Source of the DNA: Escherichia phage vB_EcoM_EP32a | Reading direction: 5' to 3' (one strand) | Sequence record: OR544954 | DNA length: 64,000 nucleotides | Shown: piece after piece, positions 1 through 64,000 of the stretch | Numbering within the stretch: the first letter of the stretch is position 1 | How the letters are laid out: each line of letters starts with the position of its first letter | The notes under the pieces: model-generated | The model's database searches: none | The model's input: only the letters and a program-made list of their open reading frames with translations | What the model was told of the DNA's origin: nothing | Program-made: the position numbers and the translations under genes

Positions 1-1898
1 GACCATGTGGTATCTTTTTCTTGGTTTTGTAACGATGCTGTTAAGAATACATTAGTAGGCTTCCAAATTATAGAAACATTATCTCTAACACGGTAACTAA
101 AATCATAATAAGAAATAATCTCACCTGATGCTTTATAGAAAATCATGCCGGATGCATATTTTTTAAATCCGGTGAAATCTACGTTAGGCATCACTATTGT
201 ACAGTCACCGTCCTTCCAATATTCATGAACTTCACGGTCTGGAGAACTAAGTGGATGACTCTCAATAACCTTAGTGTAAAGTAAATCAGAATAAATTACA
301 ACGACCTTGTCTGAGTTATTAATCCAACAACGAGTACCAGACTTTCTAGAATAACTAAAGAATGGCTCAGCATAGTATTCCATCGGTTGAGGAGTAAACG
401 ATTCCCATTGAGAGTCTTCGGTTGAAATAAATGACATCATATGATAATGTTTATCAGCCAACCATTCGCGAGGATACTCGTATTTAACAGCACCGATTAA
501 ACCGTACTTGGCTTGTGTTTTTGGGTCATCAACAATATCTGATTCTAAAAATTTAAAATTACTAGATGAAATAGATAACTCAACACCATCAGTAGACATA
601 CTGGTGTACCCAGGTTCAATACGACGGCGTTCTTCTTCAGTATTACCAAACACACGTTTAAATGTGCCAGCATCATGGTCTAGAACGTAAACACCCTTAT
701 CAACAGAATCAACAATAGGAGTGGTCCTCGGGTCGTCATTAAGATTAACAACTTCACCGATAATCAGTGCAAATATTTTACCACCAACAGAATCCATTTT
801 ATAGCAAACTGCCTTAGGGTTACCTGTGATGTTAAATGTTTCTTGTTCAAACAAACGTTCGGAATATGTCGGAGATAATGGGTCCGAATCAATAGGGGCA
901 TTACTAGTTTTAATAAAACGAACTTTATCTCGAGCAGCAACGTATACATAATCGTCATTGCAAACGATAGCTTCTGCAATACGCGATACGTTAGCAGGTA
1001 ATGATGCGTAGTTACCAAATATTTCTACATCAAATCCTAAATTTAATTGGTCGCCAATTTTAGCAAATGTTATATCTTGAGAACTAAATCTCACATCATC
1101 AGCAGACCAACGAACGTCAGTTGATTTACGGCCGTAAAATAATTTATCATACCCAAGAACATACGTGGTGTGATCTGTCTGGTAATACACTGTTCTTGAT
1201 ACAGGGTACCCTACACGGTCATTAAACAATTTAACCGATTTCCAGGTTTGTCCCTTATCATTAGAGACTTTAACCACAGGCTGGTACCGTTCAAACAAAT
1301 AAAGAATTCCTTCGGATTCCATCAAATAAACGCGGTTTATATCATGACACACCTGTTGAATCGAACCTTGAATTTCATGATACTCATTTTCGCCAATAAT
1401 GAAATTTTTAATAGATGAAATATCCGCATAAGCAGGGCTAAATTGGAACGATTCATTCATTAGAGCTGCCATTATAGTGTCGTTATTAAAATCGACATAA
1501 GTCGTGTTGTTATTTGTAAATTTTTCTCTAATAAAAGTGTTAGCCAATTGCATTTCAATCATATGTTGAAATGTATACGCGTTGGTCTGAAATGATTCAA
1601 ATATTTCGGTGTATACCCAATCAGATCTCTCGAAGCCTTCGGCGGCAGTTGATACACGAATAATATAAGAAGTTAATGGGTCTAAGCTACTTTCGAACCA
1701 ATTGCTATTAGGAGTATATCCTAAATTTATCCATCTGTAGTTGGCAGGGGGAATTATTTCCCCGTCTGCCGTTTTAGTCTCAGCGATTTCTACGAAATAG
1801 TAGAAATTAGCACCAACGTCATCCCAGCGTATTTGAACTTGGTTAGCGGACAACTTGGATATTCTGAGACTTGTGACTGCTGGCGCTTTTACTGTCAT
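1..1898 (-). CDS. 7: baseplate wedge protein gp7, N-terminal part (gene continues beyond window start)
   Basis: Minus-strand translation from ATG at 1898 reads [13 protein letters not shown]... and stays open to position 1; matches recalled T4 gp7 N-terminus; ATGA overlap with gene 6 stop. Missing from ORF track only because it runs off the window. Confidence 0.85.
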   Translation of the reverse strand, partial: MTVKAPAVTSLRISKLSANQVQIRWDDVGANFYYFVEIAETKTADGEIIPPANYRWINLGYTPNSNWFESSLDPLTSYIIRVSTAAEGFERSDWVYTEIFESFQTNAYTFQHMIEMQLANTFIREKFTNNNTTYVDFNNDTIMAALMNESFQFSPAYADISSIKNFIIGENEYHEIQGSIQQVCHDINRVYLMESEGILYLFERYQPVVKVSNDKGQTWKSVKLFNDRVGYPVSRTVYYQTDHTTYVLGYDKLFYGRKSTDVRWSADDVRFSSQDITFAKIGDQLNLGFDVEIFGNYASLPANVSRIAEAIVCNDDYVYVAARDKVRFIKTSNAPIDSDPLSPTYSERLFEQETFNITGNPKAVCYKMDSVGGKIFALIIGEVVNLNDDPRTTPIVDSVDKGVYVLDHDAGTFKRVFGNTEEERRRIEPGYTSMSTDGVELSISSSNFKFLESDIVDDPKTQAKYGLIGAVKYEYPREWLADKHYHMMSFISTEDSQWESFTPQPMEYYAEPFFSYSRKSGTRCWINNSDKVVVIYSDLLYTKVIESHPLSSPDREVHEYWKDGDCTIVMPNVDFTGFKKYASGMIFYKASGEIISYYDFSYRVRDNVSIIWKPTNVFLTASLQNQEKDTTW

Positions 1899-3925
1899 TG
1901 TGAAATAGGCTCCAAATCTATAGTTAAGTACTGAGGACGTAAGTCATTTTCGAATACGATTAAAGAACCATCCTTTGTAAAAATAATATCATCTGCAGGG
2001 TCGGAATAAAGTTCAATTGTTTGAACTTCAAAACGGTCTGAAGTGAGGTCAATTTTAGCAATGTTCCAATAAATCGAATCGGCAGGATAATTCACTTCAC
2101 CAATTGAATAGTATTTGTTTCGTCCGTCAGTAACAGTAAGTTTATTAAAATCATTACCTGTATAAGGTTGTATATTTTCGTTTTCAACAACATCACCGTC
2201 TGCAAATGGACCAATAATAACTTGACCTATGCCACGATCATTACGGTCAGAAGATACTATGCGAACACCGTATTTAATAGTTTCGTTTGCATTTTCTGGA
2301 TTAGGTCTGTGTGAATCAAACGAGAATATATTAGATTCCATCGATCTATCTTTAATCTGATTATTGTATTTAATACCGGCCTCAGGCGTTTTATAGAAGT
2401 TTTGTACTTCGCGAACCATTTGAATAGTAGCTGAAGAACCAATAATAGAAATATCTGCATCATCGACATAAGTTAGCATTTTAGATTTTGCAAACGATGA
2501 GTTAAAAATTTCTACATCTTCAATATAATAACGGTCTATTTTATTAATAATCTGCCCTTCAAGATATTGTTCTGATTCCTGGAGTTTATTCAAAGCGTAC
2601 GTAACTTTGATATTCATTTTGATAAACAAATAATCAGGCGAAATAACAACAGGTGTAATAGTCCCTAAGTTATAATCATTTAAATAGTTTTTGATATCAT
2701 CACGTTGAACAGAAGTCAAATACAACCCAGACTTAGGTTTAGCAGCAATAAATGCGTACCCTGGTTTAGATGAATCTGTGAATGTTTGAACCGCTTGAAT
2801 AATAGAACCAAACCGCTCAGAGACGAATGTGTCATAGTCGGAAGCTGTTACACAACGTTGTTGAGTTTCGCGTTTAATTGTGCCTAATTCGCGGATACGT
2901 TCAATATCTTCAGGGTCACCACCACCATCGGCCCCGACAAAGTCCGGGTTGTTGCTAGGGTTCTCGTTAATATCGATTACCGTGATATTAGCTAATGTAT
3001 CGGCATAAGAAAATCCTACAGCTCCGTTAGCATCTGCACCATTAGTAGAAATATACTCAATTACGATTTTAGAACCCTGAACAGGTTTAAGGCCACCAAT
3101 ATAGTTAGATGTTAACGCGCCTTCTGATGTGTTAATAGAGATTTCGCCTTCGCCAAAATAAAATTCGGTATTCCCATCAACTGTTTCACGCATATAATAG
3201 ATTGTTGACGTAGAACCAGCGTGAACCATCGACTTACGAGTCCAGTTAATCCATTCTGCTCCATCAACGTATAACTTAACCAAATTACGGTCAATATTCT
3301 TATCACGAATAATGATAGGTTTTAATTTATCAAAGGTTAATTCAGTGCGAACAATACGTCCTTGAGCTAATCGAAGACGTGGAAAATATTGGTTATTTTT
3401 GTCTTTAACTACAATGACATCTTCAGTAGAAACAAAGTTATACGGGTTAACAGAAGTATCTTTAGCGTATGCTAAGAAACGAGTGCCACGTGGAATGGTG
3501 ATATAGTTTCTATTTAATGCATCCGTACATGTGAGCATAATTTCTGTTTGTGCTGCCGATTTAGATGAAGGCAGATATCCGTTATCTTGAGCCGCTTGTA
3601 CAACAGAACTACGCAAGTTTGCAGTACGCATAAAACTTTCATACACTGCACTATTACTGAACTGTTGGATATAAAGAGTGTTATATGCTAAAAGGTCGCA
3701 CAATACGTTTAAGCGTGAACCTTCAAAATCATAATCAAGAAATTCATTCTGTCCATGGAGCCATTCGATAATGTTTTGTTTGATTTCGGCAAATGTGCCC
3801 CCGATAAAAATCTCGGGAATAGCATTCGCTGTTCGGGCTAATTGATAATTTACAGGAGTGTTTGCCATTTTAATTCCTATTTTATAAAGACTTTTGACGA
3901 GGCCTGAGAAACAGTATCCCCGCAT
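1895..3925 (-). CDS. 6: baseplate wedge protein gp6
   Basis: 676-aa ORF starting [25 protein letters not shown]4 gp6-like; position between 5.4 and 7. Confidence 0.9.
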
Positions 3926-4170
3926 GAAATTGGGTCAGCCATTTGAACGGCCTTTTTACCGGTGACGTATACTTTAGATGTACGAGGTTCAGTAACACCT
4001 CCATGAGTCTCGTATGGTTTTTTAATTTCTGTATGAGGTGTTATTTGGTCTCCTGCCACAAGAACAGGAATACCGCCGGTGAACACTTTAGATTGGGAAG
4101 CATTTATTACAGTAGGAGGCCATGCTTCATGACCTGTTGTAACGCACTTGTCGTAACTTAAGCCAGACAT
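3877..4170 (-). CDS. 5.4: gp5.4 PAAR-type baseplate spike tip protein
   Basis: Start placed at internal ATG giving [19 protein letters not shown]..., 97 aa, matching T4 gp5.4. Confidence 0.8.
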
Positions 4171-4172
4171 TT

Positions 4173-4688
4173 TCACGGCCTCACATAAACGTAGTTTCGT
4201 AATTGATGAGCCCATTTGCTCCAATTTCCTACTATAGTTTTTGTATAAACCTTAGTAAGAGTTTTTTGTACTGGAGCCGGTGGAGGTTCTGTACCAGAGT
4301 CACTTCTAGAACCGCCTGATGAACTTTCTTCTTGGTAGTTATAAATCATTTCAACCGTATAACTAAACACTTTACGAAGATTCTGAGGAGCTCTCCACAA
4401 ATATAACTGGGTTGATTCATCTTTTGGTAAATCATCCCATGAAGATGCGGTTTCAAAATTATCATTTAATCGGTATTTCAATGCGTCTGAAGAAAAGCTA
4501 AACACACTTTCATATGTTCCATATAAACGATTACCATCTACCGTAATGCCTTGTGTCGGTTCATAATCTGTTATATTTATTGACACTAAAGTTTCGGTTG
4601 TTTCTAACTGTGGAGTAAAAAGGACGTCAATAGACGCCCCTTCCATGTCTTCTCCTAAGTCGGTATTTAAAGGAAGTATTTGTGCCAT
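4173..4688 (-). CDS. 5.1: gp5.1 protein
   Basis: 171-aa ORF between gene 5 and 5.4 in T4 order. Confidence 0.7.
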
Positions 4689-4691
4689 ATA

Positions 4692-6425
4692 TTACCCAAT
4701 ATCAATACGAGATCCGTCAACAGTGTATTGTCCTGAAGCTACTGAGCTCATTGTAGACATTGTTTCTGCCCAATCCCCTGCAACAGTCATATCAACATTA
4801 CCGTTAACAGTCCATTTAACGTTTCCGTTGACGGTGTAATCATGATTCCCTTCGACCTGAGTTTTAGCATCACCTTTAACAAGAATATCTGCATTTCCGT
4901 CAACAACTATTTTGATATTCCCCTTAACGTAAAGAGTTCCATCACCTTCAACAGTTTTAGTTTGATTACCACGAATAAAGATTGTGTCATTGCCGTCTAT
5001 TTGATGGAGGCGGTCTGCCATGTTATAATATATTTCATTAGCGCCAACGTTAACAAGCTTATCGCCAGAAATCAAGAAGTTCCCATCACCATTAGTGATG
5101 TCATAAAGGTCTTCTACAGTTTTACGAGTACGACGCCCGGACGGAGAAACTTCCTCATATGACCCTGTTGGATGAACTAAGCGATAACGTTCATTACCTG
5201 GAGTATCGTCAAATTCTTGGATATGACCACTTTCTGTTTCCATAGCATGAACGTATGGATACTCACCACGATAACTTGATTCTGGTTCTTTAAAAAGGAT
5301 GCGTGAATCTAATGGAACAGGAGGACCAGCCGGGTCTTCTGAATCGGTATTTCTAGTAACTAAATCGGCACCAACTCCTGGTGAAGGAGGTGTTTTAACA
5401 GGAACACCGTATGATTCCATATTACCTGTTAAAATAATTGTTGTTACACGTGAAGCGCGTCCTTTAGTCTGTTGGAACCATAATGAATCGCGCCCAGATT
5501 TGTATGCAGTTTTCCAATCACCTTCGGCCATTGCTTTAAGCATAGTATTGAATTTTGCTACACCACCAACGCCCATTTGGAAGCACATGTTTTCTAATGC
5601 CATTTGGCGAGATCTGTTCATTTTAGCATAAACAGGACCCACTTTAGAATTAGAACGAATGTCTTTCTGCATCTTAGCAAGGTCTTTCTCAAATAACGCT
5701 GTTGCTTCTTCTAATGTAATAGTCCCGGGATTTCCTGTTACTTCACGCCCTACTTGATCAGATAACAATTTATTAATTCGAGACATATCTCGGGTCTTTT
5801 CCATTACGATAAGGTGTCCAATACCTACTGTAGGATACCCGAGATGGTCCCAATACACTTTATCACGAAGACCTTCGTCACGACGTAACATTTCTGTTAT
5901 TGTAAAATTAGGGTCATCATCTTCTGGAATATTTGCTAAATCTGTATCATCTGGGTTTATACCATAATCCAAGTTGTTATCTTGAATTACGTTAGAGTTC
6001 GAATAATAACCAGCTTCACCACCTTGGTTTAATACGTTCGTATCATTACCTAAACGTCGTGGATATTGACCTGTAGGGTCGGAAAAACCTTCGAGTCTAT
6101 TAGGCTTTTCGCGTACAATTCCACCGTATGTACCGAGTACAATACCGTTTGTTTTCCATTTGTCTAAGAAATGACCATATACTCTAGTTCCTTCAACAGG
6201 ACCTGTAACAGAACCACCAATACCTGACATTGACGCAGACGTAATAGGTTGAATAACAGTCATCCACGGAAGTTTTTCTGTAGGAATACCTTGTACGTCA
6301 CCTTGTGCTCTCTGTGCCGGATGAAGACCAACGACTCGAACTCGAACTCGCCCTTGTTTTAATGGGTCCATTCTGTCCTCGACAACACCAACGAACCAAT
6401 TAAGGCTACTGCTAATCATTTCCAT
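4692..6425 (-). CDS. 5: baseplate hub / tail lysozyme gp5
   Basis: 577 aa; internal lysozyme-like segment (GYPTVGIGHL); C-terminal beta-helix repeats (VxGNxxxTVxGN). Confidence 0.92.
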   Translation of the reverse strand: MEMISSSLNWFVGVVEDRMDPLKQGRVRVRVVGLHPAQRAQGDVQGIPTEKLPWMTVIQPITSASMSGIGGSVTGPVEGTRVYGHFLDKWKTNGIVLGTYGGIVREKPNRLEGFSDPTGQYPRRLGNDTNVLNQGGEAGYYSNSNVIQDNNLDYGINPDDTDLANIPEDDDPNFTITEMLRRDEGLRDKVYWDHLGYPTVGIGHLIVMEKTRDMSRINKLLSDQVGREVTGNPGTITLEEATALFEKDLAKMQKDIRSNSKVGPVYAKMNRSRQMALENMCFQMGVGGVAKFNTMLKAMAEGDWKTAYKSGRDSLWFQQTKGRASRVTTIILTGNMESYGVPVKTPPSPGVGADLVTRNTDSEDPAGPPVPLDSRILFKEPESSYRGEYPYVHAMETESGHIQEFDDTPGNERYRLVHPTGSYEEVSPSGRRTRKTVEDLYDITNGDGNFLISGDKLVNVGANEIYYNMADRLHQIDGNDTIFIRGNQTKTVEGDGTLYVKGNIKIVVDGNADILVKGDAKTQVEGNHDYTVNGNVKWTVNGNVDMTVAGDWAETMSTMSSVASGQYTVDGSRIDIG

Positions 6426-7000
6426 TATGCAATCTCCATCTCACGAATCAAATCTGTGATAAACGAGTTTATATCTTCTTTTGCAACAATTTTTATTTTA
6501 CGAAGTTTTTCATTATCTAATACTGCCGCTTCATAAGTATCTACTGCAGCTAAAGGTCCTTTATATTGCGGATACTTACGAGCTTCATCACCTTTATCGT
6601 ACCACACTAAAGGCTCGTCCGGATATGAAACCAAATTGTAAAATTTCTCACGGTTCTCGTTAATATGATAAAGAATTTGGTCTCCGCCGGCATTTGCATA
6701 TTTCTGAATAGAAGCTTGATACGCTGCTTCCTGAGATGTAATCCAACCATAATACGGGTCGTAGTTATCGTTGCACATCAAAAGAACCCAGTATAATTGT
6801 GGGTTTCCATAAATTATGTTTGCTAGTTCTTCAGGACGTGGAGAGCCTTTAATGTAATAAGAACGTAATCTATAATTGGCCGCCACACGCTTAAAGTACT
6901 CTTTATAGTTACGAAATATGTCTGTCATAGGAATAGTAGGTGCATTCTTATTAACTGTTTTAGCACTATATCCTATTGGGTCGAAGAATGTAAATAACAA
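6425..7000 (-). CDS. 53: baseplate wedge protein gp53
   Basis: 191 aa, MLFTFFDPIGYSAKTVNKNAPTIPMTDIFRNY matches recalled T4 gp53; apparent TTG start with AAGGAG SD. Confidence 0.85.
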   Translation of the reverse strand: MLFTFFDPIGYSAKTVNKNAPTIPMTDIFRNYKEYFKRVAANYRLRSYYIKGSPRPEELANIIYGNPQLYWVLLMCNDNYDPYYGWITSQEAAYQASIQKYANAGGDQILYHINENREKFYNLVSYPDEPLVWYDKGDEARKYPQYKGPLAAVDTYEAAVLDNEKLRKIKIVAKEDINSFITDLIREMEIA

Positions 7001-7027
7001 GATAGTCTCCTTCCAATATGAAATTGG

Positions 7028-7035
7028 TATAAATA
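7028..7035 (+). promoter_or_regulatory. T4 late promoter motif TATAAATA upstream of gene 4
   Basis: Exact TATAAATA about 27 nt upstream of gene 4 ATG. Confidence 0.6.
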
Positions 7036-7042
7036 ATAATAC

Positions 7043-7050
7043 TATTTATA
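7043..7050 (-). promoter_or_regulatory. T4 late promoter motif TATAAATA (minus strand) upstream of gene 53
   Basis: Reverse complement of tatttata, oriented toward the gene 53 start. Confidence 0.55.
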
Positions 7051-7061
7051 AGGAGGACAAC

Positions 7062-7511
7062 ATGGCCTACTCTGGTAAATGGGTCCCAAAAAATTTAAAA
7101 AAATACCGTGGAGACCATACCAAAATAACGTATCGTTCAAACTGGGAAAAATTCTTTTTCGAATGGTTGGATAAAAATCCAGAAATTATTGCATGGGGTA
7201 GTGAAACAGCAGTAATTCCATATTTTTGTAATGCTGAAGGTAAGAAACGTCGATACTATATGGACATATGGATGAAAGATGCATCAGGCCAAGAGTTTTT
7301 TGTAGAAATAAAACCAAAGAAAGAAACTCAACCACCTATTAAGCCCGTAAATCTTACGACCGCAGCAAAGAAACGTTATATGAATGAAATCTACACGTGG
7401 TCTGTGAACTGTGACAAATGGAAAGCTGCTTCAGCTGTTGCTGAAAAGAGAAATATAAAATTTCGAGTTCTAACCGAAGATGGACTTAGGAAACTCGGAT
7501 ACAAGGGGTAA
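7062..7511 (+). CDS. 4: head completion protein gp4
   Basis: [24 protein letters not shown]..., 149 aa, AGGAGG SD; start moved from ORF-track 6918 to ATG 7062. Confidence 0.88.
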
Positions 7512-7513
7512 TT

Positions 7514-8335
7514 ATGAGCATATTCCAAATTATATCTGAAGGCGTACAAGCCCCTAAGATTGCTCAGTCTATGAATGAAAGAAAATGGATTGAGATAGGA
7601 TTAGAATACAAGAAAGCTAAAGAGAAAGGAATCACTGCAAAAGCATTTGCAGAATCAAAAGGAATAAAATACTCGTCGTTTACATCTGCAATGTCTAGAT
7701 ATGCATCATCTATTAAGACTGCACAGAAAATTGAAACGCTTGAATCTAAACCTAAAAATAAACTCAATAAGCAAGAACGTCAACTTCTGATGATAAACTC
7801 GTTTCGCAGTTCAATACGAGAAAAGATTAGAAATGAAGGCGCAGCAGTAAACAACAAATCATCTAAGTGGTTTGTTGAAACAATTAAGAAAAGTGTAAAA
7901 GGTCATAAAGTAGTCAAACCTACGCCAGGCAAAATTTATACTTACGTTTATGATGCTAAACATAAAGATACTCTGCCATACTGGGACCGATATCCTTTGA
8001 TTATTTATTTAGGATTAGGTAAACATAATTTGATGTATGGGTTAAACTTGCACTATATCCCACCTAAAGCGCGTCAACAGTTTCTTGAAGAATTGCTGAA
8101 GCAATATGCTAGCACAACTACTATTACTAATAACACAAAGTTGAAAATAGACTGGAGTAAGGTGAAAGGATTTCAAGGTGCTGACAAAATGATTAAAGCA
8201 TACTTGCCAGGCCACATTAGAGGAACAATAACAGAAATAGCTCCTAAAGACTGGGCTAACATAATCATGTTACCTACTCAGCAGTTTATGTCAAAAGGAA
8301 AACGTTTCTCTGCGAATACTGTTTGGAAATCTTAA
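7514..8335 (+). CDS. 2: DNA end protector protein gp2
   Basis: 273 aa, position and size match T4 gp2. Confidence 0.8.
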
Positions 8336-8437
8336 TTCTATTCTCTTCCGTTCGTCTGATATTCTATTGAACCGGATTAATGGAAGAGACCTAAAACCAT
8401 TATACTGCATTTTTATTAAAGCGTTTTTGAGGTGCTT

Positions 8438-9022
8438 ATGACTCGTCCAGCGAGACAGATTTTTAACCAAACAAATATAACAAACTTTGTTGTGGATATC
8501 CCAGATAGTACACGAACTTCAGGTTTTGTGCTCAATGCCCAAACGGCTCCATTGCCAGGTGTGAGAATTCCTGTTGTTGAAACTGTGACAGGCACAATGG
8601 GGCTAGGACGTGCAATGCGTGCAGGCACCACATTTGAATATGACCCTTTTATTGTACGATTTATAGTTGATGAAGACATGACGTCCTGGATGAACATGTA
8701 TAAATGGATGCTCAGCACTAATAACTATATAACCGGCCATAATACAGCCCACTCTGATGGTCCTGAGTTTGTTACTTTGCACATTTTAAACAACAATAAG
8801 ACCGAAGTAGTTTTGACGGCAAATTTCTATAAACCATGGATTTCTGATTTGAGTGAAATTGAATTTAGTTACACTGAAGACTCCGACCCTGCCGTTACGT
8901 GCGTAGCAACTATTCATTACGCTTATATGACGATAGAAAAAGATGGTGAAGTCATTGTATCTCAACAACCACGTCAAGCGGTCGAATCTAAATCCATTTC
9001 TAGACACCCTTCCTTGCGTTAA
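8438..9022 (+). CDS. 3: tail completion / sheath stabiliser protein gp3
   Basis: ORF between genes 2 and 1 as in T4; start at ATG 8438 after GAGG. Confidence 0.7.
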   Translation: MTRPARQIFNQTNITNFVVDIPDSTRTSGFVLNAQTAPLPGVRIPVVETVTGTMGLGRAMRAGTTFEYDPFIVRFIVDEDMTSWMNMYKWMLSTNNYITGHNTAHSDGPEFVTLHILNNNKTEVVLTANFYKPWISDLSEIEFSYTEDSDPAVTCVATIHYAYMTIEKDGEVIVSQQPRQAVESKSISRHPSLR

Positions 9023-9075
9023 TCGCTTCTAGCTCCGTATGTTATAATCACTCATAAATTATATGAGGAAAACCT

Positions 9076-9810
9076 ATGGAGCTAATCTTTTTAAGCGGCA
9101 TCAAACGTAGTGGTAAAGACACCACTGCTGATTACATCAATTCAAACTTTAAATCCGTAAAATATCAATTGGCATATCCAATTAAAGACGCTCTAGCAAT
9201 AGCCTGGGGACGTAGGCATGCTGAAAATCCTGATGTATTCACAGAGTTGAAATACGAATACTTTGAAGGCATTGGATACGACCGTGAAACACCATTAAAT
9301 CTCAATAAGTTGGATGTTATTGAATTATTGGAAGAAGCGCTAATTTATTTGCAAAGCCAATATTTACCAATTAATAATGTTAAAGTATTATCATCGTTAG
9401 AAGGTGGATATTCGTATCTAGATATTAAACCATATGAAGCCCTGCGTGAAGCTATAAATAATATCAACGACACATGGTCAATCCGCCGTCTTATGCAAGC
9501 CCTCGGTACGGATGTTGTCGTTAATTTATTTGACCGTATGTATTGGGTTAAACTTTTTGCATTAAACTATATGGATTATATTGGAAGTGATTTCGATTAC
9601 TATGTCGTAACCGATACACGTCAAGTCCATGAAATGGAAACCGCTAGAGCGATGGGTGCTACAGTTATTCATGTGGTTCGCTCTGGTACGGAATCCACCG
9701 ATAAACATATTACAGAAGCTGGGTTGCCTATTGAAGAAGGCGATTTAGTTATTACAAACGACGGCTCTTTAGAAGAGCTTTATTCTAAAATTGAAACAAT
9801 CTTAAGGTAA
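9076..9810 (+). CDS. 1: deoxynucleoside monophosphate kinase gp1
   Basis: 244 aa, P-loop GIKRSGKDTTAD, similar to recalled T4 gp1. Confidence 0.88.
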   Translation: MELIFLSGIKRSGKDTTADYINSNFKSVKYQLAYPIKDALAIAWGRRHAENPDVFTELKYEYFEGIGYDRETPLNLNKLDVIELLEEALIYLQSQYLPINNVKVLSSLEGGYSYLDIKPYEALREAINNINDTWSIRRLMQALGTDVVVNLFDRMYWVKLFALNYMDYIGSDFDYYVVTDTRQVHEMETARAMGATVIHVVRSGTESTDKHITEAGLPIEEGDLVITNDGSLEELYSKIETILR

Positions 9811-9814
9811 TAAA

Positions 9815-10500
<686 letters not shown>

Positions 10501-10511
10501 TTTTTACAAAA

Positions 10512-10552
10512 CAGTTTACATAAGGATGATGGTGTGTTACTATCATCCTATC
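10512..10552 (+). promoter_or_regulatory. T4-type early promoter with flanking inverted repeat
   Basis: GTTTACA ... TACTAT; palindrome AGGATGAT/ATCATCCT around -10. Confidence 0.5.
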
Positions 10553-10577
10553 AAATAAACAGCCTCAAGGAAATAAA

Positions 10578-10865
10578 ATGAAAACCTATAAAGAATTTAT
10601 ATCACCTGTTGCTAACGTTTCTACTCTGACCGAAGCATCCCTTACTTCTGAAGTTATTAAAACAAATAAAGGACGTGAGGGTAAACCAATGATTAGTCTG
10701 GTTGATGGTGAAGAAGTAAAAGGTACTGTTTACTTAGGGGATGGATGGTCTGCTAAGAAAGATGGCGCTACTATTGTTATCTCTCCGGCTGAAGAGACTG
10801 CACTGTTTAAAGCTAAGCATATTTCTGTAGCTCAGCTTAAAATTATTGCAAAAACTCTTCTGTAA
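10578..10865 (+). CDS. internal protein with capsid-targeting leader (IPI position)
   Basis: N-terminus MKTYKEFIS resembles T4 internal-protein CTS MKTYQEFIAE; 95 aa. Confidence 0.7.
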   Translation: MKTYKEFISPVANVSTLTEASLTSEVIKTNKGREGKPMISLVDGEEVKGTVYLGDGWSAKKDGATIVISPAEETALFKAKHISVAQLKIIAKTLL

Positions 10866-10867
10866 GT

Positions 10868-10906
10868 AGTTTACATGCTGATAGGACTATGTTATAGTAG
10901 TCCTAT
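10868..10906 (+). promoter_or_regulatory. T4-type early promoter with flanking inverted repeat
   Basis: GTTTACA, -10 TATAGT inside palindrome GATAGGACTA/TAGTCCTATC. Confidence 0.5.
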
Positions 10907-10935
10907 CAAATCAAATGAGTAAATGGAGAAATAAA

Positions 10936-11121
10936 ATGAAACGCGCTGAACTGATTCGTAATGTTGCTGTAGTAATTGCTTCAATGGCTTTTAGTTTTTC
11001 GATGTTTGTAGGATTCATTTGTGGACTACTGACAACAACTGAAAACTCTATCTCATTGGTAGTAGCATTTCTAATCGGCTTAATCGCTATCGTTATGGAT
11101 AAAATTGCAAAAGGTGAGTAA
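10936..11121 (+). CDS. small hydrophobic membrane protein
   Basis: ATG after GGAG; hydrophobic 61-aa product. Confidence 0.5.
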   Translation: MKRAELIRNVAVVIASMAFSFSMFVGFICGLLTTTENSISLVVAFLIGLIAIVMDKIAKGE

Positions 11122-11122
11122 A

Positions 11123-11485
11123 ATGAAATATCACGTATATGCTGATTTTGAAGCAAATCCTTCTAAAGACCCGGATTGTCGTTTGATACGTAATCCGTTT
11201 GATTCAGCAGCTCAAGCATGGACTTGGATTAAATCTAAATCGCCTGGTTATATGTTCTTTGAAGTAGTCGATGACAATGGTACACTGCATCCAGAACCTA
11301 CAGAAACTATTAATTTCCTTCTGTTTGCTGGTTATGACTGTTATCCTCTTGGTGGTATTGACGACCTTGTTGCTACAGGAAAAACTGTTGAGGCTCTTCG
11401 CGAAATTTATAAAAACGCAGAAGAAAATTTTGACTGGTATCATATTGTCAGTGCACATACTTTTGAAGTGGTGGAACACTCATGA
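11123..11485 (+). CDS. hypothetical protein
   Basis: ORF MKYHVYADFEANPSK..., start after GGTGAG. Confidence 0.55.
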   Translation: MKYHVYADFEANPSKDPDCRLIRNPFDSAAQAWTWIKSKSPGYMFFEVVDDNGTLHPEPTETINFLLFAGYDCYPLGGIDDLVATGKTVEALREIYKNAEENFDWYHIVSAHTFEVVEHS

Positions 11486-11552
11486 TTCTTTACGCTAAAG
11501 TAAAATCTGTCGAGAACGGATATGAAAGCGACTAGTCGATGACTATGGTATT

Positions 11553-11753
11553 TTGACTAATTTTGAAGTTGAAAAGGTTTATATCGACCGTTCATCTTCG
11601 CAAGTTAAATTACTCTGTGAAGATGATAAATTTAACACAGTGAACTTTGATTTCTTTATTGAAACAGAAAAAGGCCCTCTTGAATATGATATTTTCAAGA
11701 ATCCTTTGAAATTACGTTGCATTGAATATAATTACATTAATATGGTACGGTGA
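11553..11753 (+). CDS. hypothetical protein
   Basis: 66-aa ORF. Confidence 0.45.
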   Translation: MTNFEVEKVYIDRSSSQVKLLCEDDKFNTVNFDFFIETEKGPLEYDIFKNPLKLRCIEYNYINMVR

Positions 11754-11850
11754 TTAAATGAATATTCGTTTAGGCAGTACAATTCCTAAGGGCTACGTAA
11801 TTGATGTCACTACCTAGGAAAATGATGGTGACAACTATAAAACCAAAACA

Positions 11851-12273
11851 TTGTTTGAAGTGGAAGAGCATGAGCTCCAACAGTTTAAATATCTCTTGAA
11901 GAAATTTAAGAGTCGTCATTCTAGCACTAAAGCCGAACGTTATTGTGGTAATACACCATTCAGTGATTGCTCGCTTTTAATCTATGAATACTTGGTTGAA
12001 GGGCTGTTCTCAGACCAGCTTTATCCAGAATTTATTAAAAAGGTCTTTGATATTGAAGTCGACCTCGGTAATAAATCTGAAGAAGACGAAGCGCGTGTAT
12101 TTGACCTGTTCCATGAGAATGGATATTTAGTATCAGAAGGTCTCATTGATATTCTTGGCCATGCTTCTGAATACTATGATTACGATTTCTTGCGTGTAGT
12201 TGAACGTGTCGAATTTGCTTATATTGAAGAAGAAATCGTTTTGCCAACCGTTAAAATGGTTGATTTGCTTTAA
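11851..12273 (+). CDS. hypothetical acidic protein (possibly truncated by an upstream in-frame TAG)
   Basis: ORF track 140 aa with a non-ATG start; the same frame is open from ATG 11758 but contains TAG at 11815-11817. Confidence 0.45.
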   Translation: MFEVEEHELQQFKYLLKKFKSRHSSTKAERYCGNTPFSDCSLLIYEYLVEGLFSDQLYPEFIKKVFDIEVDLGNKSEEDEARVFDLFHENGYLVSEGLIDILGHASEYYDYDFLRVVERVEFAYIEEEIVLPTVKMVDLL

Positions 12274-12342
12274 GAATTATGTGTTATTATTAATTCATAC
12301 CCTCTATTACCAAAGGTGCTCTAAAGTGCCTTTCATAATAGA

Positions 12343-12416
12343 AAGTTATTTAGGCCCTGTAGCTCAATGGTTAGCAGCAGTCCCCTCATAAGGGAAAGGT
12401 TACCAGTTCGAATCTG
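12343..12416 (+). tRNA. tRNA with CAU anticodon (Met or Ile2), no encoded CCA
   Basis: Anticodon stem TCCC/GGGA with loop CTCATAA; T-arm ACCAG-TTCGAAT-CTGGT; acceptor pairing is imperfect. Confidence 0.55.
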
Positions 12417-12432
12417 GTCTGGGTCATATATT

Positions 12433-12509
<77 letters not shown>

Positions 12510-12527
12510 ACTTTAAGTGAGGAAAAT

Positions 12528-12923
12528 ATGAAAGGCAATGTTTATCTGGTAGTTCATGATTTAACGTTTTATTTTAACGAACGTGAAACAGTTATTTCCG
12601 ACCGGTTGATTAATTCGTTATATCAACACGCTGATTACGTTTATTTCCAAAATGAATTTGGCCATTGGAAGTTCATTAAAAACCGTTCTGGGTTAACTAG
12701 TTTTGAATACTTTGACCGTAAAGACCTTTTAAACGAAATCCCATTGCAACATCGGTTCCAGAAACGCGAATCATTATATTATTGCCGTCATATATCAAAT
12801 GCTGAATGTGTTGATGAAGTAATTAATCTATGGCGTAGACGTAGAGAAAACAAATTGATGATATGTCAAAATAAGAAGCCGGGTCGCTACCGGCAAGTCG
12901 TCGGACTGATGTTCCCTGAGTAA
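12528..12923 (+). CDS. hypothetical protein downstream of the tRNAs
   Basis: ATG 12528 after GAGG; ORF-track start 12480 would overlap tRNA-Arg. Confidence 0.5.
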   Translation: MKGNVYLVVHDLTFYFNERETVISDRLINSLYQHADYVYFQNEFGHWKFIKNRSGLTSFEYFDRKDLLNEIPLQHRFQKRESLYYCRHISNAECVDEVINLWRRRRENKLMICQNKKPGRYRQVVGLMFPE

Positions 12924-12929
12924 GGACTG

Positions 12930-13160
12930 GTCTTAATAAATCTTTACGATTTGTTAATATCCCCTTACATCACAGCAGAAACGGCGCACCGAATTATCGA
13001 TTCGAGGAAATATCTTTGCCGTAAGCCGAGTAGCGTTTTTGACGGAACGTTCGGATATGGTCGAGATATGGCCTTTTAAAAATATTGAGTAGCGTCAACT
13101 GCTTAATAACCGGGTTCGAATCCCGGCGTTTCGTACAAACACTTTGCCTTAGTAGGTGGA
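12930..13160 (+). ncRNA. possible tRNA-like stable RNA(s), cf. T4 rnaC/rnaD
   Basis: Non-coding stretch with T-arm-like CCGGGTTCGAATCCCGG and repeated GAGTAGCGT; sits where T4 has species 1/2 RNAs. Confidence 0.35.
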
Positions 13161-13186
13161 ACCCCGACAAGGTTGCCGCAAGGCTT

Positions 13187-13215
13187 AGCCCCTTCCGAAA
13201 GGTCGGGGCTTTTTG
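13187..13215 (+). terminator. Rho-independent terminator
   Basis: AGCCCC ... GGGGCT hairpin followed by TTTTT. Confidence 0.6.
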
Positions 13216-13226
13216 AGGAAAATGTT

Positions 13227-13529
13227 ATGAGTCTTTACACTGAACTGAATAAAAAATCTGAAGAATCTGCTGAAACTATTTTTAAAAACGTGCAAAAGCG
13301 TATTTTAGAAAAGATGTATAACGCTGCAGCTAAAGGTGAAAAATCTTGCCGGTTTCCGATTAGGTGTTCTTCCGATTTATGCGCAAATACTATTGAATGG
13401 TTGGAAAGTGAAGGTCTTACGGTAGAGAAAAACCCGGCGACTTCTATTGGCAGTGAATCATATATTAGTATTTCTTGGGATAAATCAACAAAATTAAAAA
13501 TAATGATGTACAAGCACCAAGGATGGTGA
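13227..13529 (+). CDS. hypothetical protein
   Basis: ATG after GAGG; MSLYTELNKKSEE... Confidence 0.5.
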   Translation: MSLYTELNKKSEESAETIFKNVQKRILEKMYNAAAKGEKSCRFPIRCSSDLCANTIEWLESEGLTVEKNPATSIGSESYISISWDKSTKLKIMMYKHQGW

Positions 13530-13537
13530 TACTATAG
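13505..13537 (+). promoter_or_regulatory. T4-type early promoter
   Basis: TGTACA ... TACTAT. Confidence 0.4.
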
Positions 13538-13565
13538 ACTTATCAACTACAAAGGAGTAAACAAA

Positions 13566-13730
13566 ATGACTACTTTAATTATTTGGTTCGATGAAAATGA
13601 AGAAACATACTGTGTGAATATTGGTGAAAGTCCAATGCCTGAATTTGAATCCTCAGATAAAAACTCTGTTGTATCTTGGGCTGAAGGTTATAAAGCCGCT
13701 AAAGGTGACGTTGAAATAATTTACATCTAA
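13566..13730 (+). CDS. small hypothetical protein (54 aa)
   Basis: ATG after AAGGAG; below the ORF-track size cutoff. Confidence 0.4.
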   Translation: MTTLIIWFDENEETYCVNIGESPMPEFESSDKNSVVSWAEGYKAAKGDVEIIYI

Positions 13731-13776
13731 GTAAGTTTATGTTATAGTAATCACATCAAATAAAGAGGAAAACAAA

Positions 13777-14004
13777 ATGGCTAAAGTTAGTATTGATGTC
13801 GTTGATTATGAATACACCGAAGAAGTTATTCGCAACCGACACCCTGAAGTTCGTATCGATTCAGTCCAAGATTCCAAGTTCTGGACAACTGAGCTTAATC
13901 TGAGTGGTCCTTATGAAGCTGTTAAGAAGTTCATGGTTGAAGAATACTGCGAAGGCATGCACCCTGAAGATGCAGAATTTTATGTCAACTTGATTAAAAA
14001 ATAA
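13777..14004 (+). CDS. hypothetical protein
   Basis: 75-aa ORF after AGAGGAAA. Confidence 0.5.
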   Translation: MAKVSIDVVDYEYTEEVIRNRHPEVRIDSVQDSKFWTTELNLSGPYEAVKKFMVEEYCEGMHPEDAEFYVNLIKK

Positions 14005-14040
14005 TTTACAAACTCTCGAGAGCAGAGTATAATGCTCTCG
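14003..14040 (+). promoter_or_regulatory. T4-type early promoter with flanking inverted repeat
   Basis: TTTACAAACTCTCGAGAGCAGAGTATAATGCTCTCG; near-identical copy at 42768. Confidence 0.5.
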
Positions 14041-14074
14041 TTGGATAATAAACCACCAATTGAAAGGTAATAAT

Positions 14075-14668
14075 ATGAACACACTGAAGAAACTTGTTGA
14101 ATTCATCCGCACTAAACTGGGTACTGCTATGGCTAAAAATCTGACTGTCGAAGAACAGTATAACGCAGCTGCAGATAAGTTGATTACCCAAATCAAAGAA
14201 CTAAAAACGGCTTCTGTTAAATCTATTAATGAAGAAAAACGTATTCGCGAACTTGTTAATGAAAAGAATAAGCAAGCCGCTTCTAAGGAACGTGAAATTC
14301 GTAAGCTCCTGGCTGAAGGACAAGATGTTACTATGCATGCTAAGCTTGGTCTTCTGTATCGTCGAACTGCCGAACAACTTAATACAAAAGCTGACGGGTA
14401 TGCCGCTATGCGAATTGAAATTGCTCGTAAGGTGGTTGAACTTGATGATGCTCGTCAGAATCTGGCAATCAAACTCGAATACATTCGTGAAACTCGAGCA
14501 GCCAATGCCCTTGGTATCTCTACGGCTGATGATGTAATTGAAATCGCTGCACTGACTAAGGTTGATATCGAAGACACTCTGACTCGTGTTGAAACGTTCA
14601 ATGGCACTCCAGCCGGTGTCGAAACCACTTCTGCTGATGTACAAGAATATATTAACTCTTTGAAATAA
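14075..14668 (+). CDS. hypothetical coiled-coil protein
   Basis: 197 aa, alpha-helical and charged. Confidence 0.55.
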
Positions 14669-14717
14669 AATAATACGGAGGACTCCGGTCCTCCTTTTGG
14701 ATAATAAAGGAGTTAAC

Positions 14718-15320
14718 ATGCGAAACCAAAATAATGATATTGACTCAATGTTCGAAGAGTTCCGAAATAAGGTAAATCCACCTACGTCTTTAGTTGATTC
14801 ATTACGATATGTTGCAACTGGACGTAAATGGTACTGGTCGTCTTCTTATGAGACTACTGAGAAAACGGCCAGCCATAGCAGAAAATCTTTATTAGCCCCA
14901 GGTATTATGATTCATGATATCGGAGCTATTGCTAAACTAGTTGCAGACCATGATATTAGATTCACTGATTTCGTTGCTCCTACGTGGTCTGTTTGTTGTT
15001 TAAACACTGAATGGGAATATATCAGCGAACGCTCTAAAGATTATTATGGTTTTAGAGACAAGCTTTTAAGGTCTAACATGTTTTATATTGATACAGAAGT
15101 TCTGGTCAATAATAAAAAATACTACTTCACTTTAATCATCGATTCTGAAACTATGTATGAAGGCAAGCCTTTGCTTAAGAGAGTTGATGCTTTAAGTGCT
15201 ATTGATGCGCTTTATGAAACTATGGTTGTTAGTCCTAATTTCACTAACAATTTAATCCTTGAGCAATTTATTATGGAATGTAGAGAATATGTCAAAGCCA
15301 ACCCTATACATGCCAAGTAA
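14718..15320 (+). CDS. hypothetical protein
   Basis: ATG after AAGGAG; 200 aa. Confidence 0.55.
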   Translation: MRNQNNDIDSMFEEFRNKVNPPTSLVDSLRYVATGRKWYWSSSYETTEKTASHSRKSLLAPGIMIHDIGAIAKLVADHDIRFTDFVAPTWSVCCLNTEWEYISERSKDYYGFRDKLLRSNMFYIDTEVLVNNKKYYFTLIIDSETMYEGKPLLKRVDALSAIDALYETMVVSPNFTNNLILEQFIMECREYVKANPIHAK

Positions 15321-15684
15321 GCCCTGGGCGTATGAATACAAGCGTAAATTAATCCCAAATGAAGTACTATTTGGCCCTATTTTAGCTTTAGCATTTTTAA
15401 TCTTTATGATTATAGGAGCTGTTTTAGATTCTAGTGAAGTTATATCGTCTGATGCAGCATTTTCATTAATGTTCGTCGCACCACTTATTGTACCGTTTTT
15501 ATTAATGCCTATTAATTGGGTAGGATATTGGCACCAAGGCCGTCATCACAGAGCCCGATTAAGAGAATGGAAAGTTCAGTGCGCAAAAGCCCAAGCTCAG
15601 TATGATGAAGCTGTTAAAAAGTATGAATATGAAGAAGCTATGGAATTCGTTAAGGAAATAAGATGCAAAAGCCTCAACTCTTAA
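15289..15684 (+). CDS. small membrane protein, C-terminal FVKEIRC motif (family member 1)
   Basis: Hydrophobic N-terminal segment; start uncertain (15289 or 15310). Confidence 0.45.
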   Translation: MSKPTLYMPSKPWAYEYKRKLIPNEVLFGPILALAFLIFMIIGAVLDSSEVISSDAAFSLMFVAPLIVPFLLMPINWVGYWHQGRHHRARLREWKVQCAKAQAQYDEAVKKYEYEEAMEFVKEIRCKSLNS

Positions 15685-16022
15685 CCGTATGGCCTTCTCT
15701 TGGTGAGAACATTCTAATTTTTATTATGAGTATTGGCATGGGATTTGCCTTTGGATTAGTTGGATTTCTTATTGACGGCGTTGTGTTAGGATTTATAGGG
15801 AACACTGGTGGATTCACAGACCAATGGCAGGACTTACGGTACACCCAAGCCTTTGCATCCATCGCATCATTTTGTACTGTAGTCTATTTTTACTACGATT
15901 TTATAAACCACAACAAGAAAAATAAAAAGGTTTACGCTTCTCAAATGATTAGTTATAATGAACTCCTAGCTAGACGTGAAAATGAAACAATCGAAAACTT
16001 TATTAAGGAATGTAGAAAATGA
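15663..16022 (+). CDS. small membrane protein, C-terminal NFIKECR motif (family member 2)
   Basis: TM-like segments, then ...ENFIKECRK. Confidence 0.55.
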   Translation: MQKPQLLTVWPSLGENILIFIMSIGMGFAFGLVGFLIDGVVLGFIGNTGGFTDQWQDLRYTQAFASIASFCTVVYFYYDFINHNKKNKKVYASQMISYNELLARRENETIENFIKECRK

Positions 16023-16324
16023 GTAAGATTATTGAAATTAAAGTACCAGAGTTTAATGATGCCAAATCCGCTTCAGATGCAATTTATAAACTTCTGAATC
16101 AAGCTGAACGTATCGAAGAAGAAGCAACAAAGATCGCAGACCAATATGCCGTATCATTTTCTGTAGGTGATTATGGTAGCGGTCGTACTTATTATCCTAA
16201 GGGTGAAATCGTATCCCAGTGGATGAAAGATGAAATTGAAAATAATGGCGGCGATGTTAAGCGTGAAGGTAATGGATACGTTATTACTGAAGGTGCTTGG
16301 GTTTCGTCTTCTGCGTTGTGCTAA
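16019..16324 (+). CDS. small protein, C-terminal GAWVSSSALC (paralog 1 of 3)
   Basis: 101 aa; tandem with 16334 and 16616. Confidence 0.55.
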   Translation: MSKIIEIKVPEFNDAKSASDAIYKLLNQAERIEEEATKIADQYAVSFSVGDYGSGRTYYPKGEIVSQWMKDEIENNGGDVKREGNGYVITEGAWVSSSALC

Positions 16325-16333
16325 GGAATCATT

Positions 16334-16606
16334 ATGTCTAAAGAACAAACCGAACTGGCTGAAGCTGTAGCAAAAATCTATGCAGCTATTGAGGCTGCCA
16401 AAGAAATTGCTGATAAACAAAACACAACATTCAACTTGTACCCAGCTTATGGTATGGGTGGAACCTATCATTCACCCGGACATCTTAAAGCCGATCTTGA
16501 ACGTTGTACAAAAAACGGCTATGCTGAATGGGCTGACGTTTACCAATACGACTACAACCTGAGCCTCGAAACTGGTGGTTGGGTCGCATCTTCTCACACT
16601 TGCTAA
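16334..16606 (+). CDS. small protein, C-terminal GGWVASSHTC (paralog 2 of 3)
   Basis: 90 aa. Confidence 0.55.
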   Translation: MSKEQTELAEAVAKIYAAIEAAKEIADKQNTTFNLYPAYGMGGTYHSPGHLKADLERCTKNGYAEWADVYQYDYNLSLETGGWVASSHTC

Positions 16607-16615
16607 GGAAACAAT

Positions 16616-16813
16616 ATGTCTCGTGAATTAGATTGTGCTGTACGTACGGCAGTAGCTGCTCTGGAAAACCTGTTCCAAATTGCAACAGAAGAACGCGAAG
16701 AAGTTACATTATGGATTGAAGATAACGCAGGTCTGAATCTCCAGGACGCGATCTCATTATCCCACAATAGTATCACTGTTCAAGGCTGGGTATCATCTAG
16801 TTATTCTTGCTAA
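16616..16813 (+). CDS. small protein, C-terminal QGWVSSSYSC (paralog 3 of 3)
   Basis: 65 aa. Confidence 0.55.
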   Translation: MSRELDCAVRTAVAALENLFQIATEEREEVTLWIEDNAGLNLQDAISLSHNSITVQGWVSSSYSC

Positions 16814-16815
16814 AA

Positions 16816-16856
16816 CAGTTTACAACAAGATAGGGCTATGTTATAGTAGTCCTATC
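16816..16856 (+). promoter_or_regulatory. T4-type early promoter with flanking inverted repeat
   Basis: GTTTACA ... TATAGT in palindrome ATAGGGCTA/TAGTCCTAT. Confidence 0.5.
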
Positions 16857-16875
16857 AAAACAAATGGAGTCCACA

Positions 16876-17115
16876 ATGATTTATTACGAAAGTATCGGAA
16901 CCAAAGTGGTTGGCAAAACCATTACTCGTGAAAAGTTTGCAAAGATATTCGATATGCGTTATAAAAAATCTGAACACAAAGGCATCCGATTCGAAGATGC
17001 GCACTGTACAATTTGCCCTTATAATGAAGACATAAACGGTACAATCGTTCCATTGGTAGAAGCTTCACATGATGACCTCTGGGATGAATATAATATCGCA
17101 TGTCGTGAAATTTAA
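16876..17115 (+). CDS. hypothetical protein
   Basis: ATG after GGAG. Confidence 0.5.
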   Translation: MIYYESIGTKVVGKTITREKFAKIFDMRYKKSEHKGIRFEDAHCTICPYNEDINGTIVPLVEASHDDLWDEYNIACREI

Positions 17116-17143
17116 GTTAATGAATTAATCCGAGGAAAATATT

Positions 17144-18100
17144 ATGATGTTAGTTATTGGTTCTCGTGCACTTCACTATCACGGTCTTATTGATTCTAGC
17201 GCTATCAAAAATAGTGATTGGGACTTTATTGCGGACCAAGGTTCTTGGAATGCATTCAAAAATCAAATGATGGGTGTATATGTCCACCAAGATAACCCTG
17301 ATGTCCAAGTTTTCAAATGCTTCCATAATGGTCGCGAAACTCATTTTGAAGCATATATTGTTCCGGCAATCACTAATGTCCGTGAATTAGTCGGTGAACT
17401 CACTCCTGAAGATTTCACATCTTCTTATGACCTTTTAAAATACGCCAAGAAAAATTTGACTAAAGACCGTTTGAACGGGTTTTACTGGGCAACTCCTGAG
17501 ATATGTCTTGCAATTAAGATGTCTCATCGTTTCAAGAAAAATAATCCATTCTTTTTAAAGACTATGAACCATATTCAGTATCTTCGTGGTAAAGGTGTTA
17601 CACTGAACGATGAACTTACTGAAATTATGCTGAAACGCCAAAAAGAAACTTTGAACTATGCTCACCCTGTTCTTGACACTTCTAAAAGTGCGTTCTTTAA
17701 AGATGACATCTATACATATGACCATGATACTATTCACGAAGCCATTGCACTAACAGACCGTCCGGCTTATATGTTTTACATGAAAGATGGTTCTGAAGTC
17801 ATGACCTCACGCGAGAAGTTCGAATCATTACCGGAAATGGTCAAATTGGCCGGTGTATATGAAGAATCATGTGTACTAGCATTAGAACGTTCTCAGATTC
17901 CTAACGACTTTAAAATCCATCCACGTGATAGTTTTATGATGGCCCTTGAAAAGGTCTGTACATCAATCACATCAGGATGGTTCCGTGAGTTCGCTTGGGA
18001 AAATTATAGCAAAGTAGTAAGTATGTACCAAAGCTTAGGACACGACGATTACGTCAAGCGTTTCAAACAAAACTTTCATATGGTAAAACCTTTCAAATAA
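17144..18100 (+). CDS. hypothetical 318-aa protein
   Basis: Long ORF in the hyperplastic region; no family recognised by eye. Confidence 0.6.
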   Translation: MMLVIGSRALHYHGLIDSSAIKNSDWDFIADQGSWNAFKNQMMGVYVHQDNPDVQVFKCFHNGRETHFEAYIVPAITNVRELVGELTPEDFTSSYDLLKYAKKNLTKDRLNGFYWATPEICLAIKMSHRFKKNNPFFLKTMNHIQYLRGKGVTLNDELTEIMLKRQKETLNYAHPVLDTSKSAFFKDDIYTYDHDTIHEAIALTDRPAYMFYMKDGSEVMTSREKFESLPEMVKLAGVYEESCVLALERSQIPNDFKIHPRDSFMMALEKVCTSITSGWFREFAWENYSKVVSMYQSLGHDDYVKRFKQNFHMVKPFK

Positions 18101-18110
18101 TTTCACAAAA

Positions 18111-18150
18111 CAGTTTACAAGGTCTGTAGTTGTTGATACTATAGACCTAT
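18111..18150 (+). promoter_or_regulatory. T4-type early promoter with flanking inverted repeat
   Basis: GTTTACA ... TACTAT; AGGTCT/AGACCT. Confidence 0.5.
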
Positions 18151-18180
18151 CAAAACAAATGAGTGAATGGAGATATAAAA

Positions 18181-18381
18181 ATGACTACTTTGAATAAACG
18201 TTTCGGTAAAGCTAAACCTGGTTGTGCAGCAGAACGTCGTTATGTTTTCGCTCAGTTAGAAGATGTAGAGTATCAGATTAATCAAGTTCACATTACTGGT
18301 ATCGAGCCTATGTGTGGCCTTGAAGCTCTTCGTGAAGTTCGTGATGGGTATCGTCGTGACATCGAAGAAATGTCAAAATAA
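18181..18381 (+). CDS. hypothetical protein
   Basis: 66 aa. Confidence 0.5.
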   Translation: MTTLNKRFGKAKPGCAAERRYVFAQLEDVEYQINQVHITGIEPMCGLEALREVRDGYRRDIEEMSK

Positions 18382-18420
18382 GTGTACAAACTGATAGGAC
18401 TATGTTATAGTAGTCCTATT
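18382..18420 (+). promoter_or_regulatory. T4-type early promoter with flanking inverted repeat
   Basis: GTGTACA ... TATAGT in palindrome. Confidence 0.5.
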
Positions 18421-18439
18421 AAAACATGAGGAGAATATT

Positions 18440-18745
18440 ATGAAATTAGGCGAAACCAACCGAATTGGTCTTTTAACAATATTTGTATCACTTTTTTACG
18501 CAGCTCTTTCTGTTGCAGTATTACAAAAGGCTTACAGTATGGATGGTGTTCCTGGTTGTATATTTTTATCACCATTTTTGCTATTCGTTGGAGCTTTGTT
18601 ATTATATGCCACGTCTGGTTTCGACAATAATGTCTGGGTCAATTATAAACGTAAATTGTCTGAAGAAGAACACGCAGAAGCTCGTAAAAAAGCTATTGAA
18701 TCTACCAATCTAGAAAATTTCATTAAAGAATGTCGAGGAAAATAA
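18440..18745 (+). CDS. small membrane protein, C-terminal NFIKECR motif (family member 3)
   Basis: Two hydrophobic segments, then ...LENFIKECRGK. Confidence 0.55.
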   Translation: MKLGETNRIGLLTIFVSLFYAALSVAVLQKAYSMDGVPGCIFLSPFLLFVGALLLYATSGFDNNVWVNYKRKLSEEEHAEARKKAIESTNLENFIKECRGK

Positions 18746-18789
18746 TATGAATAGTTCTAAAGTGTTTAATAGTCAAGCTCGTGCAGTAG

Positions 18790-19347
18790 GTGGTTTTGCT
18801 CACGCGATTAAAAATGACCAGATTAAAAACGAGCCTATGTTCTTCAACTGTAGTATTTGATTCACGAGTCCATATGCTGATGCCTGGTTGGTATCCTGCT
18901 ATTCCAGGTTATCACCATGACGATGTACCACGCCCGGATATTCCAGTTGGTCAACACTTTATTACTGCAGGACAACCTGACTATGACAATCCTCGCTATT
19001 TGTCTGAACACATTCTTGGTCTTGTTAACGCTGATGTGTGTCCTACTCATTTTGCAACAGGAACTGCAGAGTTCAGTCAGATTCCTGATGGCGAACTTAT
19101 CTATCGCCAGTGGCACAAAGAAGTCCTCGAAAAAATCGAAAAAGGTGAACTAGAGAAATGGGAAGCTCCGGACCGTACTCTTCTTCAGTTTGATTGGCAA
19201 ACATGGCACACTGGTTCTCGTGCAATTAGTAATGGATGGCGTTGGTTCGGACGTGTATCTCGTAATACAGACCGAGTTAAAAAGATTACCAATGAAATTC
19301 GTGTCAATGCTCAAGTTTATCTGGAATTCCCTATGGAAGGCTGGTAA
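18790..19347 (+). CDS. hypothetical protein (start uncertain; possible frameshifted N-terminus)
   Basis: ORF in a +1 frame relative to the short ORF 18747-18860 that has the good start context. Confidence 0.4.
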   Translation: MVLLTRLKMTRLKTSLCSSTVVFDSRVHMLMPGWYPAIPGYHHDDVPRPDIPVGQHFITAGQPDYDNPRYLSEHILGLVNADVCPTHFATGTAEFSQIPDGELIYRQWHKEVLEKIEKGELEKWEAPDRTLLQFDWQTWHTGSRAISNGWRWFGRVSRNTDRVKKITNEIRVNAQVYLEFPMEGW

Positions 19348-19838
19348 TGATTAACAAAACATATTGGTCTAATATTGACGACGGCAATGAAGGTATTTCA
19401 TACTATTCAGTAGATTGGACAGGATGTCCATCCTACTTAGTGAAACGTATTTGCCAAGAATTTAAAATCGACCAGCCAGCAGGTATTATCGTGAACAGAT
19501 ACATTAATGGATATCAACCTATCGATGAAGTAATACGAACAACTCAAGCTGAGCTTGAAAAGTTTTTCAATAAGTGCCAATGGATAACAGGATGGATTAT
19601 ATTTGTACCGTCTATATGGTTTTTCAGTACTAAGGTGAGTTCTTTCGGTTTTGTTGATATTATTGCTATCTTATTAGCATCTACTATCGTAAGTATTATT
19701 GGCGGTATAATTGGTGGAGGTACTGTAGGCATCATTATTAATCTTATTAAAAGTAGTTTACAAGAACATAAAGACAAGATAAAAGCCAAGAATAATGAAG
19801 TTGAACGTTTTATTACCGAATGCAGGAATTTGAGATGA
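19347..19838 (+). CDS. membrane protein, C-terminal RFITECR motif (family member 4)
   Basis: Hydrophobic core with GGIIGGG, then ...VERFITECRNLR. Confidence 0.55.
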   Translation: MINKTYWSNIDDGNEGISYYSVDWTGCPSYLVKRICQEFKIDQPAGIIVNRYINGYQPIDEVIRTTQAELEKFFNKCQWITGWIIFVPSIWFFSTKVSSFGFVDIIAILLASTIVSIIGGIIGGGTVGIIINLIKSSLQEHKDKIKAKNNEVERFITECRNLR

Positions 19839-20071
19839 GTATAGCAATTTACATTAAATCAGAATCATGTGATAGTTATCTGTACACATACGATAAAGAT
19901 GTGTCAGAAGAAAAAATCAAAGACGACCTTAATACGGATCTTGATATGTTCTGTCCTATTGCAGATTACAAACTTGCGGTCTCTAATAGTGAAAGTCCAT
20001 CTAAAGAAACGCGCATTGAAGAATTTATGTCCGAATTAATGGCCAAATCATGGGACCGAGATGATGAGTAA
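19835..20071 (+). CDS. hypothetical protein
   Basis: 78 aa. Confidence 0.45.
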   Translation: MSIAIYIKSESCDSYLYTYDKDVSEEKIKDDLNTDLDMFCPIADYKLAVSNSESPSKETRIEEFMSELMAKSWDRDDE

Positions 20072-20519
20072 GAAAAATAAAGTGAAAGAACTATCAGCCG
20101 GTATTATTTTCCTTACCGAAGATAAAGAATTATTCATGGGGCGTGTAACTGGTTCTCGTCCTAAAGGTTCTTTAGCTCATCGCTGGGATATTCCTAAAGG
20201 ACGTGTCGAGCCCGGTGAATCTCCTATTGAAGCCGCTATTCGCGAATGCGAAGAAGAAACTGGGTTTACACAATATGACCCTGCCTTCCTGAAAGACCTA
20301 GGTGAACATCATTACTCAGACAATAAGAATATTCATCTGTTCCTATATACCATCCCTGTAGAGCACGAGCAATTCAGAAACAGTGCTTGTAATTCCTATC
20401 ATACATTCCCAGACGGACGACAGATTCCTGAATTTGATGCGTTCGCTTTAATTAAACCTTCTCAATGGGAATATGTAATGGGCAAATCATTATATAAGGT
20501 GCTCACTACCCTCCTATAA
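20061..20519 (+). CDS. nudE: Nudix hydrolase NudE (e.1)
   Basis: Nudix box GRVEPGESPIEAAIRECEEETGF; directly upstream of e. Confidence 0.85.
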   Translation: MMSKKNKVKELSAGIIFLTEDKELFMGRVTGSRPKGSLAHRWDIPKGRVEPGESPIEAAIRECEEETGFTQYDPAFLKDLGEHHYSDNKNIHLFLYTIPVEHEQFRNSACNSYHTFPDGRQIPEFDAFALIKPSQWEYVMGKSLYKVLTTLL

Positions 20520-20528
20520 GTAATAAAT

Positions 20529-20550
20529 ACCTCCTATAAACGTGGGAGGT
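20529..20550 (+). promoter_or_regulatory. hairpin sequestering the lysozyme SD
   Basis: ACCTCC ... GGAGGT stem includes the GGAGG SD 4 nt before the e ATG; cf. known T4 gene e control. Confidence 0.45.
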
Positions 20551-20553
20551 ATT

Positions 20554-21042
20554 ATGAATATATTTGAAATGCTTCGTAATGACGAAGGTCTTAGACTGAC
20601 TTTATACAAAGACACTGAAGGCTTTTGGACGATTGGCATAGGCCATTTAGTAACAAAGAACCCATCTTTAGCCGTAGCTAAAGCTGAACTTGACAGAATG
20701 ATCGGACGTAAATGCAACGGTACAATTACCCTTGATGAGGCTGAAAAGCTATTTAATGAAGACGTTGATAAAGCTGTTCGCGGAATCTTGGGTAATGCTA
20801 AACTTAAACCGGTATATGATTCTTTAGATGCAGTTCGTCGATGTGCATTGGTCAATATGGTCTTCCAAATGGGTGTAACAGGCGTCGCCGGTTTTACTAA
20901 TTCTCTTCGTATGCTTCAACAGAAACGTTGGGACGAGGCGGCAGTAAATCTAGCCCAATCTAAATGGTACCGTCAGACACCTAATCGCGCGAAACGCGTA
21001 ATCTCAACATTTAAAACAGGAACTTGGAAAGCGTATATATGA
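20554..21042 (+). CDS. e: endolysin (T4 lysozyme e)
   Basis: [32 protein letters not shown]..., near-identical to recalled T4 lysozyme. Confidence 0.95.
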
Positions 21043-21320
21043 AAACATATAGTGAATTTTTATCAGAATCTATTCTTAACGAAGCTACTGACACATTTGC
21101 AACTAAGCTAGGTGCAGCTTTGGTTGAAGCTGAAAGTCTATTAGCACGTATTTCTGAACTTGCTAGTAAGATAGATACTCGCAAATTTGAACGTACCAGC
21201 GATATCGCTAAGCTTGAAGCCTTGTTGCGTATGTGTGATAAACCGGAAGAAATCGCTAAGAACGGCTCGCTGATGAAACAACGTCTTGAAAAATATATTT
21301 CAGGCGCTTCAGAAAAATAG
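21039..21320 (+). CDS. internal protein with capsid-targeting leader (ipII/ipIII position)
   Basis: [10 protein letters not shown]... leader; ATGA overlap with e stop. Confidence 0.7.
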
Positions 21321-21352
21321 TGTTTACTTCCTCCAAGGGTTTTGATACTATA
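21321..21352 (+). promoter_or_regulatory. T4-type early promoter
   Basis: GTTTAC ... TACTAT. Confidence 0.45.
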
Positions 21353-21378
21353 CATTCATCAACTACTTGGAGGAAATT

Positions 21379-21792
21379 ATGACTCGTATCAATTTAACAC
21401 TTGTTTCTGAACTGACCGACCAACATCTTATGGCTGAGTATCGTGAATTACCACGCGTATTTGGTGCAGTCCGTAAACATGTTCAAAACGGTAAACGTGT
21501 AAAGGATTTTAAAATCTCTCCAACATTTATCTTAGGCACAGGTCACGTAACATTCTTTTACGACAAACTCGAATTTTTACGTTTACGTCAAATCGAGCTA
21601 ATCGCTGAATGCTTGAAACGTGGTTTCAAAATCAAGGACACGACTGTTCAGGATATTTCCGACATCCCTGCCGAATTTCGTAATAATTACGTCCCGTCCG
21701 AAGCGTCCATTGCGATAAGTCAAGCACGCTTAGATGAAAAAATTGCTCAACGTCCGACTTGGTACAAATACTATGGTAAATCAATTTACTAA
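21379..21792 (+). CDS. denV: endonuclease V (pyrimidine-dimer DNA glycosylase) DenV
   Basis: [34 protein letters not shown]..., near-identical to recalled T4 DenV. Confidence 0.93.
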
Positions 21793-21799
21793 GGAAAAA

Positions 21800-22060
21800 A
21801 TGAAAATGTATCAAGAATTTATCATTGAAGCAGATGCCAAAGACCCTAAATTTAAAGTTAAAGCTTTCATTGGTGATGCGGAAGACTTTGGCTCATTAAA
21901 ACGTAATGGGTATTCTTTCTTAGGTGGTGATGGTAAAGAAATCAACACCTATGCAAAACGTAGTGAAATTGCTTATGTTGTAGTAAGTCCTAAAGTAGAT
22001 GTTGACGATATTGGATACGATTTTAACAACTTCGGAATTATTTCTGGCGGTAAAGCTTAA
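21800..22060 (+). CDS. internal protein with capsid-targeting leader
   Basis: MKMYQEFIIEA leader; 86 aa. Confidence 0.65.
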   Translation: MKMYQEFIIEADAKDPKFKVKAFIGDAEDFGSLKRNGYSFLGGDGKEINTYAKRSEIAYVVVSPKVDVDDIGYDFNNFGIISGGKA

Positions 22061-22061
22061 A

Positions 22062-22095
22062 TTGTTTACGCTTAAGTATTAATATGGTATAATTA
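22062..22095 (+). promoter_or_regulatory. T4-type early promoter
   Basis: GTTTAC, 18-bp spacer, TATAAT. Confidence 0.5.
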
Positions 22096-22123
22096 CTCTA
22101 TCAAAACAAACAAGGAAACAAAA

Positions 22124-22195
22124 ATGAAAACATATAAAGAATTTATCGCCGATCCAACCTGTAATAAGGTCGAGCCCAAGTGCGGTAATGGGTTT
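22124..22195 (+). pseudogene. remnant or minimal internal-protein gene (leader + 13 aa, in-frame TAG)
   Basis: MKTYKEFIADPTCNKVEPKCGNGFT then TAG; same frame stays open to 22260. Confidence 0.4.
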
Positions 22196-22257
22196 ACATA
22201 GCGAGTCGAAGGACCTAACATGTGCCACGGAATGGCCCAAACCTTAAGAGAAATAAT

Positions 22258-22797
22258 ATGAGAACATTTTTAACTGGACCTTATCTATCCCTGATGAATG
22301 CTTTTACACACCATTCTGATGCTAGAGTAGAAGAAATTTGTAAGAACGGTTATGTCCCGCCATTTGAAGAAGTACTCAAGCAGTACTGTACACTTCGTTT
22401 AGACGGCGGCCGACAATCCGGTAAATAAATTGCTGTGACTAACTTTGCTGCTAATTGGCTGTATGATGGTGGAACAGTTATTGTTCTTTCTAATACTTCA
22501 GCTTATGCTAAAATTTCTGCTGGCAACATTAAAAAAGAATTTTCTCGTTATTCTAGCGATGATATTCGATTCCGTTTATTTACTGATTCTGTTCGTAGTT
22601 TTATTGGCAATGAAGGTTCTAAATTCCGTGGATTAACGCTTTCTCGTATTCTGTATATAATTGACGAGCCTATTAAAGCTCCTGATATGGATAAGATTTA
22701 CAATGTACATATTAAAACAGTCCAACACTGTTGCAAAAGCAAATATTGCATCGGCGGTAATGCTCGTCCTCAATTTTTTGTGATTGGAATGCAATGA
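22258..22797 (+). pseudogene. P-loop NTPase interrupted by in-frame TAA inside Walker A
   Basis: ...LDGGRQSGK-TAA-IAVTNF... same frame across 22426-22428; Walker B-like ILYIIDEP downstream. Confidence 0.5.
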
Positions 22798-23102
22798 TGA
22801 CCACTATTGAAGTTTTTGAGTATTGTTATAACAGTCCAGTATGCAATAAAAGGGCCCTTGTAGAAAATTACGAGATTTACCATTTTAAACCTAAACGATA
22901 TCGTTTGACTAAAGGTCCGTTCGCAGGGCAGCAGGTTCTTTGTACTGCTCCTAATGCACGACTGATGACTAGTATTCCACATTTCAAAATGGAATTTATT
23001 GATGGGCCATTTAAGGGATTAATCACTCAAAGTTTAATGGCGTTTAATTCCGACCCATTTTTGATTAAAGAAAAATCTTGGATAAATTTATTTTCTAATT
23101 GA
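22794..23102 (+). CDS. hypothetical protein
   Basis: 102-aa ORF. Confidence 0.5.
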   Translation: MMTTIEVFEYCYNSPVCNKRALVENYEIYHFKPKRYRLTKGPFAGQQVLCTAPNARLMTSIPHFKMEFIDGPFKGLITQSLMAFNSDPFLIKEKSWINLFSN

Positions 23103-23108
23103 GGTTAT

Positions 23109-23471
23109 ATGAAAGCATATCAAATTCTTGAAGGTGCACATAAAGGCACTATTTATTTTGAAGACGGTACTCAAGCCAGGATTATTGTCTCTAAGACTTT
23201 TAAAGAAGACGCTATTGTAGACCCGGAAATTTTCTACGGTTTGAATGCCCGTGAAATTGAAATTGAACATCAACCTAAAGTTAAAATTGAAGGTGGACAA
23301 CATCTGAACGTTAACGTTCTGCGTCGTGAAACTCTAGAAGATGCAGTTAAGCATCCAGAAAAATATCCGCAGCTGACCATCCGTGTATCTGGTTATGCAG
23401 TTCGCTTTAACTCTCTGACTCCGGAACAGCAGCGTGACGTTATCGCTCGCACCTTTACTGAGAGTCTATAA
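23109..23471 (+). CDS. autonomous glycyl-radical cofactor (GrcA/YfiD-like; cf. T4 Y06I)
   Basis: C-terminal [59 protein letters not shown], glycyl-radical motif RVSGY. Confidence 0.9.
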
Positions 23472-23695
23472 TGGCTAAATTGATTATAGAAGGGTCTGAA
23501 GATGTTTTAAAATGTTTTGCCGCCTGGTTTAGTTGCTCAGGCGAGCAATCATTCACTGAAGCATTTAGAATGGGTGATATTACTGGAAACTATCCGACAA
23601 CTGATATCACTGTACGTGGATATGGTATTAATGAGCCTATCCAATTGGTCGAATATGACCTTGCCACCGATGAGGAAATTCCTTATGTCGATTGA
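23471..23695 (+). CDS. hypothetical protein
   Basis: 74 aa, ATGA-coupled. Confidence 0.5.
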   Translation: MAKLIIEGSEDVLKCFAAWFSCSGEQSFTEAFRMGDITGNYPTTDITVRGYGINEPIQLVEYDLATDEEIPYVD

Positions 23696-23815
23696 AGACA
23701 TCAAAGGCTACAAGCCGCATACCGATGATAAAATCAGTAAAGTGAACGCTATTAAAGATGCAGAAGTTCGTGTCGTGCAGTATTTCGACCTGAGGAAAAA
23801 TACTAATGGCTAGAG

Positions 23816-23850
23816 TAGTTTACTTCTCCTCTAGTTGTGTTACTATAGAC
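23816..23850 (+). promoter_or_regulatory. T4-type early promoter
   Basis: GTTTAC ... TACTAT with flanking CTAGAGG/CTAGAGG-type repeat. Confidence 0.45.
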
Positions 23851-23874
23851 CTGTCAACTAGAGGAGAAATCAAA

Positions 23875-24333
23875 ATGACTATCAATTCAGACGTTTTTAT
23901 CCGTCGTAATAAACTCCGTCGAATCTTTGAAACGGAGTTCCGCAAAATAAATGCCGGTATAAAAGATGCTGCAAAGTCTCTTGGACTACCAGGCTTTCAT
24001 ATCAAGTATTCTCAACATCTCTTAGATCGTGCCATCCAGAGAGAAATAGATGAGAATTACGTTTTTGAATTATTTCATAAAGTAAAAAATCACGTTAAAG
24101 AAGTTGCAGAATTTTTATCAATGCCGGCACGTCCAGATGTTGATGAAGATTTTGTCGAAGGTGTCGAGTATCGTCCAGGCCGTTTAGAAATAACTGACGG
24201 AAATCTTTGGTTAGGACTTACAGTTTGTCGCGAAAATCCGACATTCAAAATGAAGACTCTTCAATGTAGAATGGCTATTATTAACAGTAAACGACTACCA
24301 GGAAAAGCTTCTAAAGCAGTGATTAAAATCTAG
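23875..24333 (+). CDS. regB: endoribonuclease RegB
   Basis: MTINSDVFIRRNKLRRIFETEFRKIN..., matches recalled T4 RegB. Confidence 0.88.
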   Translation: MTINSDVFIRRNKLRRIFETEFRKINAGIKDAAKSLGLPGFHIKYSQHLLDRAIQREIDENYVFELFHKVKNHVKEVAEFLSMPARPDVDEDFVEGVEYRPGRLEITDGNLWLGLTVCRENPTFKMKTLQCRMAIINSKRLPGKASKAVIKI

Positions 24334-24341
24334 AGGTAAAC

Positions 24342-24884
24342 ATGAGAAAAGCACTACTCGCTGGTCTATTTGCTCTTTCATTATCAGCACATAGCTCCGA
24401 GCATACTTTTAGTAATGTCCAACTCGATAACTTGAATTATGCTTATCAGTTTGGGGAACAGTTTTCTAAGGACGGAAAATTTAAAACGCATGAAAATATG
24501 CATAAGAAAGGACTTGGATACATAATGGCCGCAATACTATGGCAAGAATCATCTGCCGGTATTAATCTTAAAGATAAGAAAGGTCACCATGCGTATGGAA
24601 TGTTCCAAAATTATCTACCAACAATGAGGGCAAGAATTAACCAGCTTGGTTATAATATGACTGATGCCCAAATTAAGAAAATGCTATCTAAGCGGTCTAA
24701 TTCAGCCAGATGGGCTTATATCGAATTTTCTTATTGGTTAAATATACATAACGGGGATATAAGAAAAGCTATATCCTCATATAATGCGGGATGGAAGACA
24801 AGTGCTGGAAGTAAATATGCTTCTGAAGTCCTAGAAAAGGCTAATTACCTTAAATCAAATAAACTACTGGAAATAAAAGAATGA
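24342..24884 (+). CDS. secreted lytic-transglycosylase-like (SLT-domain) protein
   Basis: Signal peptide MRKALLAGLFALSLSAHS; WQESS...GMFQ core. Confidence 0.6.
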   Translation: MRKALLAGLFALSLSAHSSEHTFSNVQLDNLNYAYQFGEQFSKDGKFKTHENMHKKGLGYIMAAILWQESSAGINLKDKKGHHAYGMFQNYLPTMRARINQLGYNMTDAQIKKMLSKRSNSARWAYIEFSYWLNIHNGDIRKAISSYNAGWKTSAGSKYASEVLEKANYLKSNKLLEIKE

Positions 24885-25228
24885 CCAAAATGTTGGCTTT
24901 AATAGTTAGCTTGGTTTCATTTAACGCTCTTGCTAATACTACATATACTGATGTAACGGAGTATACAAACAGAACGGCGTCTGATTATTGTGGTAAAAGT
25001 CAAGAGTGTAAAGTAGATTTTTCACAAAAATTGTTATACGCGTATAAAGACGGAGAAAAAGATGGGGCGTCTAGTAGGTTCAAGGCGTCTACCTTAATTA
25101 AAAGATACTATAAAAAATGGCAAATATTAGAATGCTCGGTGGCGGAACCTAAAGATAAGGCAGCATGCAATTCTATGGTGGACCGTCTAGTTGACTCTTA
25201 TAATAGAGGACTTGCAGCAAGTGATTAA
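24881..25228 (+). CDS. secreted Cys-containing protein
   Basis: Signal peptide MTKMLALIVSLVSFNALA; 115 aa. Confidence 0.55.
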   Translation: MTKMLALIVSLVSFNALANTTYTDVTEYTNRTASDYCGKSQECKVDFSQKLLYAYKDGEKDGASSRFKASTLIKRYYKKWQILECSVAEPKDKAACNSMVDRLVDSYNRGLAASD

Positions 25229-25688
25229 AAACTACATCAAGGGCGATATTGTCGCCCTGTTTTCTAAAGGTAATAATATTGCTCATGGGTGTAATTGTTT
25301 TCATACAATGGGCGCCGGTGTAGCAGGCCAATTAGCAAAGGCTTATCCAAAAATTTTAGAAGCCGATAAACTTCAAACCGAATTCGGAGACGAGTCTAAA
25401 CTCGGGTCTTATTCGGTTTATGAAAAATATTTTAAGACCCATAAAGCTTATTGCTTTAATCTTTATACGCAGTTTGAGCCTGGACCTAATTTTGAGTACT
25501 CTGCTTTAATGAATTGTATAATAGAATTAAATGAATTCGGAAAGAATAAGATAACAAAGCCTGTAATTTATATGCCAAGAATTGGTGCAGGTATCGGTGG
25601 TGGAAACTGGGATGTCATCGAAGAGATTTTAGATACGTATTCCACTAAACTAGAAATTGTGATTGTTGATTGGGAACCATTATTATGA
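25191..25688 (+). CDS. macro-domain protein (ADP-ribose binding/processing fold)
   Basis: GDIVALFSKGNNIAHGCNCFHTMGAGVAGQLAKAYP; non-ATG start (TTG 25191 or GTG 25221). Confidence 0.6.
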   Translation: MTLIIEDLQQVIKNYIKGDIVALFSKGNNIAHGCNCFHTMGAGVAGQLAKAYPKILEADKLQTEFGDESKLGSYSVYEKYFKTHKAYCFNLYTQFEPGPNFEYSALMNCIIELNEFGKNKITKPVIYMPRIGAGIGGGNWDVIEEILDTYSTKLEIVIVDWEPLL

Positions 25689-25897
25689 ATATACATTATC
25701 CACATCCATATGACCCAAAGAATAAGGCAGTAATTATTCGTCAATGGGAACGCATTTGCCGTACCAAATGTCCAATTAATAGTCTACATGATGTAGATAA
25801 AGACTACATTGGAACATTCGTTGAATATACCTTTATTGATAAGAAAGGTCGTAAACAGCATGTAGAAGAATACTGCTTAAAGGTGACATGGTTATGA
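25685..25897 (+). CDS. hypothetical protein
   Basis: ATG 25685 overlapping upstream stop. Confidence 0.5.
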   Translation: MNIHYPHPYDPKNKAVIIRQWERICRTKCPINSLHDVDKDYIGTFVEYTFIDKKGRKQHVEEYCLKVTWL

Positions 25898-26100
25898 GTC
25901 AAACAAAAATTCTTACAGGTGCTAAATGCGAAAAATGCGAATGGCCTGTAGTTTTTGCTTTATGCAATGACGAAATGGCTTGTGATTTTGATTATTGGTG
26001 TTACTGTTCGAACAAAGGTTGTAGCAATCATAAAGGTGAAGGGTTTTACTCAGGATTTTACCCTTACCCGGATTTCGTTAAAGAAGGTGAACCTAAATGA
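25888..26100 (+). CDS. Cys-rich small protein (possible zinc binding)
   Basis: CEKCEW...C...C..C...C motifs. Confidence 0.5.
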   Translation: MVMSQTKILTGAKCEKCEWPVVFALCNDEMACDFDYWCYCSNKGCSNHKGEGFYSGFYPYPDFVKEGEPK

Positions 26101-26279
26101 AATTGACTAAAGAAGAGAAAACTAAACTGTTCGAACTTATCCATGACCTATTGGACGAGCAAGCAGCCACCAATGCGTACGATGAATATGCTCCTTTAAC
26201 AGATGAAGAATATCAAGCATTGATGGAATCATTTGACAGGAAAGAACAAGAACTCATTGACTACGTGAATTCACTATAA
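26097..26279 (+). CDS. small acidic protein (LIHDL family member)
   Basis: 60 aa; similar N-terminal motif to 27527 and 28085. Confidence 0.5.
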   Translation: MKLTKEEKTKLFELIHDLLDEQAATNAYDEYAPLTDEEYQALMESFDRKEQELIDYVNSL

Positions 26280-26288
26280 GGGACTCTT

Positions 26289-26870
26289 ATGGCTAGTTTA
26301 ATTTTTACATATGCCGCTATGAATGCTGGTAAGTCTGCTTCATTACTTACTGCCGCACATAACTATAAAGAACGTGGCATGGGTGTATTAGTTCTTAAAC
26401 CGGCTATTGATACTCGCGATTCAAAAGGTGAAATAGTCTCTCGTATTGGTATTCGTCAGGATGCCAATATAATTACAAAAGACATGGATATCTTTGAATT
26501 CTATAAATGGGCTGCAGCACAAAAGGATATTCACTGTGTATTTGTTGACGAAGCTCAGTTCTTAACTACTGAAAAGGTGTATCAACTTAGTCGTATTGTT
26601 GACGTATACAATGTGCCGGTAATGGCATATGGACTACGAACAGATTTTAAAGGTAATCTATTTGAAGGTTCTCAAGCATTAATGGCTATTGCCGATAAGC
26701 TTGTTGAACTTAAAGGTGTCTGTCATTGTGGTAAAAAGGCCACAATGGTAGCTAGAGTCACGGAAGACGGACTTCCAATTACAGATGGCAGCCAAATTGA
26801 AATTGGTGATACCGATAGATATGTGTCATTATGCCGGAAGCATTGGAATGATTTGACAGGGTTGTTATAA
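26289..26870 (+). CDS. tk: thymidine kinase
   Basis: 193 aa, P-loop AAMNAGKSASLL, Cys-rich zinc site; T4 Tk-like. Confidence 0.92.
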   Translation: MASLIFTYAAMNAGKSASLLTAAHNYKERGMGVLVLKPAIDTRDSKGEIVSRIGIRQDANIITKDMDIFEFYKWAAAQKDIHCVFVDEAQFLTTEKVYQLSRIVDVYNVPVMAYGLRTDFKGNLFEGSQALMAIADKLVELKGVCHCGKKATMVARVTEDGLPITDGSQIEIGDTDRYVSLCRKHWNDLTGLL

Positions 26871-26897
26871 ATACTAATATCTAACCAAGAGGTATAT

Positions 26898-27110
26898 ATG
26901 CAGCAATTAAACGAAAGACAACTTCGTAATCTTACTGTAACCCAATTGGATGAAATCCGAAGAGAATTAGGACATTCTATTTCTCATTTAAACGAGGATA
27001 TCCGTCAAACTGGTTCTAAAGCTGATTATACACGCAAGCGCAAGCTGGAAAAATACCTCGCAGATGTTAAGGCCGTCCAAAGGCGAAAAATAAATACTGG
27101 CCAAAATTAA
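26898..27110 (+). CDS. hypothetical basic protein
   Basis: 70 aa. Confidence 0.5.
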
Positions 27111-27122
27111 CAGGAGGCCTAT

Positions 27123-27425
27123 ATGGCCTTAAGAGCGATAGCTGTCATGGCGATGCTGGGGTTTTTTGCAGCAACAACTCCTATCGTTGGTACTGCATAT
27201 ATCGACCCATATTTTGATAACTTTATGGAATCAGGGATTAAAAACGTATATACTTTGTTTGAAATTCAAAATGTTGAGAATTCTGAAAAATTCTATAAGT
27301 ATATGGCAAAGCATTACAAAAATAGTCCCTGTGATGATGCATTTGAATGTCATGAACAAGGCATAAAAACCGCCAGACAATTTGCTGAGTTCATGAAAAT
27401 AAAATTAGAGCCTACATCTATCTAA
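27123..27425 (+). CDS. rI: lysis inhibition regulator rI
   Basis: MALRAIAVMAMLGFFAATT...DPYFDNFMESGIKNVY... resembles recalled T4 RI. Confidence 0.8.
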   Translation: MALRAIAVMAMLGFFAATTPIVGTAYIDPYFDNFMESGIKNVYTLFEIQNVENSEKFYKYMAKHYKNSPCDDAFECHEQGIKTARQFAEFMKIKLEPTSI

Positions 27426-27431
27426 TTTACT

Positions 27432-27460
27432 AGCCCCTTCCTTATGGTTGGGGCTTTTTG
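27432..27460 (+). terminator. Rho-independent terminator
   Basis: AGCCCC ... GGGGCT hairpin + TTTTT. Confidence 0.6.
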
Positions 27461-27469
27461 GCATTTAGC

Positions 27470-27502
27470 AGTTTACTTTTCCTCAGGTTGTGTTATAGTA
27501 GT
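27470..27502 (+). promoter_or_regulatory. T4-type early promoter
   Basis: GTTTAC ... TATAGT. Confidence 0.45.
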
Positions 27503-27526
27503 CCTTACTTACTAGAGGAGAACATT

Positions 27527-27706
27527 ATGACACGTAAAGAAAAAATTTCTAAGTTAATGTTTTTGATTGAAGAGTACGCTAATGCGGTATCTGATTGGGA
27601 AAATGCTCATGGTTGCGAAGATGGAGACATCGACATTAACAGAGCTATGAAAAAGATGGCTGACGCCCACACCGAATTGCAAATGTATGTTAACGAGATT
27701 ATGTGA
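27527..27706 (+). CDS. small protein (LIHDL-like family member)
   Basis: MTRKEKISKLMFLIEEY...; ATG after GAGGAG. Confidence 0.45.
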   Translation: MTRKEKISKLMFLIEEYANAVSDWENAHGCEDGDIDINRAMKKMADAHTELQMYVNEIM

Positions 27707-27713
27707 GGATATT

Positions 27714-27920
27714 ATGCTTTACGATTATACTGGAAAATCTGAAGACGGTGTACTTGAGCTTTTATCTGAAAGCGCTGAAGATGACGATACGGTGGTGATG
27801 TTTTGTAAAAATGGTCCTGGGGATAAGGGATGGATTTATCTTCGCCAAGAAAATGACCTAATTGTTTTGGACCCTAAACAAGTTGAAGAACTTTATCAAC
27901 ATTTAAAACACAATCGGTAG
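27714..27920 (+). CDS. hypothetical protein
   Basis: 68 aa after GAGGA. Confidence 0.45.
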   Translation: MLYDYTGKSEDGVLELLSESAEDDDTVVMFCKNGPGDKGWIYLRQENDLIVLDPKQVEELYQHLKHNR

Positions 27921-27960
27921 TTTACGTCTTGGTAGGACTATGATATAGTAATCCTACCAA
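27918..27960 (+). promoter_or_regulatory. T4-type early promoter with flanking inverted repeat
   Basis: GTTTAC ... TATAGT; GGTAGGA/TCCTACC. Confidence 0.5.
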
Positions 27961-28084
27961 AACAAATGGAGAACAAAATGAAACTTTTGCTTATCGCTTA
28001 TGTTGTAGTACAATATAATTATCCGATGTTTACTTATAACATGGTAAACGGCATAGTGAATCTTATTGAAACGAGTATGGTAAA

Positions 28085-28264
28085 ATGACCCGTGAACAAG
28101 CTAATAAATTGATGGACCTTATCCATGACTTACGTGAAGCCGATTCAGATTTGAATGATGTAGCTTATCATGCGGTAAATGATAACGGAGACTTTTATGA
28201 AAATCAGGTTGATGCTTGCCAGAATGCTTTGGTGAATTTTGTTGAAACTTTAATTGGTGAATAA
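28085..28264 (+). CDS. small protein (LIHDL family member)
   Basis: MTREQANKLMDLIHDLREAD...; 59 aa, below the ORF-track cutoff. Confidence 0.4.
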   Translation: MTREQANKLMDLIHDLREADSDLNDVAYHAVNDNGDFYENQVDACQNALVNFVETLIGE

Positions 28265-28265
28265 T

Positions 28266-28796
28266 ATGAAAACTGTAATTGAAACAACCGAGTTGTTTGG
28301 CGATTTATGTATCGAAAAACGTGGTTATGCTTACGTTCTGACACAAGAAGATGATGCTGTTACTATTCTTCCTATGGAACTGGACAAGATTTTGAAACTC
28401 AATCCGCCCGGCCATGCATCTGTAATTAACATTGATGAAGACCTTCAAGTTCGTTTTTATCACGGTCTTTATAGTGGGGTTAATATCGAAACAGAAGATG
28501 AATGCCTTTCTATCAATAATTGGAAAACATTCGTCACTAAGGTGAAAGAATTCATAGAATCTGAAACTGCCAAAAAGGCCAAACTTCAATGGGCTAAATG
28601 CCGTAATGCTTTTATTACAAATCAGGACCGCCCTGACTATACAACAGTCCTAGGCGTTAATCCTTCTTATGAAGACGGTGATGTCGTAGTTATTCGCCAA
28701 ATTGATGACCTTCGTCAACATATCGTTACATTAGACAAAGATGAAGCAGTTGCTCTTAAAGCTTATCTTGATTCTATTATCCCGACTTTGAAATAA
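28266..28796 (+). CDS. hypothetical protein
   Basis: 176 aa. Confidence 0.55.
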   Translation: MKTVIETTELFGDLCIEKRGYAYVLTQEDDAVTILPMELDKILKLNPPGHASVINIDEDLQVRFYHGLYSGVNIETEDECLSINNWKTFVTKVKEFIESETAKKAKLQWAKCRNAFITNQDRPDYTTVLGVNPSYEDGDVVVIRQIDDLRQHIVTLDKDEAVALKAYLDSIIPTLK

Positions 28797-28806
28797 GGAA
28801 ATTATT

Positions 28807-29280
28807 ATGATTATCAATGAAAACTCTTGGCACTTTAAAATTTATGCCGCGTTCAATAGTACGTGGAATCGTCCGAAAACATTATGTGCTTATTTTTGGA
28901 AAACGCTAATCCCGGTATTGGCTGCTTCAATTATTGGATTTGCGATTTTAGCAGCAGTCACAATCATTGGCCAGGAAATTTTAACTAAATTCTTTGTTTT
29001 TAGCAGTCTATGGACATTAGTTCCAGCCTCAATTGGTGTAGGCATTTTGATTGTAGCAGTCATGGCTTTTATTGCTACCGGGGCGGTAATTGGTCCGTCT
29101 TGGTTGTTAGACAAATATAACGACAGAAAATATTATAAAGAAATTGAGTTCATTGCACAAAACCAAGAACGAATTAAAAATGGACTTGAGCCTATTGAAC
29201 GTAAGAAATCATTAATAGGTGAATACCTTAAAGCTCGTAAAGAAAAAGTCTGTCCTACTCTTGAATATAAGGCTAAATGA
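28807..29280 (+). CDS. integral membrane protein
   Basis: Multiple hydrophobic segments. Confidence 0.55.
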   Translation: MIINENSWHFKIYAAFNSTWNRPKTLCAYFWKTLIPVLAASIIGFAILAAVTIIGQEILTKFFVFSSLWTLVPASIGVGILIVAVMAFIATGAVIGPSWLLDKYNDRKYYKEIEFIAQNQERIKNGLEPIERKKSLIGEYLKARKEKVCPTLEYKAK

Positions 29281-30266
29281 TGAAAACAATTATGAAAGGC
29301 TACTTTGGTAGCCACCTTTATGGAACGTCTACTCCTGAATCTGACGTCGATTTTAAAGAAATTTATGTCCCTCATGCTCGTGATATCTTGACCGGTAACG
29401 TTAAAGAACACATGAGCAAGAACACGAATAACACATCTTCTAAGAACACAAAAGACGACGTGGACCACGAGTTGTATAGTCTCAAATATTTCTTTAAACT
29501 AGCTGCGGATGGTGAAACCGTCGCATTAGATATGCTTCACACTCCACAAAGTCTAGTAGTTAAATCTGATTTGCCTGATGTATGGAAGTATATTCAAGAT
29601 AACAGGTCTCGTTTCTATACCACTAACATGAAATCTTATTTAGGGTATGTCCGTAAGCAAGCTTCTAAATATGGTGTCAAGGGTTCTCGACTGGCTGTTC
29701 TTCGTCAAGCCCTTAAACGTTCTAATGAATGGGGACGATACTTTGATAATGGTGCCGTAATTCGTTTATCACATATGAAGAACGTTCTGCCTGTAGGTGA
29801 ATTTGCTTTGTGGGTTGAAACCGAAAACGAGAAAACAGGTAAGCAAACATTCTATAATCTGTTAGACCGTAAATTCCAAGACACATTAACCAATAAAGAG
29901 TTCAATGCCATCCTGGTTAAACTAGAAGAGAACTATGGTGAACGTGCTCGTAAGGCAGAAGCTAACGAAGGTATTGACTGGAAAGCATTGAGTCATGCAT
30001 GTCGTGGTGGACTTCAATTATTGGAAATTTACAAAACCGGCGACCTGGTTTACCCACTTCAGGATGCTCCGTTTATTCTCGATGTTAAGCTTGGTAAACA
30101 TACGTTTAAAACCGTACAAGAATTCCTAGAAGATATCGTTGACCAAGTTGAACATGCGTCAGAACAAGCTGCCAAGAACGGTATGCAACAAAAAGTAGAT
30201 ATGAGTTTCTGGGATGATTTCCTTGAGCAAGTCTATCTCGAAAATCATAATTCTTACTATAAATAA
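29277..30266 (+). CDS. pol-beta-superfamily nucleotidyltransferase-fold protein
   Basis: N-terminal FGSHLYGTSTPESDVDF fits the G[GS]x(9-13)DhD motif. Confidence 0.55.
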   Translation: MMKTIMKGYFGSHLYGTSTPESDVDFKEIYVPHARDILTGNVKEHMSKNTNNTSSKNTKDDVDHELYSLKYFFKLAADGETVALDMLHTPQSLVVKSDLPDVWKYIQDNRSRFYTTNMKSYLGYVRKQASKYGVKGSRLAVLRQALKRSNEWGRYFDNGAVIRLSHMKNVLPVGEFALWVETENEKTGKQTFYNLLDRKFQDTLTNKEFNAILVKLEENYGERARKAEANEGIDWKALSHACRGGLQLLEIYKTGDLVYPLQDAPFILDVKLGKHTFKTVQEFLEDIVDQVEHASEQAAKNGMQQKVDMSFWDDFLEQVYLENHNSYYK

Positions 30267-30297
30267 GTAGATAAATAACCCTTAACTTGAGGTAAAT

Positions 30298-30579
30298 ATG
30301 AAAAAATTAGCAATTGGTTTATTCGCAGTAATGATGGCATTCTCTGTTGGTGCTACCACGGGTGCAGCCAGCGGTAGTGCAGGAGCTGGTGGTAACCAGT
30401 CTTCTGGGCCTTCCAACGGTTCGGTAAATGCATCACATTCTCAGGGTATTGAGAATATCAAATCGAGCTATATTAATAGCACGGCCGGACAAGCAACTGA
30501 AGCATGGTCAAAGGGTCGAGTAGTTACTCGCTCCGTATTCTGTGATATGCCTAATTATGTTGCTAAGTGCGATAAGTAA
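30298..30579 (+). CDS. secreted Gly/Ser-rich small protein
   Basis: Signal peptide MKKLAIGLFAVMMAFSVGA; two C-terminal Cys. Confidence 0.55.
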   Translation: MKKLAIGLFAVMMAFSVGATTGAASGSAGAGGNQSSGPSNGSVNASHSQGIENIKSSYINSTAGQATEAWSKGRVVTRSVFCDMPNYVAKCDK

Positions 30580-30583
30580 ATGT

Positions 30584-30604
30584 GGGGACCTTCGGGTCCC
30601 TTTA
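30584..30604 (+). terminator. stem-loop terminator (UUCG loop)
   Basis: GGGACC-TTCG-GGTCCC then TTT. Confidence 0.45.
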
Positions 30605-30628
30605 GGGGGTTAAAATATTTTTAAAAAG

Positions 30629-30668
30629 TAGTGTACATGCTTTTAGGATATGTTATTATAGACCTATC
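30629..30668 (+). promoter_or_regulatory. T4-type early promoter
   Basis: GTGTACA ... TATTAT. Confidence 0.45.
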
Positions 30669-30676
30669 GAAACGAA

Positions 30677-31678
30677 ATGAGTAAATTGGAGAATAAAATG
30701 TTCAACGTTCAAATCAAAAAAGGTATCTATCGTAATAACGAAATCTCTGGTTCTTATGTTGCCACAAAGACCTGGTTCCCGGCAAAGCTTAATCCTGAAT
30801 GTTCCCACTTAGGTGATGGTAAAATTTTCGTTATGATTGATGGTTCTGAACGTGGAGTATGGGTCTTCAAATCAGACATCGTAATGGAAGGAGTTGAGAC
30901 GTCGCCAGTTGCAGTTGTTGAAAGCACTGAAGATATGAAAACTCGTATCAACAAACGCTTTAAAGTAATGAACATGATGACGAATGGCATTATCGATGGC
31001 AAAATTCGTTCACTCATTATTTCAGGTGCAGCTGGTATTGGTAAGACGTATTCTCTGGATAAAGCACTTAATAATGCTAATGATAATGGTTTCATCAAAT
31101 ACAAAAGCATTAATGGTAAAATCTCCGGTATTGGCCTTTACGAACAACTTTGGCTCAACCGTGATGCAGATAGCGTTCTCTTAATCGACGACGTTGATGT
31201 ATTCTCGGATATGGATATCTTAAACCTTCTTAAAGCAGCATTAGATACCGGAGATAAACGCAAAGTTTGTTGGAGCACTGCGTCATCTTATCTCGAGGAT
31301 AAGGGTATTGATAAAGAATTTGAGTTTGAAGGTACTATCGTTTTCATTACAAACGTTGATATCGATAAAGAGTTAGAACGGGGTTCGAAACTTGCTCCAC
31401 ACCTTCAAGCTTTAGTATCTCGTTCAGTGTATCTCGACCTTGGAGTACACTCTAATGAAGAGATTATGGTTCGAGTTGAAGATGTAATATTATCTACTGA
31501 CATGATGCAGAAACGTGGTCTGACGGATGCAGAAACGTATAAAGCATTGTCCTGGATGAAGGCTAACGTATCTCGTCTTCGCAATGTATCATTACGTACG
31601 GCTCTTTATGTAGCAGATTTTATTTCAACCGATAAAGATGGTTGGGAGGAAATCTCGGAAGTTACTTTACTGAAATAA
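30677..31678 (+). CDS. P-loop ATPase (AAA-like)
   Basis: Walker A GAAGIGKTY, Walker B VLLIDDVD. Confidence 0.6.
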   Translation: MSKLENKMFNVQIKKGIYRNNEISGSYVATKTWFPAKLNPECSHLGDGKIFVMIDGSERGVWVFKSDIVMEGVETSPVAVVESTEDMKTRINKRFKVMNMMTNGIIDGKIRSLIISGAAGIGKTYSLDKALNNANDNGFIKYKSINGKISGIGLYEQLWLNRDADSVLLIDDVDVFSDMDILNLLKAALDTGDKRKVCWSTASSYLEDKGIDKEFEFEGTIVFITNVDIDKELERGSKLAPHLQALVSRSVYLDLGVHSNEEIMVRVEDVILSTDMMQKRGLTDAETYKALSWMKANVSRLRNVSLRTALYVADFISTDKDGWEEISEVTLLK

Positions 31679-31815
31679 GCTTATAGGAAGTTCTTAGGTA
31701 ACAAAAGCCATAAAGATGAATAATCATATGGCTTACCTCAAAGAAGGACACCAGGAACCTACTGAGGGCATAGAAATATTTAAAATAACGATGTACAAAT
31801 CAAAGAGGATATGTT

Positions 31816-32103
31816 ATGGATTTTATGCAAAAAATTAAAGCCGCAGTCGAACTGTATGCTCATCGTATGGTTAGTTCTACGATGCAATATAGTGAGGAGG
31901 TTCGCCATGACTCTTCCTTGAAAGGAAAAACTAAAGCCTTAATTACCTTAGATCGTTTGCAAAAGAATGCCATAGAGATGCTCCAGTACGACAAGGGTGT
32001 ATATAAGAAAGAACAGGAAGAGAAACTTAAATCTGAAAAATTACAAAAAATCCCGAAGTCTGTTTGGTTCAGTGGAAAAAATACCGAAAAAAGTTTCTTT
32101 TAG
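31816..32103 (+). CDS. hypothetical protein
   Basis: 95 aa. Confidence 0.5.
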   Translation: MDFMQKIKAAVELYAHRMVSSTMQYSEEVRHDSSLKGKTKALITLDRLQKNAIEMLQYDKGVYKKEQEEKLKSEKLQKIPKSVWFSGKNTEKSFF

Positions 32104-32104
32104 T

Positions 32105-32142
32105 TGTTTACAAGGTCTATGGTTATGTTATTATAGACCTAT
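32105..32142 (+). promoter_or_regulatory. T4-type early promoter with flanking inverted repeat
   Basis: GTTTACA ... TATTAT; AGGTCTAT/ATAGACCT. Confidence 0.5.
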
Positions 32143-32161
32143 CAACTACTGGAGGTAAAAC

Positions 32162-32689
32162 ATGAACGCTAAAGATATTTTCAACCTGGTAAATTATAAC
32201 GACGGTAAATTTAAATCTGAAGCACAAAGCAAGTTCTTTAATGACGTTGCTTATGGTAACGAGATTACCGTGGACGGAGGTCAGATTTTCAAATCTCGCT
32301 GGAATTGGATTGTTATCATCGATTCAGTTGGAATTGTGGAAGTCTACAAAAACACTAACAAAAAACGTACATTATTCTGGTCTCGTGAAACTAACGAGCA
32401 GTACAAAAAGGATAAAGCATCTCGTTTATCCAAAGTAACCCAGGAAGATATCGACTTCATCAAGAAAGATATCGAGATGTACGAAAATTTAATTGCTGAA
32501 GACCAGGCAGTACTCGATAAGTTTGATGAAATTAAAGCTTCTCGTGAAATCCCTGACTTCATGAAAGAAACAGTAAACGAACGATACGCTCTCACTTCAG
32601 AACGTATTGCAAACTATACAAAACAGAAAGCAGAACGTATTAGTACTCTTCGGAAATTTGAAGAACGTTTAAAGACGGTTCACGCATAA
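32162..32689 (+). CDS. hypothetical protein
   Basis: 175 aa. Confidence 0.55.
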   Translation: MNAKDIFNLVNYNDGKFKSEAQSKFFNDVAYGNEITVDGGQIFKSRWNWIVIIDSVGIVEVYKNTNKKRTLFWSRETNEQYKKDKASRLSKVTQEDIDFIKKDIEMYENLIAEDQAVLDKFDEIKASREIPDFMKETVNERYALTSERIANYTKQKAERISTLRKFEERLKTVHA

Positions 32690-32751
32690 ACGCTTTACCC
32701 AAGGACGGGTTATAATGGTTTTGAGTTCCAATTCAATCTGAGGAAATAGTT

Positions 32752-33747
32752 ATGAGCATTACATCTGATGCGGTAAAACATGAAATTAACGGTTTATGTG
32801 CTTCACAGATTAAAGTGTGGTTTAAAGACCATAATGATCGCAGAGCACTTAATTATGAACGAATTGCTATCCAAGTTCATCAATTACTGGTTAGTAAATT
32901 TGATTTTCATATGCCGTCTGAAATCTATACTAATCTACCTCGAGCGCTTATTAAAGCGTGTAAAGGCTACGGAAAATCAATGGCTGATGGAATCTTCAGC
33001 GCGCTGAATAAACTTAACGTTCTGTCGATGATTAACTCTAACAACATCCTGCGTAATCTAGGACGTACTGATTTGTTCGGTCGTGAACAGTGTAAAATGC
33101 CTTTGAAATGGATTGTTGCTCATCTTAACGAGAACCAAACACGTTTTATGGCCGTAACAGCACGTTTACAAATGGGCCTAGATCGTCAGATGAACTTTAA
33201 AACTCATCCACGTTATTCAGGTTCAACTGACTTTTATAAATGCGAGCTTCAAAAGGTTGCAGGCAAAACTGTCTTAGTAGTTCGTGTAACGTTTGAAGGA
33301 CGACGTCAAGGATATTTTGACCTAATTGGCTCTGGTCTCAAACATTGTGGATTTATCGACGAAGTTGATATCAAGCGAGACGGCACTGGATACCGTATTG
33401 GATATGTTTGCACTCTTAAAGAAGAGATTTCGGGACCAGCACCAGGACTAAAAGACGTTAGATATAAAGACGAGCTAGTTGAAGAAATAAAAGAAGTTGA
33501 ATATGATATCAACCAAGAAGATGCTCTTAAAGACCTTATTGACGAACTAAACCAAGACGTTATTCCGGTTCAGAAATTTGAATCAAAACATGCTGAGCAA
33601 ATCAAATACTTTGAAGCTTTGATTAACGAACTTAATGTAACTATTCAGCAGACTGACGATGAAATCTCACGATTAGCAGGCTTAAATGGTAAAAATAAAA
33701 CAGAACGAGCTAATCTTATTCAAGTAGTAAAACTTCTTAAGGAATGA
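32752..33747 (+). CDS. hypothetical protein with C-terminal coiled coil
   Basis: 331 aa. Confidence 0.55.
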   Translation: MSITSDAVKHEINGLCASQIKVWFKDHNDRRALNYERIAIQVHQLLVSKFDFHMPSEIYTNLPRALIKACKGYGKSMADGIFSALNKLNVLSMINSNNILRNLGRTDLFGREQCKMPLKWIVAHLNENQTRFMAVTARLQMGLDRQMNFKTHPRYSGSTDFYKCELQKVAGKTVLVVRVTFEGRRQGYFDLIGSGLKHCGFIDEVDIKRDGTGYRIGYVCTLKEEISGPAPGLKDVRYKDELVEEIKEVEYDINQEDALKDLIDELNQDVIPVQKFESKHAEQIKYFEALINELNVTIQQTDDEISRLAGLNGKNKTERANLIQVVKLLKE

Positions 33748-33777
33748 TGTACAACCAAGGATGGTTGGAGTATAATA
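33747..33777 (+). promoter_or_regulatory. T4-type early promoter
   Basis: ATGTACAACCAAGGATGGTTGGAGTATAAT; near-copy at 34637. Confidence 0.5.
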
Positions 33778-33802
33778 AATTTTTCAACATGAGGAATATA
33801 AA

Positions 33803-34633
33803 ATGGCTTTTATTACACGTAGAGAACTTATCAAAGAATTTACCTCTAACGCATATACTCCAGGACCTAATCCTATCCGTATGCCTGTAAAGACTCCTGA
33901 AGAGATTGAGGAAATCTGTTCATATTATGGGATTACTTCTCGTAAGTTTACTCAATTTGAATGTGTTACTAACACACCCGTTAAAGAGTTCATTAAAAAT
34001 GGCGAGTTCAGCCGTTTATTAGCCAAACAGAAACTTCGTAATTTTTGTATCGGCGGTGAAGGACAATATTTCGCTAAGCAGTTCCGAAATAACCTTAACA
34101 ATCTGATGGCCATTGCTTCTCGTATTCGTCCTCAAGCAATTAACATGAAACATTTGAAATATACTTACGATAAGTTAGAAATCATGGTTATCAGTGAGAA
34201 CGAGTTCACTCTTACATATAATCCTAAGAATGATAACGTTGCTCGTGTATTCCACCAAGCACTGGAAGTTTTAGGCGATAATATCCACCAGATTAAAGCG
34301 ATTTATTCTCGTGAGCTTAATATTATTGACCCTATCAAGAATAAGGGCAATATCGCTATCCAGGCTCGTGTATCTATTGGTAAAAAGGTTCCTGCGCCAT
34401 GGTGGCACAAAGACTCTGAATACTATCAAAATCTTAAAAAGGAAAATGCATTGTTTGAAGCTCTTCTTCCGGCCGAAGATTACCATTACAATCAAATCAA
34501 GGCCACTATGGACCAACTGTCTGTTGAACTTGACAAAGCACAAGCTAAGCTTCGTGATGCTCAACAAGTAGTTACCAATCTCCAGTTGCAGTACTCTAAA
34601 CTTTTTAACGCAATGAATGCATTAAAATCATAA
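33803..34633 (+). CDS. hypothetical protein with C-terminal coiled coil
   Basis: 276 aa. Confidence 0.55.
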   Translation: MAFITRRELIKEFTSNAYTPGPNPIRMPVKTPEEIEEICSYYGITSRKFTQFECVTNTPVKEFIKNGEFSRLLAKQKLRNFCIGGEGQYFAKQFRNNLNNLMAIASRIRPQAINMKHLKYTYDKLEIMVISENEFTLTYNPKNDNVARVFHQALEVLGDNIHQIKAIYSRELNIIDPIKNKGNIAIQARVSIGKKVPAPWWHKDSEYYQNLKKENALFEALLPAEDYHYNQIKATMDQLSVELDKAQAKLRDAQQVVTNLQLQYSKLFNAMNALKS

Positions 34634-34636
34634 ATC

Positions 34637-34668
34637 AGTTTACAACCAAGGATGGTTGGAGTATAATG
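34637..34668 (+). promoter_or_regulatory. T4-type early promoter
   Basis: GTTTACAACCAAGGATGGTTGGAGTATAAT. Confidence 0.5.
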
Positions 34669-34695
34669 AATCTATCTTAACGAGAGGAAAATATT

Positions 34696-35646
34696 ATGAC
34701 ACGTTCACATTACATTGATTATTTTGCAGGTCTTATCGCTAATGTTCATGCCCAACGTGCTTCTGGTTCATTAGGATTTGATGTTCCACACCGAGATGTA
34801 GTAAGTGGTATTCTTCGCGATTTTGGTACATATACCGGCCAAGAAAATCATATCTGTAAAGATACTCAAAATGCGTATTCTCATTCATTAGGGACACTGC
34901 TTCAATGGTTCAAACGTTCTCGTTTATTATCTTCTACTGTAGCTCGCGATAACATTAAAAACTTTATGAAACCGAGCTTTATTAAATCTGTGACATCTAA
35001 AACCGATTTGGTTGAATTCACTATTGTTAATGATGTTAAAAAGACTCATTTAGCTGATTGGTTATCTACCATTCCTGAAACTAAATTTGCTGATAAATTT
35101 GCTTGTGAATTCAATAACCAAGTGAATATGCTTTTTAAACATTCTCGTAAATTATTCACTGGCGGTGATGGTCGTACAAATAAAGTTCATGTTAAAGATT
35201 GGGTTACTGCAGTATTCAAACCAACCGGTAATGGTAACGCATCATTATCAATTGATATCCAGGTTCCTTATTACTACTCATGTAATCTCGGTACCATGAA
35301 AGCCGAAGAAATTAAGAAGCACAATAAAACCGTTCGTTCGCTGTCTTATAAACTTCGCATGATGTTAAGAGTCATGGACGTGGTAGAAATGTATGATGAA
35401 ACCGAAGATAATGGTTCAATGTTATACAGTTCTCGCATTCAAATTAAGTTGAAGAACCCTAACGAGTATAAGCCTAAGCCTATTAAAGAGCCTAAAGCAG
35501 AAAAAGTTGATAACTTAAGAGAAGAACGTGAGTACCTCAAATCTCGTCTGAAAGAAGTCGAAGCCCAGATTGCAGAACAAACTAAATCGTTAAAAGCTCT
35601 GAATGCGAAAGCGGACGGTTTACGAAATGCCATTGAGGTTTTATAA
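34696..35646 (+). CDS. hypothetical protein with C-terminal coiled coil
   Basis: 316 aa. Confidence 0.55.
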   Translation: MTRSHYIDYFAGLIANVHAQRASGSLGFDVPHRDVVSGILRDFGTYTGQENHICKDTQNAYSHSLGTLLQWFKRSRLLSSTVARDNIKNFMKPSFIKSVTSKTDLVEFTIVNDVKKTHLADWLSTIPETKFADKFACEFNNQVNMLFKHSRKLFTGGDGRTNKVHVKDWVTAVFKPTGNGNASLSIDIQVPYYYSCNLGTMKAEEIKKHNKTVRSLSYKLRMMLRVMDVVEMYDETEDNGSMLYSSRIQIKLKNPNEYKPKPIKEPKAEKVDNLREEREYLKSRLKEVEAQIAEQTKSLKALNAKADGLRNAIEVL

Positions 35647-35951
35647 TGAAACTACGTCTTTTAGAGGATATTGACATGAGCACTAATCATGGCTTGGTTA
35701 AGTTTATTGACGATAGTTCAAAGATTGAATTTGTTCAGCGAGATAAAATCCACGGTGAAGAAGAGTTCGTTCCTCCGGCATGGAACGAAATAATGAAAAT
35801 GGTTGAACGACGTGAAAATGCTGCCAAATCGGCAGCAAAACATCCATGCCCGGAATGTGGAACTATCCAAGTCCAACTGGTTAACTGGACCAGTGATAAC
35901 TTGAAATTGAAATGCCGTAAATGCTTCCACAAATTTGAGAGAACATTATAA
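35646..35951 (+). CDS. zinc-ribbon protein
   Basis: CPECG ... CRKC four-Cys motif. Confidence 0.5.
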   Translation: MKLRLLEDIDMSTNHGLVKFIDDSSKIEFVQRDKIHGEEEFVPPAWNEIMKMVERRENAAKSAAKHPCPECGTIQVQLVNWTSDNLKLKCRKCFHKFERTL

Positions 35952-36364
35952 TGAGATATAGCCTTCGTTGTTTTATCGCAGCTTTAGTTTTTGCTATTAT
36001 TCCATTCATTTGGAACAGCCAGAATACTTACATGGAAACTAAAGTAATTCCCGTGGAGGTAGTGGAATTAATCTCAGGCCAATCTACAGGAAAATATTCT
36101 AAATTAGAATTTATTGCAGTCTATAAAGATGAGCAAGGACGAGTTTTTGACAGGCGTATATCACCGTCGTTTTATACGCTTCTGAATAAAGGTGATACGA
36201 TAGCTATAGAAATTCGTGAGATGGATATCAAACAAACTACTAAAGATAACTTGATTTGGTTCTTTGGTACAGTGTTGTTGGTTTCTATCTGTATCACAGG
36301 TTTTATTACATGTATTGTATTTGGCATTGCATATTTAATCGATGAAAGGAAAAATAATGTTTAA
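35951..36364 (+). CDS. membrane protein
   Basis: N- and C-terminal hydrophobic segments. Confidence 0.5.
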   Translation: MRYSLRCFIAALVFAIIPFIWNSQNTYMETKVIPVEVVELISGQSTGKYSKLEFIAVYKDEQGRVFDRRISPSFYTLLNKGDTIAIEIREMDIKQTTKDNLIWFFGTVLLVSICITGFITCIVFGIAYLIDERKNNV

Positions 36365-36620
36365 AGTGTACGGGTATGACTCTACTATTCATAAATGCAT
36401 TTATTGCGATAATGCGAAACGATTGCTGACTGTTAAGAAACAGCCGTTCGAATTCATTAATGTTATGCCAGAAAAAGGTGTTTTTGATGATGAGAAAATT
36501 GCTGAGCTTCTGACTAAGCTCGGGCGTGAAACAAAAGTCGGATTGACAATGCCACAGGTATTTGCTCCTGATGGAACTTTGATCGGCGGATTTGACCAAC
36601 TGCGAGAATATTTTAAATGA
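36357..36620 (+). CDS. nrdC: glutaredoxin/thioredoxin NrdC
   Basis: MFKVYGYDSTIHKCIYCDNAKRLL..., CxxC, matches recalled T4 NrdC. Confidence 0.9.
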   Translation: MFKVYGYDSTIHKCIYCDNAKRLLTVKKQPFEFINVMPEKGVFDDEKIAELLTKLGRETKVGLTMPQVFAPDGTLIGGFDQLREYFK

Positions 36621-36640
36621 GACCTGCGAGAATATTTTAA

Positions 36641-36997
36641 ATGACATATTCATTAAATCTTAAAGATTTCCAAGATGTATACGAAGTTTGTGCCAATGAA
36701 CTTGGTCCTGATGCTCCAACTATTATTGAAGTTTTAAATGTGCTCCCTTCATCATTAGCTTACGAAGCCAAATCATGGGGTTGGAACGACACTGTCGTTC
36801 GTGATGACCTTTACGTCCTGATGAACGATATGATGGTTAAAAAGGCAGAACCGGTTGCACCAATTGTTACCATTACCGTTGAAGAATATAATCGCCTGCA
36901 AGCCATTGAAGAGCTTCTGTGGAACATTGAATGTGACCTGCCATCCGGACTAGAATCCTGGATTGATTATGAAGAGCTCAATAAACTCCGGGGTTAA
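36641..36997 (+). CDS. hypothetical acidic protein
   Basis: 118 aa; its ATG lies inside the second copy of a 21-bp repeat. Confidence 0.55.
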   Translation: MTYSLNLKDFQDVYEVCANELGPDAPTIIEVLNVLPSSLAYEAKSWGWNDTVVRDDLYVLMNDMMVKKAEPVAPIVTITVEEYNRLQAIEELLWNIECDLPSGLESWIDYEELNKLRG

Positions 36998-37125
36998 ACC
37001 ATGGTATTCGGCTCGATGGGAGACAGTCGAGCCAGACGTCGAAACAGTTTACAATGACGAAGAAACGTGTTATGATGAACCTTCAATAAATGAATTAATT
37101 GATATGGAAATGGGAAGAGATTATT

Positions 37126-37296
37126 ATGCAAGTTAAATTATTGTACCGTTTATTAAAAAATGGCAAGCATGATTGGTATTTGCTTATTAAAACCGATCCG
37201 AATTTTTTCTCTGGACAACCATTTACAGTTCGTCCTACTAAACGTCAGCTTCGCAAAGCTAAACGTTCCCATCGTAACTTTTATAGAGAATATTGA
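37126..37296 (+). CDS. small basic protein
   Basis: 56 aa. Confidence 0.4.
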   Translation: MQVKLLYRLLKNGKHDWYLLIKTDPNFFSGQPFTVRPTKRQLRKAKRSHRNFYREY

Positions 37297-37297
37297 T

Positions 37298-37723
37298 ATG
37301 AATATTTCTGAAACTCGCGGTAAATGGTTCAAGATTGTTAAAGAAGACGAAGAACTCCAAGATAAGTTTCCTGAATTAAAGAAAGATACGATCATCAAGG
37401 TAATTGGTACTACTACCGAAGATGGTTATGGCGACCATGGCATTATCGAAGTGATGTTGAACACAGGTGAGAAACTTTGCATCTATGACCGTGATACTTC
37501 TCTTTGGTGCTTCTGGGAATCCCATTCAATAGATGAACTCGAAGAAATTGATTCGGCTGATATTGCGGATGTGCTAGGTAGTAAACTTGGTGAATTCGAA
37601 GGTGAACGAATTTCTTATGCATTAGCTAAATTAGCTGGACAAGAAAATAACGACGGCTATGAAGGTAACCTGATGCAAGCAGCCGCAGAATACATTGAAT
37701 ATTTAGAAAGACGTTTAAGTTAA
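37298..37723 (+). CDS. hypothetical acidic protein
   Basis: Start moved to ATG 37298 (MNISETRGKWF). Confidence 0.5.
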   Translation: MNISETRGKWFKIVKEDEELQDKFPELKKDTIIKVIGTTTEDGYGDHGIIEVMLNTGEKLCIYDRDTSLWCFWESHSIDELEEIDSADIADVLGSKLGEFEGERISYALAKLAGQENNDGYEGNLMQAAAEYIEYLERRLS

Positions 37724-37728
37724 TAAAT

Positions 37729-37757
37729 ACCCTTATCTATTTATGGTAAGGGTTTAT
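37729..37757 (+). terminator. possible stem-loop terminator
   Basis: ACCCTTA ... TAAGGGT then T-rich. Confidence 0.35.
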
Positions 37758-37758
37758 T

Positions 37759-38232
37759 ATGTTATTATCTGGCAAATTATACAAAGAAGAAAAACAAAAA
37801 TTTTATGATGCACAGAATGGTAAGTGTCCTATTTGCCACCGTGAATTAGACCCTGATGTTCAAGGTAACCATCTTGACCACGACCACGAATTAAACGGGC
37901 CAAAAGCAGGTAGAGTTCGTGGGTTACTCTGTAATCTGTGCAACGCAGCAGAAGGCCAAATGAAGCATAAGTTCAACCGTTCCGGTCTTAAAGGACGTGA
38001 TGTCGACTACCTCGAATGGCTTGAAGCTCTTCTTGCTTATTTGAAACAAGATTATTCTGATAATAATATCCATCCTAATTTTGTTCCAGACAAAACTAAA
38101 GAGTTCTCAAGACTAGGTAAAGAGGAAATGATGACTGAGATGCTTCAAAGAGGATTTGAATATAATGAATCTGATACCAAAACACAATTAATAGCTTCAT
38201 TCAAAAAGCAGCTTAGAAAGAGTTTAAAATGA
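37759..38232 (+). CDS. 49: endonuclease VII (Holliday junction resolvase) gp49
   Basis: MLLSGKLYKEEKQKFYDAQNGKCPICHREL..., near-identical to recalled T4 gp49. Confidence 0.93.
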   Translation: MLLSGKLYKEEKQKFYDAQNGKCPICHRELDPDVQGNHLDHDHELNGPKAGRVRGLLCNLCNAAEGQMKHKFNRSGLKGRDVDYLEWLEALLAYLKQDYSDNNIHPNFVPDKTKEFSRLGKEEMMTEMLQRGFEYNESDTKTQLIASFKKQLRKSLK

Positions 38233-40046
38233 AAATTGAAAAAGAAATTGAAGGATTAATTCATAAAACTAATAAAGATCTTTTGAACGAGAATGCTAAT
38301 AAAGATTCTCGTGTTTTTCCAACTCAACGGGACCTTATGGCTGGTATTGTGTCTAAGCACATTGCCAAAAATATGGTCCCGTCTTTTATTATGAAAGCAC
38401 ATGAAAGCGGAATTATCCATTTCCATGATATTGATTATTCCCCTGCTCTTCCATTTACTAATTGCTGTTTAGTAGATTTAAAAGGAATGCTTGAAAACGG
38501 GTTTAAGCTAGGTAATGCTCAAATTGAAACGCCTAAATCGATTGGTGTTGCTACTGCAATTATGGCACAAATTACCGCACAGGTTGCTTCACATCAGTAC
38601 GGCGGAACGACTTTTGCTAATGTAGATAAAGTACTTTCTCCTTATGTTAAACGCACCTATGCAAAACATATTGAGGATGCAGAAAAATGGCAAATTGCTG
38701 ATGCGTTGAATTATGCCCAATCTAAAACAGAAAAAGACGTATACGATGCATTTCAAGCTTATGAGTATGAAGTAAATACTCTTTTTAGCTCAAACGGTCA
38801 AACGCCTTTTGTAACAATTACATTTGGTACTGGAACTGACTGGACTGAACGAATTATTCAGAAAGCAATTCTGAAAAATCGTATTAAAGGTCTTGGTCGT
38901 GATGGAATAACTCCTATTTTCCCTAAACTTGTTATGTTCGTTGAAGAAGGTGTTAATCTTTATAAAGACGATCCGAACTATGATATTAAGCAGCTTGCGT
39001 TAGAATGTGCAAGCAAAAGAATGTATCCTGATATTATTTCGGTTAAGAACAATAAAGCTATCACTGGTTCATCTATTCCTGTTTCTCCAATGGGTTGTCG
39101 TAGTTTCTTGAGTGTATGGAAAGATTCGACTGGAAATGAAATTCTTGATGGACGTAATAATCTTGGTGTTGTAACACTGAATCTTCCTCGTATTGCGTTA
39201 GATTCTTATATTGGAACACAATTCAATGAACAGAAATTTGTTGAGCTATTTAATGAACGAATGGATCTGTGTTTTGAAGCCTTGATGTGTAGAATTAGTT
39301 CTTTAAAGGGTGTTAAAGCAACTGTTGCTCCTATTCTTTACCAAGAAGGTGCATTCGGGGTTCGTCTTAAACCTGATGACGATATAATTGAGTTATTTAA
39401 AACCGGTAGAAGTTCAGTGTCCTTAGGATACATTGGTATTCACGAATTGAATATTCTTGTCGGTCGTGATATTGGACAAGAAATTTTAACTAAAATGAAT
39501 GCTCATCTTAAGCAGTGGACTGAAAGAACCGGTTTTGCTTTTAGCTTGTATTCTACTCCTGCTGAAAACCTGTGCTATCGCTTCTGTAAACTTGATACCG
39601 AGAAATATGGAAGTGTAAAAGATGTTACTGATAAAGGCTGGTACACTAATAGTTTCCATGTTTCAGTAGAAGAAAATATCACTCCGTTTGAAAAGATTTC
39701 TCGCGAAGCCCCATATCATTTCATTGCGACTGGCGGACATATTTCTTATGTTGAACTTCCAGATATGAAAAACAATTTAAAGGGTCTTGAGGCTGTATGG
39801 GATTATGCTGCACAACATTTAGATTATTTTGGTGTTAATATGCCAGTAGATAAATGTTTTACATGTGGAAGTACTCATGAAATGACTCCTACTGAAACCG
39901 GATTTGTTTGTTCTATTTGTGGAGAAACTGACCCTAAAAAGATGAACACCATAAGAAGAACATGCGGTTATCTTGGAAATCCTAACGAACGCGGATTTAA
40001 TCTCGGCAAAAATAAAGAAATCATGCATAGGGTTAAACACCAATGA
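38229..40046 (+). CDS. nrdD: anaerobic ribonucleotide reductase NrdD (uninterrupted)
   Basis: 605 aa; C-terminal zinc ribbon and glycyl-radical motif RRTCGYLG. Confidence 0.92.
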   Translation: MKIEKEIEGLIHKTNKDLLNENANKDSRVFPTQRDLMAGIVSKHIAKNMVPSFIMKAHESGIIHFHDIDYSPALPFTNCCLVDLKGMLENGFKLGNAQIETPKSIGVATAIMAQITAQVASHQYGGTTFANVDKVLSPYVKRTYAKHIEDAEKWQIADALNYAQSKTEKDVYDAFQAYEYEVNTLFSSNGQTPFVTITFGTGTDWTERIIQKAILKNRIKGLGRDGITPIFPKLVMFVEEGVNLYKDDPNYDIKQLALECASKRMYPDIISVKNNKAITGSSIPVSPMGCRSFLSVWKDSTGNEILDGRNNLGVVTLNLPRIALDSYIGTQFNEQKFVELFNERMDLCFEALMCRISSLKGVKATVAPILYQEGAFGVRLKPDDDIIELFKTGRSSVSLGYIGIHELNILVGRDIGQEILTKMNAHLKQWTERTGFAFSLYSTPAENLCYRFCKLDTEKYGSVKDVTDKGWYTNSFHVSVEENITPFEKISREAPYHFIATGGHISYVELPDMKNNLKGLEAVWDYAAQHLDYFGVNMPVDKCFTCGSTHEMTPTETGFVCSICGETDPKKMNTIRRTCGYLGNPNERGFNLGKNKEIMHRVKHQ

Positions 40047-40513
40047 ATTATGATAGATTTTATCCTTGCGATTTTGTGAATGGCCCTGGTTGCAGGGTCG
40101 TTCTTTTCGTTACAGGTTGTTTGCATAAATGCGAAGGGTGTTATAATAAATCAACATGGAACGCTAGAAATGGTATTCCATTCACGGGTGAAACACTAGA
40201 GCAATTAATTGAATGTTTGAATAATGATTATATAGAAGGATTAACTATAACTGGAGGAGACCCTCTCTATCCCGATAACAGAGATGTTGTTCATTGCATT
40301 GCTCAAACAGTAAAAAATCTTTATCCCAATAAAAGCATTTGGTTGTGGACAGGATATAAGTTTGAAGATATTAAACAACTAGAAATGCTTAAATATGTTG
40401 ATGTTATTATTGATGGGAAGTATGAGAAAAATCTTCCGACCAAAAAACTGTGGCGAGGATCAGATAATCAGCGACTTTGGTCAAATACCGATGGGGTGTG
40501 GAAACATGATTAA
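40043..40513 (+). CDS. nrdG: anaerobic RNR activating enzyme NrdG (radical SAM)
   Basis: CLHKCEGCYN radical-SAM cysteine motif; 156 aa. Confidence 0.9.
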   Translation: MNYDRFYPCDFVNGPGCRVVLFVTGCLHKCEGCYNKSTWNARNGIPFTGETLEQLIECLNNDYIEGLTITGGDPLYPDNRDVVHCIAQTVKNLYPNKSIWLWTGYKFEDIKQLEMLKYVDVIIDGKYEKNLPTKKLWRGSDNQRLWSNTDGVWKHD

Positions 40514-40623
40514 ATTGAATTACATTATGGATACTATAAATGATATGATTTTTCGTTTTGGTCCAGAATTTTATTCGCAGTATAGTTTGGTGTTTATCAA
40601 TGCTTAGTTAATTAAGGGTAAAT

Positions 40624-40839
40624 ATGTATAAATTTCGTAAAGGTTTAGCTGATTTTCTTACAACTGTAACGTTCTTTTTGTTTATGGCAGTTGGAGCTAT
40701 TTTTCTTATTCCTTTTACTGTTGTATTTTTCTTGATTAGTTTAATTTCTCCGGAAAAGGGTTTATCCTCCAGCGAATTCAATGAACGTTTGGACAAAATT
40801 ACTAATAAACTGAATTCTGTTCTTGATAAAAAGGCTTAA
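40624..40839 (+). CDS. small membrane protein
   Basis: Hydrophobic 71-aa ORF. Confidence 0.5.
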   Translation: MYKFRKGLADFLTTVTFFLFMAVGAIFLIPFTVVFFLISLISPEKGLSSSEFNERLDKITNKLNSVLDKKA

Positions 40840-40841
40840 TT

Positions 40842-41159
40842 ATGATTAGTTTTGAGCGGTATGTGGTAGAGAGTTGGAAAGGTTTTGATATGTTCGGTAA
40901 TGACTATTATTTTTACGAATGTAATCTGAACCCAAGCTTCTGGGCTGGACGTGAACGAGATCTCGAAGAAATTAATGCTCGTGCCGAATTGTTAGGTGAA
41001 CTGCCTACAGTTTATTTTACCTTTGATGAATCCGGCTTCGTTATCCAGGTTTATTTTCCTGAAGAAAACTCTGGCGAGGATTCTGTTAATCCTCCTTATT
41101 GGGCTTACCAAGGAATTATTTCTCGTGGAACAAAACTCGAACTTAAAGAACAAGATTGA
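40842..41159 (+). CDS. hypothetical protein
   Basis: 105 aa. Confidence 0.5.
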   Translation: MISFERYVVESWKGFDMFGNDYYFYECNLNPSFWAGRERDLEEINARAELLGELPTVYFTFDESGFVIQVYFPEENSGEDSVNPPYWAYQGIISRGTKLELKEQD

Positions 41160-41448
41160 AATTTATGGCATCCCTGAAGAAGTAGGACGTTGTCCGGGAT
41201 GTTATACTGTTACAAAACTTTTAAAGGAGCTCAATGCTCCTTATACATTTTATAAAGTCCTCACTAATAATGGTAAGATTGAATATGACCGTCCTTTAAT
41301 CGTATCTCTTGCTAAACGTGCAGGATTCACTTCACTTAATATTCGTTATCCTGTCATATTTTTAAATGATAAGAAACAAAAGAATATTGCAGAGTTTAAA
41401 AAGACCTTGATTTCATTAGGATATGACTCTGATATCATAGAAGATTGA
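41125..41448 (+). CDS. glutaredoxin-like protein (start uncertain, possibly GTG)
   Basis: KIEIYGIPEEVGRCPGCY... has no in-frame ATG after the upstream stop; GTG 41125 follows AAGGA. Confidence 0.4.
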   Translation: MEQNSNLKNKIEIYGIPEEVGRCPGCYTVTKLLKELNAPYTFYKVLTNNGKIEYDRPLIVSLAKRAGFTSLNIRYPVIFLNDKKQKNIAEFKKTLISLGYDSDIIED

Positions 41449-41556
41449 CCAGGTGCCGCCTGGTCTTCTTTATCTCATTTCTAATATAATCCATTGGAAT
41501 CTTCACTTCACTATCTCCTTGTGCCACTCTCAAATCAAAAAATATTTTCATAAAAC

Positions 41557-41600
41557 AGTTTACATCCTCAATAGATGTGTTAAGATTAAACCATCTACTA
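41557..41600 (+). promoter_or_regulatory. T4-type early promoter with flanking inverted repeat
   Basis: GTTTACA ... TAAGAT; ATAGATG/CATCTACTAT. Confidence 0.45.
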
Positions 41601-41614
41601 TAGAGGAAAATAAA

Positions 41615-41797
41615 ATGACAATTGAAGATAAAGAAATTAAGGTCGACCAGTACTATTCTGTCAACGGTAGTGCAGTACAGATAACCAGAGTTTCAAGCCT
41701 GGATGTTTGGTACCGTTCGATCAAATATCCGGAAATTGGTGAAATGCTTTGTGACCGTGGTATCTTCTGTTCAATTGCGAAGGAAATTAAGCCATGA
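41615..41797 (+). CDS. hypothetical protein
   Basis: 60 aa after AGAGGAAAA. Confidence 0.5.
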   Translation: MTIEDKEIKVDQYYSVNGSAVQITRVSSLDVWYRSIKYPEIGEMLCDRGIFCSIAKEIKP

Positions 41798-42042
41798 TTA
41801 GTTTAGATTCAAAGAAAGTTGTTCTATCTCTTAATGTAAATAACGAACGTCCGATATTCATTACCATTTCCGATTTGAATGTTGAAATTGCTAATGGCGT
41901 CCGTACTTATCAAACGTCTAAAACACAATGGGACTATATCCCAATGTTGACTCTTACTCAGCGTTTAGAATCAATCGGTCTTAAAGACCTTTCAGTAAGT
42001 GAAGTGAATTTTATCAAACGTATTGTATCAATCAACCTCTGA
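41794..42042 (+). CDS. hypothetical protein
   Basis: 82 aa. Confidence 0.5.
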   Translation: MISLDSKKVVLSLNVNNERPIFITISDLNVEIANGVRTYQTSKTQWDYIPMLTLTQRLESIGLKDLSVSEVNFIKRIVSINL

Positions 42043-42049
42043 GGTACTT

Positions 42050-42343
42050 ATGGGTAAAACGTATCGTCGTAAAGATTTGAAAGTTCGCGATTACGACTAT
42101 TTTGGTAAGCGTAAAGCTCCTGATGGTGTTAGCCACAAAGACATGGTTGAAAACATTTTCCGCTCAGATAAATGGAAACGTATGAAAGGCGTTGATTCTG
42201 AAGTCAAGAATGAAATGAATCGACAACTCCGCAAAGAAGTTCGTAAGTTGAAAAAAGATGTTTACAGTAAAGAAGAGTATGATTATAATACTTCTCATAC
42301 TGAAGCCAAACGTAAAGCTAACGAATGTTATCGTTACAGTTGA
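42050..42343 (+). CDS. hypothetical basic protein
   Basis: MGKTYRRKDLKVRDYDYFGKRKAP... Confidence 0.5.
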   Translation: MGKTYRRKDLKVRDYDYFGKRKAPDGVSHKDMVENIFRSDKWKRMKGVDSEVKNEMNRQLRKEVRKLKKDVYSKEEYDYNTSHTEAKRKANECYRYS

Positions 42344-42350
42344 GGAAATT

Positions 42351-42485
42351 ATGAATATCAAACGAATGCTTTTTAAGCAGGGATTATATACTTTAAATGT
42401 TAATCCAAAGGGTGATACAACTAAATGGTCTGTAAATGACTGGATTAAGTTCATCGATGAAAATGGGGCGTGGAACACAAAATGA
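42351..42485 (+). CDS. small hypothetical protein (44 aa)
   Basis: ATG after GAGGAAA. Confidence 0.35.
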   Translation: MNIKRMLFKQGLYTLNVNPKGDTTKWSVNDWIKFIDENGAWNTK

Positions 42486-42685
42486 ATCCTGAAAATATTG
42501 TGTCATGGCAAAAGCTTCGTGAAGAACGTGCCGAATTCTTTGCCAATATGAAACTCAACGGTGTTGAGGATGAAGACTTTTTACGTTGGTTCTGGATTTA
42601 CAAATACAAAGAATGCCAGCACGCTGTACTACTGACTTGTGCAGTTATGTACGAAGGCTGGAAAGGCGCTAAAAAGTTCGGTTAA
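42482..42685 (+). CDS. hypothetical protein
   Basis: 67 aa. Confidence 0.5.
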   Translation: MNPENIVSWQKLREERAEFFANMKLNGVEDEDFLRWFWIYKYKECQHAVLLTCAVMYEGWKGAKKFG

Positions 42686-42687
42686 TA

Positions 42688-42727
42688 ATATACAACGATA
42701 GGAAGACATGTTATTATCTTCCTATCG
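42688..42727 (+). promoter_or_regulatory. T4-type early promoter with flanking inverted repeat
   Basis: TATACAA ... TATTAT in palindrome GATAGGAAGA/TCTTCCTATC. Confidence 0.45.
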
Positions 42728-42767
42728 TCTTAAAATGAGGAAAATATCATGGCCCAAGAATTAGATT

Positions 42768-42808
42768 TTATTACAAACTCTTGAGAGCAGAGTATAATGC
42801 TCTCTCAT
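42768..42808 (+). promoter_or_regulatory. T4-type early promoter with flanking inverted repeat (copy of 14003 cassette)
   Basis: TTACAAACTCTTGAGAGCAGAGTATAATGCTCTCTC. Confidence 0.5.
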
Positions 42809-42837
42809 TGGATAATAAAATAACCGAGGAAAATAAT

Positions 42838-43170
42838 ATGTCTACTAAAATCAAAAACGTAGTTAATTCTTTCGCTTTCGATAAAGTTGTTGCTCTTCTG
42901 GAATCCGGCAATATTGTTACTCCTCAAGTCCTTGACGCGTGGGAATTCCGTCTTTATGAAATCATGCAAAAACACGACCAGAAAATTGGACGTAATTCTA
43001 TTCGTGAAATTCTAGTACAATATATTCTTTCTGAATTTGACGTTGCTGCATTTGGTGTTGAATCTAAAGCTTATCAGAAACATGAAATCTCTGAAAAGAC
43101 TATCCGTCGTATGAAAAATCAACGTAAGAAAAAATTCGTTGACCTGAAAATTGTTAAGGCGGTAAAATGA
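42838..43170 (+). CDS. hypothetical protein
   Basis: 110 aa. Confidence 0.5.
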   Translation: MSTKIKNVVNSFAFDKVVALLESGNIVTPQVLDAWEFRLYEIMQKHDQKIGRNSIREILVQYILSEFDVAAFGVESKAYQKHEISEKTIRRMKNQRKKKFVDLKIVKAVK

Positions 43171-43394
43171 GCGTATTAACAGAATCTTTGATTAATGACC
43201 TGCGTCTAGCTGGTTACGAAGTTGGTACAAATAGCCTAGGTCTTTCTCAGATTGAAGGGCTTGGATTTATCCTAGAATATGAATTCAAACAATGGTGGCT
43301 ATATGCTACGGCTGACGATGCGTTGAATATCGATTTCGTTGACCAATTTGATTCGTTGGATGATGCTCTTGAAGCAGCAAAGGAACTAGAATGA
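43167..43394 (+). CDS. hypothetical acidic protein
   Basis: 75 aa. Confidence 0.5.
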   Translation: MSVLTESLINDLRLAGYEVGTNSLGLSQIEGLGFILEYEFKQWWLYATADDALNIDFVDQFDSLDDALEAAKELE

Positions 43395-43660
43395 AATTAA
43401 CTCGAATCAGTATAACTGAAGAAAAGCTGGGCGAATTTTATGTTGACGAATACATGAAAGTCACGTATTTTCCATTCGTTAAAGGTGTTGGTTTTTGGGA
43501 AACTCATGTATCTCAATTAAACGAAGGCGACTATAACGAAACTCATGAGAACTTTTTAGATTTTCTTTATAATGCCGGTCTTACTGAGCTTTATATCGAT
43601 ATCCATGAGTTCAAACGTTTAATGGAAAAAGTGTTTCAGGCTTATTGTTTGCTCCGATAG
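43391..43660 (+). CDS. hypothetical protein
   Basis: 89 aa. Confidence 0.5.
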   Translation: MKLTRISITEEKLGEFYVDEYMKVTYFPFVKGVGFWETHVSQLNEGDYNETHENFLDFLYNAGLTELYIDIHEFKRLMEKVFQAYCLLR

Positions 43661-43667
43661 TATCTCG

Positions 43668-43712
43668 TGCTTTAAGATAGGTCTCTAAATATTATGATAT
43701 AATAGACCTATG
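43668..43712 (+). promoter_or_regulatory. promoter with flanking inverted repeat upstream of gene 55
   Basis: -10 GATATAAT flanked by ATAGGTCT/AGACCTAT. Confidence 0.4.
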
Positions 43713-43732
43713 AATTGAGCTAAGAGGTACTT

Positions 43733-44290
43733 ATGACTGGACAAAAACCTAAAAATAACTATGTGAATAATAAAGAGCTTCTCGCCGCTATAATCGAGTG
43801 GAAAAAGGAGCTCTTAAATAATAAAGACCCAAACAAAATTATTCGTCAGAATGATACCATCGGTTTAGCAATTATGCTTATCGCCGAAGGCCTGTCCAAA
43901 CGTTTCAACTTTTCAGGATATACCCAGTCTTGGAAGCAGGAGATGATTGCAGATGGGATTGAAGCCTCTATTAAGGGACTTCATAATTTCGACGAAACTA
44001 AGTACAATAACCCACATGCATACATAACTCGAGCTTGTTTTAATGCTTTTGTCCAACGTATCAAAAAAGAACGTAAGGAAGTTGCAAAGAAATATAGTTA
44101 CTTCGTTCATAATGTCTACGACAGTCATGACGATGATATGGTAGCGTTGGTAGATGAAACGTTTATTCAAGACATCTACGATAAAATGACGCATTATGAA
44201 GAATCCGCTTATAAAGCTCCTGGGGCTGAAAAGAAGGAAGTTGTTAGCGATTCGCCTAGTTTGGATTTTTTATATGAGGATGACAATTGA
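43733..44290 (+). CDS. 55: late-transcription sigma factor gp55
   Basis: 185 aa; [27 protein letters not shown]...[35 protein letters not shown] matches recalled T4 gp55. Confidence 0.93.
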
Positions 44291-44489
44291 CATCTCTAAC
44301 TACTTAGAAGAACCTTTTGACGAAGCAATCCCTTATTTGGTAAAACTGTTGGGTCGTGAATTTAAAATTAATTTTGACATCGACCCTTTGAACCCACATG
44401 ACGTGTCATTTTCGATAAATGGGACTCCGGTTGAGTATGAGTTCTGTATTGAAGAGGATGGACGTTTTTATTTTAATTTAATGAGATAA
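44280..44489 (+). CDS. hypothetical protein
   Basis: [13 protein letters not shown]... Confidence 0.45.
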
Positions 44490-44490
44490 T

Positions 44491-44814
44491 ATGACTACCG
44501 AGATTATTGAAAATAAAGAAGCAGAAGATGCAGTAGCTAAAATGCTACAAGAAATCCAAAAGAAAAATGAAGCTGAAGCACGTAAAAAATCCGAAAAGAT
44601 TCTTAAAAAGAATCGTTTTGAACTAAACCGTCTTTATGCTCACGCTCAAGAAGCAGCAATTCAAAACAACTTCGAAGCTTACGAATATGCTATTAAGAAA
44701 TCTCGGGATATTCTACGCCAACCATATAATGACAAGTTAATTAAAATCCAGTGGGTTACTACTCGTCAGGCTATTGAGGACATCATTAATGGCGCTAGTT
44801 CAAACAAAGTTTAA
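44491..44814 (+). CDS. hypothetical protein
   Basis: 107 aa. Confidence 0.5.
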   Translation: MTTEIIENKEAEDAVAKMLQEIQKKNEAEARKKSEKILKKNRFELNRLYAHAQEAAIQNNFEAYEYAIKKSRDILRQPYNDKLIKIQWVTTRQAIEDIINGASSNKV

Positions 44815-45034
44815 ACGTCTGAAGCTGAACGCAGGGTTCACCCTTAAATTGGGAGGTCCTCTTTGTGTTAAAATCTCTGAAAAGGAATATCACGACTGTT
44901 CTATTACAGAAATTTGTCCGCCTATTGTAAAGGCAGACCCAAAACAACTCGTGTGGGTTGATTCATTTCAAGTTAAGAAATGGTGGAAACGATGAGAGAA
45001 ATCGATTTAGGTATTTTCTGAGAGGTGCTTATGC

Positions 45035-45208
45035 ATGACGAACATCCCGACTTCTGAAAATTTCGATAAAATCCATAAAGGCAAAGCAGAAAGAATGAGA
45101 CGTTTTAAAGAGTCTTATGATAAAGCTAAAGCCGAAGGAACTATTACATACAAGCCCATTCGATTTAAAAGTTCAAATGAGCCTCTGTACGGTGTACTAT
45201 GTGGATAG
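45035..45208 (+). CDS. small hypothetical protein (57 aa)
   Basis: Below ORF-track cutoff; followed by a terminator. Confidence 0.35.
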   Translation: MTNIPTSENFDKIHKGKAERMRRFKESYDKAKAEGTITYKPIRFKSSNEPLYGVLCG

Positions 45209-45235
45209 GAACTCTTCGGAGTTCCTTTTTTTTTT
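45208..45235 (+). terminator. Rho-independent terminator
   Basis: GGAACTC-TTCG-GAGTTCC then T10. Confidence 0.7.
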
Positions 45236-45258
45236 GCTTTATAGCCGGATGATAGAAT
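45234..45258 (+). promoter_or_regulatory. possible MotA-dependent middle promoter for gene 47
   Basis: TTTGCTTTA MotA-box-like motif about 10 bp before TAGAAT. Confidence 0.4.
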
Positions 45259-45281
45259 GAATTAACTAATGAGGAAATAAT

Positions 45282-46301
45282 ATGAAAATTTTGCACTTAG
45301 GCGACTTCCATATCGGAGTCAAACAAGATGACCCATGGGTTCAAGATATTCAACGTGATGGTATTCGTCAAGCAATTGAATACTCTAAGAAACACGGGAT
45401 TAAAACTTGGATTCAGTACGGTGATTGGTTTGACGTCCGTAAAGCAATAACACATCGTACGATGGAATTCAATCGTGAAATCGTTGATATGATTTCTAAA
45501 GCAGGCATTCACGTTCATGTCACGATAGGAAACCATGACATGGCGTTTAAGAATACAATAACACCTAACACTGTTTCTGAATTGTTAACTCAATTTGAAA
45601 ACTTTACTATTTACGAACATCCAACTACTGTAGATTTTGACGGATGTCTGATTGATATCGTTCCATGGATGTGTGAAGAAAATACGGGTGAAATCTTAGA
45701 GCACATCAAGACTTCTTCTGCGGCGTATTGTGTTGGGCACTGGGAATTAAATGGCTTCTATTTCTATAAAGGAATGAAGTCTCATGGGCTTGAACCTGAT
45801 TTCTTAAAGACCTATAAACAAGTCTGGTCTGGCCACTTCCACACAATCTCTGAAGCTGCTAACGTCAAATATATTGGGACACCATGGACCCTTACTGCAG
45901 GCGATGAGAACGACCCGCGCGGATTCTGGGTATTTGACACTGATGTTGAACGTATGGAATTTATTCCTAATGAAACAACATGGCATCGACGAATCACTTA
46001 TCCGTTTAAAGGCAAAATCAATTATTCTGATTATACTAATCTAGCCGTACGTGTTATAGTATCAGAAATTGATTCAGAGTTGACTAAGTTTGAATCTGAA
46101 CTTGAAAAAGTAGTTCACTCTCTTCGTATGGTTTCTAAAGTTGATAACAGTGTTGAATCTGATGATGACCAGGAAATCGAGATTAAATCACTTCAAGATA
46201 TCATTAAAGAATATATTGACGCGATTCCAGATATCTCAGACGAAGACAGAGAAGCGCTGGTTAAATATTCTAACGAACTTTATATTGAGGCAACACAATG
46301 A
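45282..46301 (+). CDS. 47: recombination endonuclease subunit gp47 (Mre11-like)
   Basis: 339 aa; phosphoesterase motifs (LHLGDFH, GNHD). Confidence 0.9.
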   Translation: MKILHLGDFHIGVKQDDPWVQDIQRDGIRQAIEYSKKHGIKTWIQYGDWFDVRKAITHRTMEFNREIVDMISKAGIHVHVTIGNHDMAFKNTITPNTVSELLTQFENFTIYEHPTTVDFDGCLIDIVPWMCEENTGEILEHIKTSSAAYCVGHWELNGFYFYKGMKSHGLEPDFLKTYKQVWSGHFHTISEAANVKYIGTPWTLTAGDENDPRGFWVFDTDVERMEFIPNETTWHRRITYPFKGKINYSDYTNLAVRVIVSEIDSELTKFESELEKVVHSLRMVSKVDNSVESDDDQEIEIKSLQDIIKEYIDAIPDISDEDREALVKYSNELYIEATQ

Positions 46302-46555
46302 CTTTAGATGAATTTAACAATGCCGGGCTCAGCCTTGAAGTTGAAATGGACGTTAAAGATGATGATGGATTCGAGAACACTATCAAGTATTGGATTGAGC
46401 CATTACGCGTTGAAGGCAATGAAGTTAAAGCAGTTCATGTCTGCACCGACTGGGCTATTGAATTTAGCTTTAATATAATGGACAACGATACTCCTGGCTC
46501 TATTCTTAAAATGGCCGAAGCGTGTATCGAGGATGCGTATAATGACGAAGACTGA
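46298..46555 (+). CDS. hypothetical acidic protein
   Basis: 85 aa. Confidence 0.5.
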   Translation: MTLDEFNNAGLSLEVEMDVKDDDGFENTIKYWIEPLRVEGNEVKAVHVCTDWAIEFSFNIMDNDTPGSILKMAEACIEDAYNDED

Positions 46556-46781
46556 TTATGAAATCCATCGTCATGAATTTAGTATTGGTGACGGTTATAT
46601 TGGTATCGTTGAATGGACCGAGAATTACGAGGAATCAACTCCTCGTTTCTTTGGAACAATGTATGTTACCTGTGAGTACGCACCAGGTGTTGTTATGTAT
46701 GCAGAACTAGATGAATATTTTGCTGATAGAGATGACATGTTAAAATATGTAGAGGACTTCATTCGAAGAGAATACATATGA
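46542..46781 (+). CDS. hypothetical protein
   Basis: MTKTDYEIHRHEF... Confidence 0.5.
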   Translation: MTKTDYEIHRHEFSIGDGYIGIVEWTENYEESTPRFFGTMYVTCEYAPGVVMYAELDEYFADRDDMLKYVEDFIRREYI

Positions 46782-48377
46782 AATCATTTAAATTAAATCG
46801 TGTTCGTTATCAAAACATCATGTCGGTAGGTGGGAATCCTATTGATATCCAATTAGATAAAGTCCAAAAGACATTAATCACTGGTAAAAATGGCGGTGGT
46901 AAATCTACGATGTTAGAAGCCATTACTTTCGGACTTTTCGGTAAACCATTTCGTGATGTTAAGAAAGGACAAATCATTAACAGCACGAATAAGAAAGAGC
47001 TCTTAGTTGAGCTTTGGATGGAATTCGATGGTAAAAAATACTTCATTAAACGTGGCCAAAAGCCCAATATTTTCGAAATCTCCGTTGACGGTGTTCGTCT
47101 TGATGAATCTGCCAGCAGTCGCGACTTCCAAGAAGAATTTGAACGTAGCATCGGAATGTCATACGCGTCTTTTAAACAAATCGTTGTGCTTGGGACGGCA
47201 GGGTATACCCCTTTCATGGCTCTTAGCACCCCTGCTCGTAGAAAACTTGTCGAAGACCTTTTAGAAGTCGGCACACTCGCTGAAATGGATAAAATCAATA
47301 AGTCTCAAGTTCGAGAACTTAATTCCCAGGGACAAGTTCTCGATGCCAAGAAAGATGGTATTATCCAACAAATTAAGATTTATAACGAGAATATCGAACG
47401 TCAAAAGAAATTATCTGGTGATAATGTAGCGCGTCTACAGAATATGTATGACGACCTAGCCAAAGAAGCTCGTTCATTAAAAGCAGAAATCGAAGAAGCT
47501 AATGAGCGACTACTTAATATCGTTCTTGACGAAGACCCTACTGAGGCATTCAACAAGATAGGACAAGAAGCATTCTTGATTAAATCTAAAATTGACTCAT
47601 ATAACAAAGTTATTAAGATGTATCATGATGGCGGTACATGTCCTACTTGTGCATCACAGTTGCACCAGGGTGATCCTATTGTCTCTAAGATTACCGATAA
47701 GCTTCACGAATGTAATCACTCATTCGAGCAACTTACATGTCACAGAGATAATCTGAGTGTCCTAGTGGACGAATATAGAGCTAATGTTAAGACTAAACAG
47801 GACCTTGCATCTGATATTCGCACCAAGAAACAAGCAATGATTGCCACTATTGATAAAGCTAAGAAAGTTAAAGCTGCAATAGAGCAAGCCTCAGCAGAAT
47901 TTATCGACCATGCCGATGAGATAGCTTTGCTTCAAAAAGAACTTGATAAAATCATTAAAACAAAATCAGATATCGTTCTTGAAAAATACCATCGTGGTAT
48001 TATCACAGATATGTTAAAAGATTCTGGTATTAAAGGTGCTATCATTAAAAAATATGTGCCTCTGTTCAACAAGCAGATTAACCATTATCTTAAAATCATG
48101 GAAGCTGATTACGTGTTTTCTATTGATGAAGAATTCAATGAATCTATAAAATCACGTGGTCGTGAAGATTTTAGTTATGCTTCATTTAGTCAAGGTGAAA
48201 AAGCGCGTATCGATATCGCATTGTTGTTTACATGGCGAGATATTGCTGAAAAGGTCTCTGGCGTTAGAATCAACAAACGTGTTCATTATTTGTCATAGAG
48301 ACCATGACCCACAAGCTTATGGACAACATCTTCAAATGAGCAAAGTTGGACGATTTACTGTAATGACTGTTTCATAA
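46778..48377 (+). pseudogene. 46: recombination endonuclease subunit gp46 (Rad50/SbcC-like), apparently disrupted
   Basis: Frame A has Walker A GKNGGGKST and signature SFSQGEKARIDIAL but stops at 48298; H-loop-like NVFIICHRDHD continues in the +1 frame to 48377; no Walker B between them. Confidence 0.55.
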
Positions 48378-48431
48378 ACGCTTTAACACGATGTGGTTAT
48401 AATGACCACATCAAATTAAATGGAGAACAAC

Positions 48432-48620
48432 ATGGAGTATTCAACTGGCCAACATCTTCTCGTTGTCCCTGAAATTAAAAAATATGTTTTGACCAATACG
48501 TTTTCAGGTGAAGAACATATTGTTACTGAACAAATGCTCAAATCTGCTTTTAAAGATGAGTATAATAAAATAATGTCTAATCGCAATTCCGCATGGACAG
48601 TTACCGACTTCTACGAATAA
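48432..48620 (+). CDS. hypothetical protein
   Basis: 62 aa after GGAG. Confidence 0.5.
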   Translation: MEYSTGQHLLVVPEIKKYVLTNTFSGEEHIVTEQMLKSAFKDEYNKIMSNRNSAWTVTDFYE

Positions 48621-48632
48621 GAGAGAAATAAT

Positions 48633-49049
48633 ATGTTTACTACTGCTAAAGGTTTCACTGCTGCTGATCTGAAAGTTACTTCTATCCGTACTGACGCTAA
48701 CCCACATAACCATAATCGTGTTCGTAAAGCATGGGTCCTGCATTGTGATGACGCAAGTGCTAAAAAACTCCAATCTTTGCCACAAGAAACTCGTTTTATG
48801 ATTTATGGTTTTATTGATAATGATGTATCTGATATGTGGATTCATCTGATGCATAAGCACTATAAAGATTCTATTGAAGCTGGTGGAAAAATCGTTCTTG
48901 ATAAAGACGGTTCTGAGCGTCTGGAAGATTTCTATTGTGTTGACGCTGACGAACAACTAATTGCAGCTGGCGAAATTGTTGCTTCTAAAATTCCAGAATA
49001 TATTGAATCACTGCCTGAAGCTATTAAAAAGCAGATGGTTGCTGCATAA
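48633..49049 (+). CDS. hypothetical protein (rpbA/45.x position)
   Basis: 138 aa between genes 46 and 45. Confidence 0.5.
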   Translation: MFTTAKGFTAADLKVTSIRTDANPHNHNRVRKAWVLHCDDASAKKLQSLPQETRFMIYGFIDNDVSDMWIHLMHKHYKDSIEAGGKIVLDKDGSERLEDFYCVDADEQLIAAGEIVASKIPEYIESLPEAIKKQMVAA

Positions 49050-49091
49050 TAAATTTGTTATAAACTTTGAATTGTCTTGAAAGGAAATAAA

Positions 49092-49778
49092 ATGAAACTG
49101 TCTAAAGATACTATCGCTATTCTGAAAAACTTTGCCTCTATTAACTCCGGCATTCTGCTGAGTCAAGGTAAATTTATTATGACTCGTGCAGTTAATGGCA
49201 CCACTTATGCGGAAGCAAATATCTCTGATGAAATTGATTTTGACGTAGCACTTTATGATTTGAATAGCTTCTTAAGCATTTTGAGTCTAGTGTCTGATGA
49301 TGCTGAAATTTCAATGCACACTGATGGCAATATTAAAATTGCAGATACACGTTCCACAGTTTATTGGCCTGCCGCTGACAAGAGCACCATTGTTTTTCCT
49401 AATAAGCCAATTCAATTCCCGGTGGCTTCTGTGATTACTGAAATTAAAGCTGAAGACCTTCAACAATTGCTTCGAGTTTCACGTGGTCTTCAGATTGATA
49501 CAATTGCTATTACAAATAAAGATGGTAAAATTGTTATCAATGGCTATAATAAAGTTGAAGATTCTGGTCTAACTCGTCCTAAGTATTCTTTGACTCTTAC
49601 CGATTATGATGGTTCTAACAACTTTAACTTCGTAATCAATATGGCTAATATGAAAATCCAGCCAGGTAACTATAAAGTAATGTTGTGGGGAGCTGGTGAT
49701 AAAGTTGCAGCCAAGTTTGAAAGCTCTCAAGTAAGTTATGTTATTGCGATGGAAGCCGATTCTACTCACGACTTCTAA
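49092..49778 (+). CDS. 45: sliding clamp gp45
   Basis: 228 aa from ATG 49092; position before 44/62. Confidence 0.88.
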   Translation: MKLSKDTIAILKNFASINSGILLSQGKFIMTRAVNGTTYAEANISDEIDFDVALYDLNSFLSILSLVSDDAEISMHTDGNIKIADTRSTVYWPAADKSTIVFPNKPIQFPVASVITEIKAEDLQQLLRVSRGLQIDTIAITNKDGKIVINGYNKVEDSGLTRPKYSLTLTDYDGSNNFNFVINMANMKIQPGNYKVMLWGAGDKVAAKFESSQVSYVIAMEADSTHDF

Positions 49779-49853
49779 GTCAAAGCTTTACGTTTATTGT
49801 GATACGATTATGGAGGAGAAATCCTCCAGTTTAATGATAATGAGGAAAATTAC

Positions 49854-50816
49854 ATGATTACTATCAATTCCAAAGAACACATTCTAGAACAGAAATATCG
49901 TCCTTCTTCCATTGATGAATGTATTCTGCCTGCGTATGACCATGAAACATTCAAGTCTTTAGTATCTAAAGGAAAACTTCCTCATATTATTTTACACTCT
50001 CCATCTCCTGGTACCGGTAAAACCACCGTGGCAAAAGCATTATGTAACGATATCAACGCTGAAATGATGTTTGTCAACGGTTCTGATTGTAAAATTGATT
50101 TTGTACGCGGTCCGTTAACTGCATTTGCTCGTTCAGTCTCAATGGAAGGCAAACCTAAAGTTATTGTTATTGATGAATTTGACCGTAGTGGCCTCGCCGA
50201 ATCACAACGTCACCTTCGTACATTCATGGAAGAATTCTCTAGTAACTGTTCTATTATTATTACTGCCAACAACATCGATGGAATTATTGAACCATTACGT
50301 AGTCGTTGTCGAGTTATTGAATTCGGTCGTCCGACTGAAGAAGATAAAATCTCAATGATGAAGAAAATGATTCATCGCATGGTTGAAATCTGTAAGAACG
50401 AAAATATCGAAATCGCTGATATGAAAGTTGTTGCAGCTCTGGTTAAAAAGAACTTTCCGGACTTTCGTCGTACAATTGGTCAATTAGACCAGTACTCGTC
50501 TAAAGGTGTTCTTGATGCAGGTATTTTGTCTATTGTAACCAATGATCGTGGCACGGTAGATGATGTCATAGAAGCAATGAAAAATAAAGATATCAAACAG
50601 CTTCGTGCGTTAGCTCCAAAATATGCCGCTGATTATTCATGGTTCATCGATAAATTAGTTTCTGAGTGTTATGACAAAGTTGCACCAGGTAAAAGTATTA
50701 TTTCGCTTTATGAAATTGCAGGCGAAAATAATAAGTTTCATGGATTAGCAAGTAATATTGAATTACATGTTATGTATATGCTTCTTCAACTGACCTGCGA
50801 ACTGACTTGGAAATAA
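49854..50816 (+). CDS. 44: clamp loader large subunit gp44
   Basis: Walker [11 protein letters not shown], Walker [12 protein letters not shown] motif. Confidence 0.92.
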
Positions 50817-50817
50817 T

Positions 50818-51381
50818 ATGAACTTATTTGATGATGACGTCCAACTTAACGAGCACCAAATTGCATGGAAGTCTAACGACGCTGATGCGATTCAAAAATG
50901 TGCTGACATGTTTAAAGAAAAACCTGAGAATGAATTCTTTAAAATCATTAATGCTATTAATGAAAAGAAATCTATGTCAATTGCTCAGGTCGACTACTCA
51001 AAATTTATGGTTGAGAACTCATTATCCCAGTTTCCAGAATGTATGCCCGCAGTTTACATGATGAACTTGGTCGGTTCTGAATTAAGTGATGAAGCACACT
51101 TCAACTATATGATGGCCGCCGTTCCGCGTGGCCGACGATTCTCTAAATGGGCTAAACTAGTTGAAGACACTTCAGAGTTACTAGTTATCAAACTGTTGAT
51201 GAAACGTTACACAATCAACATGAATGATGCTACCGAGTATAAGCGGCTCCTTGAAAAAAATAACAAGTTGCCAATAGTCCTTAAAGAACTGAAGGCCATG
51301 GTCACTGATGAGTTTCTCAAAGAAGTTACAAAAAATGTGAAAGAACAAAAACAATTTAAAAAATTAGCATTGGAATGGTAA
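50818..51381 (+). CDS. 62: clamp loader small subunit gp62
   Basis: 187 aa, T4 order. Confidence 0.85.
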
Positions 51382-51383
51382 AA

Positions 51384-51752
51384 ATGATTGAAATTAAATT
51401 GAAGAACCCCGAAGATTTTCTTAAAGTCAAAGAGACTCTGACCCGTATGGGCATCGCTAATAACAAGGATAAAGTTCTTTATCAGTCCTGTCATATCCTC
51501 CAAAAGCAAGGTAAATATTACATCGTCCACTTTAAAGAAATGTTGCGTATGGACGGGCGTCAAGTTGATATTGATGGTGAAGACTACCAACGACGTGATT
51601 CGATTGCCCAGTTGCTTGAAGACTGGGGATTGATTGTTATTGAAGACTCTGCTCGTGAAGATCTGTTTGGCCTAACTAATAACTTCCGTGTTATCTCTTT
51701 TAAACAGAAAGATGACTGGACTTTGAAAGCAAAATATACAATTGGTAATTAA
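51384..51752 (+). CDS. regA: translational repressor RegA
   Basis: 122 aa from ATG 51384. Confidence 0.85.
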   Translation: MIEIKLKNPEDFLKVKETLTRMGIANNKDKVLYQSCHILQKQGKYYIVHFKEMLRMDGRQVDIDGEDYQRRDSIAQLLEDWGLIVIEDSAREDLFGLTNNFRVISFKQKDDWTLKAKYTIGN

Positions 51753-51805
51753 AGCAATGGGACTTCGGTCCCATTTGGAGTATAATAAGTTCATCAACAA
51801 ACAAA

Positions 51806-51821
51806 AGACAATAACTCGTCT
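51806..51821 (+). promoter_or_regulatory. gene 43 translational operator hairpin
   Basis: AGAC-AATAACTC-GTCT hairpin just upstream of the gene 43 SD; loop equals the classic T4 operator loop AAUAACUC. Confidence 0.7.
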
Positions 51822-51833
51822 AAAGGAAATTAA

Positions 51834-54545
51834 ATGAAAGAATTTTACTTAACGGTTGAACAGATTGGTGATTCAATTTTTGAACGTTACATCGATTCTA
51901 ATGGCCGTGAACGTACTCGTGAAGTAGAATATAAACCATCGCTGTTTGCTCATTGTCCAGAAAGTCAGGCTACGAAATATTTCGATATCTACGGTAAGCC
52001 GTGTACTCGTAAGTTGTTCGCTAATATGCGTGATGCCTCCCAATGGATTAAACGCATGGAAGATATCGGACTTGAAGCACTTGGCATGGACGATTTCAAA
52101 TTGGCGTATTTGTCTGACACTTATAACTATGAAATCAAATACGACCATACAAAAATTCGTGTGGCTAACTTCGACATCGAAGTAACATCTCCGGACGGGT
52201 TCCCTGAGCCGTCACAAGCAAAACATCCTATTGATGCTATCACCCATTATGACTCAATTGACGACAGGTTCTACGTATTTGATCTATTGAATTCTCCATA
52301 TGGTAATGTGGAAGAATGGTCTATCGAAATTGCAGCTAAGCTTCAAGAACAAGGTGGTGATGAAGTTCCATCCGAAATTATCGACAAAATCGTTTATATG
52401 CCGTTTGATAATGAAAAAGAATTATTGATGGAATATCTCAACTTCTGGCAACAGAAAACTCCTGTCATTTTGACTGGATGGAACGTTGAGTCATTTGATA
52501 TTCCATATGTGTATAACCGAATCAAGAATATTTTTGGCGAATCTACTGCGAAACGTTTATCACCACATCGTAAAACTCGCGTTAAAGTTATCGAAAACAT
52601 GTATGGTTCTCGTGAAATCATTACATTGTTCGGTATCTCTGTTCTTGATTACATTGACCTTTACAAAAAATTCTCTTTTACTAATCAACCGTCGTATTCT
52701 CTGGATTACATTTCAGAATTTGAATTGAACGTTGGTAAACTGAAATATGACGGCCCTATTTCTAAGCTTCGTGAAAGCAATCACCAACGATATATTTCTT
52801 ATAACATTATCGACGTGTATCGTGTATTGCAAATTGATGCTAAGCGTCAGTTCATCAACTTGAGTTTGGACATGGGTTATTATGCTAAGATACAGATTCA
52901 ATCTGTGTTTAGCCCAATTAAAACATGGGATGCTATTATTTTTAATAGCCTTAAAGAGCAGAACAAGGTGATTCCACAAGGTCGTTCTCACCCGGTTCAA
53001 CCTTATCCTGGCGCTTTTGTTAAGGAACCTATTCCAAATCGATACAAATATGTAATGAGTTTCGACCTTACATCTCTGTATCCAAGTATTATTCGCCAAG
53101 TGAATATTAGCCCAGAAACAATAGCAGGAACGTTTAAAGTAGCTCCATTGCATGATTATATTAACGCTGTTGCTGAACGTCCTTCTGATGTGTACAGTTG
53201 CTCTCCTAACGGCATGATGTATTATAAAGACCGTGATGGTGTAGTTCCAACTGAAATCACTAAAGTCTTTAATCAACGTAAAGAACATAAAGGTTATATG
53301 CTTGCGGCTCAACGTAATGGTGAAATAATTAAAGAGGCGTTGCATAATCCTAATCTTTCTGTTGACGAACCATTAGATGTTGATTATCGTTTCGACTTTA
53401 GCGATGAGATTAAAGAAAAGATTAAAAAGTTGTCTGCTAAATCTCTTAATGAAATGTTGTTTAGAGCTCAACGTACTGAAGTTGCAGGTATGACTGCCCA
53501 AATTAACCGTAAATTGCTTATCAACTCACTTTATGGTGCACTTGGCAACGTTTGGTTCCGTTATTACGATTTGCGTAATGCTACTGCAATCACAACATTT
53601 GGTCAAATGGCTTTACAGTGGATTGAACGTAAAGTTAATGAATATCTGAATGAAGTTTGTGGCACAGAAGGTGAAGCTTTCGTTCTTTATGGTGATACAG
53701 ACTCTATTTACGTATCTGCTGATAAAATTATCGATAAGGTTGGTGAATCTAAATTCCGTGATACCAACCATTGGGTAGACTTCTTAGATAAGTTTGCACG
53801 TGAACGTATGGAACCAGCTATTGATAGAGGTTTCCGTGAAATGTGTGAATACATGAACAATAAACAACACTTAATGTTCATGGACCGAGAAGCTATCGCT
53901 GGTCCTCCGCTTGGTTCTAAAGGTATTGGTGGATTCTGGACTGGCAAGAAACGTTATGCATTAAACGTGTGGGATATGGAAGGCACTCGTTACGCTGAGC
54001 CTAAACTCAAAATCATGGGTCTCGAGACTCAGAAATCTTCGACTCCTAAAGCAGTACAGAAAGCTCTTAAAGAATGTATTCGTCGTATGCTTCAAGAAGG
54101 TGAAGAATCATTACAAGAATATTTTAAAGAGTTTGAAAAAGAATTCCGTCAATTGAATTATATTAGCATCGCGTCGGTATCTTCTGCGAATAACATTGCT
54201 AAATATGACGTAGGTGGATTCCCTGGTCCCAAATGCCCGTTCCATATTCGTGGAATTCTGACGTATAACCGGGCTATCAAAGGTAATATTGATGCTCCAC
54301 AAGTTGTAGAAGGTGAAAAAGTATATGTTCTGCCTTTACGTGATGGAAACCCATTCGGTGATAAATGTATCGCATGGCCTTCTGGTACTGAAATCACAGA
54401 TTTAATTAAAGACGACGTACTTCATTGGATGGACTACACTGTTCTCCTTGAGAAGACATTTATTAAACCACTTGAAGGATTCACATCAGCAGCGAAACTC
54501 GATTACGAGAAGAAAGCATCTCTGTTCGATATGTTCGATTTTTGA
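51834..54545 (+). CDS. 43: DNA polymerase gp43 (family B)
   Basis: 903 aa; exo motifs FDIEV and YNIIDV, pol motifs DLTSLYPS and YGDTDS; matches recalled RB69 gp43 sequence. Confidence 0.97.
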   Translation: MKEFYLTVEQIGDSIFERYIDSNGRERTREVEYKPSLFAHCPESQATKYFDIYGKPCTRKLFANMRDASQWIKRMEDIGLEALGMDDFKLAYLSDTYNYEIKYDHTKIRVANFDIEVTSPDGFPEPSQAKHPIDAITHYDSIDDRFYVFDLLNSPYGNVEEWSIEIAAKLQEQGGDEVPSEIIDKIVYMPFDNEKELLMEYLNFWQQKTPVILTGWNVESFDIPYVYNRIKNIFGESTAKRLSPHRKTRVKVIENMYGSREIITLFGISVLDYIDLYKKFSFTNQPSYSLDYISEFELNVGKLKYDGPISKLRESNHQRYISYNIIDVYRVLQIDAKRQFINLSLDMGYYAKIQIQSVFSPIKTWDAIIFNSLKEQNKVIPQGRSHPVQPYPGAFVKEPIPNRYKYVMSFDLTSLYPSIIRQVNISPETIAGTFKVAPLHDYINAVAERPSDVYSCSPNGMMYYKDRDGVVPTEITKVFNQRKEHKGYMLAAQRNGEIIKEALHNPNLSVDEPLDVDYRFDFSDEIKEKIKKLSAKSLNEMLFRAQRTEVAGMTAQINRKLLINSLYGALGNVWFRYYDLRNATAITTFGQMALQWIERKVNEYLNEVCGTEGEAFVLYGDTDSIYVSADKIIDKVGESKFRDTNHWVDFLDKFARERMEPAIDRGFREMCEYMNNKQHLMFMDREAIAGPPLGSKGIGGFWTGKKRYALNVWDMEGTRYAEPKLKIMGLETQKSSTPKAVQKALKECIRRMLQEGEESLQEYFKEFEKEFRQLNYISIASVSSANNIAKYDVGGFPGPKCPFHIRGILTYNRAIKGNIDAPQVVEGEKVYVLPLRDGNPFGDKCIAWPSGTEITDLIKDDVLHWMDYTVLLEKTFIKPLEGFTSAAKLDYEKKASLFDMFDF

Positions 54546-54585
54546 TATAATGTCATGGACGGTAAACTAATTAAATGAGAGAAAT

Positions 54586-55221
54586 ATGAAAACTACTCCT
54601 ATTACTATCGCTATTGACGCAATCATAAAACAAGCTTCTTCTTTGGCCGCTATGGCCAAAGTAATTAGTCAAAACCCTGCTCGTTATAATGCTATTCTAG
54701 AAACTCTTCGACGCCCTGGACTTAGTAATTATGAAAGCCGGGTAATTATTACAGGTGTTGGTAAGAATGCTAATATCGCAACTAAAGCTTCCGAGACTTT
54801 TGCTTCACTAGGTATTCCTAGCATGTATTTGAACACCGGGCATTATTCTCATGGTGATGCAGGATTTATTGCGCCTAATGATGTGTTGATTCATATTAGT
54901 CGTTCTGGTAAAACTGAAGAAATGATAGGTGTTGCTAAACATCTTCGTATGATTCGTCCTCAGGTTAAACAGATTCTGTTACATTGTAACCCAGACATTC
55001 CACAAGAATACGAAGCTCTTTTTGATTATACGTTCTGTACCGGTATCGCGGTAGAAGTTGACGAGAACTCTTTGGCTCCGACTATGTCCACTACATTGTT
55101 GTTAGCGCTTATCGATACGTTTGCTATCAACCTTTCGTCTGAACGCGGATTTACCTCTAATGACTTCCTTAAGTTCCACCCTGGTGGTGCACTAGGTGCC
55201 ATGTTACGAGGCGAACAATGA
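54586..55221 (+). CDS. SIS-domain sugar-phosphate isomerase (KdsD/GmhA-like)
   Basis: ITGVGKNANIA ... HGDAGF ... SRSGKTEE motifs. Confidence 0.75.
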   Translation: MKTTPITIAIDAIIKQASSLAAMAKVISQNPARYNAILETLRRPGLSNYESRVIITGVGKNANIATKASETFASLGIPSMYLNTGHYSHGDAGFIAPNDVLIHISRSGKTEEMIGVAKHLRMIRPQVKQILLHCNPDIPQEYEALFDYTFCTGIAVEVDENSLAPTMSTTLLLALIDTFAINLSSERGFTSNDFLKFHPGGALGAMLRGEQ

Positions 55222-55361
55222 AAGCAATAACAATAGGACTTTTACTATTGATGCTTGTCATGACTATCTACTGGAGCTTAATGGCTCCAGTAATGATTCC
55301 AACACTTGTAATTGGATGGATTATGATTGGACTACAAGCAAAGTATGAATGCTTTATCTAG
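55218..55361 (+). CDS. small membrane protein (47 aa)
   Basis: Hydrophobic ORF MKAITIGLLLLMLVMTIYW...; below the ORF-track cutoff. Confidence 0.4.
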   Translation: MKAITIGLLLLMLVMTIYWSLMAPVMIPTLVIGWIMIGLQAKYECFI

Positions 55362-55402
55362 AATAGTGTACAATACTCCTACTTACCAATGAGGACTTCA
55401 AC

Positions 55403-57088
55403 ATGAAAAAAGCTGTTATTCTTGGTGCTGGACTGGCAACTCGTTTGTATCCAATAACGCATCATATTCCTAAGGTGCTTGTTAACTATAAACAAGACAC
55501 TATTCTGAGCAATTTGTATACAATTTATTCTGACCTTGGCGCAGATGAAATTATTGTAGTAGTTCATTCAAAATTTGCTGAAACCGTTCGAGCTTATTGT
55601 GAGCAAGAAGGGTTCAATGTGACTATTCGTACAGTTGATGAAGCGTATGGTTCTGCTTATGCTCTTGCTAAATTATACAAAGATTTAGATGGCCATAACG
55701 TAATTGTTAACTGGTGTGATATTATTCCTGATTTTGGTTCATGGTCTTGGAATGTTAACGCAATCTATGTTAAGGGTGATGAATGTCGATATAATTTCGA
55801 CGGTGAAAATATCACTAACGTAGGTTCAACGGGTGGTAATGTTGTAGGAATTTACCAGTTCAAAGACTGGGAATTCTATATGGGTTCTACTGATGAGGAA
55901 ATTCATGAATACTGCAAAGGACGTGATTTCGTAGAATTCCTTTACGGGAGTGCATTCAATAAATCAGAGCTTATGAATCTAATTGATTTAGGTGATATGC
56001 CTAAACTTGAAAAAGCTCATGAAGTTCGTGAACTTAATCGTAGTTTTAATGCAGTTGAAATTGGTGAAGAAACTGTAACTAAATTCGCATTAACCGAACA
56101 GGGTCGAGCTCTTCAGAAAGATGAGATTTCATGGTATCTTAAAGTGAAATCAGATTCAGTTCCTCAGTTAGTTTCTGTTAATGAAAATAACTTTGAAATG
56201 GAACGCATTAAAGGTAAGCCGGCATTTGAATATATTAAATCCAAATCAAGTCTTGCTCGTCCACAAATTGTTGATGCAATTTTAGATGCACTGAAATTCA
56301 GCACAGACACTTATTTTGTAAGTCCTGAAACTGTTCGTCGTGATTTCACTAAAGAATTCTATACGAAAGTTATTGATCGTTGTGAAAGCATTCAGCCATT
56401 GATTGATTCATTTGGTAAAATCACACATGTGAACTACACTAAGATTGGACGTCTGAAGCCAATGCTGAAACAAGCTTTAGAACACCTTATTCGTTATCAT
56501 AACCGTTCTCAGGGACAGTACTCTGTTATTCACGGTGACCCGAACTTCAGTAATACTATGATTACTGATAATGGCGAAGTCAAGTTTATCGACCCTCGTG
56601 GATATTTTGGTGAAACCAAGATTTACGGGCCAAAATTGTATGACGAAGCTAAAGTGCTTTATGCTGTTTCAGGTTATGATGAATTCAATGCTAATCCAAC
56701 CTGGGGACAGTTTACTATTGATGAAACAACTTGTAATGTGACTATTAACATCAATCCATTAGTTTACAAATATGGAAAGATGAGTTCGTTTAACGAGTAT
56801 CATCATTTGGCAGTGGCAATTATCTGGATTGCATTAGGTGGTTATTTCAAGAATAATCCACTTAAAGCGGTAGCCGCATATTATAAAGGTATGGAACTTC
56901 TGACTAAGCAATTACGTAACATGGGCCGTGTACTTCAGGACGGCTCTATTAGTTATGACGTAGCAGAACCTGTAACGGCTACTCTGATTACAAAAAATCC
57001 TGGTAAATGGGTACTAACTGATAAAGAAACTGGTGTTTCCTATCGTCCAATCGGTGGCGATATCACTCATCAATGGGAACGAATCTAA
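55403..57088 (+). CDS. bifunctional sugar-1-phosphate nucleotidyltransferase / kinase
   Basis: N-terminal ILGAGLATRLYPIT (RmlA-like); C-terminal VIHGDPNFSN...FIDPRG (APH/choline-kinase-like). Confidence 0.75.
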   Translation: MKKAVILGAGLATRLYPITHHIPKVLVNYKQDTILSNLYTIYSDLGADEIIVVVHSKFAETVRAYCEQEGFNVTIRTVDEAYGSAYALAKLYKDLDGHNVIVNWCDIIPDFGSWSWNVNAIYVKGDECRYNFDGENITNVGSTGGNVVGIYQFKDWEFYMGSTDEEIHEYCKGRDFVEFLYGSAFNKSELMNLIDLGDMPKLEKAHEVRELNRSFNAVEIGEETVTKFALTEQGRALQKDEISWYLKVKSDSVPQLVSVNENNFEMERIKGKPAFEYIKSKSSLARPQIVDAILDALKFSTDTYFVSPETVRRDFTKEFYTKVIDRCESIQPLIDSFGKITHVNYTKIGRLKPMLKQALEHLIRYHNRSQGQYSVIHGDPNFSNTMITDNGEVKFIDPRGYFGETKIYGPKLYDEAKVLYAVSGYDEFNANPTWGQFTIDETTCNVTININPLVYKYGKMSSFNEYHHLAVAIIWIALGGYFKNNPLKAVAAYYKGMELLTKQLRNMGRVLQDGSISYDVAEPVTATLITKNPGKWVLTDKETGVSYRPIGGDITHQWERI

Positions 57089-57474
57089 TGCACCGTGTAG
57101 AAAACATGCTTAATCTTTGTTTTGATGTCGACGATTGTATAACAGAGTGGAATAACAATCGTGATTACGTGAACTTCAAGCCAGACGTCGAAATGGTGAC
57201 TGCCATTAATGCCCTGTATGATGCAGGGCATACCATAACGCTTTACACTGCTCGTGGTATGAAGTCAGTAGGTCCTGGACGTATAGCAATTGATATTCTC
57301 CCAAGTCTGATTCAGAACTTGGCAAACATTGGCTTGAAGTACCATAATTTGCTAACACATAAACCAGTATATGATTGGATTATCGACGACAAAGCTATGC
57401 GTCCTGACGAATTCAAAGCTCTTATGAATAAAGGCGAATTCGAAACATTTAAATCGTATAAACCGAATCTATAA
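57088..57474 (+). CDS. HAD-superfamily phosphatase
   Basis: DxDxT motif FDVDDCIT; start 57088 (TAATG overlap) or 57073. Confidence 0.6.
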   Translation: MHRVENMLNLCFDVDDCITEWNNNRDYVNFKPDVEMVTAINALYDAGHTITLYTARGMKSVGPGRIAIDILPSLIQNLANIGLKYHNLLTHKPVYDWIIDDKAMRPDEFKALMNKGEFETFKSYKPNL

Positions 57475-57519
57475 TAATTTAAGTAAGACCTGCAAAAAAA
57501 AACCATCGCGTCAATTAAC

Positions 57520-58695
57520 GTGAGATGCAAAAAAATGAATACTTTTAAAATCGGAACGAATTTTGATTTAGCTCTTCTTGATAAAATCGTAGAGCTCAAT
57601 AAAACTTATCCTAATAGCTTGATAAACGAAGTATACGGCTCTACAAGAGAAATGGCTTTTGTAGCAGCCAGACCTGATTTTAGGCTTCCTGACGTTGACA
57701 AAAAGATGTTAGAAGATTACGTTAAACGTTGTAACGAATTAGGTATTTGCTTTAACTATACACTCAACACGATAAATCCTGGTTCAAAAAGAGAACTAGT
57801 TGAGTGGAAGAAGAAAGCTATTCAGGATTATGTTCAGTATCTTTGGTCAATAGGCGTATGGCGTATTACTATCGCTAACCCTGTTGTTATGGAAATTGTT
57901 CGTGAAGTCAATAAAGACATTGAGATTGAAGTTTCAACAATTCTACATGTCGATGCTGTAACTCAAATAAAATACTTACATGACCAATACAATATCAAAA
58001 AGGTCTGCTGTGGAATTCATAAGAACCGTTCAGTTTCTTTCCTGAAGCGTGCAGCAGAGTTTTGCAATAAGAACAATATAATATTTGAAGTTCTTGTAAA
58101 TGAGTTCTGTTCTAATGCTGGTAAAGGGTATACAACACATTGTAGCTATCGTGACTCTTGCTATATTTTCCATAGTACTGATGTTACAGCTGATGATGCT
58201 AAATCCTTAAACGGGTATCCTATGCAGCACTGTATTAAAGCTCGTGATACAGACCCATTTAACTGGTTGAGAACTCGTTTTGTTCGTCCTCAAGATTTGA
58301 AACTTTATAATGATATTGGTATCACTCAATTCAAAGTTTCAGGACGTACAGGTAGCACAGACTACATTTTGAAAGTTCTTGAAGCATACGCTTCTGAAAA
58401 GTTTGAAGGTAATTTGTTAGAACTGTGGAAGCCTTTAGAGACTATTTTCACTCTTGAAAACGAAACTGAGTTTTCACATACAGTAAATATTGAAACCTCT
58501 TTGTTAGATGGCTTTTTAGAAAAAAGGTGGTTCAGACATCCAGATTTCGATTGTGCTAATGAAATCTGCGGGACGACGTGTACATATTGTGAAAGATATT
58601 ATAAACGTCAATTATCTAAAAACGGGTTAGCAGAAAACTCTATATCTATTATTGATATAACTAACTCTGATGACGCTTTGAGGTACCCGGAATGA
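57520..58695 (+). CDS. Cys-rich 391-aa protein, candidate modification or transferase enzyme
   Basis: Cys clusters EFCSNAGKGYTTHCSY and DCANEICGTTCTYCERYY; family not assigned. Confidence 0.6.
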   Translation: MRCKKMNTFKIGTNFDLALLDKIVELNKTYPNSLINEVYGSTREMAFVAARPDFRLPDVDKKMLEDYVKRCNELGICFNYTLNTINPGSKRELVEWKKKAIQDYVQYLWSIGVWRITIANPVVMEIVREVNKDIEIEVSTILHVDAVTQIKYLHDQYNIKKVCCGIHKNRSVSFLKRAAEFCNKNNIIFEVLVNEFCSNAGKGYTTHCSYRDSCYIFHSTDVTADDAKSLNGYPMQHCIKARDTDPFNWLRTRFVRPQDLKLYNDIGITQFKVSGRTGSTDYILKVLEAYASEKFEGNLLELWKPLETIFTLENETEFSHTVNIETSLLDGFLEKRWFRHPDFDCANEICGTTCTYCERYYKRQLSKNGLAENSISIIDITNSDDALRYPE

Positions 58696-58931
58696 TTTCT
58701 AGAAAAACTTTTAATCACCGACTTAATGAAGAGATTTTGACTACGAAACTGAACACTAACGAACAAATTCTTAAAAAGGCCCTGATGGGCCTGTTTGAAA
58801 TTAAAGCGGCTAAAGTGATTAAAGAACCTGTTCAATTGGAATACTACGCTGATGCATTTCTTCATAGTGTTCTTGGAAGTATCGATGCTGAAGCTTTACG
58901 TTATATCAACATTGTCAAGAAATTCAAATAA
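58692..58931 (+). CDS. hypothetical protein
   Basis: 79 aa. Confidence 0.5.
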   Translation: MISRKTFNHRLNEEILTTKLNTNEQILKKALMGLFEIKAAKVIKEPVQLEYYADAFLHSVLGSIDAEALRYINIVKKFK

Positions 58932-58972
58932 GCTTTACGAATTGAGTATATAATAATTGTATTGAGGTAAAC

Positions 58973-59689
58973 ATGGGAAAACATAACACAATGAAATATA
59001 TCAAAGCCGCAGATTTTCAAACCGCATTTAAAGCAGTCAATCGTGAAATTTTAGAAAACCCGGAATTCGTAACTGATTCTCGTATTGGACGTTGTAATGA
59101 AATTGGGTCTATGACAGTAGTTGTTGACACTCCATCATCATTCAAAATGACAGACCCACGTATTAACCGCATCTCTTATGAATATGCCGAAGACTTCTGG
59201 AAGTTTATGATTTCTGGTGGTACCAACGCAGAAGAAGCGTTTAAGGCATATCCTAATGTCGCTAAATTTATTTCTAAACCAAAATCAGATGTTTTGCCGG
59301 CGAACTTCAACACTTTCTATGGTCCTCGCATTGCGGCCCAGCTACCGGCTCTTCTAAAAGAACTTAAAGAGAAGCCTAACTCTCGAAGAGTTGTGTTCCA
59401 AATTCTAGAAAGTTCTGATCAGGCTTTGCTTGATTCGGACGAAACGCTTGAATATCCATGTACTGACTCAGTGACTTATTATATTCGTGATGGTAAGCTT
59501 TATACCCACTGTCATATGCGTTCCCAGAACTGTGCTGTTGTTATGCAGTTGGATTTTTATCTCCAAGGAAAATTACTTCATTATATCGCTAACGAATGTG
59601 GTGTAGAAGTTGGTGATTATACTCATACCATGGTAAGTGCCCATGTGTTTGAACGTGATTTTGATTATGTTAAAGGATTCCTTGACTAA
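58973..59689 (+). CDS. 42: thymidylate-synthase-fold pyrimidine hydroxymethylase (gp42-like, divergent)
   Basis: EYPCTDSVTYYIRD...HMRSQN resembles the T4 gp42 active-site region FMCTNTVQYLIRD...NMRSND. Confidence 0.6.
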   Translation: MGKHNTMKYIKAADFQTAFKAVNREILENPEFVTDSRIGRCNEIGSMTVVVDTPSSFKMTDPRINRISYEYAEDFWKFMISGGTNAEEAFKAYPNVAKFISKPKSDVLPANFNTFYGPRIAAQLPALLKELKEKPNSRRVVFQILESSDQALLDSDETLEYPCTDSVTYYIRDGKLYTHCHMRSQNCAVVMQLDFYLQGKLLHYIANECGVEVGDYTHTMVSAHVFERDFDYVKGFLD

Positions 59690-60588
59690 TGGCTATTTTC
59701 CGCGTACCTATCTTGAGTATGCGGTCTTATGAAACTGGACAGTATGCTATCCTTAAGGATGGCAACTTCCAACTTCATTTGCACCGTGCTAATCCAGGTG
59801 ATGTGATTACATATCCACGTAATGCATCTGATATTAAAGAATGCGAACGTCTTTTTCCGGAATTTAAGTTTGTTCCATTATGGTATAAAGATAACGCGTA
59901 TAACACTCGTAAATATTTCTGGTCTGAAAATGAATTTGTGGTTGATTCATTAATTGCTTATTATGATTGTGATTTTCTAATCACAGATATCACCGGATAT
60001 GATGGCGCTTTTGACGTAGAATTCAATTTCAATATCACTGCAGACCCTAATAAACCACGTTTTTATATTGATGAATTCTTAAAAACCGACATGTTGTCTG
60101 TTAATCGTTCACTTCAAACTACTGTGTTGAATGAACGTCAAAAAGAAGTGCTGGTTAACGCAGGTGCAGATGGTAATAAGATTATCGTAACACAGAAAGT
60201 TATACGTCCTTCCGTCATGCAGCGTCTTGTAGGTGATTTGGCTCCTATTCATCTAGATGGTATTTTTCATCCATTTCGAATTAGTGACCCATGCTATCGT
60301 TTTGAACAAGTGGTTGAATGCGCAATTCAATTAGGTCAACCGCTTTATATAACTGATCCAAATAATAGTTTCGACAGAAATAAGTATCCTGAAGAAGCGC
60401 TGATTCGAATTTTTAATCCAACTAAAACTGAGTACTATCAAATTCTTAAAGGACGTCCGAAGATTCAATATTTCGAAAATCCTGAAGAAGTATTCCATCC
60501 AGGTCTTGGTGAGTTCATCTACTTTAATGCTTTAATTTCTTCACCGTATAATATACCTAAATACGAAGATGTCGTAATCGAGGAATAA
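59689..60588 (+). CDS. hypothetical 299-aa protein (at the T4 beta-gt position)
   Basis: No family recognised by eye. Confidence 0.55.
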   Translation: MAIFRVPILSMRSYETGQYAILKDGNFQLHLHRANPGDVITYPRNASDIKECERLFPEFKFVPLWYKDNAYNTRKYFWSENEFVVDSLIAYYDCDFLITDITGYDGAFDVEFNFNITADPNKPRFYIDEFLKTDMLSVNRSLQTTVLNERQKEVLVNAGADGNKIIVTQKVIRPSVMQRLVGDLAPIHLDGIFHPFRISDPCYRFEQVVECAIQLGQPLYITDPNNSFDRNKYPEEALIRIFNPTKTEYYQILKGRPKIQYFENPEEVFHPGLGEFIYFNALISSPYNIPKYEDVVIEE

Positions 60589-60589
60589 A

Positions 60590-61138
60590 ATGGCTAAAAT
60601 TATTTTAGTAGACGGGCCTGATAATGCTGGTAAAACAACTTTCATTAATGACATAATGGAAATTAGTGAAAGATATGTAAAGATTGATTTCCCTAAACGA
60701 ACAGTTGATGGGCGTTTCGATGTTAAGTCTCGAAATGAAGTTGGCTGTTTCGAAACGATGTTGAATTATTTAGACCCTACTAAGATTTATCTATTAGACC
60801 GTGGATATATTAGTAACTGGGTTTATGGACGTATTCGACAAGATGCGGACTCGGTTCTTGACGTTTATGAACAGGATTATGTTCGTCTTTGCCAAAACCA
60901 TGATGTGTTCACAATTATTTTAACCCGTAACGAAATGACTGAAAGTTTTGAAGACGACCTTATTACTTTGTCTTCATTCGGTTTTAATACAGTCATTTCA
61001 CATTTTGAAGAGTTTGCAATTCATAACAAAATCCAAACGTATCAATTACTTAATCATGATGGTTCTAACAAAGTTATAGGATTTAATGCAAGTGAACGTA
61101 ATAATTTGATTACAGAAATCATTAAATGGGCTCGTTAA
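60590..61138 (+). CDS. P-loop nucleoside/nucleotide kinase-like protein
   Basis: Walker A VDGPDNAGKTT; 182 aa. Confidence 0.6.
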   Translation: MAKIILVDGPDNAGKTTFINDIMEISERYVKIDFPKRTVDGRFDVKSRNEVGCFETMLNYLDPTKIYLLDRGYISNWVYGRIRQDADSVLDVYEQDYVRLCQNHDVFTIILTRNEMTESFEDDLITLSSFGFNTVISHFEEFAIHNKIQTYQLLNHDGSNKVIGFNASERNNLITEIIKWAR

Positions 61139-61156
61139 GAGCCATTTAAAGTTTTA

Positions 61157-61183
61157 AATGCTGTATAACTCTTAGTATATAAT
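61157..61183 (+). promoter_or_regulatory. possible MotA-dependent middle promoter for uvsX
   Basis: AAATGCTGTA MotA-box-like motif 12 bp before TATAAT. Confidence 0.4.
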
Positions 61184-61236
61184 CATCTTATCTTTTAAAC
61201 ATGAGTAAAATATAATGATGCCTATGGAAAAATACA

Positions 61237-62409
61237 ATGTCTGATTTAAAATCTCGTCTGATTAAAGCTTCTACTTCTAAAATGACTGCAGACTTGACTA
61301 AGTCTAAGCTGTTTAATAATCGTGATGAAGTCCCTACTCGTATTCCGATGTTGAATATTGCATTAGGTGGTGCTCTGAATGCAGGATTGCAATCAGGCTT
61401 GACTATTTTTGCTGCTCCTTCTAAACACTTTAAAACGTTGTTTGGACTAACTATGGTTGCAGCATATATGAAGAAATATAAAGATGCAATTTGTTTGTTC
61501 TATGATTCAGAATTTGGTGCTTCAGAATCTTATTTTCGTTCAATGGGTGTTGATTTAGACCGTGTAGTTCATACACCAATTCAGTCAGTAGAACAACTTA
61601 AAGTTGATATGACTAATCAGCTTGACGCGATTGAACGCGGTGATAAAGTTATTATCTTTATCGATTCAATCGGTAATACTGCATCTAAGAAAGAAACTGA
61701 AGATGCATTGAACGAGAAAGTTGTAGGTGATATGTCTCGTGCTAAGGCACTTAAATCTCTTTTCCGTATTGTGACCCCGTATCTGACTATTAAAGATATT
61801 CCGTGTGTTGCAATTAACCATACCGCAATGGAAATTGGCGGATTGTATCCTAAAGAGATTATGGGCGGTGGTACAGGTATTCTTTATTCTGCTAACACTG
61901 TATTCTTTATCTCTAAACGTCAGGTTAAAGAAGGTACAGAATTGACCGGTTATGACTTCACGTTGAAAGCAGAAAAATCTCGTACAGTTAAAGAGAAATC
62001 TACTTTCCCGATCACGGTTAATTTCGATGGTGGTATCGACCCATTCAGTGGCTTGCTAGAAATGGCAACTGAAATCGGTTTTGTGGTTAAGCCTAAAGCC
62101 GGGTGGTATGCTCGTGAATTCCTTGACGAAGAAACAGGTGAAATGATTCGTGAAGAGAAATCGTGGCGTGCTAAAGCTACTGATTGTGTAGAATTCTGGG
62201 GACCGTTGTTTAAACACAAGCCTTTCCGTGACGCAATTGAAACTAAATATAAACTAGGTGCTATCTCTTCTATTAAAGAAGTTGATGACGCTGTTAACGA
62301 CCTTATTAATTGCAAAGCAACAACTAAAGTTCCGGTTAAAACTTCTGATGCTCCGTCTGCAGCAGATATAGAAAACGACCTTGACGAAATGGAAGATTTC
62401 GATGAATAA
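61237..62409 (+). CDS. uvsX: recombinase UvsX (RecA-like)
   Basis: 390 aa; P-loop-containing, T4 order before 40 and 41. Confidence 0.9.
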   Translation: MSDLKSRLIKASTSKMTADLTKSKLFNNRDEVPTRIPMLNIALGGALNAGLQSGLTIFAAPSKHFKTLFGLTMVAAYMKKYKDAICLFYDSEFGASESYFRSMGVDLDRVVHTPIQSVEQLKVDMTNQLDAIERGDKVIIFIDSIGNTASKKETEDALNEKVVGDMSRAKALKSLFRIVTPYLTIKDIPCVAINHTAMEIGGLYPKEIMGGGTGILYSANTVFFISKRQVKEGTELTGYDFTLKAEKSRTVKEKSTFPITVNFDGGIDPFSGLLEMATEIGFVVKPKAGWYAREFLDEETGEMIREEKSWRAKATDCVEFWGPLFKHKPFRDAIETKYKLGAISSIKEVDDAVNDLINCKATTKVPVKTSDAPSAADIENDLDEMEDFDE

Positions 62410-62743
62410 TCTCGATGATTTAAATCTAGAAATCGTTGATGAATCCCCTTCTTTGGAAGGGGAGGACATTCGCAAAGAACGAGTGTTTAATGAATCTCTT
62501 AAAATTGTCCGTTCAGCAATGGAAAATGTCATTCAAGAGATTCTGATTACACTTGAAGACGGTTCCCATCATATAGTCTATATTACAAAACTAGACTGGG
62601 TTGATGGTAAAATCGTAATGGACTTTGCAGTTCTTGACCAGGACAGAAAAGCAGAACTTGCGCCACATGTTGAAAAATGTGTTACAATGCAAGTACAACA
62701 AGCTTTTAATGAACGGACCAAGAAAAAATTTAAATTCTTTTAA
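62402..62743 (+). CDS. 40: gp40-like head assembly protein
   Basis: 113-aa ORF between uvsX and 41, overlapping the uvsX stop. Confidence 0.5.
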   Translation: MNNLDDLNLEIVDESPSLEGEDIRKERVFNESLKIVRSAMENVIQEILITLEDGSHHIVYITKLDWVDGKIVMDFAVLDQDRKAELAPHVEKCVTMQVQQAFNERTKKKFKFF

Positions 62744-62752
62744 GGAGTTATC

Positions 62753-64000
62753 GTGGTAGAAATTATTTTGTCTCATCTAGTATACGACCAGGCTTATTTT
62801 TCTAAGGTCTGGCCTTATATGGATTCTGAGTATTTTGAGCGTGGACCGGCAAAAAACGTCTTTAAAATTATAAAGAGCCACGTTAACGAATATAATGCAA
62901 TGCCGTCTATCAATGCATTAAAGGTGGCTTTAGATAACAGTTCTTTAACTGAAGCTGAATATAAAGGAACTTCAGACCTAATTGAAAAATTGGCTGATAC
63001 TCCTGAAGACCATGAATGGCTGGTTAAAGAAACTGAGAAATATGTCCAGCAAAAAGCGATGTATAATGCTACGTCCAAAATCATTGAGATTCAGTCTAAT
63101 GCTGAACTACCTCCAGAACAACGTAACAAGAAAATGCCTGACGTAGGAGCTATTCCTGATATTATGCGTCAAGCACTTTCAATTTCGTTTGATAGTTATG
63201 TTGGACATGACTGGATGGAAGACTACGAAGCACGCTGGCTTTCTTATCTAAATAAAGCACGTAAGGTCCCGTTCAAATTAAACATTCTGAATAAAATCAC
63301 TAAAGGTGGTGCTGAAACAGGTACACTGAATGTTTTAATGGCCGGTGTTAACGTTGGTAAATCTTTAGGCCTTTGTTCACTTGCTGCAGATTATCTTCAA
63401 ACAGGTCATAATGTTCTTTATATTTCCATGGAAATGGCTGAAGAAGTTTGTGCTAAGCGTATAGATGCAAACATGCTTGACGTATCACTCGATGATATCG
63501 ATGATGGTAACGTATCTTATGCCGAATATAAAGCCAAGATGGAAAAATGGCGTTCAAAATCCACATTAGGACGTTTAGTAGTTAAACAGTATCCTACTGG
63601 TGGAGCTAACGCTAATACATTTCGTGCATTGCTTAATGAGTTAAAACTTAAGAAGAACTTTGTGCCATCTGTAATCATGGTTGATTACTTAGGTATTTGT
63701 GGGTCTTGTCGTATCAGAGTTTACACTGAAAATAGCTACACATTAGTTAAAGCTATCGCAGAAGAACTTCGTGCATTAGCAGTAGAATCTGAAACAGTTC
63801 TATGGACTGCAGCTCAAGTAGGACGTGCAGCATGGGATGCTTCGGATATGAACATGAGTGATATTGCAGAATCAGCAGGTTTACCAGCAACGGCAGATTT
63901 CATGTTGGCTGTAATTGAAACCGAAGAACTTGCACAAGCTGAACAACAACTTATCAAACAAATCAAATCACGATATGGTGATAAGAATAAGTGGAATAAA
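62753..64000 (+). CDS. 41: replicative DNA helicase gp41, N-terminal part (continues beyond window end)
   Basis: GTG start after AAGGAG; VEIILSHLVYDQAYFSKVWPYMDSEYF... and Walker A GVNVGKS match recalled T4 gp41. Confidence 0.88.
   Translation, partial: MVEIILSHLVYDQAYFSKVWPYMDSEYFERGPAKNVFKIIKSHVNEYNAMPSINALKVALDNSSLTEAEYKGTSDLIEKLADTPEDHEWLVKETEKYVQQKAMYNATSKIIEIQSNAELPPEQRNKKMPDVGAIPDIMRQALSISFDSYVGHDWMEDYEARWLSYLNKARKVPFKLNILNKITKGGAETGTLNVLMAGVNVGKSLGLCSLAADYLQTGHNVLYISMEMAEEVCAKRIDANMLDVSLDDIDDGNVSYAEYKAKMEKWRSKSTLGRLVVKQYPTGGANANTFRALLNELKLKKNFVPSVIMVDYLGICGSCRIRVYTENSYTLVKAIAEELRALAVESETVLWTAAQVGRAAWDASDMNMSDIAESAGLPATADFMLAVIETEELAQAEQQLIKQIKSRYGDKNKWNK

Follow-up and report, generated by a model that had tools for sequence, protein, structure and literature searches.

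The early-gene region of the analysed sequence, a window of 64,000 nucleotides, contains repeated promoter cassettes, which probably represent early promoters of the promoter-early-stem-loop (PeSL) class with spacer hairpins acting only in read-through RNA. Among the intergenic cassettes, approximately two thirds have a promoter spacer complementary to downstream sequence, and this pairing is selected and not accidental. The window belongs to an RB69-like (Mosigvirus) T4-type phage, with 97.9% identity to APCEc01. Its early-gene region, located at 10.5-43 kb, is hyperplastic, and the gene order is ipI, tRNA, e, denV, regB, tk, nrdC, 49, 55.

Promoter cassettes of the early-gene region

The search was performed with a T4-type promoter matrix, consisting of UP/-35 GTTTACA, a spacer of 16-18 nt and TGnTAtaaT. 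At a threshold of at least 17 bits, 25 sites were found on the + strand, all between 10.4 and 43 kb; the - strand had none, and dinucleotide shuffles had 0.1 on average. As the window's own + strand sites served to train the matrix, these contrasts, and not the raw count, are informative. They bear out the + strand promoter cassettes reported in the first-pass annotation. A looser threshold gave 28 matches on the + strand versus one on the - strand; 27 of the 28 are located inside the region (10514-42688), and a weak outlier is found at 51354. With the damaged copy at 42769 counted, the region contains 28 cassettes, all on the + strand: about 20 are intergenic, with a Shine-Dalgarno (SD) sequence and ATG 30-45 nt downstream, and eight are weaker candidates inside coding sequence (Table 1). 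The generic sigma-70 scan did not exceed its own shuffles (76 sites found, 67.6 expected).

From 5' to 3', the cassettes comprise an A-rich UP element, GTTTACA, a spacer of 16-17 nt, TGnTAtaaT, a conserved start region a.tCCTATC (+1 = A) and a short A-rich leader, followed by the SD and ATG. This consensus, together with the presence of the same promoter sites at orthologous positions in T4, suggests that the cassettes are the sigma-70 early promoters, in repeated form, of this RB69-like T4-type phage; the promoter activity and the position of +1 are predicted on the same grounds. Early promoters of RB69 were predicted earlier, with C preferred at -3 to -1 (PMC1524935).

Table 1. Promoter cassettes and promoter-like sites of the early-gene region
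Position	Strand	Downstream gene or location	Hairpin	Paired segments (position)	dG, kcal/mol	z	Remarks
10514-10577	+	ipI	class A	AGGATGAT/ATCATCCT (10523-10549)	-15.4	-3.5	12 bp with G·U pairs
10869-10935	+	tRNA.4	class A	TGATAGGACTA/TAGTCCTATCA (10879-10908)	-17.7	-5.2	
13506-13565	+		mini-hairpin only, in spacer	CACCAaggaTGGTG	-5.7		does not exceed chimeric background; private deletion (223 bp) ending 18 nt upstream
13719-13776	+	frd.3-like ORF	none		-0.7		
14004-14074	+	e.6	class A	CGAGAGCA/TGCTCTCG (14017-14040)			
16818-16875	+		class A	GATAGGGCTAT/GTAGTCCTATC (16829-16856)	-16.0		two G·U pairs, one internal and one terminal
18113-18180	+		class A	AGGTCTGTAGT/ACTATAGACCT (18120-18148)			left partner of cassette-to-cassette indel
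18382-18439	+		class A	ATAGGACTA/TAGTCCTAT (18394-18419)			right partner of the same indel
21322-21378	+	denV	class B	spacer TCCTCCAAG (21329-21337) with CTTGGAGGA (21366-21374)	-18.0	-4.4	
22064-22123	+	internal-protein gene stub (MKTYKEFIAD...)	none				
23818-23874	+	regB	class B	spacer TCTCCTCTAGTTG (23825-23837) with CAACTAGAGGAGA (23855-23867)	-20.5	-4.6	
27471-27526	+	mobD.2a	none convincing				anti-SD-like spacer (TTTCCTC); separate intrinsic terminator 5' of cassette, ~27433-27460
27920-27977	+	mobD.2	class A	TTGGTAGGA/TCCTACCAA (27929-27960)			
30631-30697	+	nrdC.10	degenerate		-3.9		separate stem-loop 5' of cassette, 30595-30611
32106-32161	+	nrdC.8	class A	AGGTCTAT/ATAGACCT (32113-32140)			
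33747-33802	+	nrdC.5	4-bp mini-hairpin in spacer				
34638-34695	+	nrdC.3	4-bp mini-hairpin in spacer				
41558-41614	+	55.6	class B	spacer TCCTC..TAGATG with CATCTA..GAGGA (across 41565-41607)	-12.0	-3.3	
42688-42748	+	11-codon stub only	class A	ACGATAGGAAGA/TCTTCCTATCGT (42695-42728)			
42769-42837	+	55.2	class A	GAGAGCA/TGCTCTC (42783-42804)			UP element and part of -35 box lost at joint of private 219-bp deletion, 42771/42772
15930-15959	+	in coding sequence	none				
19756-19785	+	in coding sequence	none				poor -10 (TAAAAG)
19847-19876	+	in coding sequence	none of cassette type				-10 is GATAGT
31791-31820	+	inside gene	none				weak -10 (TATGGA)
35618-35647	+	nrdC.3 end					weak score, 12.5 bits
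37047-37076	+	in coding sequence upstream of pin	none				T4 orthologous site 47452
40119-40147	+	in nrdG					T4 orthologous site 42840; preceded by terminator-like hairpin 40078-40103
42260-42289	+	in coding sequence	weak interrupted stem				T4 orthologous site 41261

Hairpin classes

Class A, represented by 10 cassettes, is characterized by a stem of 7-12 bp embracing the -10 box (dG -11 to -18 kcal/mol), formed between the promoter spacer and the -10-proximal and start region. In class B, found upstream of denV, regB and 55.6, the spacer pairs with the downstream SD through a long repeat; the weakest of the three cases is 55.6. Three cassettes (13506, 33747 and 34638) contain only a mini-hairpin of 4-5 bp within the spacer, and a convincing hairpin is absent from the four intergenic cassettes 13719, 22064, 27471 and 30631; the pairing of cassette 27471 is weak and unspecific, ranking seventh among chimeras. 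Since a meaningful hairpin is lacking in one third of the intergenic cassettes and in all intragenic candidates, it is not essential to the promoter. The first-pass count of about twenty cassettes with the -10 box inside an inverted repeat agrees with the number of intergenic cassettes but is too high for the repeat, as only 10 of them carry a strong -10-embracing one.

Selection on the pairing

The repeats might be functionless and follow by chance from the conserved promoter consensus; the first-pass annotation had named a chance origin as grounds for rejecting its proposal. The 3' arm does overlap the conserved promoter sequence (a.tCCTATC), and the chimeric background is not exceeded by the weak mini-hairpins or by several short stems. 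The arms are nevertheless specific for their own partners: the mean folding energy is -7.3 kcal/mol for own arms and -4.4 for chimeras, and none of 5000 permutations reached the former value; the own duplexes of class B (-18.9 and -22.3) surpass the best chimeras (-14.1 and -19.7). Of the 35 perfect hairpins in the 64 kb with a stem of at least 8 bp, eight are located inside cassettes, which make up 1.6% of the sequence, versus about 0.6 expected, an approximately 14-fold enrichment.

Compensatory changes among orthologues also contradict a chance origin. The regB stem is kept in four lineages with the distal pairs AGTTG/CAACT, GACTG/CAGTT, TTATG/CATAA and GTAAG/CTTAC. The denV pair in T4 is TCTCCTGTAG/CTACAGGAGA, a compensated version differing from that of the window, and the ipI stem also differs in sequence between the two phages. 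Orthologues of cassette 27920 carry TTGATAGG/CCTATCAA, TTGGTAGG/CCTATCAA with G·T, and TTGGTAGG/CCTACCAA, representing the path A-T, G·T, G-C. The nrdC.8 promoter belongs to class A in the window, whereas its orthologues in T4 and at locus L032 belong to class B. In a fixed-register alignment of 24 cassettes, both sides change in 7 of 11 pairs, and the covariation score is 0.50, versus 0.26 in shuffles and 0.03-0.19 with partner columns slid, although these sequences were pre-selected for pairing in that register, which accounts for the percentage paired and for some of the covariation. Helix-internal mismatches are mostly G·T/T·G (10, versus three A·C/C·A), a small bias among non-independent cases, which weakly indicates RNA on the + strand. 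The pairing is thus selected, and the contrary is contradicted for the 13 strong cases; a chance origin, which holds only for the mini-hairpins, is highly improbable as a general explanation.

Near-identical cassettes and gene gain and loss

Three sets of cassettes, 14004/42769, 10869/16818/18382 and 33747/34638, are identical at 54-56 of 72-75 positions, with near-identical central stretches, while BLASTP detected no significant similarity among the proteins encoded downstream. The near-identical sets before unrelated genes are therefore as first described, with coordinates corrected by 1-2 nt.

Phages PTK and phiEC1 lack the 66-aa ORF that separates cassettes 18113 and 18382. In phiEC1 the mapping covered the gap alone, and PTK has a single hybrid cassette at this site, which combines UP/-35 from the first copy with the spacer, -10 and leader of the second. 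In phage ATK47, the ipI and tRNA.4 cassettes are separated by an additional internal-protein gene (Ip7), which has a cassette of its own. The modular gene shuffling proposed at first pass finds support in these two cassette-bounded indels and the hybrid cassette, but most indels are not cassette-to-cassette: single-gene gains or losses bounded by two cassettes account for two of about 18 indel events among relatives, and indel ends near cassettes are confounded, as cassettes form most of the intergenic DNA. The window's own deletions show no junction homology.

Similarity to PeSL elements

PeSLs were defined by Arbiol (2010) as strong sigma-70-like early promoters with an AT-rich upstream region, an SD and start codon downstream, and a stem-loop that most often lies in the -35/-10 interval or overlaps the -10; they recur in hyperplastic regions before small unrelated ORFs (PMC2839356). 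The resemblance suggested by the first-pass annotation extends to each of these points, and by sequence the cassettes fit the PeSL elements already described, which makes this a mostly ordinary finding. The stems of RB49 PeSLs are G/C-rich, whereas those of the window are AT-rich. PeSLs are reportedly also treated by Comeau in 2014.

Proposed function of the hairpins

The sequence of the promoter spacer is weakly constrained by RNA polymerase, and the spacer would therefore be free to evolve complementarity to downstream sequence. The predicted +1 lies inside or just before the 3' arm; the cassette's own transcript would thus lack the 5' arm, and the hairpin could form only in read-through RNA from the upstream gene, 10-25 nt past the stop codon of which it is located. 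For the class B cassettes, folding of the own transcripts predicts little or no structure (0.0, -2.5 and -0.2 kcal/mol for the three).

In class B, the SD would be hidden in read-through RNA; in the predicted folds of denV, the five SD bases are all paired in the read-through RNA and all unpaired in the transcript from the cassette itself. Translation, and RegB cutting at GGAG, would then be possible only from the cassette's own early-promoter transcripts. Established T4 examples of an SD-sequestering hairpin combined with an internal promoter are e, soc, 49 and I-TevI, and RegB cleavage is blocked by RNA structure (PMC3014915). A further precedent is a PeSL stem-loop of RB49, which reduced the expression of downstream lacZ (PMC2839356). 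The class A cassettes would supply a 3'-proximal hairpin to the upstream cistron, and this might, speculatively, serve attenuation, 3'-end protection or processing; in an attenuating role, or by blocking 3' exonucleases, the hairpin would insulate neighbouring gene modules.

Class A hairpins could instead be true transcription terminators, the cassette being a composite terminator-promoter, as proposed in the PeSL papers. Their location shortly after the upstream stop codon is consistent with this, and the RB49 stem-loop lowered lacZ to the level of rrnB T1 (PMC2839356). The weak-hairpin cassettes 27471 and 30631 each have a separate stem-loop upstream, the former with a T-run, terminator-like, as if substituting for the missing hairpin. 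However, no T-run follows the cassette hairpins on the + strand, where the terminator scan calls none of them; the post-stem sequence is A-rich (CAAAACAAATGG), and the AT-rich stems contain only 3-5 G-C pairs, unlike those of RB49. The hairpins are therefore not canonical terminators, intrinsic termination is unlikely, and the composite arrangement is improbable. It is very unlikely that the inverted repeat is an operator, bound by a dimeric protein of phage or host that is involved, for example, in early-promoter shut-off minutes after infection. The mechanism of this shut-off in T4 is reported as not understood (PMC3014915), and four cassettes share the commonest arm pair, GATAGGACTA/TAGTCCTATC, with its centre on the -10 box, but at least five unrelated arm sequences share one register, pairing and not sequence is conserved, G·T wobble is tolerated, the stem register varies from cassette to cassette, and one third of the cassettes lack the repeat.

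The hairpins might also act at the DNA level, as cruciforms or hairpins in single-stranded or supercoiled DNA forming recombination hot spots, for example through template switching or as endonuclease VII substrates, with gene shuffling and not expression control as their purpose. The two cassette-bounded single-gene indels and the near-identical cassettes before unrelated genes are in agreement with such a role, which is improbable for several reasons: the PTK crossover occurred at or near the -35 box, outside the stem and loop; the hairpin-less cassettes 33747/34638 are equally repeated; stems of 8-12 bp with loops of 6-14 nt make poor cruciforms; the excess of G·T over A·C favours one RNA strand; the SD-specific targeting by class B stems would be meaningless in DNA; and cassette-to-cassette indels are a minority. 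With hairpins acting in read-through RNA, the cassettes, being repeated and similar, would be substrates of homologous recombination, adding or removing single genes together with a cassette, and gene shuffling in this phage would be a side effect of cassette repetition.

Gene content and early promoters

The window was matched over 10-30 kb by more than 1000 T4-type phage records (megablast), with the RB69-like Mosigvirus genomes as the best matches, among them APCEc01 (97.9%) and mar005P1. According to transferred annotation, the minus strand carries genes 6, 5 and 53, and the plus strand carries, in this order, genes 4, 2, 3, 1, 57A, 57B, ipI, tRNA.4-.2, two tRNAs, e.x, nudE, e, denV, vs.x, regB, vs, tk, rI, mobD.x, nrdC.x, nrdC, pin, 49, nrdD, nrdG, 55.x, 55 and 47. 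Given this gene order, the interval occupied by the early-promoter units, hereafter cassettes, is the classical hyperplastic early region of a T-even genome; all strong cassettes are located between 57B and 55. At Rfam gathering thresholds the whole window contains only two tRNAs, and no RNA family overlaps any cassette.

The promoter pattern is visible already with a loose regular expression. A position matrix, built from clear sites and made up of GTTTACA with 8 nt upstream of it, a 16-18 nt spacer, and the -10 hexamer together with three bases, detected 28 plus-strand sites, 27 of them within 10514-42688, and one minus-strand site. At a threshold of at least 17 bits, the plus strand gave 25 sites, all within 10.4-43 kb, the minus strand none and dinucleotide shuffles 0.1 on average; since these very sites had served to train the matrix, the strand and shuffle contrasts are informative and the raw count is not. 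A generic sigma-70 scan (TTGACA/TATAAT) was of no use here, giving 76 hits versus 67.6 and 57 versus 54.1 in shuffles. Among the scans run, the T4-type matrix alone discriminates these promoters. Intergenic cassettes (n = 20) have a Shine–Dalgarno sequence (SD) and ATG 30-45 nt past the -10 box; the eight intracoding sites are weaker. Alignment of the intergenic cassettes on the -10 box gives TaTGtTATaATa.tCCTATCaAa, in which a conserved start region follows an extended -10 element.

Early promoters of T4 belong to the UP/-35/TGn/-10 class (Hinton 2010, PMC2988021), and 57 early promoters with C preferred at -3 to -1 were predicted in RB69 (Nolan et al. 2006, PMC1524935). The cassettes share with them GTTTAC, the 17 nt spacer, TGn, a TATAAT-like box and C-rich positions -3 to -1, as well as placement before orthologous early genes (ipI, tRNA.4, denV, regB, mobD.2, nrdC.8 and others). 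In the homologous 40 kb of T4, the same matrix found 20 sites, all on the early strand and before orthologous genes. Inverted repeats, palindromes, hairpins or stem-loops are not mentioned for RB69 promoters by Nolan et al. (PMC1524935), and the sole stem-loop mention in the review PMC2988021 concerns intrinsic terminators in general, not promoters. The T4 records NC_000866 and AF158101 contain no promoter annotation, and no usable T4 transcription-start or 3'-end maps were found in a literature search.

Three leaders have the sequence AAATGAGTRAAT(T)GGAG in common, apparently the AAATGGAG leader of 16818 and 27920 with 8 nt duplicated. The putative duplication creates an upstream ATG; at 10915 and 30677 this ATG shares the reading frame of the annotated start, at 18152 it does not.

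Features of the window and their positions (cassettes are named by plus-strand start; dG in kcal/mol)
Feature	Position	Pairing or remark
Cassette	10514	class A
Cassette	10869	class A
Cassette	13506	mini-hairpin
Cassette	13719	no convincing hairpin
Cassette	14004	class A
Cassette	16818	class A
Cassette	18113	class A
Cassette	18382	class A
Cassette (denV)	21322	class B, dG -18.0, z -4.4
Cassette	22064	no convincing hairpin
Cassette (regB)	23818	class B, dG -20.5, z -4.6
Cassette	27471	no convincing hairpin
Cassette	27920	class A
Cassette	30631	no convincing hairpin
Cassette (nrdC.8)	32106-32161	class A
Cassette	33747	mini-hairpin
Cassette	34638	mini-hairpin
Cassette (55.6)	41558	class B, dG -12.0, z -3.3
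Cassette	42688	class A
Cassette	42769	class A
Leader	10909-10935	putative 8-nt duplication
Leader	18149-18180	putative 8-nt duplication
Leader	30671-30697	putative 8-nt duplication
tRNA-Met (CAT) and tRNA-Arg (TCT)	12353-12509	Rfam
Intrinsic terminator copy	13187-13214	
Intrinsic terminator copy	~27433-27460	
Deletion joint	13214/13215	
Deletion joint	13488/13489	
Deletion joint	22152/22153	
Deletion joint	23771	
Deletion joint	23811/23812	
Deletion joint	34461-34463	
Deletion joint	42771/42772	
Segment absent from phiEC1	21850-21987	
Segment absent from phiEC1	25928-26093	
Segment absent from phiEC1	43471-43656	
G+C-rich non-coding stretch	22153-22260	

Inverted repeats of the cassettes

The first-pass annotation described about twenty cassettes with the -10 box inside an inverted repeat. 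The cassettes exist, 20 of them intergenic, but a strong stem embracing the -10 box is present in only 10. In these (class A), the partner of the spacer is the -10 and start region, in a stem of 7-12 bp whose dG is between -11 and -18 kcal/mol; in three others, those of denV, regB and 55.6 (class B), the repeat is longer and the partner is the SD region. Stable stems are thus represented in 13 of the 20 intergenic cassettes (dG -11 to -20.5 kcal/mol), and z-scores of cassette-to-ATG folds, where computed for stable stems, are -1.8 to -5.4. The other seven have weak stems or none: mini-hairpins of 4-5 bp only in three and no convincing hairpin in four. None of the eight intragenic candidates has a convincing hairpin. 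An unbiased scan for perfect hairpins of at least 8 bp with a loop of 3-14 nt found 35 in 64 kb (8-25 in shuffles), and 8 of the 35 lie within cassettes, which make up 1.6% of the sequence (about 0.6 expected).

The further claim that near-identical cassettes precede unrelated genes held: three sets are identical at 54-56 of 72-75 positions, with central stretches near-identical. Paralogy as the cause is ruled out by BLASTP, which found no significant similarity between the proteins downstream. The sole shared downstream feature is the internal-protein leader MKTYKEFI, present in ipI and in a stub at 22124.

Selection for pairing

When the 5' part of each cassette was combined with the 3' parts of the other cassettes, the mean was -4.4 kcal/mol, versus -7.3 kcal/mol for true partners, a value reached in 0 of 5000 permutations. 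The distribution of own-arm folds is bimodal, with ten strong cassettes and the remainder at background, and the class B duplexes of denV and regB beat every chimera.

In regB leaders, sampled from 16 IMG/VR contigs and T4, the distal stem takes the forms AGTTG/CAACT, GACTG/CAGTT, TTATG/CATAA and GTAAG/CTTAC in four lineages. A MAFFT alignment of these leaders was unusable for counting pairs, because the arm register shifts between lineages, and the arms were compared directly instead. For denV and ipI, the T4 stem sequences differ from those of the window and the stem is kept. In the 27920 cassette, one pair is represented among close relatives by A-T, then G·T, then G-C.

In a fixed-register alignment built from eight genomes, with 24 distinct cassettes, both members vary in 7 of the 11 pairs, and the covariation score is 0.50, versus 0.26 in shuffles and 0.03-0.19 for slid partners; the sequences were pre-selected for pairing, so that part of this result is built in. 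Independent of the pre-selection, at least five unrelated arm sequences share one register. Mismatches within helices comprise 10 G·T/T·G and 3 A·C/C·A, a bias that weakly suggests plus-strand RNA as the pairing molecule. These comparisons show that the stem is selected for its pairing and not for its sequence.

The pairing partner itself differs at the nrdC.8 promoter. In the window the start region is the partner of the spacer; in T4 (position 53943) and in another lineage (positions 245-300 of L032/L033, loci taken from relatives) it is the SD, while the downstream sequence (AGACCTATCAACTACTGGAGG) is almost unchanged between lineages despite the change of partner. This comparison, made by hand for two loci and with thin lineage sampling (single-protein locus searches gave 16 and 8 loci), indicates a switch of hairpin class at one locus.

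Class B and proposed masking of the Shine–Dalgarno sequence

The 5' arm of class B cassettes is the -35/-10 spacer, and +1 is predicted either where the 3' arm begins or past that point. In RNA begun upstream (read-through RNA), the spacer would act as the 5' arm and the SD would lie within the 3' arm, so that the SD would be hidden in long transcripts and free in the transcript begun at the cassette's own promoter. In predicted read-through folds of 21322, 23818 and 41558 the SD is fully paired, and folds of the own transcripts are predicted at 0 to -2.5 kcal/mol; with +1 at the A of CCTATC, the own transcript would start just before the 3' arm. The geometry at regB and denV is conserved from T4 to RB69-like phages, and the stem is retained there with compensation. 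RNA structure is known to shield GGAG from RegB (PMC3014915). With the SD hidden in read-through RNA, own-promoter transcripts alone would be translated and cleaved by RegB.

The T4 genes e, soc, 49 and I-TevI have SD-sequestering hairpins combined with an internal promoter (review: PMC3014915). As in class B cassettes, their 5' arm is upstream of the promoter start site and the SD is in the 3' arm, an arrangement that leaves long read-through transcripts silent and own transcripts translatable. The T4 genes use late promoters (TATAAATA), delaying expression to late infection, whereas the internal promoter of the cassettes is of the early sigma-70 type (GTTTAC..TACTAT), with its own -35/-10 spacer as the 5' arm; no class B cassette has the late promoter. 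Class B cassettes would thus work like the e/soc/49/I-TevI family without being members of it.

A tentative model, which we regard as possible rather than probable, is that in T-even phages some early-promoter spacers (regB, denV, 55.6, and nrdC.8 in T4) double as anti-SD elements, and that only own-promoter transcripts would be translated and exposed to RegB. The conserved anti-SD spacer at early promoters such as those of regB and denV is the only point of some novelty, no description of it having been found in the literature.

Class A hairpins

In class A, with +1 at the A of CCTATC, the own transcript would hold the last few bases of the 3' arm and no 5' arm; only read-through RNA from the upstream gene could therefore fold. 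The hairpin in this RNA begins 10-25 nt past the upstream stop codon, a place that fits the role of a terminator or attenuator. No T-run follows any plus-strand cassette hairpin. In the terminator scan none of these hairpins qualified, and the sole call was the palindrome 42694-42729 on the minus strand. Because the T-run is absent, canonical intrinsic termination at class A hairpins seems unlikely. As judged from their geometry, the hairpins may instead attenuate upstream transcription or protect the 3' end of the upstream message. The stem-loop of a promoter-early stem-loop (PeSL) element from RB49 lowered downstream lacZ (PMC2839356).

Resemblance to PeSL elements and gene shuffling

PeSL elements were described for RB49/phi1 (Arbiol et al. 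2010, PMC2839356) and extended to T4/PST and KVP40/nt-1 (Comeau et al. 2014, PMC4122927). The proposed resemblance of the cassettes to these elements is borne out, since anatomy and context agree with PMC2839356 and with PMC4122927. Both have a strong sigma-70-like early promoter, predicted from sequence in the window, with an AT-rich upstream region; a stem-loop in or next to the promoter, overlapping the -10 box or lying between -35 and -10, which are the preferred stem positions of RB49/phi1; a 3' end that carries SD and start codon; many intergenic copies before small unrelated ORFs in the hyperplastic region, with sequence conserved over tens of bases; and gain or loss of single genes between two copies, leaving a hybrid copy. 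The stems of the window are AT-rich and lack a T-run, in contrast to the G/C-rich stems of RB49, which were tested as terminators. The stem-loop of T4/PST is placed just upstream of the promoter in PMC4122927, whereas in the window and in our own scan of T4 many stems straddle the -10 box. The explicit division into start-masking and SD-masking geometries is also a difference from the PeSL papers. RB69 is not mentioned in PMC2839356, and RB69-like phages are not treated in the available part of PMC4122927.

The first-pass annotation also related the cassettes to modular gene shuffling, and two clean cases support this. Comparison of the window with mar005P1, APCEc01, mobillu, PTK and phiEC1 (JS09 was left out) revealed about 17 distinct indel or replacement events within 9-45 kb, approximately half with one end in or beside a cassette; such ends are weak evidence, since most intergenic DNA belongs to cassettes. 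One of the approximately 17 is a clean cassette-to-cassette event: a 66-aa ORF between cassettes 18113 and 18382 (window 18119-18382) is absent from PTK and phiEC1. PTK, the only genome in which a hybrid was shown, has a cassette whose UP/-35 comes from the 18113 copy and whose spacer, -10 and leader come from the 18382 copy. The second clean case is ATK47, in which the Ip7 gene with its own cassette lies between the ipI and tRNA.4 cassettes; the note in that record reports a 43-bp direct repeat. Against these two cases stand about 16 other events that are otherwise bounded. In PTK, a 594-bp insertion has at its two ends not cassettes but duplicated copies of an intrinsic terminator, which indicates that terminators, and not promoters alone, act as repeated module boundaries. 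These copies are at ~22074-22102 and ~22668-22697 of the PTK locus L006 (reverse strand), on either side of the inserted gene; a near-identical intrinsic terminator (AGCCCCTTCC-GAAA/TTAT-GGTYGGGGCTTTTT) is present twice in the window.

Three window segments of 137-185 bp are absent from phiEC1 (locus L034), and at least one of them amounts to a complete small gene (tk.3/RB32ORF111c-like) of a compact operon, away from any cassette.

Seven precise deletions of ~105-970 bp distinguish the window from all five close relatives examined. Their cassette-mediated origin is ruled out, since the junctions have no homology (microhomology 0-1 nt). The gene stubs that the deletions left are the ATGGCT of vs.3, now joined to the DNA 6 nt before the regB -35 box, a remnant of 11 codons at 42749 and the internal-protein leader MKTYKEFIAD at 22124. 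The joint at 42771 is absent from all 161 of 161 matching phage records. Seven precise deletions are unusual for natural T-even variation and could result from genome reduction, a laboratory deletion strain or an assembly artefact. The comparatively G+C-rich non-coding stretch between the internal-protein stub and vs.8 is kept in relatives and has no Rfam match; in JS09, a small ORF at this position is annotated as a denV fragment.

Biological significance

The cassettes add a fourth T4-type lineage to those with PeSL elements. They allow about 20 early transcription units and their boundaries to be marked reliably in RB69-like phages, most of whose genes of this kind are hypothetical in public records. 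To phage engineering the cassettes offer natural, portable modules that combine promoter and insulator; they also mark predictable deletion sites.

If the model of SD masking is true, how much of a protein is made, and when, would depend strictly on the 2-3 minutes for which its early promoter is active, the late-gene paradigm set by e, soc, 49 and I-TevI would apply to early genes as well, and one promoter could switch across lineages between start-region and SD masking, as at nrdC.8. If class B masking at regB and denV is confirmed, it would account for the strictly early expression of a toxic nuclease gene that lies in a read-through operon.

Follow-up and report, generated by a model that had tools for sequence, protein, structure and literature searches.

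A C-terminal motif shared by five neighbouring early genes of a T4-like phage: conservation as protein and a possible docking role

The DNA analysed here (the window, a single stretch of 64 kb) belongs to an RB69-like Mosigvirus and carries genes in the order e.6, e.5, e.4, e.3, insert, e.2, x, nudE, e, ..., denV. This order matches that of T4 except for the insert, a 3.3-kb segment that separates e.3 from e.2 and houses an extra copy of the motif described below; all members of the motif-bearing set lie between e.6 and nudE/e, on the same strand. No large phage has been studied better than T4, yet about half of its genes, the e.2-e.8 block among them, are to our knowledge without known function. 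Four genes were assigned to the e.2, e.3, e.4 and e.5 families on a significant full-length match to the respective PHROG HMM. The features are:

14075-14668, plus strand: e.6 homologue (phrog_1203, E=4.6e-87), a context gene without the motif
14718-15320, plus strand: e.5 homologue, 200 aa (phrog_2607, E=7.6e-96)
15289-15684, plus strand: e.4 homologue, 131 aa, two TM segments (phrog_2604, E=2.7e-64)
15663-16022, plus strand: e.3 homologue, 119 aa (phrog_2330, E=4.5e-50)
18440-18745, plus strand: extra copy within the insert, 101 aa, two TM segments (phrog_9798, E=2.7e-64)
19347-19838, plus strand: e.2 homologue, full-length, 163 aa (phrog_2203, E=3.7e-55)

A first-pass annotation had described four small membrane proteins with a common C-terminal motif, encoded at 15289, 15663, 18440 and 19347. 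All four ORFs are present, each with one or more strongly hydrophobic segments on the Kyte-Doolittle scale, and all are real carriers, but a fifth, the soluble protein of 14718-15320 just upstream, had been missed. This homologue is 47% identical to T4 e.5, has zero hydrophobic segments in 19-residue Kyte-Doolittle windows and ends in ...EQFIMECREYVKANPIHAK; its motif, FIMECR (15267-15284), precedes 11 final residues whose codons overlap the next gene. The C-termini had been read correctly for the ORFs at 15663, 18440 and 19347 but not for that at 15289, the e.4 homologue, which ends in ...EFVKEIRCKSLNS on a predicted cytoplasmic tail rather than in FVKEIRC; its motif is FVKEIR (15646-15663), the Arg codon of which overlaps the ATG of the next gene. 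T4 e.4 has the N-terminus MSKPSLYLPSKP, and the annotation of phage 55 puts the e.4 start at a later ATG (15310 in the window).

The e.3 homologue, one of a family for which 81 members were found, ends in ENFIKECRK (motif at 15999-16016) and shows one long hydrophobic segment in 19-residue windows. An AlphaFold2 model (pLDDT 81) has helices at residues 13-44, 51-56 and 59-118, with TM2 running as a single helix to residue 118 and pLDDT of about 90 at its end; as modelled, the protein is a membrane hairpin with a long C-terminal helix. The protein encoded at 18440 ends in LENFIKECRGK (motif at 18719-18736) and also matches the e.2 family phrog_2203 weakly (E=1.9e-4). A search of 5.8 billion proteins turned up just 7 relatives, each with 75% identity or more, and the protein was found only in Mosigvirus; its gene is the first after an early-promoter/stem-loop repeat, with a promoter-like site at 18383-18411. 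The e.2 homologue, with orthologues in SP18, JS98 and Q7622, comprises a soluble N-terminal domain, a membrane hairpin (two overlapping hydropathy windows within one hydrophobic region) and a tail ending in ERFITECRNLR (motif at 19809-19826). In each of the four membrane carriers the motif closes a tail of 29-50 residues that continues from the last transmembrane helix, and these tails contain 8-11 lysines and arginines against 0-1 in the loops between TM segments, so that by the positive-inside rule they are predicted to be cytoplasmic. A membrane-targeting amphipathic helix of the MinD/FtsA type, which calls for a high hydrophobic moment, a net positive charge and a positive mean hydrophobicity, was considered and rejected, given a hydrophobic moment of 0.16-0.65, a mean hydrophobicity of -0.51 to +0.02 and several acidic residues.

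The motif is common to these five neighbouring early genes more than chance would allow. When a six-frame translation of the window was searched with the regular expression F[IVLM].E[CI]R (written F[IVLM]xE[CI]R), there were exactly five matches, all on the plus strand and 1-11 residues before a stop codon; Markov simulations averaged 0.31 matches, with a maximum of 3 among 200, and shuffling the residues of the real ORFs gave 0.08. With a 10-residue PSSM the five copies score 26-30 bits, against 12.3 for the next best in the window, and a PSSM scan over the whole T4 genome matches only in e.5, e.4, e.3 and e.2. In general form the motif is hydrophobic-x-x-F-[I/V]-x-[E]-[C]-[R/K], with 0 to 25 residues after it.

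The genes of this operon are tightly packed and the motif lies at their ends, so that its codons double as the Shine-Dalgarno sequence (SD) and spacer of the following gene. Stop and start codons overlap as ATGA at 16019 and 19835, and the overlaps are 22 nt at 15663 and 32 nt at 15289. Counted from the Arg codon, the next ATG follows at -1, 2, 10 and 8 nt for the ORFs at 15289, 15663, 18440 and 19347 respectively, and at 4 nt for that at 14718; this spacing varies among copies, which means that the register is not fixed. It had been claimed that an AAGGAA SD marks every junction, and this holds for the starts at 15663 and 16019, but at 18747 the SD is GAGGAAA, formed by Arg-Gly-Lys codons, and at 19835 it is AGGAA, formed by Arg-Asn codons. 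More generally, K-E is encoded as AAGGAA where the start lies at most 5 nt away, and AGG/AGA/CGA-GGA is found where it lies 8-10 nt away. Lysine occupies the 'x' position in 10 of 13 copies with a start within 5 nt, as against one of eight with a start at 8 nt or more. The SD and spacer duty of the motif codons thus biases both codon choice and the residue at 'x'.

These observations bear on a possibility raised by the first-pass annotation, that selection acts on a conserved nucleotide element at the junction, whether SD, spacer and start or some other RNA or DNA signal, and that the peptide is its by-product. Lysine at 'x' does follow a short start distance, AAG GAA (K-E) does serve as the SD at several junctions, and of the first 21 copies 17 have their following ATG at -1 to +10 nt past the Arg codon. 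Such a by-product should, however, have its synonymous sites as well conserved as the rest and be tied to a start, and neither property is seen. When the junctions were compared across relatives (34 motif copies from 11 genera), the protein was found to be conserved while synonymous codons vary: third positions are free at F, I/V, C and R, with Phe encoded by TTT in 23 copies and TTC in 10, Cys by TGT in 11 and TGC in 16, and Arg by both CGN and AGR codons of five kinds (CGT 10, AGA 9, CGA 5, AGG 4, CGC 1). Two Q7622 paralogues both read FVKGCRNG, yet differ at four synonymous sites. The SD-coding 'x' is the most variable position of all, with 10 different codons in the first 21 copies, and the SD shifts to other codons as the spacing changes. 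Moreover, five copies retain the motif with the next start 71, 71, 103, 155 and 298 nt away, and other overlapping junctions in the window, such as those of genes ending in W-V-S-S-S-x-x-C, yield quite different peptides. A peptide imposed by the junction is therefore already largely refuted, and we regard it as highly improbable. As read from codon usage, the motif is shown to be under selection at the amino-acid level, and the junction affects only codon choice; it does not create the motif.

Conservation across relatives is uneven along the motif. Its F is one of only three invariant columns among 45 e.3 proteins, and in 12 e.5-like proteins from 11 genera no column is invariant other than F and C. 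Cys is exchanged for V, I, M or S in some membrane copies, and the motif is accordingly degenerate outside the e.5-type proteins. The conserved Glu is missing from five of five Q7622 copies and from several Karamvirus copies, and its place is taken by Y, S, R, G or D in other genera. The gene downstream of e.6 bears the motif in 11 of the 11 genera examined for synteny, and its presence beside e.6 in Tevenvirinae, Emmerichvirinae and three further genera of the family shows, on comparative grounds, that the motif is old. Karamvirus, too, belongs to Tevenvirinae. Individual carriers come and go: e.3 is deleted in L007 and T4 e.2 contains two in-frame stops, so both genes are dispensable in some phages.

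The loss of Glu weighs against a second explanation, that the motif is a C-terminal protease tag, either a degron or a site of the prohead-protease type (I/L-x-E, then cut), which controls turnover or release. The T4 gp21 cleavage and capsid-targeting consensus is MKTYQEFIAE, cut after E. The motif does lie close to the C-terminal end, an I-x-E with a small residue behind it does resemble the gp21 site and the EFIxE core of capsid targeting, and related peptides occur as MKTYQEFIAEAR in T4 IPI and as MKMYQEFIIE and a second 10-residue peptide in window ORFs. However, capsid-targeting sequences are N-terminal, the number of residues after the motif ranges from 0 to 25, and the conserved positions (F, C, R/K) differ from those of the cleavage consensus. 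With the C-terminal position, and Glu absent from Q7622 and many other copies, we rejected identification as a gp21 site or capsid-targeting sequence, and consider a protease tag of any kind very unlikely.

How the motif came to be shared is a separate matter. The first-pass annotation had suggested, as its other alternative, a paralogous membrane family, and all membrane carriers could derive from a single two-TM protein by tandem duplication, with paralogy over their whole length and the motif as the best-conserved part. They share a common size and layout, being of 100-130 aa with a predicted N-in/C-in hairpin, a 29-50-residue cytoplasmic tail and the motif, and the N-termini of e.3 and e.4 both read M-x-K/R-P-x-L. 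Profile-profile comparison (hhalign) with the motif removed still aligns e.3 with e.4 over TM2 and the following helix (73% probability, score 32.9); the background was set by unrelated T4 membrane proteins, which reach 21% and a maximum score of 22.4. Weak matches to the e.2 HMM over the TM region and tail (E about 1e-4) were obtained with the 18440 protein and with two Karamvirus proteins, and the window e.2 matches Q7622 gp135 at E=3e-7 by BLASTP against a very small database. However, all pairs other than e.3-e.4 fall to 13% or below without the motif, TM segments produce compositional matches that inflate weak scores, and the motif is also found on soluble domains that look unrelated, those of the e.5-type proteins and Q7622 gp142. 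The suggestion is only partly supported, by e.3 and e.4, while the remaining pairs are at background and one carrier is soluble; similarity confined to the C-terminal end, which had been named as evidence against a family, is at protein level largely what is seen. A single family over the whole length is doubtful. The data fit a short protein motif borne by partly unrelated or strongly diverged scaffolds, with its codon choice put to use by the ribosome-binding site that overlaps it; convergence or the capture of 3' ends by recombination is a possible origin.

Recombination might also be the main explanation, if the repeated 3' end and ribosome-binding site were mainly a recombination boundary, akin to the edge of a PeSL cassette, and the motif spread by 3'-end capture or gene conversion with no need of a protein function. 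JS98 lacks e.4 through a clean ATG-to-ATG deletion between two 16-17-nt junction repeats that are present in SP18 (AAGG(R)GGTTC(R)(N)AATG), the N-terminal parts to which the motif is attached are unrelated, and the region is hyperplastic and contains repeats of the PeSL type. Shuffling of cassettes in T4-type phages is known to proceed through promoter/SD repeats (PMC2839356). However, the JS98 crossover falls in the SD-spacer-ATG repeat, downstream of the motif on the e.5-type side, and the copies at 15999 and 18719 differ at synonymous sites (4 of 24 nt), which implies that no conversion has been recent. Promoter-like sites with stem-loops are found at 16819, 18114 and 18383, within true PeSL-like repeats at 16816-16870, 18110-18165 and 18383-18435; the five motif junctions have neither the sigma-70 early promoter nor the stem-loop of such a boundary. 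Conservation of F and C as deep as that seen across 11 genera requires purifying selection to act on the protein. A recombination boundary as the main reason for the motif is therefore unlikely, and yet the repeated junction does permit clean single-gene deletion.

Our essential contention is that five co-transcribed early genes share a C-terminal helix motif that is selected as protein and serves, we infer, as a docking or assembly element, a reading we hold to be rather probable. The helix would mediate contacts between proteins, either by bundling the carriers together or by binding all of them to one common partner at the inner membrane face; e.6, the e.5-type protein or a host factor are candidates. 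The outcome would be a complex in which a conserved soluble protein and variable small membrane proteins are tethered together. The degeneracy of the motif outside the e.5-type proteins, including the missing Glu, and the dispensability of e.3 and e.2 in some phages count against the proposal. As a secondary effect, the repeated junction sequences are substrates for the clean gain or loss of single genes by recombination. A more specific form of the proposal, which we advance tentatively and think may well be wrong, is that the F-I/V-x-x-C-R helix is a shared docking tag, by which an ancient soluble protein of the e.5 type, a constant neighbour of e.6, and a changing set of small inner-membrane proteins all attach to a single partner. 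This could be e.6 or a host factor, or the carriers could bind one another in a helical bundle whose invariant cysteines form a layer. On this view T4-like phages would own a modular system in which interchangeable anchors hold one conserved activity at the membrane's cytoplasmic face.

The candidacy of e.6 is suggested by synteny. Its product is a conserved helical protein of 197 aa, present in 1109 phage records, with a terminator-like hairpin (14677-14694) 3' of the gene; it has no Pfam match, its profile has no PDB match and it falls in no recognisable family. An assignment to PspA/IM30 was rejected, as hhalign against E. coli PspA gave 0.3% probability and there was no sequence or profile match.

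A limited literature search found no description of the shared motif; in the source annotations and family libraries consulted, these proteins stand as separate families with no assigned function. The motif that links e.5, e.4, e.3 and e.2 turns five separate hypothetical proteins into one testable unit. The locus is also an example of dual coding, in which the ribosome-binding site of the next gene shapes the free positions and codons of a selected peptide.

The structural features of this locus have their closest counterpart in T4 itself, where e.5, e.4, e.3 and e.2, annotated as hypothetical or predicted membrane proteins, are direct homologues by HMM and synteny and bear the motif as KFVKECREY..., KFVKESRC... 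and EFVIDCRKIK, with NFITECRKLK in the disrupted e.2. The window differs in having an intact e.2 and the 3.3-kb insert with its Mosigvirus-only copy. Translationally coupled overlapping genes are similar in that an SD is embedded in the upstream gene, here supplied by the K-E or R-x codons of the motif, and coupling accounts for the codon bias and the frequent Lys, but not for the conserved F, I/V, C and R. The resemblance to the T4 capsid-targeting sequence and gp21 site (an E-F-I-x-E core, with a small residue and then R in IPI) is a resemblance only, since that sequence is N-terminal and cleaved off, its Glu is essential and it has no Cys; T4 internal-protein genes do occupy the same variable region as the motif genes. 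Finally, as in PeSL cassettes (PMC2839356, PMC4122927), boundary repeats that include the SD and start can be sites of crossing-over by which single ORFs are gained or lost; unlike those cassettes, the motif junctions lie inside coding sequence and are conserved as protein, not as DNA.

Over 14600-20100 the sequence shares 98.5% identity with Escherichia phage APCEc01; this region is covered to at least 80% by 128 further records, among which RB69-like T4-type phages match best; phage 55, one of these relatives, is classified as a Mosigvirus. The gene order, assigned by HMM and synteny, is set out below.

Genes of the region, in order
14075-14668, + strand, e.6
14718-15320, + strand, e.5
15289-15684, + strand, e.4
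15663-16022, + strand, e.3
between e.3 and e.2, + strand, a 3.3-kb insert that contains the gene at 18440-18745
19347-19838, + strand, e.2
after e.2, + strand, in order: a 78-aa gene, nudE, e (lysozyme), an internal-protein-like gene and denV

Gene order and HMM matches therefore identify the ORFs of the first-pass annotation as Mosigvirus e.4, e.3 and e.2 together with one extra gene in the insert (18440-18745). The genes are thus known, uncharacterised T4 ORFs (e.2-e.5), filed in PHROGs as separate families of unknown function, and in the limited literature accessible to us we found neither a function nor a common motif described for T4 e.2-e.6. Directly after e.6, 24 nt upstream of the e.5 start, is a strong terminator-like hairpin (GGAGGACTCCGGTCCTCC and then a T-run, 14677-14694). 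Further downstream, the gene at 18747-19347 (+) has undergone a frameshifting deletion of 86 bp by comparison with phage 55, where the gene is intact and encodes 228 aa; it is broken into ORFs of 37 and 185 aa and so is probably a pseudogene in EP32a.

Four ORFs with hydrophobic segments had been reported to end in a common motif, and both the ORFs and their hydrophobic segments are confirmed in the sequence. The C-termini of three are as quoted, but the ORF at 15289 ends EFVKEIRCKSLNS and not FVKEIRC, and a fifth copy had been overlooked, in the soluble e.5 homologue; its C-terminus is EQFIMECREYVKANPIHAK, and 11 residues separate the motif from the stop. Five matches to F[IVLM]xE[CI]R, where x is a variable residue, are present in a six-frame translation of the whole 64 kb, all confined to these five genes and all 1-11 residues from a stop; the mean expected by chance is 0.31 in simulated sequences and 0.08 in residue shuffles of the real ORFs. 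A 10-residue PSSM scores the five copies at 26-30 bits, against at most 12.3 bits for everything else in the window, and in the complete T4 genome it matches only e.5, e.4, e.3 and a remnant of e.2. It is very probable that the motif is common to these genes at the protein level.

The T4 remnant has features of its own. T4 e.2 (about 67491-67960, - strand) is annotated as 102 aa, and its frame runs on past two in-frame stops, through a second TM segment, as far as the tail NFITECRKLK; it thus appears to be the 163-aa gene of the window disrupted by nonsense codons. The annotated T4 nudE start (about 67490, MQEIKMKTLSAG...) is an ATG within the motif codons GA-ATG-CAG-G of this remnant, and it is another ATG, 15 nt further on (MKTLSAGIIF), whose product aligns with NudE of other phages. 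The variable region of EP32a also contains a second family with a C-terminal motif, consisting of three tandem phrog_899 paralogues (16019-16324, 16334-16606 and 16616-16813, +) that each end W-V-[S/A]-S-S-x-x-C, directly followed by TAAGGAA and then the next ATG; there are five phrog_899-type genes in SP18, and copies in Q7622 and myPSH1140 too.

In all five motif genes of the window the motif codons lie close to the next start codon, and the first-pass annotation had offered, as one of two explanations, a peptide imposed by a conserved junction sequence. We compared 34 copies of the motif, which came from 11 genera (Mosigvirus, Tequatrovirus, Gaprivervirus, Dhakavirus, Kanagawavirus, Jiaodavirus, Karamvirus, Ishigurovirus and Tulanevirus, plus two Pseudotevenvirus phages). 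Synonymous codons of the conserved residues vary freely across these copies (Phe: TTT 23, TTC 10; Cys: TGT 11, TGC 16; Arg: CGT 10, AGA 9, CGA 5, AGG 4, CGC 1), and two Q7622 paralogues have FVKGCRNG in common despite four synonymous differences. The least conserved position is x, immediately before Glu, which is the would-be Shine-Dalgarno codon (10 different codons in the first 21 copies), and the motif is kept in five copies with a distant next start (298 nt in KP179 e.4, 155 nt in the second e.5-like gene of Aeromonas phage 65.2, 103 nt in AS-gz, and 71 nt in Miller and GWPR59). Because synonymous codons are free, the Shine-Dalgarno position is the least conserved and the motif persists far from starts, a junction-imposed peptide is ruled out. 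The junction does leave a mark: where no more than 5 nt separate the Arg codon from the next ATG, AAG GAA or GAG GAA usually encodes x-E and is also the Shine-Dalgarno sequence, and x is K in 10 of 13 such copies, against one of eight with the start at least 8 nt away. At 8-10 nt x is free (T, I, Q), and the Shine-Dalgarno sequence is AGG, AGA or CGA with a purine-rich next codon. The codon data thus indicate that the motif core is selected as protein, and that the ribosome-binding site of the following gene biases the choice of Arg codon and what stands at the free position.

The other explanation, a paralogous membrane family, holds only in part. All membrane carriers follow a common plan, in which two hydrophobic helices precede a 29-50-residue C-terminal tail with the motif at its end; the tail contains 8-11 K+R and the loop 0-1, and the predicted topology is therefore N-in/C-in. 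In an AlphaFold model of e.3 (45 sequences, pLDDT 81) TM2 continues as a single helix to residue 118. Profile-profile comparison with the motif included gives probabilities of 79-93% among the e.3, e.4, e.2 and 18440 families, but with motif and tail removed only the similarity of e.3 and e.4 is left (73%, score 32.9), and all other pairs fall within the range of unrelated T4 membrane proteins (at most 21%, score 22.4). The N-termini of e.3 and e.4 are both M-x-K/R-P-x-L. From sequence comparison, common ancestry of the e.3 and e.4 scaffolds is plausible, and weak HMM matches suggest that those of e.2 and 18440 are perhaps related. Soluble proteins also bear the motif (the e.5 type and Q7622 gp142). 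Pfam, NCBIfam and PDB sequence searches with all five proteins gave no match above threshold, and among viral structures Foldseek matched the e.3 model to nothing but e.3 relatives and generic helical hairpins. An IMG/VR scan with e.3 found two loci only, the e.5 homologue had three matches each in word-indexed and exhaustive searches, and its single-sequence AlphaFold model (pLDDT 38) was unusable. Some source records name e.3-family proteins (P0022 and P0049 among them) 'sulfurtransferase' and, once each, 'DNA primase' and 'head outer capsid protein'; there is no HMM support for any of these names, which are probably propagated misannotations.

We found e.6 in 1109 phage records, and in 11 of 11 genera inspected the gene directly downstream codes for a 180-316-aa soluble protein that carries the motif close to its C-terminus; when 12 such e.5-type proteins are aligned, the motif F and C are the only columns invariant in all 12, followed by R/K. 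Small membrane carriers were seen only in enterobacterial genera among the 11, as many as four of them in tandem in Karamvirus, and the 18440 protein, a new and lineage-specific member, has seven relatives only (each at least 75% identical). For the e.5-type protein the motif is therefore an ancestral feature, and the fast-evolving small membrane proteins of the same transcription unit have it by descent or by capture. Glu is missing in all five Q7622 copies, which is suggestive of lineage co-variation, but Karamvirus copies are mixed and we give the pattern no weight. In myPSH1140 an unannotated 221-aa e.5-like ORF (about 5657-6322) lies downstream of e.6 and ends ...SDFINYCRGQIAKRTRNEQSDSD.

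Small families among T4 ORFans are unsurprising, but deep conservation of a motif beside e.6, on both soluble and membrane proteins, allows a concrete, testable hypothesis. The motif is helical, C-terminal, cytoplasmic by the predicted topology and under amino-acid selection, and the hydrophobic residues of its helix fall at i, i+3, i+4 and i+7. We suggest, with slightly less than even confidence, that this helix is a protein-protein docking or assembly element, through which the carriers would either associate with one another in a bundle or dock onto a single shared partner on the inner side of the membrane, with e.6 a candidate for that partner by synteny only. The invariant Cys of e.5-type proteins is a hint of a more specific function, for instance through a metal or a covalent intermediate. 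With its low hydrophobic moment and acidic residues, the motif is unlikely to be an amphipathic helix lying on the membrane surface. A protease tag or capsid-targeting-like signal is unlikely given that Glu is not conserved and the tail after the motif varies from 0 to 25 residues; a gp21 site or capsid-targeting sequence was rejected on the same Glu and on the C-terminal position. A PspA-like e.6, with the membrane proteins in the part of PspB/PspC, has no support from sequence. The internal-protein-like genes of the window (about 21039-21320 and about 21800-22060, +) have capsid-targeting-like N-termini, one being MKMYQEFIIE, whose EFIxE core resembles the motif, as a resemblance only.

The junctions themselves have a real evolutionary consequence, which does not explain conservation of the motif. 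The e.5-type/e.4 junction of SP18 reads AAAGGGGTTCAAAATG and its e.4/e.3 junction TAAGGAGGTTCGTAATG; JS98 has one junction, a hybrid, and e.4 is missing precisely from one ATG to the next, a deletion that runs between two 16-17-nt SD-spacer-ATG repeats, both present in SP18. Separately, in a Mosigvirus IMG/VR contig (5991-6090) an internal deletion with a frameshift has left only the final 30 codons of e.3, a gene that at least one natural relative can therefore do without. Within EP32a, repeated intergenic elements (16816-16870, 18110-18165 and 18383-18435) carry a TTTACA/TGTACA -35 box and a TATAGT-like -10 box followed by a Shine-Dalgarno sequence and ATG, and contain an inverted repeat (such as ATAGGGCTA...TAGTCCTAT); these elements resemble the PeSL early-promoter/stem-loop cassettes of T4-type phages. 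PeSL-mediated shuffling has been published for these phages (PMC2839356), and the loss of e.4 in JS98 parallels it; unlike PeSL, however, the JS98/SP18 repeat is a ribosome-binding region, without promoter or stem-loop.

Follow-up and report, generated by a model that had tools for sequence, protein, structure and literature searches.

The locus studied here raises the question of whether three adjacent short ORFs of Escherichia phage vB_EcoM_EP32a (sequence record OR544954), which end in similar residues, belong to one family, and of what such a family might do. The window that we analyzed, a stretch of 64,000 nucleotides, is Mosigvirus (RB69-like) DNA, and the three genes correspond to RB69ORF139c to 136c, located between e.3 and e.2. 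A sequence-only reading had described three plus-strand ORFs of 101, 90, and 65 aa, which are present exactly as claimed in the ORF listing, with the ends GAWVSSSALC, GGWVASSHTC, and QGWVSSSYSC, all three of which were confirmed (Table 1). The ATG of paralogue 1 overlaps the e.3 stop codon as ATGA, and the encoded protein (pI 4.6) has its sole Cys as the last residue. Directly 3′ of paralogues 1 and 2 lies TGCTAAGGAA, which holds the stop codon and, 9 nt ahead of the following ATG, the Shine-Dalgarno of the next gene; paralogue 3 is directly followed by TGCTAAAACA. The TGCTAAGGAA repeat noted earlier is thus explained by a stop codon and a Shine-Dalgarno that serve the next paralogue.

Table 1 Features of the small-gene array and of the region downstream of it.
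Feature	Position	Strand	Description
Promoter-like site TTTACG-17-TATAAT	15931..15959	+	inside the 3′ end of e.3, before paralogue 1; consensus match only
Small paralogue 1	16019..16324	+	101 aa, "type A", GDYGSGRTYYP loop; = RB69ORF139c
C-terminal tail W-V-S-S-S-A-L-C, paralogue 1	16298..16321	+	equivalents at 16580-16603 and 16787-16810
Stop codon + Shine-Dalgarno (TAAGGAA) + spacer	16322..16333	+	same layout at 16604-16615; read from sequence
Small paralogue 2	16334..16606	+	90 aa, "type B", AYGMGGTYHSP loop
Small paralogue 3	16616..16813	+	65 aa, "type C", minimal form without the Gly-rich loop
Promoter-like site TTTACA-17-TATAGT	16819-16847		before the 83-aa ORF and the nucleotidyltransferase gene; consensus match only
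Intervening ORF	16864..17115	+	83 aa, PHROG 3723, unknown function
Linked nucleotidyltransferase	17144..18100	+	318 aa, Pfam DUF7277 + DUF7275; = RB69ORF134c; proposed enzymatic partner

Three ancient paralogues of a phage-specific family

Compared pairwise by BLASTP, the ORFs matched one another with E-values of 2e-4, 1e-3, and 3e-4, and a family HMM run against the window recovered ORF1 (4e-23), ORF2 (1.5e-23), and ORF3 (3.4e-7, i.e., about 3e-7) with no match elsewhere in the 64 kb. The pattern W[VIL][SA]SS occurs only three times in the six frames of the window, each time ending one of the trio, and the likeness of the three ends is not due to chance. The BLASTP and HMM results identify the three as true paralogues of one unrecognized family, as had been proposed, whose only matches were PHROG 899, whose profile was matched by ORF1 (E 1.3e-22) and ORF2 (E 5e-19), and PHROG 4882, matched by ORF3 (E 7.7e-37). 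Among 39 aligned homologues, 37 matched either PHROG, 32 falling in PHROG 899 and 5 in PHROG 4882. The family is split over two automatic clusters of "unknown function", for which neither the C-terminal motif nor the link to a nucleotidyltransferase presented below is described. Searches of the trio against Pfam, NCBIfam, PADLOC, and PDB sequences gave nothing above noise, and the PADLOC defence and anti-defence models had no significant match for the trio, the 83-aa ORF, or the nucleotidyltransferase. Weak matches to Peptidase_S78_2, E217_Gp32, the MscS C-terminal region, and designed proteins were inconsistent across members and were discarded; a PDB match to Phi92_gp137, whose best stretch alone gave E 6.9, was taken as chance.

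The family comprises 105 clusters at 50% identity, occurs in phages only, and consists of acidic proteins (median pI 4.4) of 65–135 aa. Type B is the commonest type in metagenomes, with YGMGGTY near-invariant across 35 type-B representatives. The trio had been described as fast-evolving and as a product of tandem diversification, and neither description survived the comparison with other phages. Each paralogue has orthologues with 50–66% identity in Dhakavirus, Karamvirus, Kanagawavirus, and Klebsiella phages, whereas identity between paralogues is only about 32–34%, and ORF1 is ≥99% identical across 126 phage records. Orthologues of ORF1 share 66–36% identity in 10 other phages, and those of ORF3 57–65% in JS10, PEi20, and Kosakonia phage 305. 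All three types are old: the family, which is phage-specific and made up of small, acidic, folded proteins, is represented in the trio by three ancient paralogues. A search of the whole T4 genome found neither the small family nor the nucleotidyltransferase, the sole small-family match being Tk.1 (13.8 bits), which lacks the tail. T4 nrdC.3, considered as a homologue for its similar size, is unrelated.

A cysteine tail conserved at the protein level

The proposal that the C-terminal Cys motif is the hallmark of the family agrees well with the homologues. In an alignment of 39 homologues from 12 phages, W94, S97, and C101 never vary, and G92 and S98 hardly do. Cys is the C-terminal residue in 134 of 139 family sequences; these 134 have W at −7 (85%), S at −4 (88%), and S at −3 (87%). 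Extra internal W-x-S-S-x-C copies were found within acidic linkers in 29 of the 139 members.

The sequence-only reading had itself named what would undo this motif: the common C-terminus could be nothing but nucleotide conservation of the downstream translation-initiation region. The first two copies do have TGCTAAGGAA in common, and with it the Shine-Dalgarno of the next gene. However, the identical nucleotides start at the Cys codon, and the motif reaches seven codons further upstream with synonymous differences, Val being encoded by GTT, GTC, or GTA and one Ser by TCT, TCT, or AGT. Paralogue 3 keeps the motif with neither a start site nor a ribosome-binding site downstream. Because codons differ between the copies and the third copy lacks such a site, this scenario fails. 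The motif is also invariant in homologues from many unrelated phages whose downstream sequences differ, which leaves the artefact a vanishingly small chance. Judging from these alignments and codons, the shared tail is conserved at the protein level.

The suggestion of a helical N-terminal part was supported by an AlphaFold2 model of ORF1 (pLDDT 91.4, pTM 0.78), which places a 29-residue helix at residues 15–43. In this model, the tail follows a β-hairpin, with W94-S96 predicted in the last β-strand and 97–100 in a short helix, both at high confidence. No related fold was found for the model in the PDB. The family architecture is a long N-terminal helix ending in ..IAD.., a small β-sheet usually bearing a YG(M/S)GGTYYP loop, and then G-x-W-h-S-S-S-x-x-Cys-COOH.

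The small genes accompany a nucleotidyltransferase gene

All 12 annotated phage loci reached from ORF1, which include phi92-like Justusliebigvirus and Muldoonvirus, encode a nucleotidyltransferase within ~1.5 kb downstream (E 1e-81 to 1e-223). From the enzyme side, 71 of 80 IMG/VR nucleotidyltransferase loci had at least one small member at E≤1e-3, and 4–5 further loci had divergent members. The small members of these IMG/VR loci (n = 186, 1–6 per locus) all lie on the same strand as the enzyme gene, 182 of them upstream, and 182 end in Cys. From the small-gene side, the enzyme was present in 33 of 35 loci, using a type-B sub-alignment for the search, as the whole-family alignment has no conserved stretch of 7–10 columns; the remaining two contigs stop ≤100 nt past the last small gene. 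Apart from these two truncated contigs, a small gene without the enzyme was never found in the loci examined. Conversely, the enzyme occurs without small genes in 4 of the 80 loci and in two actinophages, with its catalytic residues kept. The pairing was also found in Otagovirus, Menderavirus, jumbo Mimasvirus, and Lazarusvirus, and in 4 of 5 contigs from metagenome-assembled genomes (MAGs). In three of three distant metagenomic contigs, the stop codon of the small gene overlaps the start codon of the enzyme gene. The small family and a MenT/AbiEii/ANT-fold nucleotidyltransferase thus form a conserved gene module. This enzyme linkage had been missed in the earlier reading.

In the window, the nucleotidyltransferase gene lies ~330 nt downstream of the array, separated from it by the 83-aa ORF. 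In many other phages, nothing separates the array from the nucleotidyltransferase gene, the two being directly adjacent or overlapping. Since the 83-aa ORF separates the two in Mosigvirus only, its membership in the module is doubtful. In phage SA35RD, the promoter-like site ahead of the array carries the annotation of a T4 middle-type promoter.

The nucleotidyltransferase has the features of the MenT/AbiEii group, namely a Pol-β fold, G-S...D-x-D, a third acidic residue, and a downstream Lys motif. Across 55 homologues, neither the G-S...D-x-D...E Pol-β signature nor a MenT-like K..R motif varies, and the C-terminal domain contains two invariant Cys and several invariant His. The DUF1814/AbiEii Pfam model did not match the 55-sequence alignment even at E≤1, only DUF7277 and DUF7275 being found. 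The fold matches that of transferases acting on hydroxyl groups, and from these residues the enzyme looks active. It is found in at least 734 sequenced phage genomes and ~2,100 protein clusters, the phage hosts including Escherichia, Klebsiella, Acinetobacter, Aeromonas, Pseudomonas, Vibrio, Stenotrophomonas, and Xanthomonas. The module occurs in lytic phages, whereas cellular genomes essentially lack it. The gene lies near tRNA genes, and distant homologues are found among tRNA genes without small partners.

A literature search on DUF7275/DUF7277, the RB69 ORF names, and phage nucleotidyltransferases with a C-terminal cysteine found neither component mentioned. A survey of jumbo phages describes other nucleotidyltransferases (RlaP) and not the DUF7275/DUF7277 enzyme (PMC7824862). 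The near-constant linkage points to a two-part phage module that has not been described before.

Comparison with known systems

The closest parallel in layout is MenA1-MenT1 (MenAT1) of Mycobacterium tuberculosis, within the wider MenT/AbiEii DUF1814 family, in which the gene directly before that of the enzyme encodes a short protein with a long helix. MenA1, of 68 aa, blocks two MenT1 active sites with its long helix (PMC10435456). In the phage loci, too, the gene of a short protein precedes a MenT-fold nucleotidyltransferase gene on the same strand. However, they carry 1–6 paralogous partners with an invariant W-x-S-S-S-x-x-Cys end, and the phage enzyme differs from MenT1 by a large additional helical domain (DUF7275) rich in invariant His, Asp, and Cys, as well as by its lack of a Pfam DUF1814 match. 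The occurrence in lytic phages, with near absence from cellular genomes, is another difference from MenAT1. No sequence or structural similarity to the helix-loop-helix "V" shape of MenA1 was found in the small proteins.

Arrays of small paralogues beside one enzyme, with a Ser/Cys-rich end, Cys last, and Ser at −3, also recall the clusters of ribosomally synthesized, post-translationally modified peptides (RiPPs). Lanthipeptides and AviCys peptides are made from clusters of tandem precursors and a single enzyme, and the epidermin precursor ends in S-x-x-Cys. Unlike RiPP precursors, the small proteins are predicted to be folded (pLDDT 91) rather than built of a leader and a disordered core, and their conserved and variable parts are reversed relative to most leader/core systems. 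A Pfam scan of 15 neighboring proteins (14075-20516) found no LanB, LanM, LanKC, LanL, LanD, YcaO, or radical-SAM protein, only DUF7275/7277 and NUDIX. The sole enzyme here, in contrast to RiPP clusters, is the nucleotidyltransferase, and to our knowledge nucleotidyltransferases do not make lanthipeptide- or AviCys-type products.

The pairing of a Pol-β-fold enzyme with a small partner also resembles MntA-HepT, GlnD-PII, and GlnE, whose enzymes put a nucleotide monophosphate on a hydroxyl side chain of a small partner protein; a similar modification in the phage module is purely hypothetical. Those partners are encoded adjacently or in the same regulon, have unrelated folds, and are modified on Tyr. 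No similarity to HepT or PII was found in the small proteins.

Possible clients or inhibitors of the enzyme

The linkage to the nucleotidyltransferase shifts the likeliest reading from free-standing effectors to enzyme partners. In the reading that we find best, held tentatively and with MenA1-like inhibitors as its main rival, the small proteins are the cognate clients (substrates) of the nucleotidyltransferase. The genes would probably be transcribed early or middle in infection, the conserved helix and β core would dock on the enzyme, and the exposed Ser/Ser/Cys tail would be the site acted on. In the simplest chemistry, a Ser hydroxyl or the Cys thiol might receive a nucleotide monophosphate, and the divergent bodies of the paralogue types could then carry the modified tail to different partners. 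Relatives of the same fold nucleotidylate the 3′-OH of tRNA, an antibiotic hydroxyl, or a protein Tyr. Three features of the small proteins support clients: the chain ends in invariant nucleophiles (Ser, Ser, Cys); some members carry the extra internal W-x-S-S-x-C copies; and several anciently diverged paralogues have only the core and tail in common, while the enzyme is single-copy, an arrangement that resembles the logic of tandem precursors plus one enzyme. An enzyme that looks active also speaks for clients. The finding that the small genes never occur without the enzyme, which sometimes occurs without them, fits dependent clients better than an obligatory antidote. A covalent modification of the Ser/Ser/Cys tail by the MenT-fold enzyme is possible, if on the doubtful side, either as O-/S-nucleotidylation or as nucleotidylation followed by elimination and attack of the terminal Cys to give a thioether/AviCys-like end. 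If it occurs, this would be a chemically armed small-protein family for host takeover, the first example of an enzyme with this fold that acts on protein Ser/Cys, and the first such system specific to lytic phages.

Several observations count against clients. The characterized MenT-type relatives known to us all act on tRNA, and ANT/Lnu on small molecules; we know of none that modifies protein Ser or Cys. As distant enzyme homologues lie among tRNA genes without small partners, the real substrate may be tRNA. The predicted position of W94-S96 in a strand and of 97–100 in a helix suggests that the motif may in part have a structural role instead of being exposed as an acceptor. An upstream, often overlapping small gene fits an antitoxin-like inhibitor such as MenA1 equally, and in the window the array and the enzyme gene are parted by a promoter-like site and the 83-aa gene.

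That the small proteins are antitoxin-like inhibitors or regulators, binding the nucleotidyltransferase to block or time its activity as MenA1 does, is a real possibility, although we would not call it probable. The C-terminal Ser/Cys/carboxylate tail might then plug the metal or NTP site, and the enzyme could act on tRNA 3′ ends in host shut-off or tRNA repair. MenA1, whose gene directly precedes that of MenT1, is a short protein with a long central helix and inhibits MenT1 by binding to it (PMC10435456). Of the phage small genes, 182 of 183 lie upstream. The gene order and strand, the frequent overlap with the enzyme start, the predicted N-terminal helix of ORF1, an acidity like that of nucleic-acid mimics, and the proximity of the enzyme to tRNA genes are all consistent with inhibition, and the middle-type promoter before the array with a separate early-like promoter before the enzyme could allow a timed shut-off. 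Yet one enzyme needs one inhibitor, and 2–6 anciently diverged types are kept across genera. The would-be inhibiting helix is the variable part, while the Ser/Cys tail is invariant and has no counterpart in MenA1, whose own C-terminus is dispensable (PMC10435456). Neither the sequence nor the fold resembles MenA1 or any antitoxin, and some phages keep a catalytically intact enzyme without small partners. If the small proteins prove to be inhibitors, they would still represent a new antitoxin-like fold and a phage-encoded MenAT-like pair. The closest structural relatives of the enzyme are bacterial toxins that disable tRNA and are active in abortive infection, so a phage-borne version with dedicated small partners bears on how phages control or counter translation-targeting immunity.

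We consider it unlikely that the small proteins are independent effectors or anti-defence proteins, each with its own host target, brought together by shared regulation in a variable accessory region. Their genes do belong to the hyperplastic region of T4-like genomes between e and the tRNA genes, where the other small early or middle genes also have no known function; small size, acidity, and absence from T4 are usual for accessory genes of host takeover; and Mosigvirus has an unrelated gene and a promoter-like site before the enzyme. However, adjacency is kept in Straboviridae, Stephanstirmvirinae, Otagovirus, Menderavirus, jumbo Mimasvirus, and high-GC metagenomic contigs, where the surrounding genes all differ, and strand and order are fixed, with no small gene found alone. 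The family is, moreover, not fast-evolving. It is quite improbable that the tail is structural, a foldon-like G-x-W-V...C end joining terminal cysteines, between chains or between chain and enzyme, for oligomerization, metal binding, or a disulfide. The tail does follow a β-hairpin in the ORF1 model, and the invariant Cys and His of the enzyme C-terminal domain would suit such a role. Residues 79–95 of ORF1 align with the T4 fibritin foldon with 41% identity and a local score of 43, against a maximum of 42 in 2000 shuffles; the ORF1 stretch G-N-G-Y-V-I-T-E-G-A-W-V, which comes after the long helix, resembles G-Q-A-Y-V-R-K-D-G-E-W-V of the foldon. This likeness is, however, confined to ORF1, ORF2 and ORF3 scoring at chance (p 0.43 and 0.79), and 62 of 139 members have a single Cys. 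A foldon identity for the family was rejected, as the signature is not common to the paralogues and has no structural support. A strictly conserved terminal Cys after invariant serines is chemically unusual, and its predictions are testable by mass spectrometry.

A family of small phage proteins with a conserved C-terminal tail

The three tandem paralogs (ORF1, ORF2, and ORF3, hereafter the trio) share one reading frame and are separated from one another by TAA, a 9-nt spacer with GGA(A), and ATG, and ORF1 starts within the stop of e.3, the membrane-protein gene before it (overlap ATGA). Pairwise BLASTP among them gave E-values of 2e-4, 1e-3, and 3e-4, a six-frame search of the 64 kb window found W[VIL][SA]SS just three times, once at each trio ORF end, and a family HMM run on the window ORFs matched exactly the trio (4e-23, 1.5e-23, and 3e-7). 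Together with the ORF listing, these searches confirm the three ORFs with a shared Cys end described in an earlier sequence-only reading. Readthrough of the trio stops (TAA, two sense codons, ATG) would give fused ORFs, which is probably incidental.

At 99.9% identity, the segment matches Shigella phage JK36 and further members of Mosigvirus (RB69-like T4-type phages). In annotated relatives, the trio is labeled "hypothetical protein" and corresponds to RB69ORF139c through 136c, between e.3 and e.2. The module is flanked by two predicted membrane proteins that look like e.2/e.3-type paralogs; their ends are near-identical (..IENFIKECRK and ..LENFIKECRGK) with synonymously different codons, and the stop of each gene overlaps or abuts the start of the next. 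At the position of the Mosigvirus 83-aa ORF, other phages carry other small genes or none.

Features of the trio and its surroundings in Escherichia phage vB_EcoM_EP32a
Feature	Location	Strand	Length	Remarks
tRNA-Met (CAT) + tRNA-Arg (TCT)	12353-12509			~3.5 kb upstream of the trio
Predicted membrane protein	15663-16022			Flanks the module
Promoter-like site	15931-15959
ORF1	16019-16324	+	101 aa	C-terminus GAWVSSSALC (ORF listing)
ORF2	16334-16606	+	90 aa	C-terminus GGWVASSHTC (ORF listing)
ORF3	16616-16813	+	65 aa	C-terminus QGWVSSSYSC (ORF listing)
Promoter-like site	16819-16847
83-aa ORF	16864-17115		83 aa	PHROG 3723, unknown function, 3 Cys; between array and nucleotidyltransferase in Mosigvirus
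Nucleotidyltransferase (enzyme)	17144-18100	+	318 aa	~330 nt downstream of the trio
Predicted membrane protein	18440-18745			Flanks the module

No match above noise was found for the trio in Pfam, NCBIfam, PADLOC, or PDB sequences; the PHROGs matches were phrog_899 for ORF1 and ORF2 and phrog_4882 for ORF3, two clusters annotated as unknown function. A tblastn search with ORF1 matched 394 phage records, spread over Mosigvirus, Dhakavirus, Karamvirus, Kanagawavirus, Tulanevirus, Biquartavirus, Ceceduovirus, and other genera. These phages carry two to five tandem members of at least five recognizable types, and every member has W-x-S-S-S-x-x-C or W-x-x-S-S-C as its C-terminus. When 1.84 billion representatives were searched with a profile, 105 clusters passed E ≤ 1e-3; almost all are 65-135 aa long, and the match extends through the final residue. 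Among 139 sequences (median pI 4.4), 134 end in Cys, which is the sole Cys in 62, and 29 contain one or two extra internal copies of W-x-S-S-x-C in acidic linkers. Tail positions in the 134 Cys-ended sequences are W at -7 (85%), S at -4 (88%), and S at -3 (87%). The consensus runs from an N-terminal helix ending ..EAExIADE.. through a strand F-x-F and a loop, (A)YGMGGTYYP or GDYGSGRTYYP, to an acidic segment and GGW-h-SSS-x-x-C, and structure prediction gives folded domains.

Two apparent resemblances were set aside. A likeness to the fibritin foldon concerned ORF1 only and had no structural support. The similarity of ORF1 55-101 (window 16181-16321) to Phi92_gp137 (PDB chain 21vq_M, residues 157-199), with ..YPKG.. 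and ..SSATAMC in common, is probably due to chance (phmmer E of 0.13 for the whole sequence and 6.9 for the stretch alone). The small genes and the nucleotidyltransferase also occur together in phi92-like phages.

The shared tail is conserved as peptide. In the string TGCTAAGGAA, the Cys codon is followed by the stop and by the next gene's Shine-Dalgarno, and the conserved peptide reaches seven codons further upstream, with synonymous differences among the trio copies (Val as GTT/GTC/GTA, one Ser as TCT/TCT/AGT). ORF3 keeps the motif although no gene start follows it. Nucleotide-level conservation of the downstream initiation region as the sole cause of the similarity, which the sequence-only reading had named as the result that would undo its proposal, is thereby ruled out. 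An alignment of 39 homologs from 12 phages shows no variation at W94, S97, and C101 (numbered as in ORF1) and almost none at G92 and S98. A high-GC metagenomic contig (L015 161-1353) encodes four tandem members, three of them with the tail AGW(V/E)PSGL(N/D)C instead of GWxSSSxxC; strict universality therefore applies to W and the terminal Cys but not to the serines.

The trio paralogs are only 32-34% identical to one another, and each has orthologs in other genera: ORF1 shares 66% identity with its Dhakavirus JS10 counterpart and 50-53% with those of Karamvirus and a Klebsiella phage, and in JS10, PEi20, and Kosakonia phage 305 the values are 53-58% for ORF2 and 57-65% for ORF3. The duplications are therefore older than the divergence of these genera. 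ORF1 is also at least 99% identical in 126 records. The sequence-only reading was thus right about a genuine, unrecognized paralog family with a hallmark C-terminal Cys, but its "tandem diversification" of a fast-evolving effector is unsupported by these identities, and it missed the linkage to the enzyme.

Linkage to a predicted nucleotidyltransferase

The enzyme encoded downstream of the trio (RB69ORF134c) matches Pfam DUF7277 and DUF7275. Across 55 homologs, G6, S7, D25, D27, and E69 are invariant, corresponding to the Pol-beta signature G-S...D-x-D...acidic; K125, H128, and R129 are invariant or nearly so, and the same holds for many His, Asp, and Cys in the helical C-terminal domain. There was no match to Pfam DUF1814 and no relative among PDB sequences. 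We read the protein as a predicted active nucleotidyltransferase of the MenT/AbiEii/ANT kind carrying an additional domain. Its homologs form ~2,100 clusters, and 734 phage records contain it; our literature search found no publication mentioning DUF7275, DUF7277, or the RB69 ORFs.

In each of the 12 annotated loci, the small genes are followed by an enzyme homolog (E 1e-81 to 1e-223); among these loci are those of Aeromonas phages, a phi92-like Justusliebigvirus, and a Muldoonvirus; in the Aeromonas phages the module is surrounded by nrdD and nrdC, not e.2 and e.3. At least one small member lies within 4 kb (E ≤ 1e-3) in 71 of 80 IMG/VR enzyme loci, and of the remaining nine, four or five carry divergent members (..NWDSSTC, ..DWDSSSANC, ..GWDSSSC) that abut the enzyme start. 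The 186 members in these loci (one to six per locus, most commonly two) are all on the enzyme strand, 182 upstream and one downstream, and 182 end in Cys. Conversely, a search from the type-B loop pattern YGMGGTY found the enzyme within 1.4 kb in 33 of 35 loci, the other two contigs stopping <100 nt past the last small gene. Three distant metagenomic small genes, two on high-GC contigs, have the enzyme gene directly after them, with overlapping stop and start codons in each. The pairing is kept in Otagovirus, Menderavirus (array downstream of the enzyme), jumbo Mimasvirus XbC2, and Lazarusvirus. Neither component was found in the whole T4 genome; among the genomes of 185,579 cellular species, none matched the small-family pattern and the enzyme occurred on five MAG contigs only, four with small members upstream. 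The small family and the enzyme thus very probably form an obligate gene module of fixed order and strand.

The only clear order inversion seen was in Stenotrophomonas phage Ps15 (L020 4102-4957), where the small members lie downstream of the nucleotidyltransferase.

The enzyme occurs without small genes in four related IMG/VR loci and two actinophages. The former (e.g., L067 3425-3961 and L094 3208-3741) encode upstream a 177-178-aa protein ending in ..QQH or ..KQH, which may be an alternative partner, and their enzymes keep the catalytic residues. Arthrobacter phage Atuin (L023 2851-3618) and Gordonia phage Cucurbita (L024 2809-3600) encode shorter, distant homologs among or beside tRNA genes, near which no small Cys-tailed partner was found, hinting at a tRNA-related activity for the enzyme family.

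Possible roles of the small proteins

We tentatively favor a client role, with the enzyme acting on the small proteins. Hydroxyl groups (the tRNA 3′-OH or an antibiotic OH) receive a nucleotide monophosphate from enzymes of the MenT/AbiEii/ANT fold, so a Ser hydroxyl or a Cys thiol could, on chemical grounds, plausibly serve as acceptor; the enzyme would place a nucleotide monophosphate on one of these groups in the tail. This reading is favored because the invariant residues are nucleophiles at the extreme chain end. It is also favored because the tail motif can recur inside one protein, and because several anciently diverged paralogs, alike only in core and tail, go with a single-copy enzyme. 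Finally, no small genes were found without the enzyme, yet the enzyme occurs without them, which again points to clients. There is a limited but real chance that the module is a new protein-modification system.

The main rival, for which we see a limited chance, is that the small proteins are inhibitors or regulators of the enzyme resembling MenA1. MenA1 has 68 aa and a long helix, its gene lies immediately ahead of the one for MenT1, and it blocks two MenT1 active sites (PMC10435456). The gene order is the same, and the two separate promoter-like sites would permit timed control; however, the tail is dispensable in MenA1 (PMC10435456) but invariant in the small family, and two to six conserved types are hard to account for if all are inhibitors of one enzyme. 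Independent effectors seem improbable, as does a purely structural or metal-binding tail.

The arrangement of the phage module resembles tandem-precursor peptide-modification clusters. An S-x-x-Cys end like that of the small family is found in AviCys peptides. Unlike such precursors, the phage proteins have a predicted fold, and no recognized peptide-modifying enzymes were found near the trio. We rate the finding as a nucleotidyltransferase that has its own small partner. Among known systems, the MenAT1 pair comes closest, together with MenT/AbiEii nucleotidyltransferase modules in a wider sense; these share the enzyme fold and gene order but differ in the sequence, fold, multiplicity, and Cys tail of the small partner, and in the extra domain of the phage enzyme and its confinement to lytic phages.

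Follow-up and report, generated by a model that had tools for sequence, protein, structure and literature searches.

A premature ochre codon in the Walker A motif of the vs.8 homologue of a Mosigvirus genome, downstream of a truncated candidate structured RNA

The window, that is, the whole stretch of 64,000 nucleotides of Escherichia phage vB_EcoM_EP32a (sequence record OR544954) that was analysed, was placed by megablast in the RB69 group (Mosigvirus); APCEc01 is the nearest relative, with about 98% identity over 22 kb, and no record is identical to the window. Judged by nucleotide similarity, the window belongs to an RB69-like T4-type phage of the genus Mosigvirus. The local ORFs encode, in order, NudE, lysozyme e, an internal protein, DenV, a further internal protein, the vs.8 product, Vs.7 and a GrcA-like glycyl-radical protein (vs.6), and the arrangement e / ip / denV / ip ... 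vs.8 / vs.7 / vs.6 (GrcA) is the same as that in RB69 and T4. On the plus strand, translation of the frame opened by the ATG at 22258 gives 56 sense codons ending in L-D-G-G-R-Q-S-G-K, followed by TAA at 22426-22428; a further 122 codons then stay open in the same frame, through I-L-Y-I-I-D-E-P (22648-22671), to the TGA at 22795-22797. The conceptual translation of 22258-22830 reads MRTFLTGPYLSLMNAFTHHSDARVEEICKNGYVPPFEEVLKQYCTLRLDGGRQSGK, TAA, and then IAVTNFAANWLYDGG...LSRILYIIDEPIKAPDMDK...FFVIGMQ up to that TGA. In addition, the program-made ORF list contains two GTG-started ORFs on the same strand, one of 68 aa (22222-22428) which ends at the premature TAA, and one of 120 aa (22435-22797) which corresponds to the C-terminal two-thirds of Vs.8 and is a possible restart product without the Walker A motif. 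The vs.7 homologue (22794-23102, plus strand; Pfam Phage_T4_Y06J) is intact, and its ATG overlaps the vs.8 stop codon (ATGA).

When serine was put in for the stop, residues 3-179 of the resulting protein matched positions 2-177 of the 177 positions of phrog_1488 (E 1.6e-78), and the two fragments taken separately mapped to the adjacent stretches 1-54 and 59-177 of the same profile. The orthologue is named vs.8 in RB69 and "p-loop containing nucleoside triphosphate hydrolase" in 348Ecol098PP. By these matches, the ORF 22258-22797 is a homologue of T4 vs.8 (PHROG 1488), the predicted product being a 179-aa single-domain P-loop ATPase. It resembles the vs.8 genes of T4 and RB69 (NP_049732, NP_861812) in family, length and motifs, and occupies the same slot between the internal-protein/denV cluster and vs.7-vs.6 (GrcA); unlike them, it carries a TAA at codon 57 and lacks the 5' part of the RNA element that lies upstream. 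The vs.8 gene family is thus already known, and it is functionally uncharacterised.

The family set was collected as 29 clusters from a search of 5.8 billion proteins, most members being 172-196 aa long. The window copy falls short of an uninterrupted ORF of about 172-196 codons, which is the norm of the family; four other database members (P0018, P0019, P0025 and P0027) are truncated or frameshifted as well. In the family alignment, T-L-R-L-D-G-G-R-Q-S-G-K varies hardly or not at all, and all 24 members that have the motif carry S or T directly after it. Three further features hardly vary even among homologues with as little as 37% identity: the I-I-D-E-P segment (I134, I135, D136, E137, P138), an R-G pair and a C-terminal G-x-Q. 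The Walker A pattern G-x4-G-K is matched in the window by G-G-R-Q-S-G-K (22405-22425), and the Ser/Thr position (22426-22428) is occupied by the TAA, so that the full pattern G-x4-G-K-[S/T] is lost from this copy; the close relatives that were aligned read GGT AAA TCA where the window reads GGT AAA TAA. The Walker B-like ILYIIDEP is undamaged but lies 3' of the stop, and ILYIIDE (22648-22668) fits the hhhhD-E pattern and corresponds to strand E131-136 in the model of a relative (P0001). Modelling also predicts a RecA-like alpha/beta fold for Vs.8.

The R-Q-x-G-K-S/T form of Walker A has a terminase flavour, gp17 having SRQLGKT. Vs.8 matches PHROG 2 (large terminase) at E 5.7e-5, and the match to Pfam Terminase_6N (E 0.058, 13.5 bits) stays under the gathering cut-off of 22, so that membership of the terminase family is not supported. 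The other Pfam results were AAA and terminase matches, all below threshold; NCBIfam gave no match, PADLOC gave noise only (E 0.01-0.05), and the PDB sequence profile search gave nothing below E 0.16. No function is assigned to the family in Pfam, NCBIfam or PHROGs, and full-text literature searching for vs.8, a name which collides with clinical "vs. 8" text, returned nothing relevant. Compared with the ATPase of the large terminases (T4 gp17 N-terminal domain, PDB 2o0h; Pfam Terminase_6N; PHROG 2), Vs.8 has only 179 aa and no nuclease domain, and vs.8 is an early accessory gene outside the packaging module, so it is no terminase. Likewise, the RecA1 domains of SF2 helicases and translocases (Mfd, DDX1, Mss116, RIG-I) share 8-14% identity with Vs.8, which is without a second RecA domain and in which no SF2 helicase motifs beyond Walker A and B were seen; the likeness is that of the general ASCE fold. 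Vs.8 is therefore best described as a predicted minimal terminase-like ASCE ATPase encoded by a conserved early accessory gene.

In four of the four relatives aligned (RB69, 348Ecol098PP, pEB20 and APCEc01), the vs.8 ORF of 540 bp is uninterrupted and has TCA at the codon concerned; the window DNA is 98% identical to the intact genes of RB69, APCEc01 and pEB20. A single intact 179-aa vs.8 was found at all of the inspected loci, namely those of the four aligned relatives, that of vB_EQ1, and six contigs with an identical Vs.7. At least 80% of vs.8 is spanned by 662 phage records, the best of which reaches 99.3% identity, and none is identical to the window. In a degenerate scan of IMG/VR, D-G-G-R-Q-S-G-K was followed by a Ser/Thr codon (WCN) in 20 contigs and by TRR (TAA, TAG, TGA or TGG) in none; the 39-mer with the TAA had no exact match in IMG/VR, and neither product of the split gene was found in a collection of 15 billion proteins. 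Because the relatives are intact and because the IMG/VR stop contigs, the 39-mer and the fragment products are all absent from these collections, the TAA appears to be private to this sequence. The original prediction, that one P-loop NTPase frame runs on to ILYIIDEP past an in-frame TAA lying exactly at the Walker A Ser/Thr, is borne out by retranslation and by the family alignment, and the intact 179-aa gene of the inspected relatives supports a single gene broken at that codon; none of these relatives has two separate genes here with no Walker A across the junction.

The region just upstream of vs.8 is also altered in the window. A short ORF (22125-22202, plus strand) starts with nine internal-protein codons (MKTYKEFIA), the leader common to the internal-protein genes of this region, and then runs through non-coding sequence to a TAG at 22200-22202. 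Its left flank, up to 22152, is 100% identical to vB_EQ1, Av-05 and phiE142, and in vB_EQ1 the MKTYKEFIA start opens a 192-aa IpIII-like gene; from 22153 on, the window matches an element upstream of vs.8 which is reached only after another 616 bp in vB_EQ1 and another 708 bp in APCEc01. Since the two flanks match sequences 0.6-0.7 kb apart in relatives, the short ORF is a deletion chimera. The junction (22152/22153; a loss of 708 bp relative to APCEc01 and of about 616 bp relative to vB_EQ1) was not spanned in one piece by any record of a 50,697-record phage collection, and the deletion took one or two internal-protein genes together with the 5' domain of the RNA element. The ORF at 22125 had been described earlier as what is left of an internal-protein gene, with a TAG in frame; it does end with TAG at 22200-22202, but this codon is no nonsense mutation, for it sits within GGGTTTACATAG, a conserved element that is non-coding in RB69, APCEc01, vB_EQ1 and Kp122 and that was joined to the leader by the deletion. 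Further upstream, a site resembling a sigma-70/T4-early-type promoter (TTTACG-17-TATAAT with a TG extension; 22065-22093, plus strand) was noted from its match to the consensus, and such sites are just as numerous in the region as would be expected from shuffles; it would originally have served the deleted internal-protein gene, and now probably drives the chimeric ORF and the vs.8 remnant.

The element that is cut by this deletion is GC-rich, about 120-145 nt long, and lies directly 5' of vs.8; the T4-like phages that have it there belong to at least five genera of the Tevenvirinae. It was detected by blastn in 987 phage records, including T4-like phages of Klebsiella, Enterobacter, Citrobacter and Raoultella, and rV5-like Vequintavirus has a 39-nt core with 97% identity; the invariant core, ACCUGUAAUAAGGUCGAGC...GCGGUAA, is common to T4-like and rV5-like phages. 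Full copies were located in RB69 (L001:2241-2384), T4 (L004:3320-3442, minus strand) and Klebsiella phage Kp122 (L007:1941-2085), and a core-only copy in rV5 (L006:2501-2538). In T4-type phages, the 5' domain is another one of equivalent structure, and in rV5-like phages only the core matches. Exact copies of the invariant 19-mer ACCTGTAATAAGGTCGAGC are present in 29 IMG/VR contigs and in none of 185,579 bacterial and archaeal genomes, which speaks against a host-derived origin of the element. Mostly, the element occupies an unannotated gap just 5' of vs.8; the rV5-like copies are flanked by promoters, upstream of the tRNA cluster. In the T4 annotation, it is read as a 40-aa N-terminal extension of Vs.8 (219 aa). 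A coding extension was rejected, given that all three frames are joined to vs.8 in different phages and that the core contains single-base indels; the extension of the 219-aa T4 protein is probably a mis-annotation.

Several lines of evidence point to RNA structure. RNAalifold on 19 sequences gave nested helices and a long-range helix with covariation. In a manual structure, in which the long-range helix was set as a pseudoknot, 99.0% of the cells are paired and six pairs have compensatory changes; none of 500 shuffles came up to this structure in covariation score, in percentage of paired cells or in number of compensatory cells, and all slid controls of the manual structure had zero compensatory pairs. 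In a covariance-model alignment of 38 distinct sequences, which is fitted to the model and hence biased towards the structure, 11 of 29 pairs covary, including all five of P1. The covariation supports four helices and the pseudoknot. Among those IMG/VR vs.8 loci from the degenerate scan (Ser/Thr codon) that are without the exact 19-mer, the model found the element in 8 of 11, one of them with two copies; these tandem copies lie in the T4-like contig 3300045988_118042 (L048:8965-9084 and 9100-9220). A search against Rfam 15 that admitted E values of up to 1 found nothing in the loci of the window, RB69, T4, Kp122 or rV5, so that a known RNA family was ruled out, and the core sequence had no match in the searched literature. 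The element is very probably a genuine structured RNA, and its roles may include that of a leader or regulator of vs.8 as well as that of a stand-alone small RNA. This apparently undescribed, covariation-supported RNA upstream of vs.8 across T4-like phages is the real lead to come from the locus.

In the window, covariance model R1 matches 22140-22238 on the plus strand with 91 bits, 54 model positions being replaced by 8 nt. What is left (22153-22238) is the 3' two-thirds of the element, from which P1, P2 and one strand of the pseudoknot are missing, and the single-sequence fold of this truncated copy is no better than that of shuffles (z 0.04), a result of little weight with the 5' domain missing. 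It might be supposed that vs.8 and the pseudoknotted RNA form one module, in which the RNA acts as leader, regulator or partner, and that the two were inactivated together in the window: the RNA would have lost its 5' domain and the ATPase its P-loop, the TAA being secondary to the deletion or the reverse. We consider such a joint module rather unlikely.

The deletion at 22152/22153 is not the only private lesion in the window. Relative to APCEc01, the window has ten clean deletions (19, 621, 223, 86, 708, 353, 105, 291, 219 and 89 bp) and no insertion above 5 bp; at least seven of the ten deleted segments are absent from RB69 too. Five lesions are shared by no record: a 19-bp frameshifting deletion at about 11531 in the tRNA.2 homologue (11482-11753), an 86-bp frameshifting deletion at about 18847 in the RB69ORF132c homologue (18747-19347), the 0.6-0.7 kb deletion at 22152/22153, a loss of about 353 bp at 23771-23811 relative to all 168 matching records, and an 89-bp frameshifting deletion at about 48274 in gene 46 (46778-48374). 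The 19-bp and 86-bp deletions have little or no microhomology at their junctions. The 353-bp loss takes most of vs.4, whose homologues carry Pfam Acb2_Tad1_hairpin (an anti-CBASS sponge family), and the small ORF that follows it. Through the 89-bp deletion, the Rad50/SbcC-like gp46 loses its Walker B segment (TLILDEVFDG) and the rest is out of frame; the region is intact in all 559 phage records having it. Gene 46 is essential in T4, and das suppressors of 46/47 mutants exist; because of this essentiality, the viability of the phage or the fidelity of the sequence is in question. A 105-bp in-frame deletion relative to APCEc01 was also seen at 34461 in an nrdC.5-like gene (33803-34630), and this segment is absent from RB69 too. 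A second premature stop, TGG to TAG at 11815-11817 (codon 20), was noted in the RB69ORF151c homologue (11758-12273) by comparison with APCEc01 only; the best database identity of the stretch around it is about 93%.

RB69 and APCEc01, compared with each other over the same 50 kb, differ by about six frameshift-like changes and about seven absent accessory genes. Gain and loss of accessory genes are thus normal in the group, whereas the one-sided deletions and the gene 46 lesion are not. The one-sided pattern, unlike the presence and absence in both directions between RB69 and APCEc01, suggests either a deletion-enriched lineage or an altered sequence, and the source may be a lineage in decay or passaged in the laboratory, a genome that is defective, or a sequence that was altered. 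The window has roughly twelve private lesions with loss of function, of which the TAA in vs.8 is one, and these lesions, that of gene 46 above all, are a warning about the quality or the origin of the sequence.

Could the stop nevertheless be functional? If the TAA were a site of readthrough or suppression, near-cognate decoding or a suppressor tRNA would give full-length Vs.8, perhaps at a regulated low level. The frame is indeed open and conserved for 122 codons past the stop, but this is equally expected of a very recent mutation, and all that follows from it is that the change either happened recently or is not real. No relative examined has the stop, hence there is no conserved recoding signal, and UAA, which both release factors recognise, is of all stop codons in E. 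coli the one least prone to leak. Only tRNA-Met(CAT) and tRNA-Arg(TCT), and no suppressor tRNA, were found by ARAGORN in the 64-kb window, and the RB69 50 kb with the tRNA cluster annotates the same two tRNAs and no suppressor. Moreover, near-cognate decoding at UAA inserts Gln, Lys or Tyr; such a residue would replace the Mg-coordinating Ser/Thr, and the product should be catalytically dead. Programmed readthrough or bypassing, as with the UGA of Qbeta A1 or the hop in T4 gene 60, shares with this case only an in-frame stop and conserved coding sequence after it; the signals in those systems are conserved among relatives and have defined contexts, whereas the stop in the window is a private UAA that stands in the place of a catalytic residue. 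Among the approximately 115 APCEc01 genes with a counterpart in the window, only two in-frame stops arose by point substitution, one TAA and one TAG, so the genetic code is standard; this comparison and the tRNA scan rule out an alternative code or a suppressor tRNA. Readthrough thus seems extremely improbable. A division of vs.8 into two working cistrons, one for an N-terminal peptide of 56 aa and one, with a restart at GTG 22435, for a C-terminal protein of 120 aa, is hardly more credible. Restarts after nonsense codons are known in T4, the GTG lies 6 nt past the stop, and the ORF 22435-22797 exists; however, the arrangement occurs in no relative, no Shine-Dalgarno sequence is visible ahead of the GTG, neither product is among the 15 billion proteins, and the C-terminal piece would be without the P-loop and without the N-terminal helices, which in the model are packed against the core. 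Taken together, functional readings of the TAA have a very slim chance.

The choice is then between a real mutation and an artefact, and of the three explanations put forward in the original prediction, a recent nonsense mutation and a sequencing error both stand, while the readthrough site does not. In the case of an artefact, the TAA would be a base-call or consensus error, or would come from an altered or defective genome, and the living phage would have TCA and an intact vs.8. Consistent with this, the difference is a single base that is private to this sequence, and the window has many other private lesions, among them several deletions whose junctions show little if any microhomology, and the 89-bp loss from gene 46, which is probably lethal; because of this heavy load, the fidelity of the sequence to a viable phage is in doubt. 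The nature of the changes argues the other way. In a five-way alignment of 22154-23690, the window has 9 private substitutions, as against 11 in RB69, 24 in 348Ecol098PP, 6 in pEB20 and 8 in APCEc01; as the value of the window lies within the 6-24 of its relatives, substitution errors are not elevated. In addition, the other lesions are clean multi-base deletions, which are atypical of base-calling errors, and there is no homopolymer or other local feature favouring a C-to-A miscall. An artefact is therefore unlikely, though with a sizeable residual chance, and we favour a real mutation over a base-call error with a probability of about 0.66. The position of the stop carries little weight, for the landing of one private substitution among 179 codons on the Walker A codon is not statistically remarkable.

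At 22427, the window has A where RB69, 348Ecol098PP, pEB20 and APCEc01 all have C, the only base by which the codon differs. Under the favoured reading of a real mutation, this C-to-A change would have made the ochre codon TAA (22426-22428) out of TCA, the codon of the Walker A serine. Translation would stop after 56 residues, and a restart at GTG 22435 would yield a fragment without the P-loop, so that presumably no full-length protein is made; the loss would have been tolerated because vs.8 was dispensable under the conditions that the phage met. The copy would then be a young pseudogene with no recoding, within a local module that appears to have been degraded as a whole, the nearby deletion having taken the internal-protein gene or genes and the 5' part of the RNA element. 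Given the ATGA overlap with the vs.8 stop, vs.7 may have lost translational coupling. As it stands in the record, the vs.8 copy is a null allele whether the change is a real mutation or a sequence error, and natural pseudogenisation would be the wrong term if the genome proves to be defective, laboratory-altered or imperfectly assembled. The allele resembles the classical T4 amber and ochre nonsense mutants in having a one-base premature stop with the rest of the frame intact; unlike these mutants, it lies in a non-essential accessory gene of an isolate-type sequence, with no sign of deliberate selection or of a suppressor host.

The TAA itself matters little: whether it is an ordinary loss-of-function allele that is private to this sequence or an error, the accessory gene that it affects is not essential. 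If the phage exists and grows, it would be a ready-made vs.8 knockout, and the conserved ATPase would be dispensable under those conditions. For annotation, 22258-22797 is better entered as one pseudogene (179 codons, with the premature TAA at codon 57) than as two hypothetical proteins. Finally, two of the three private substitutions in vs.8 fall 8 nt apart in Walker A codons, a silent TCA to TCC at 22419 (Ser54) and the TCA to TAA at 22427, which is mildly odd.
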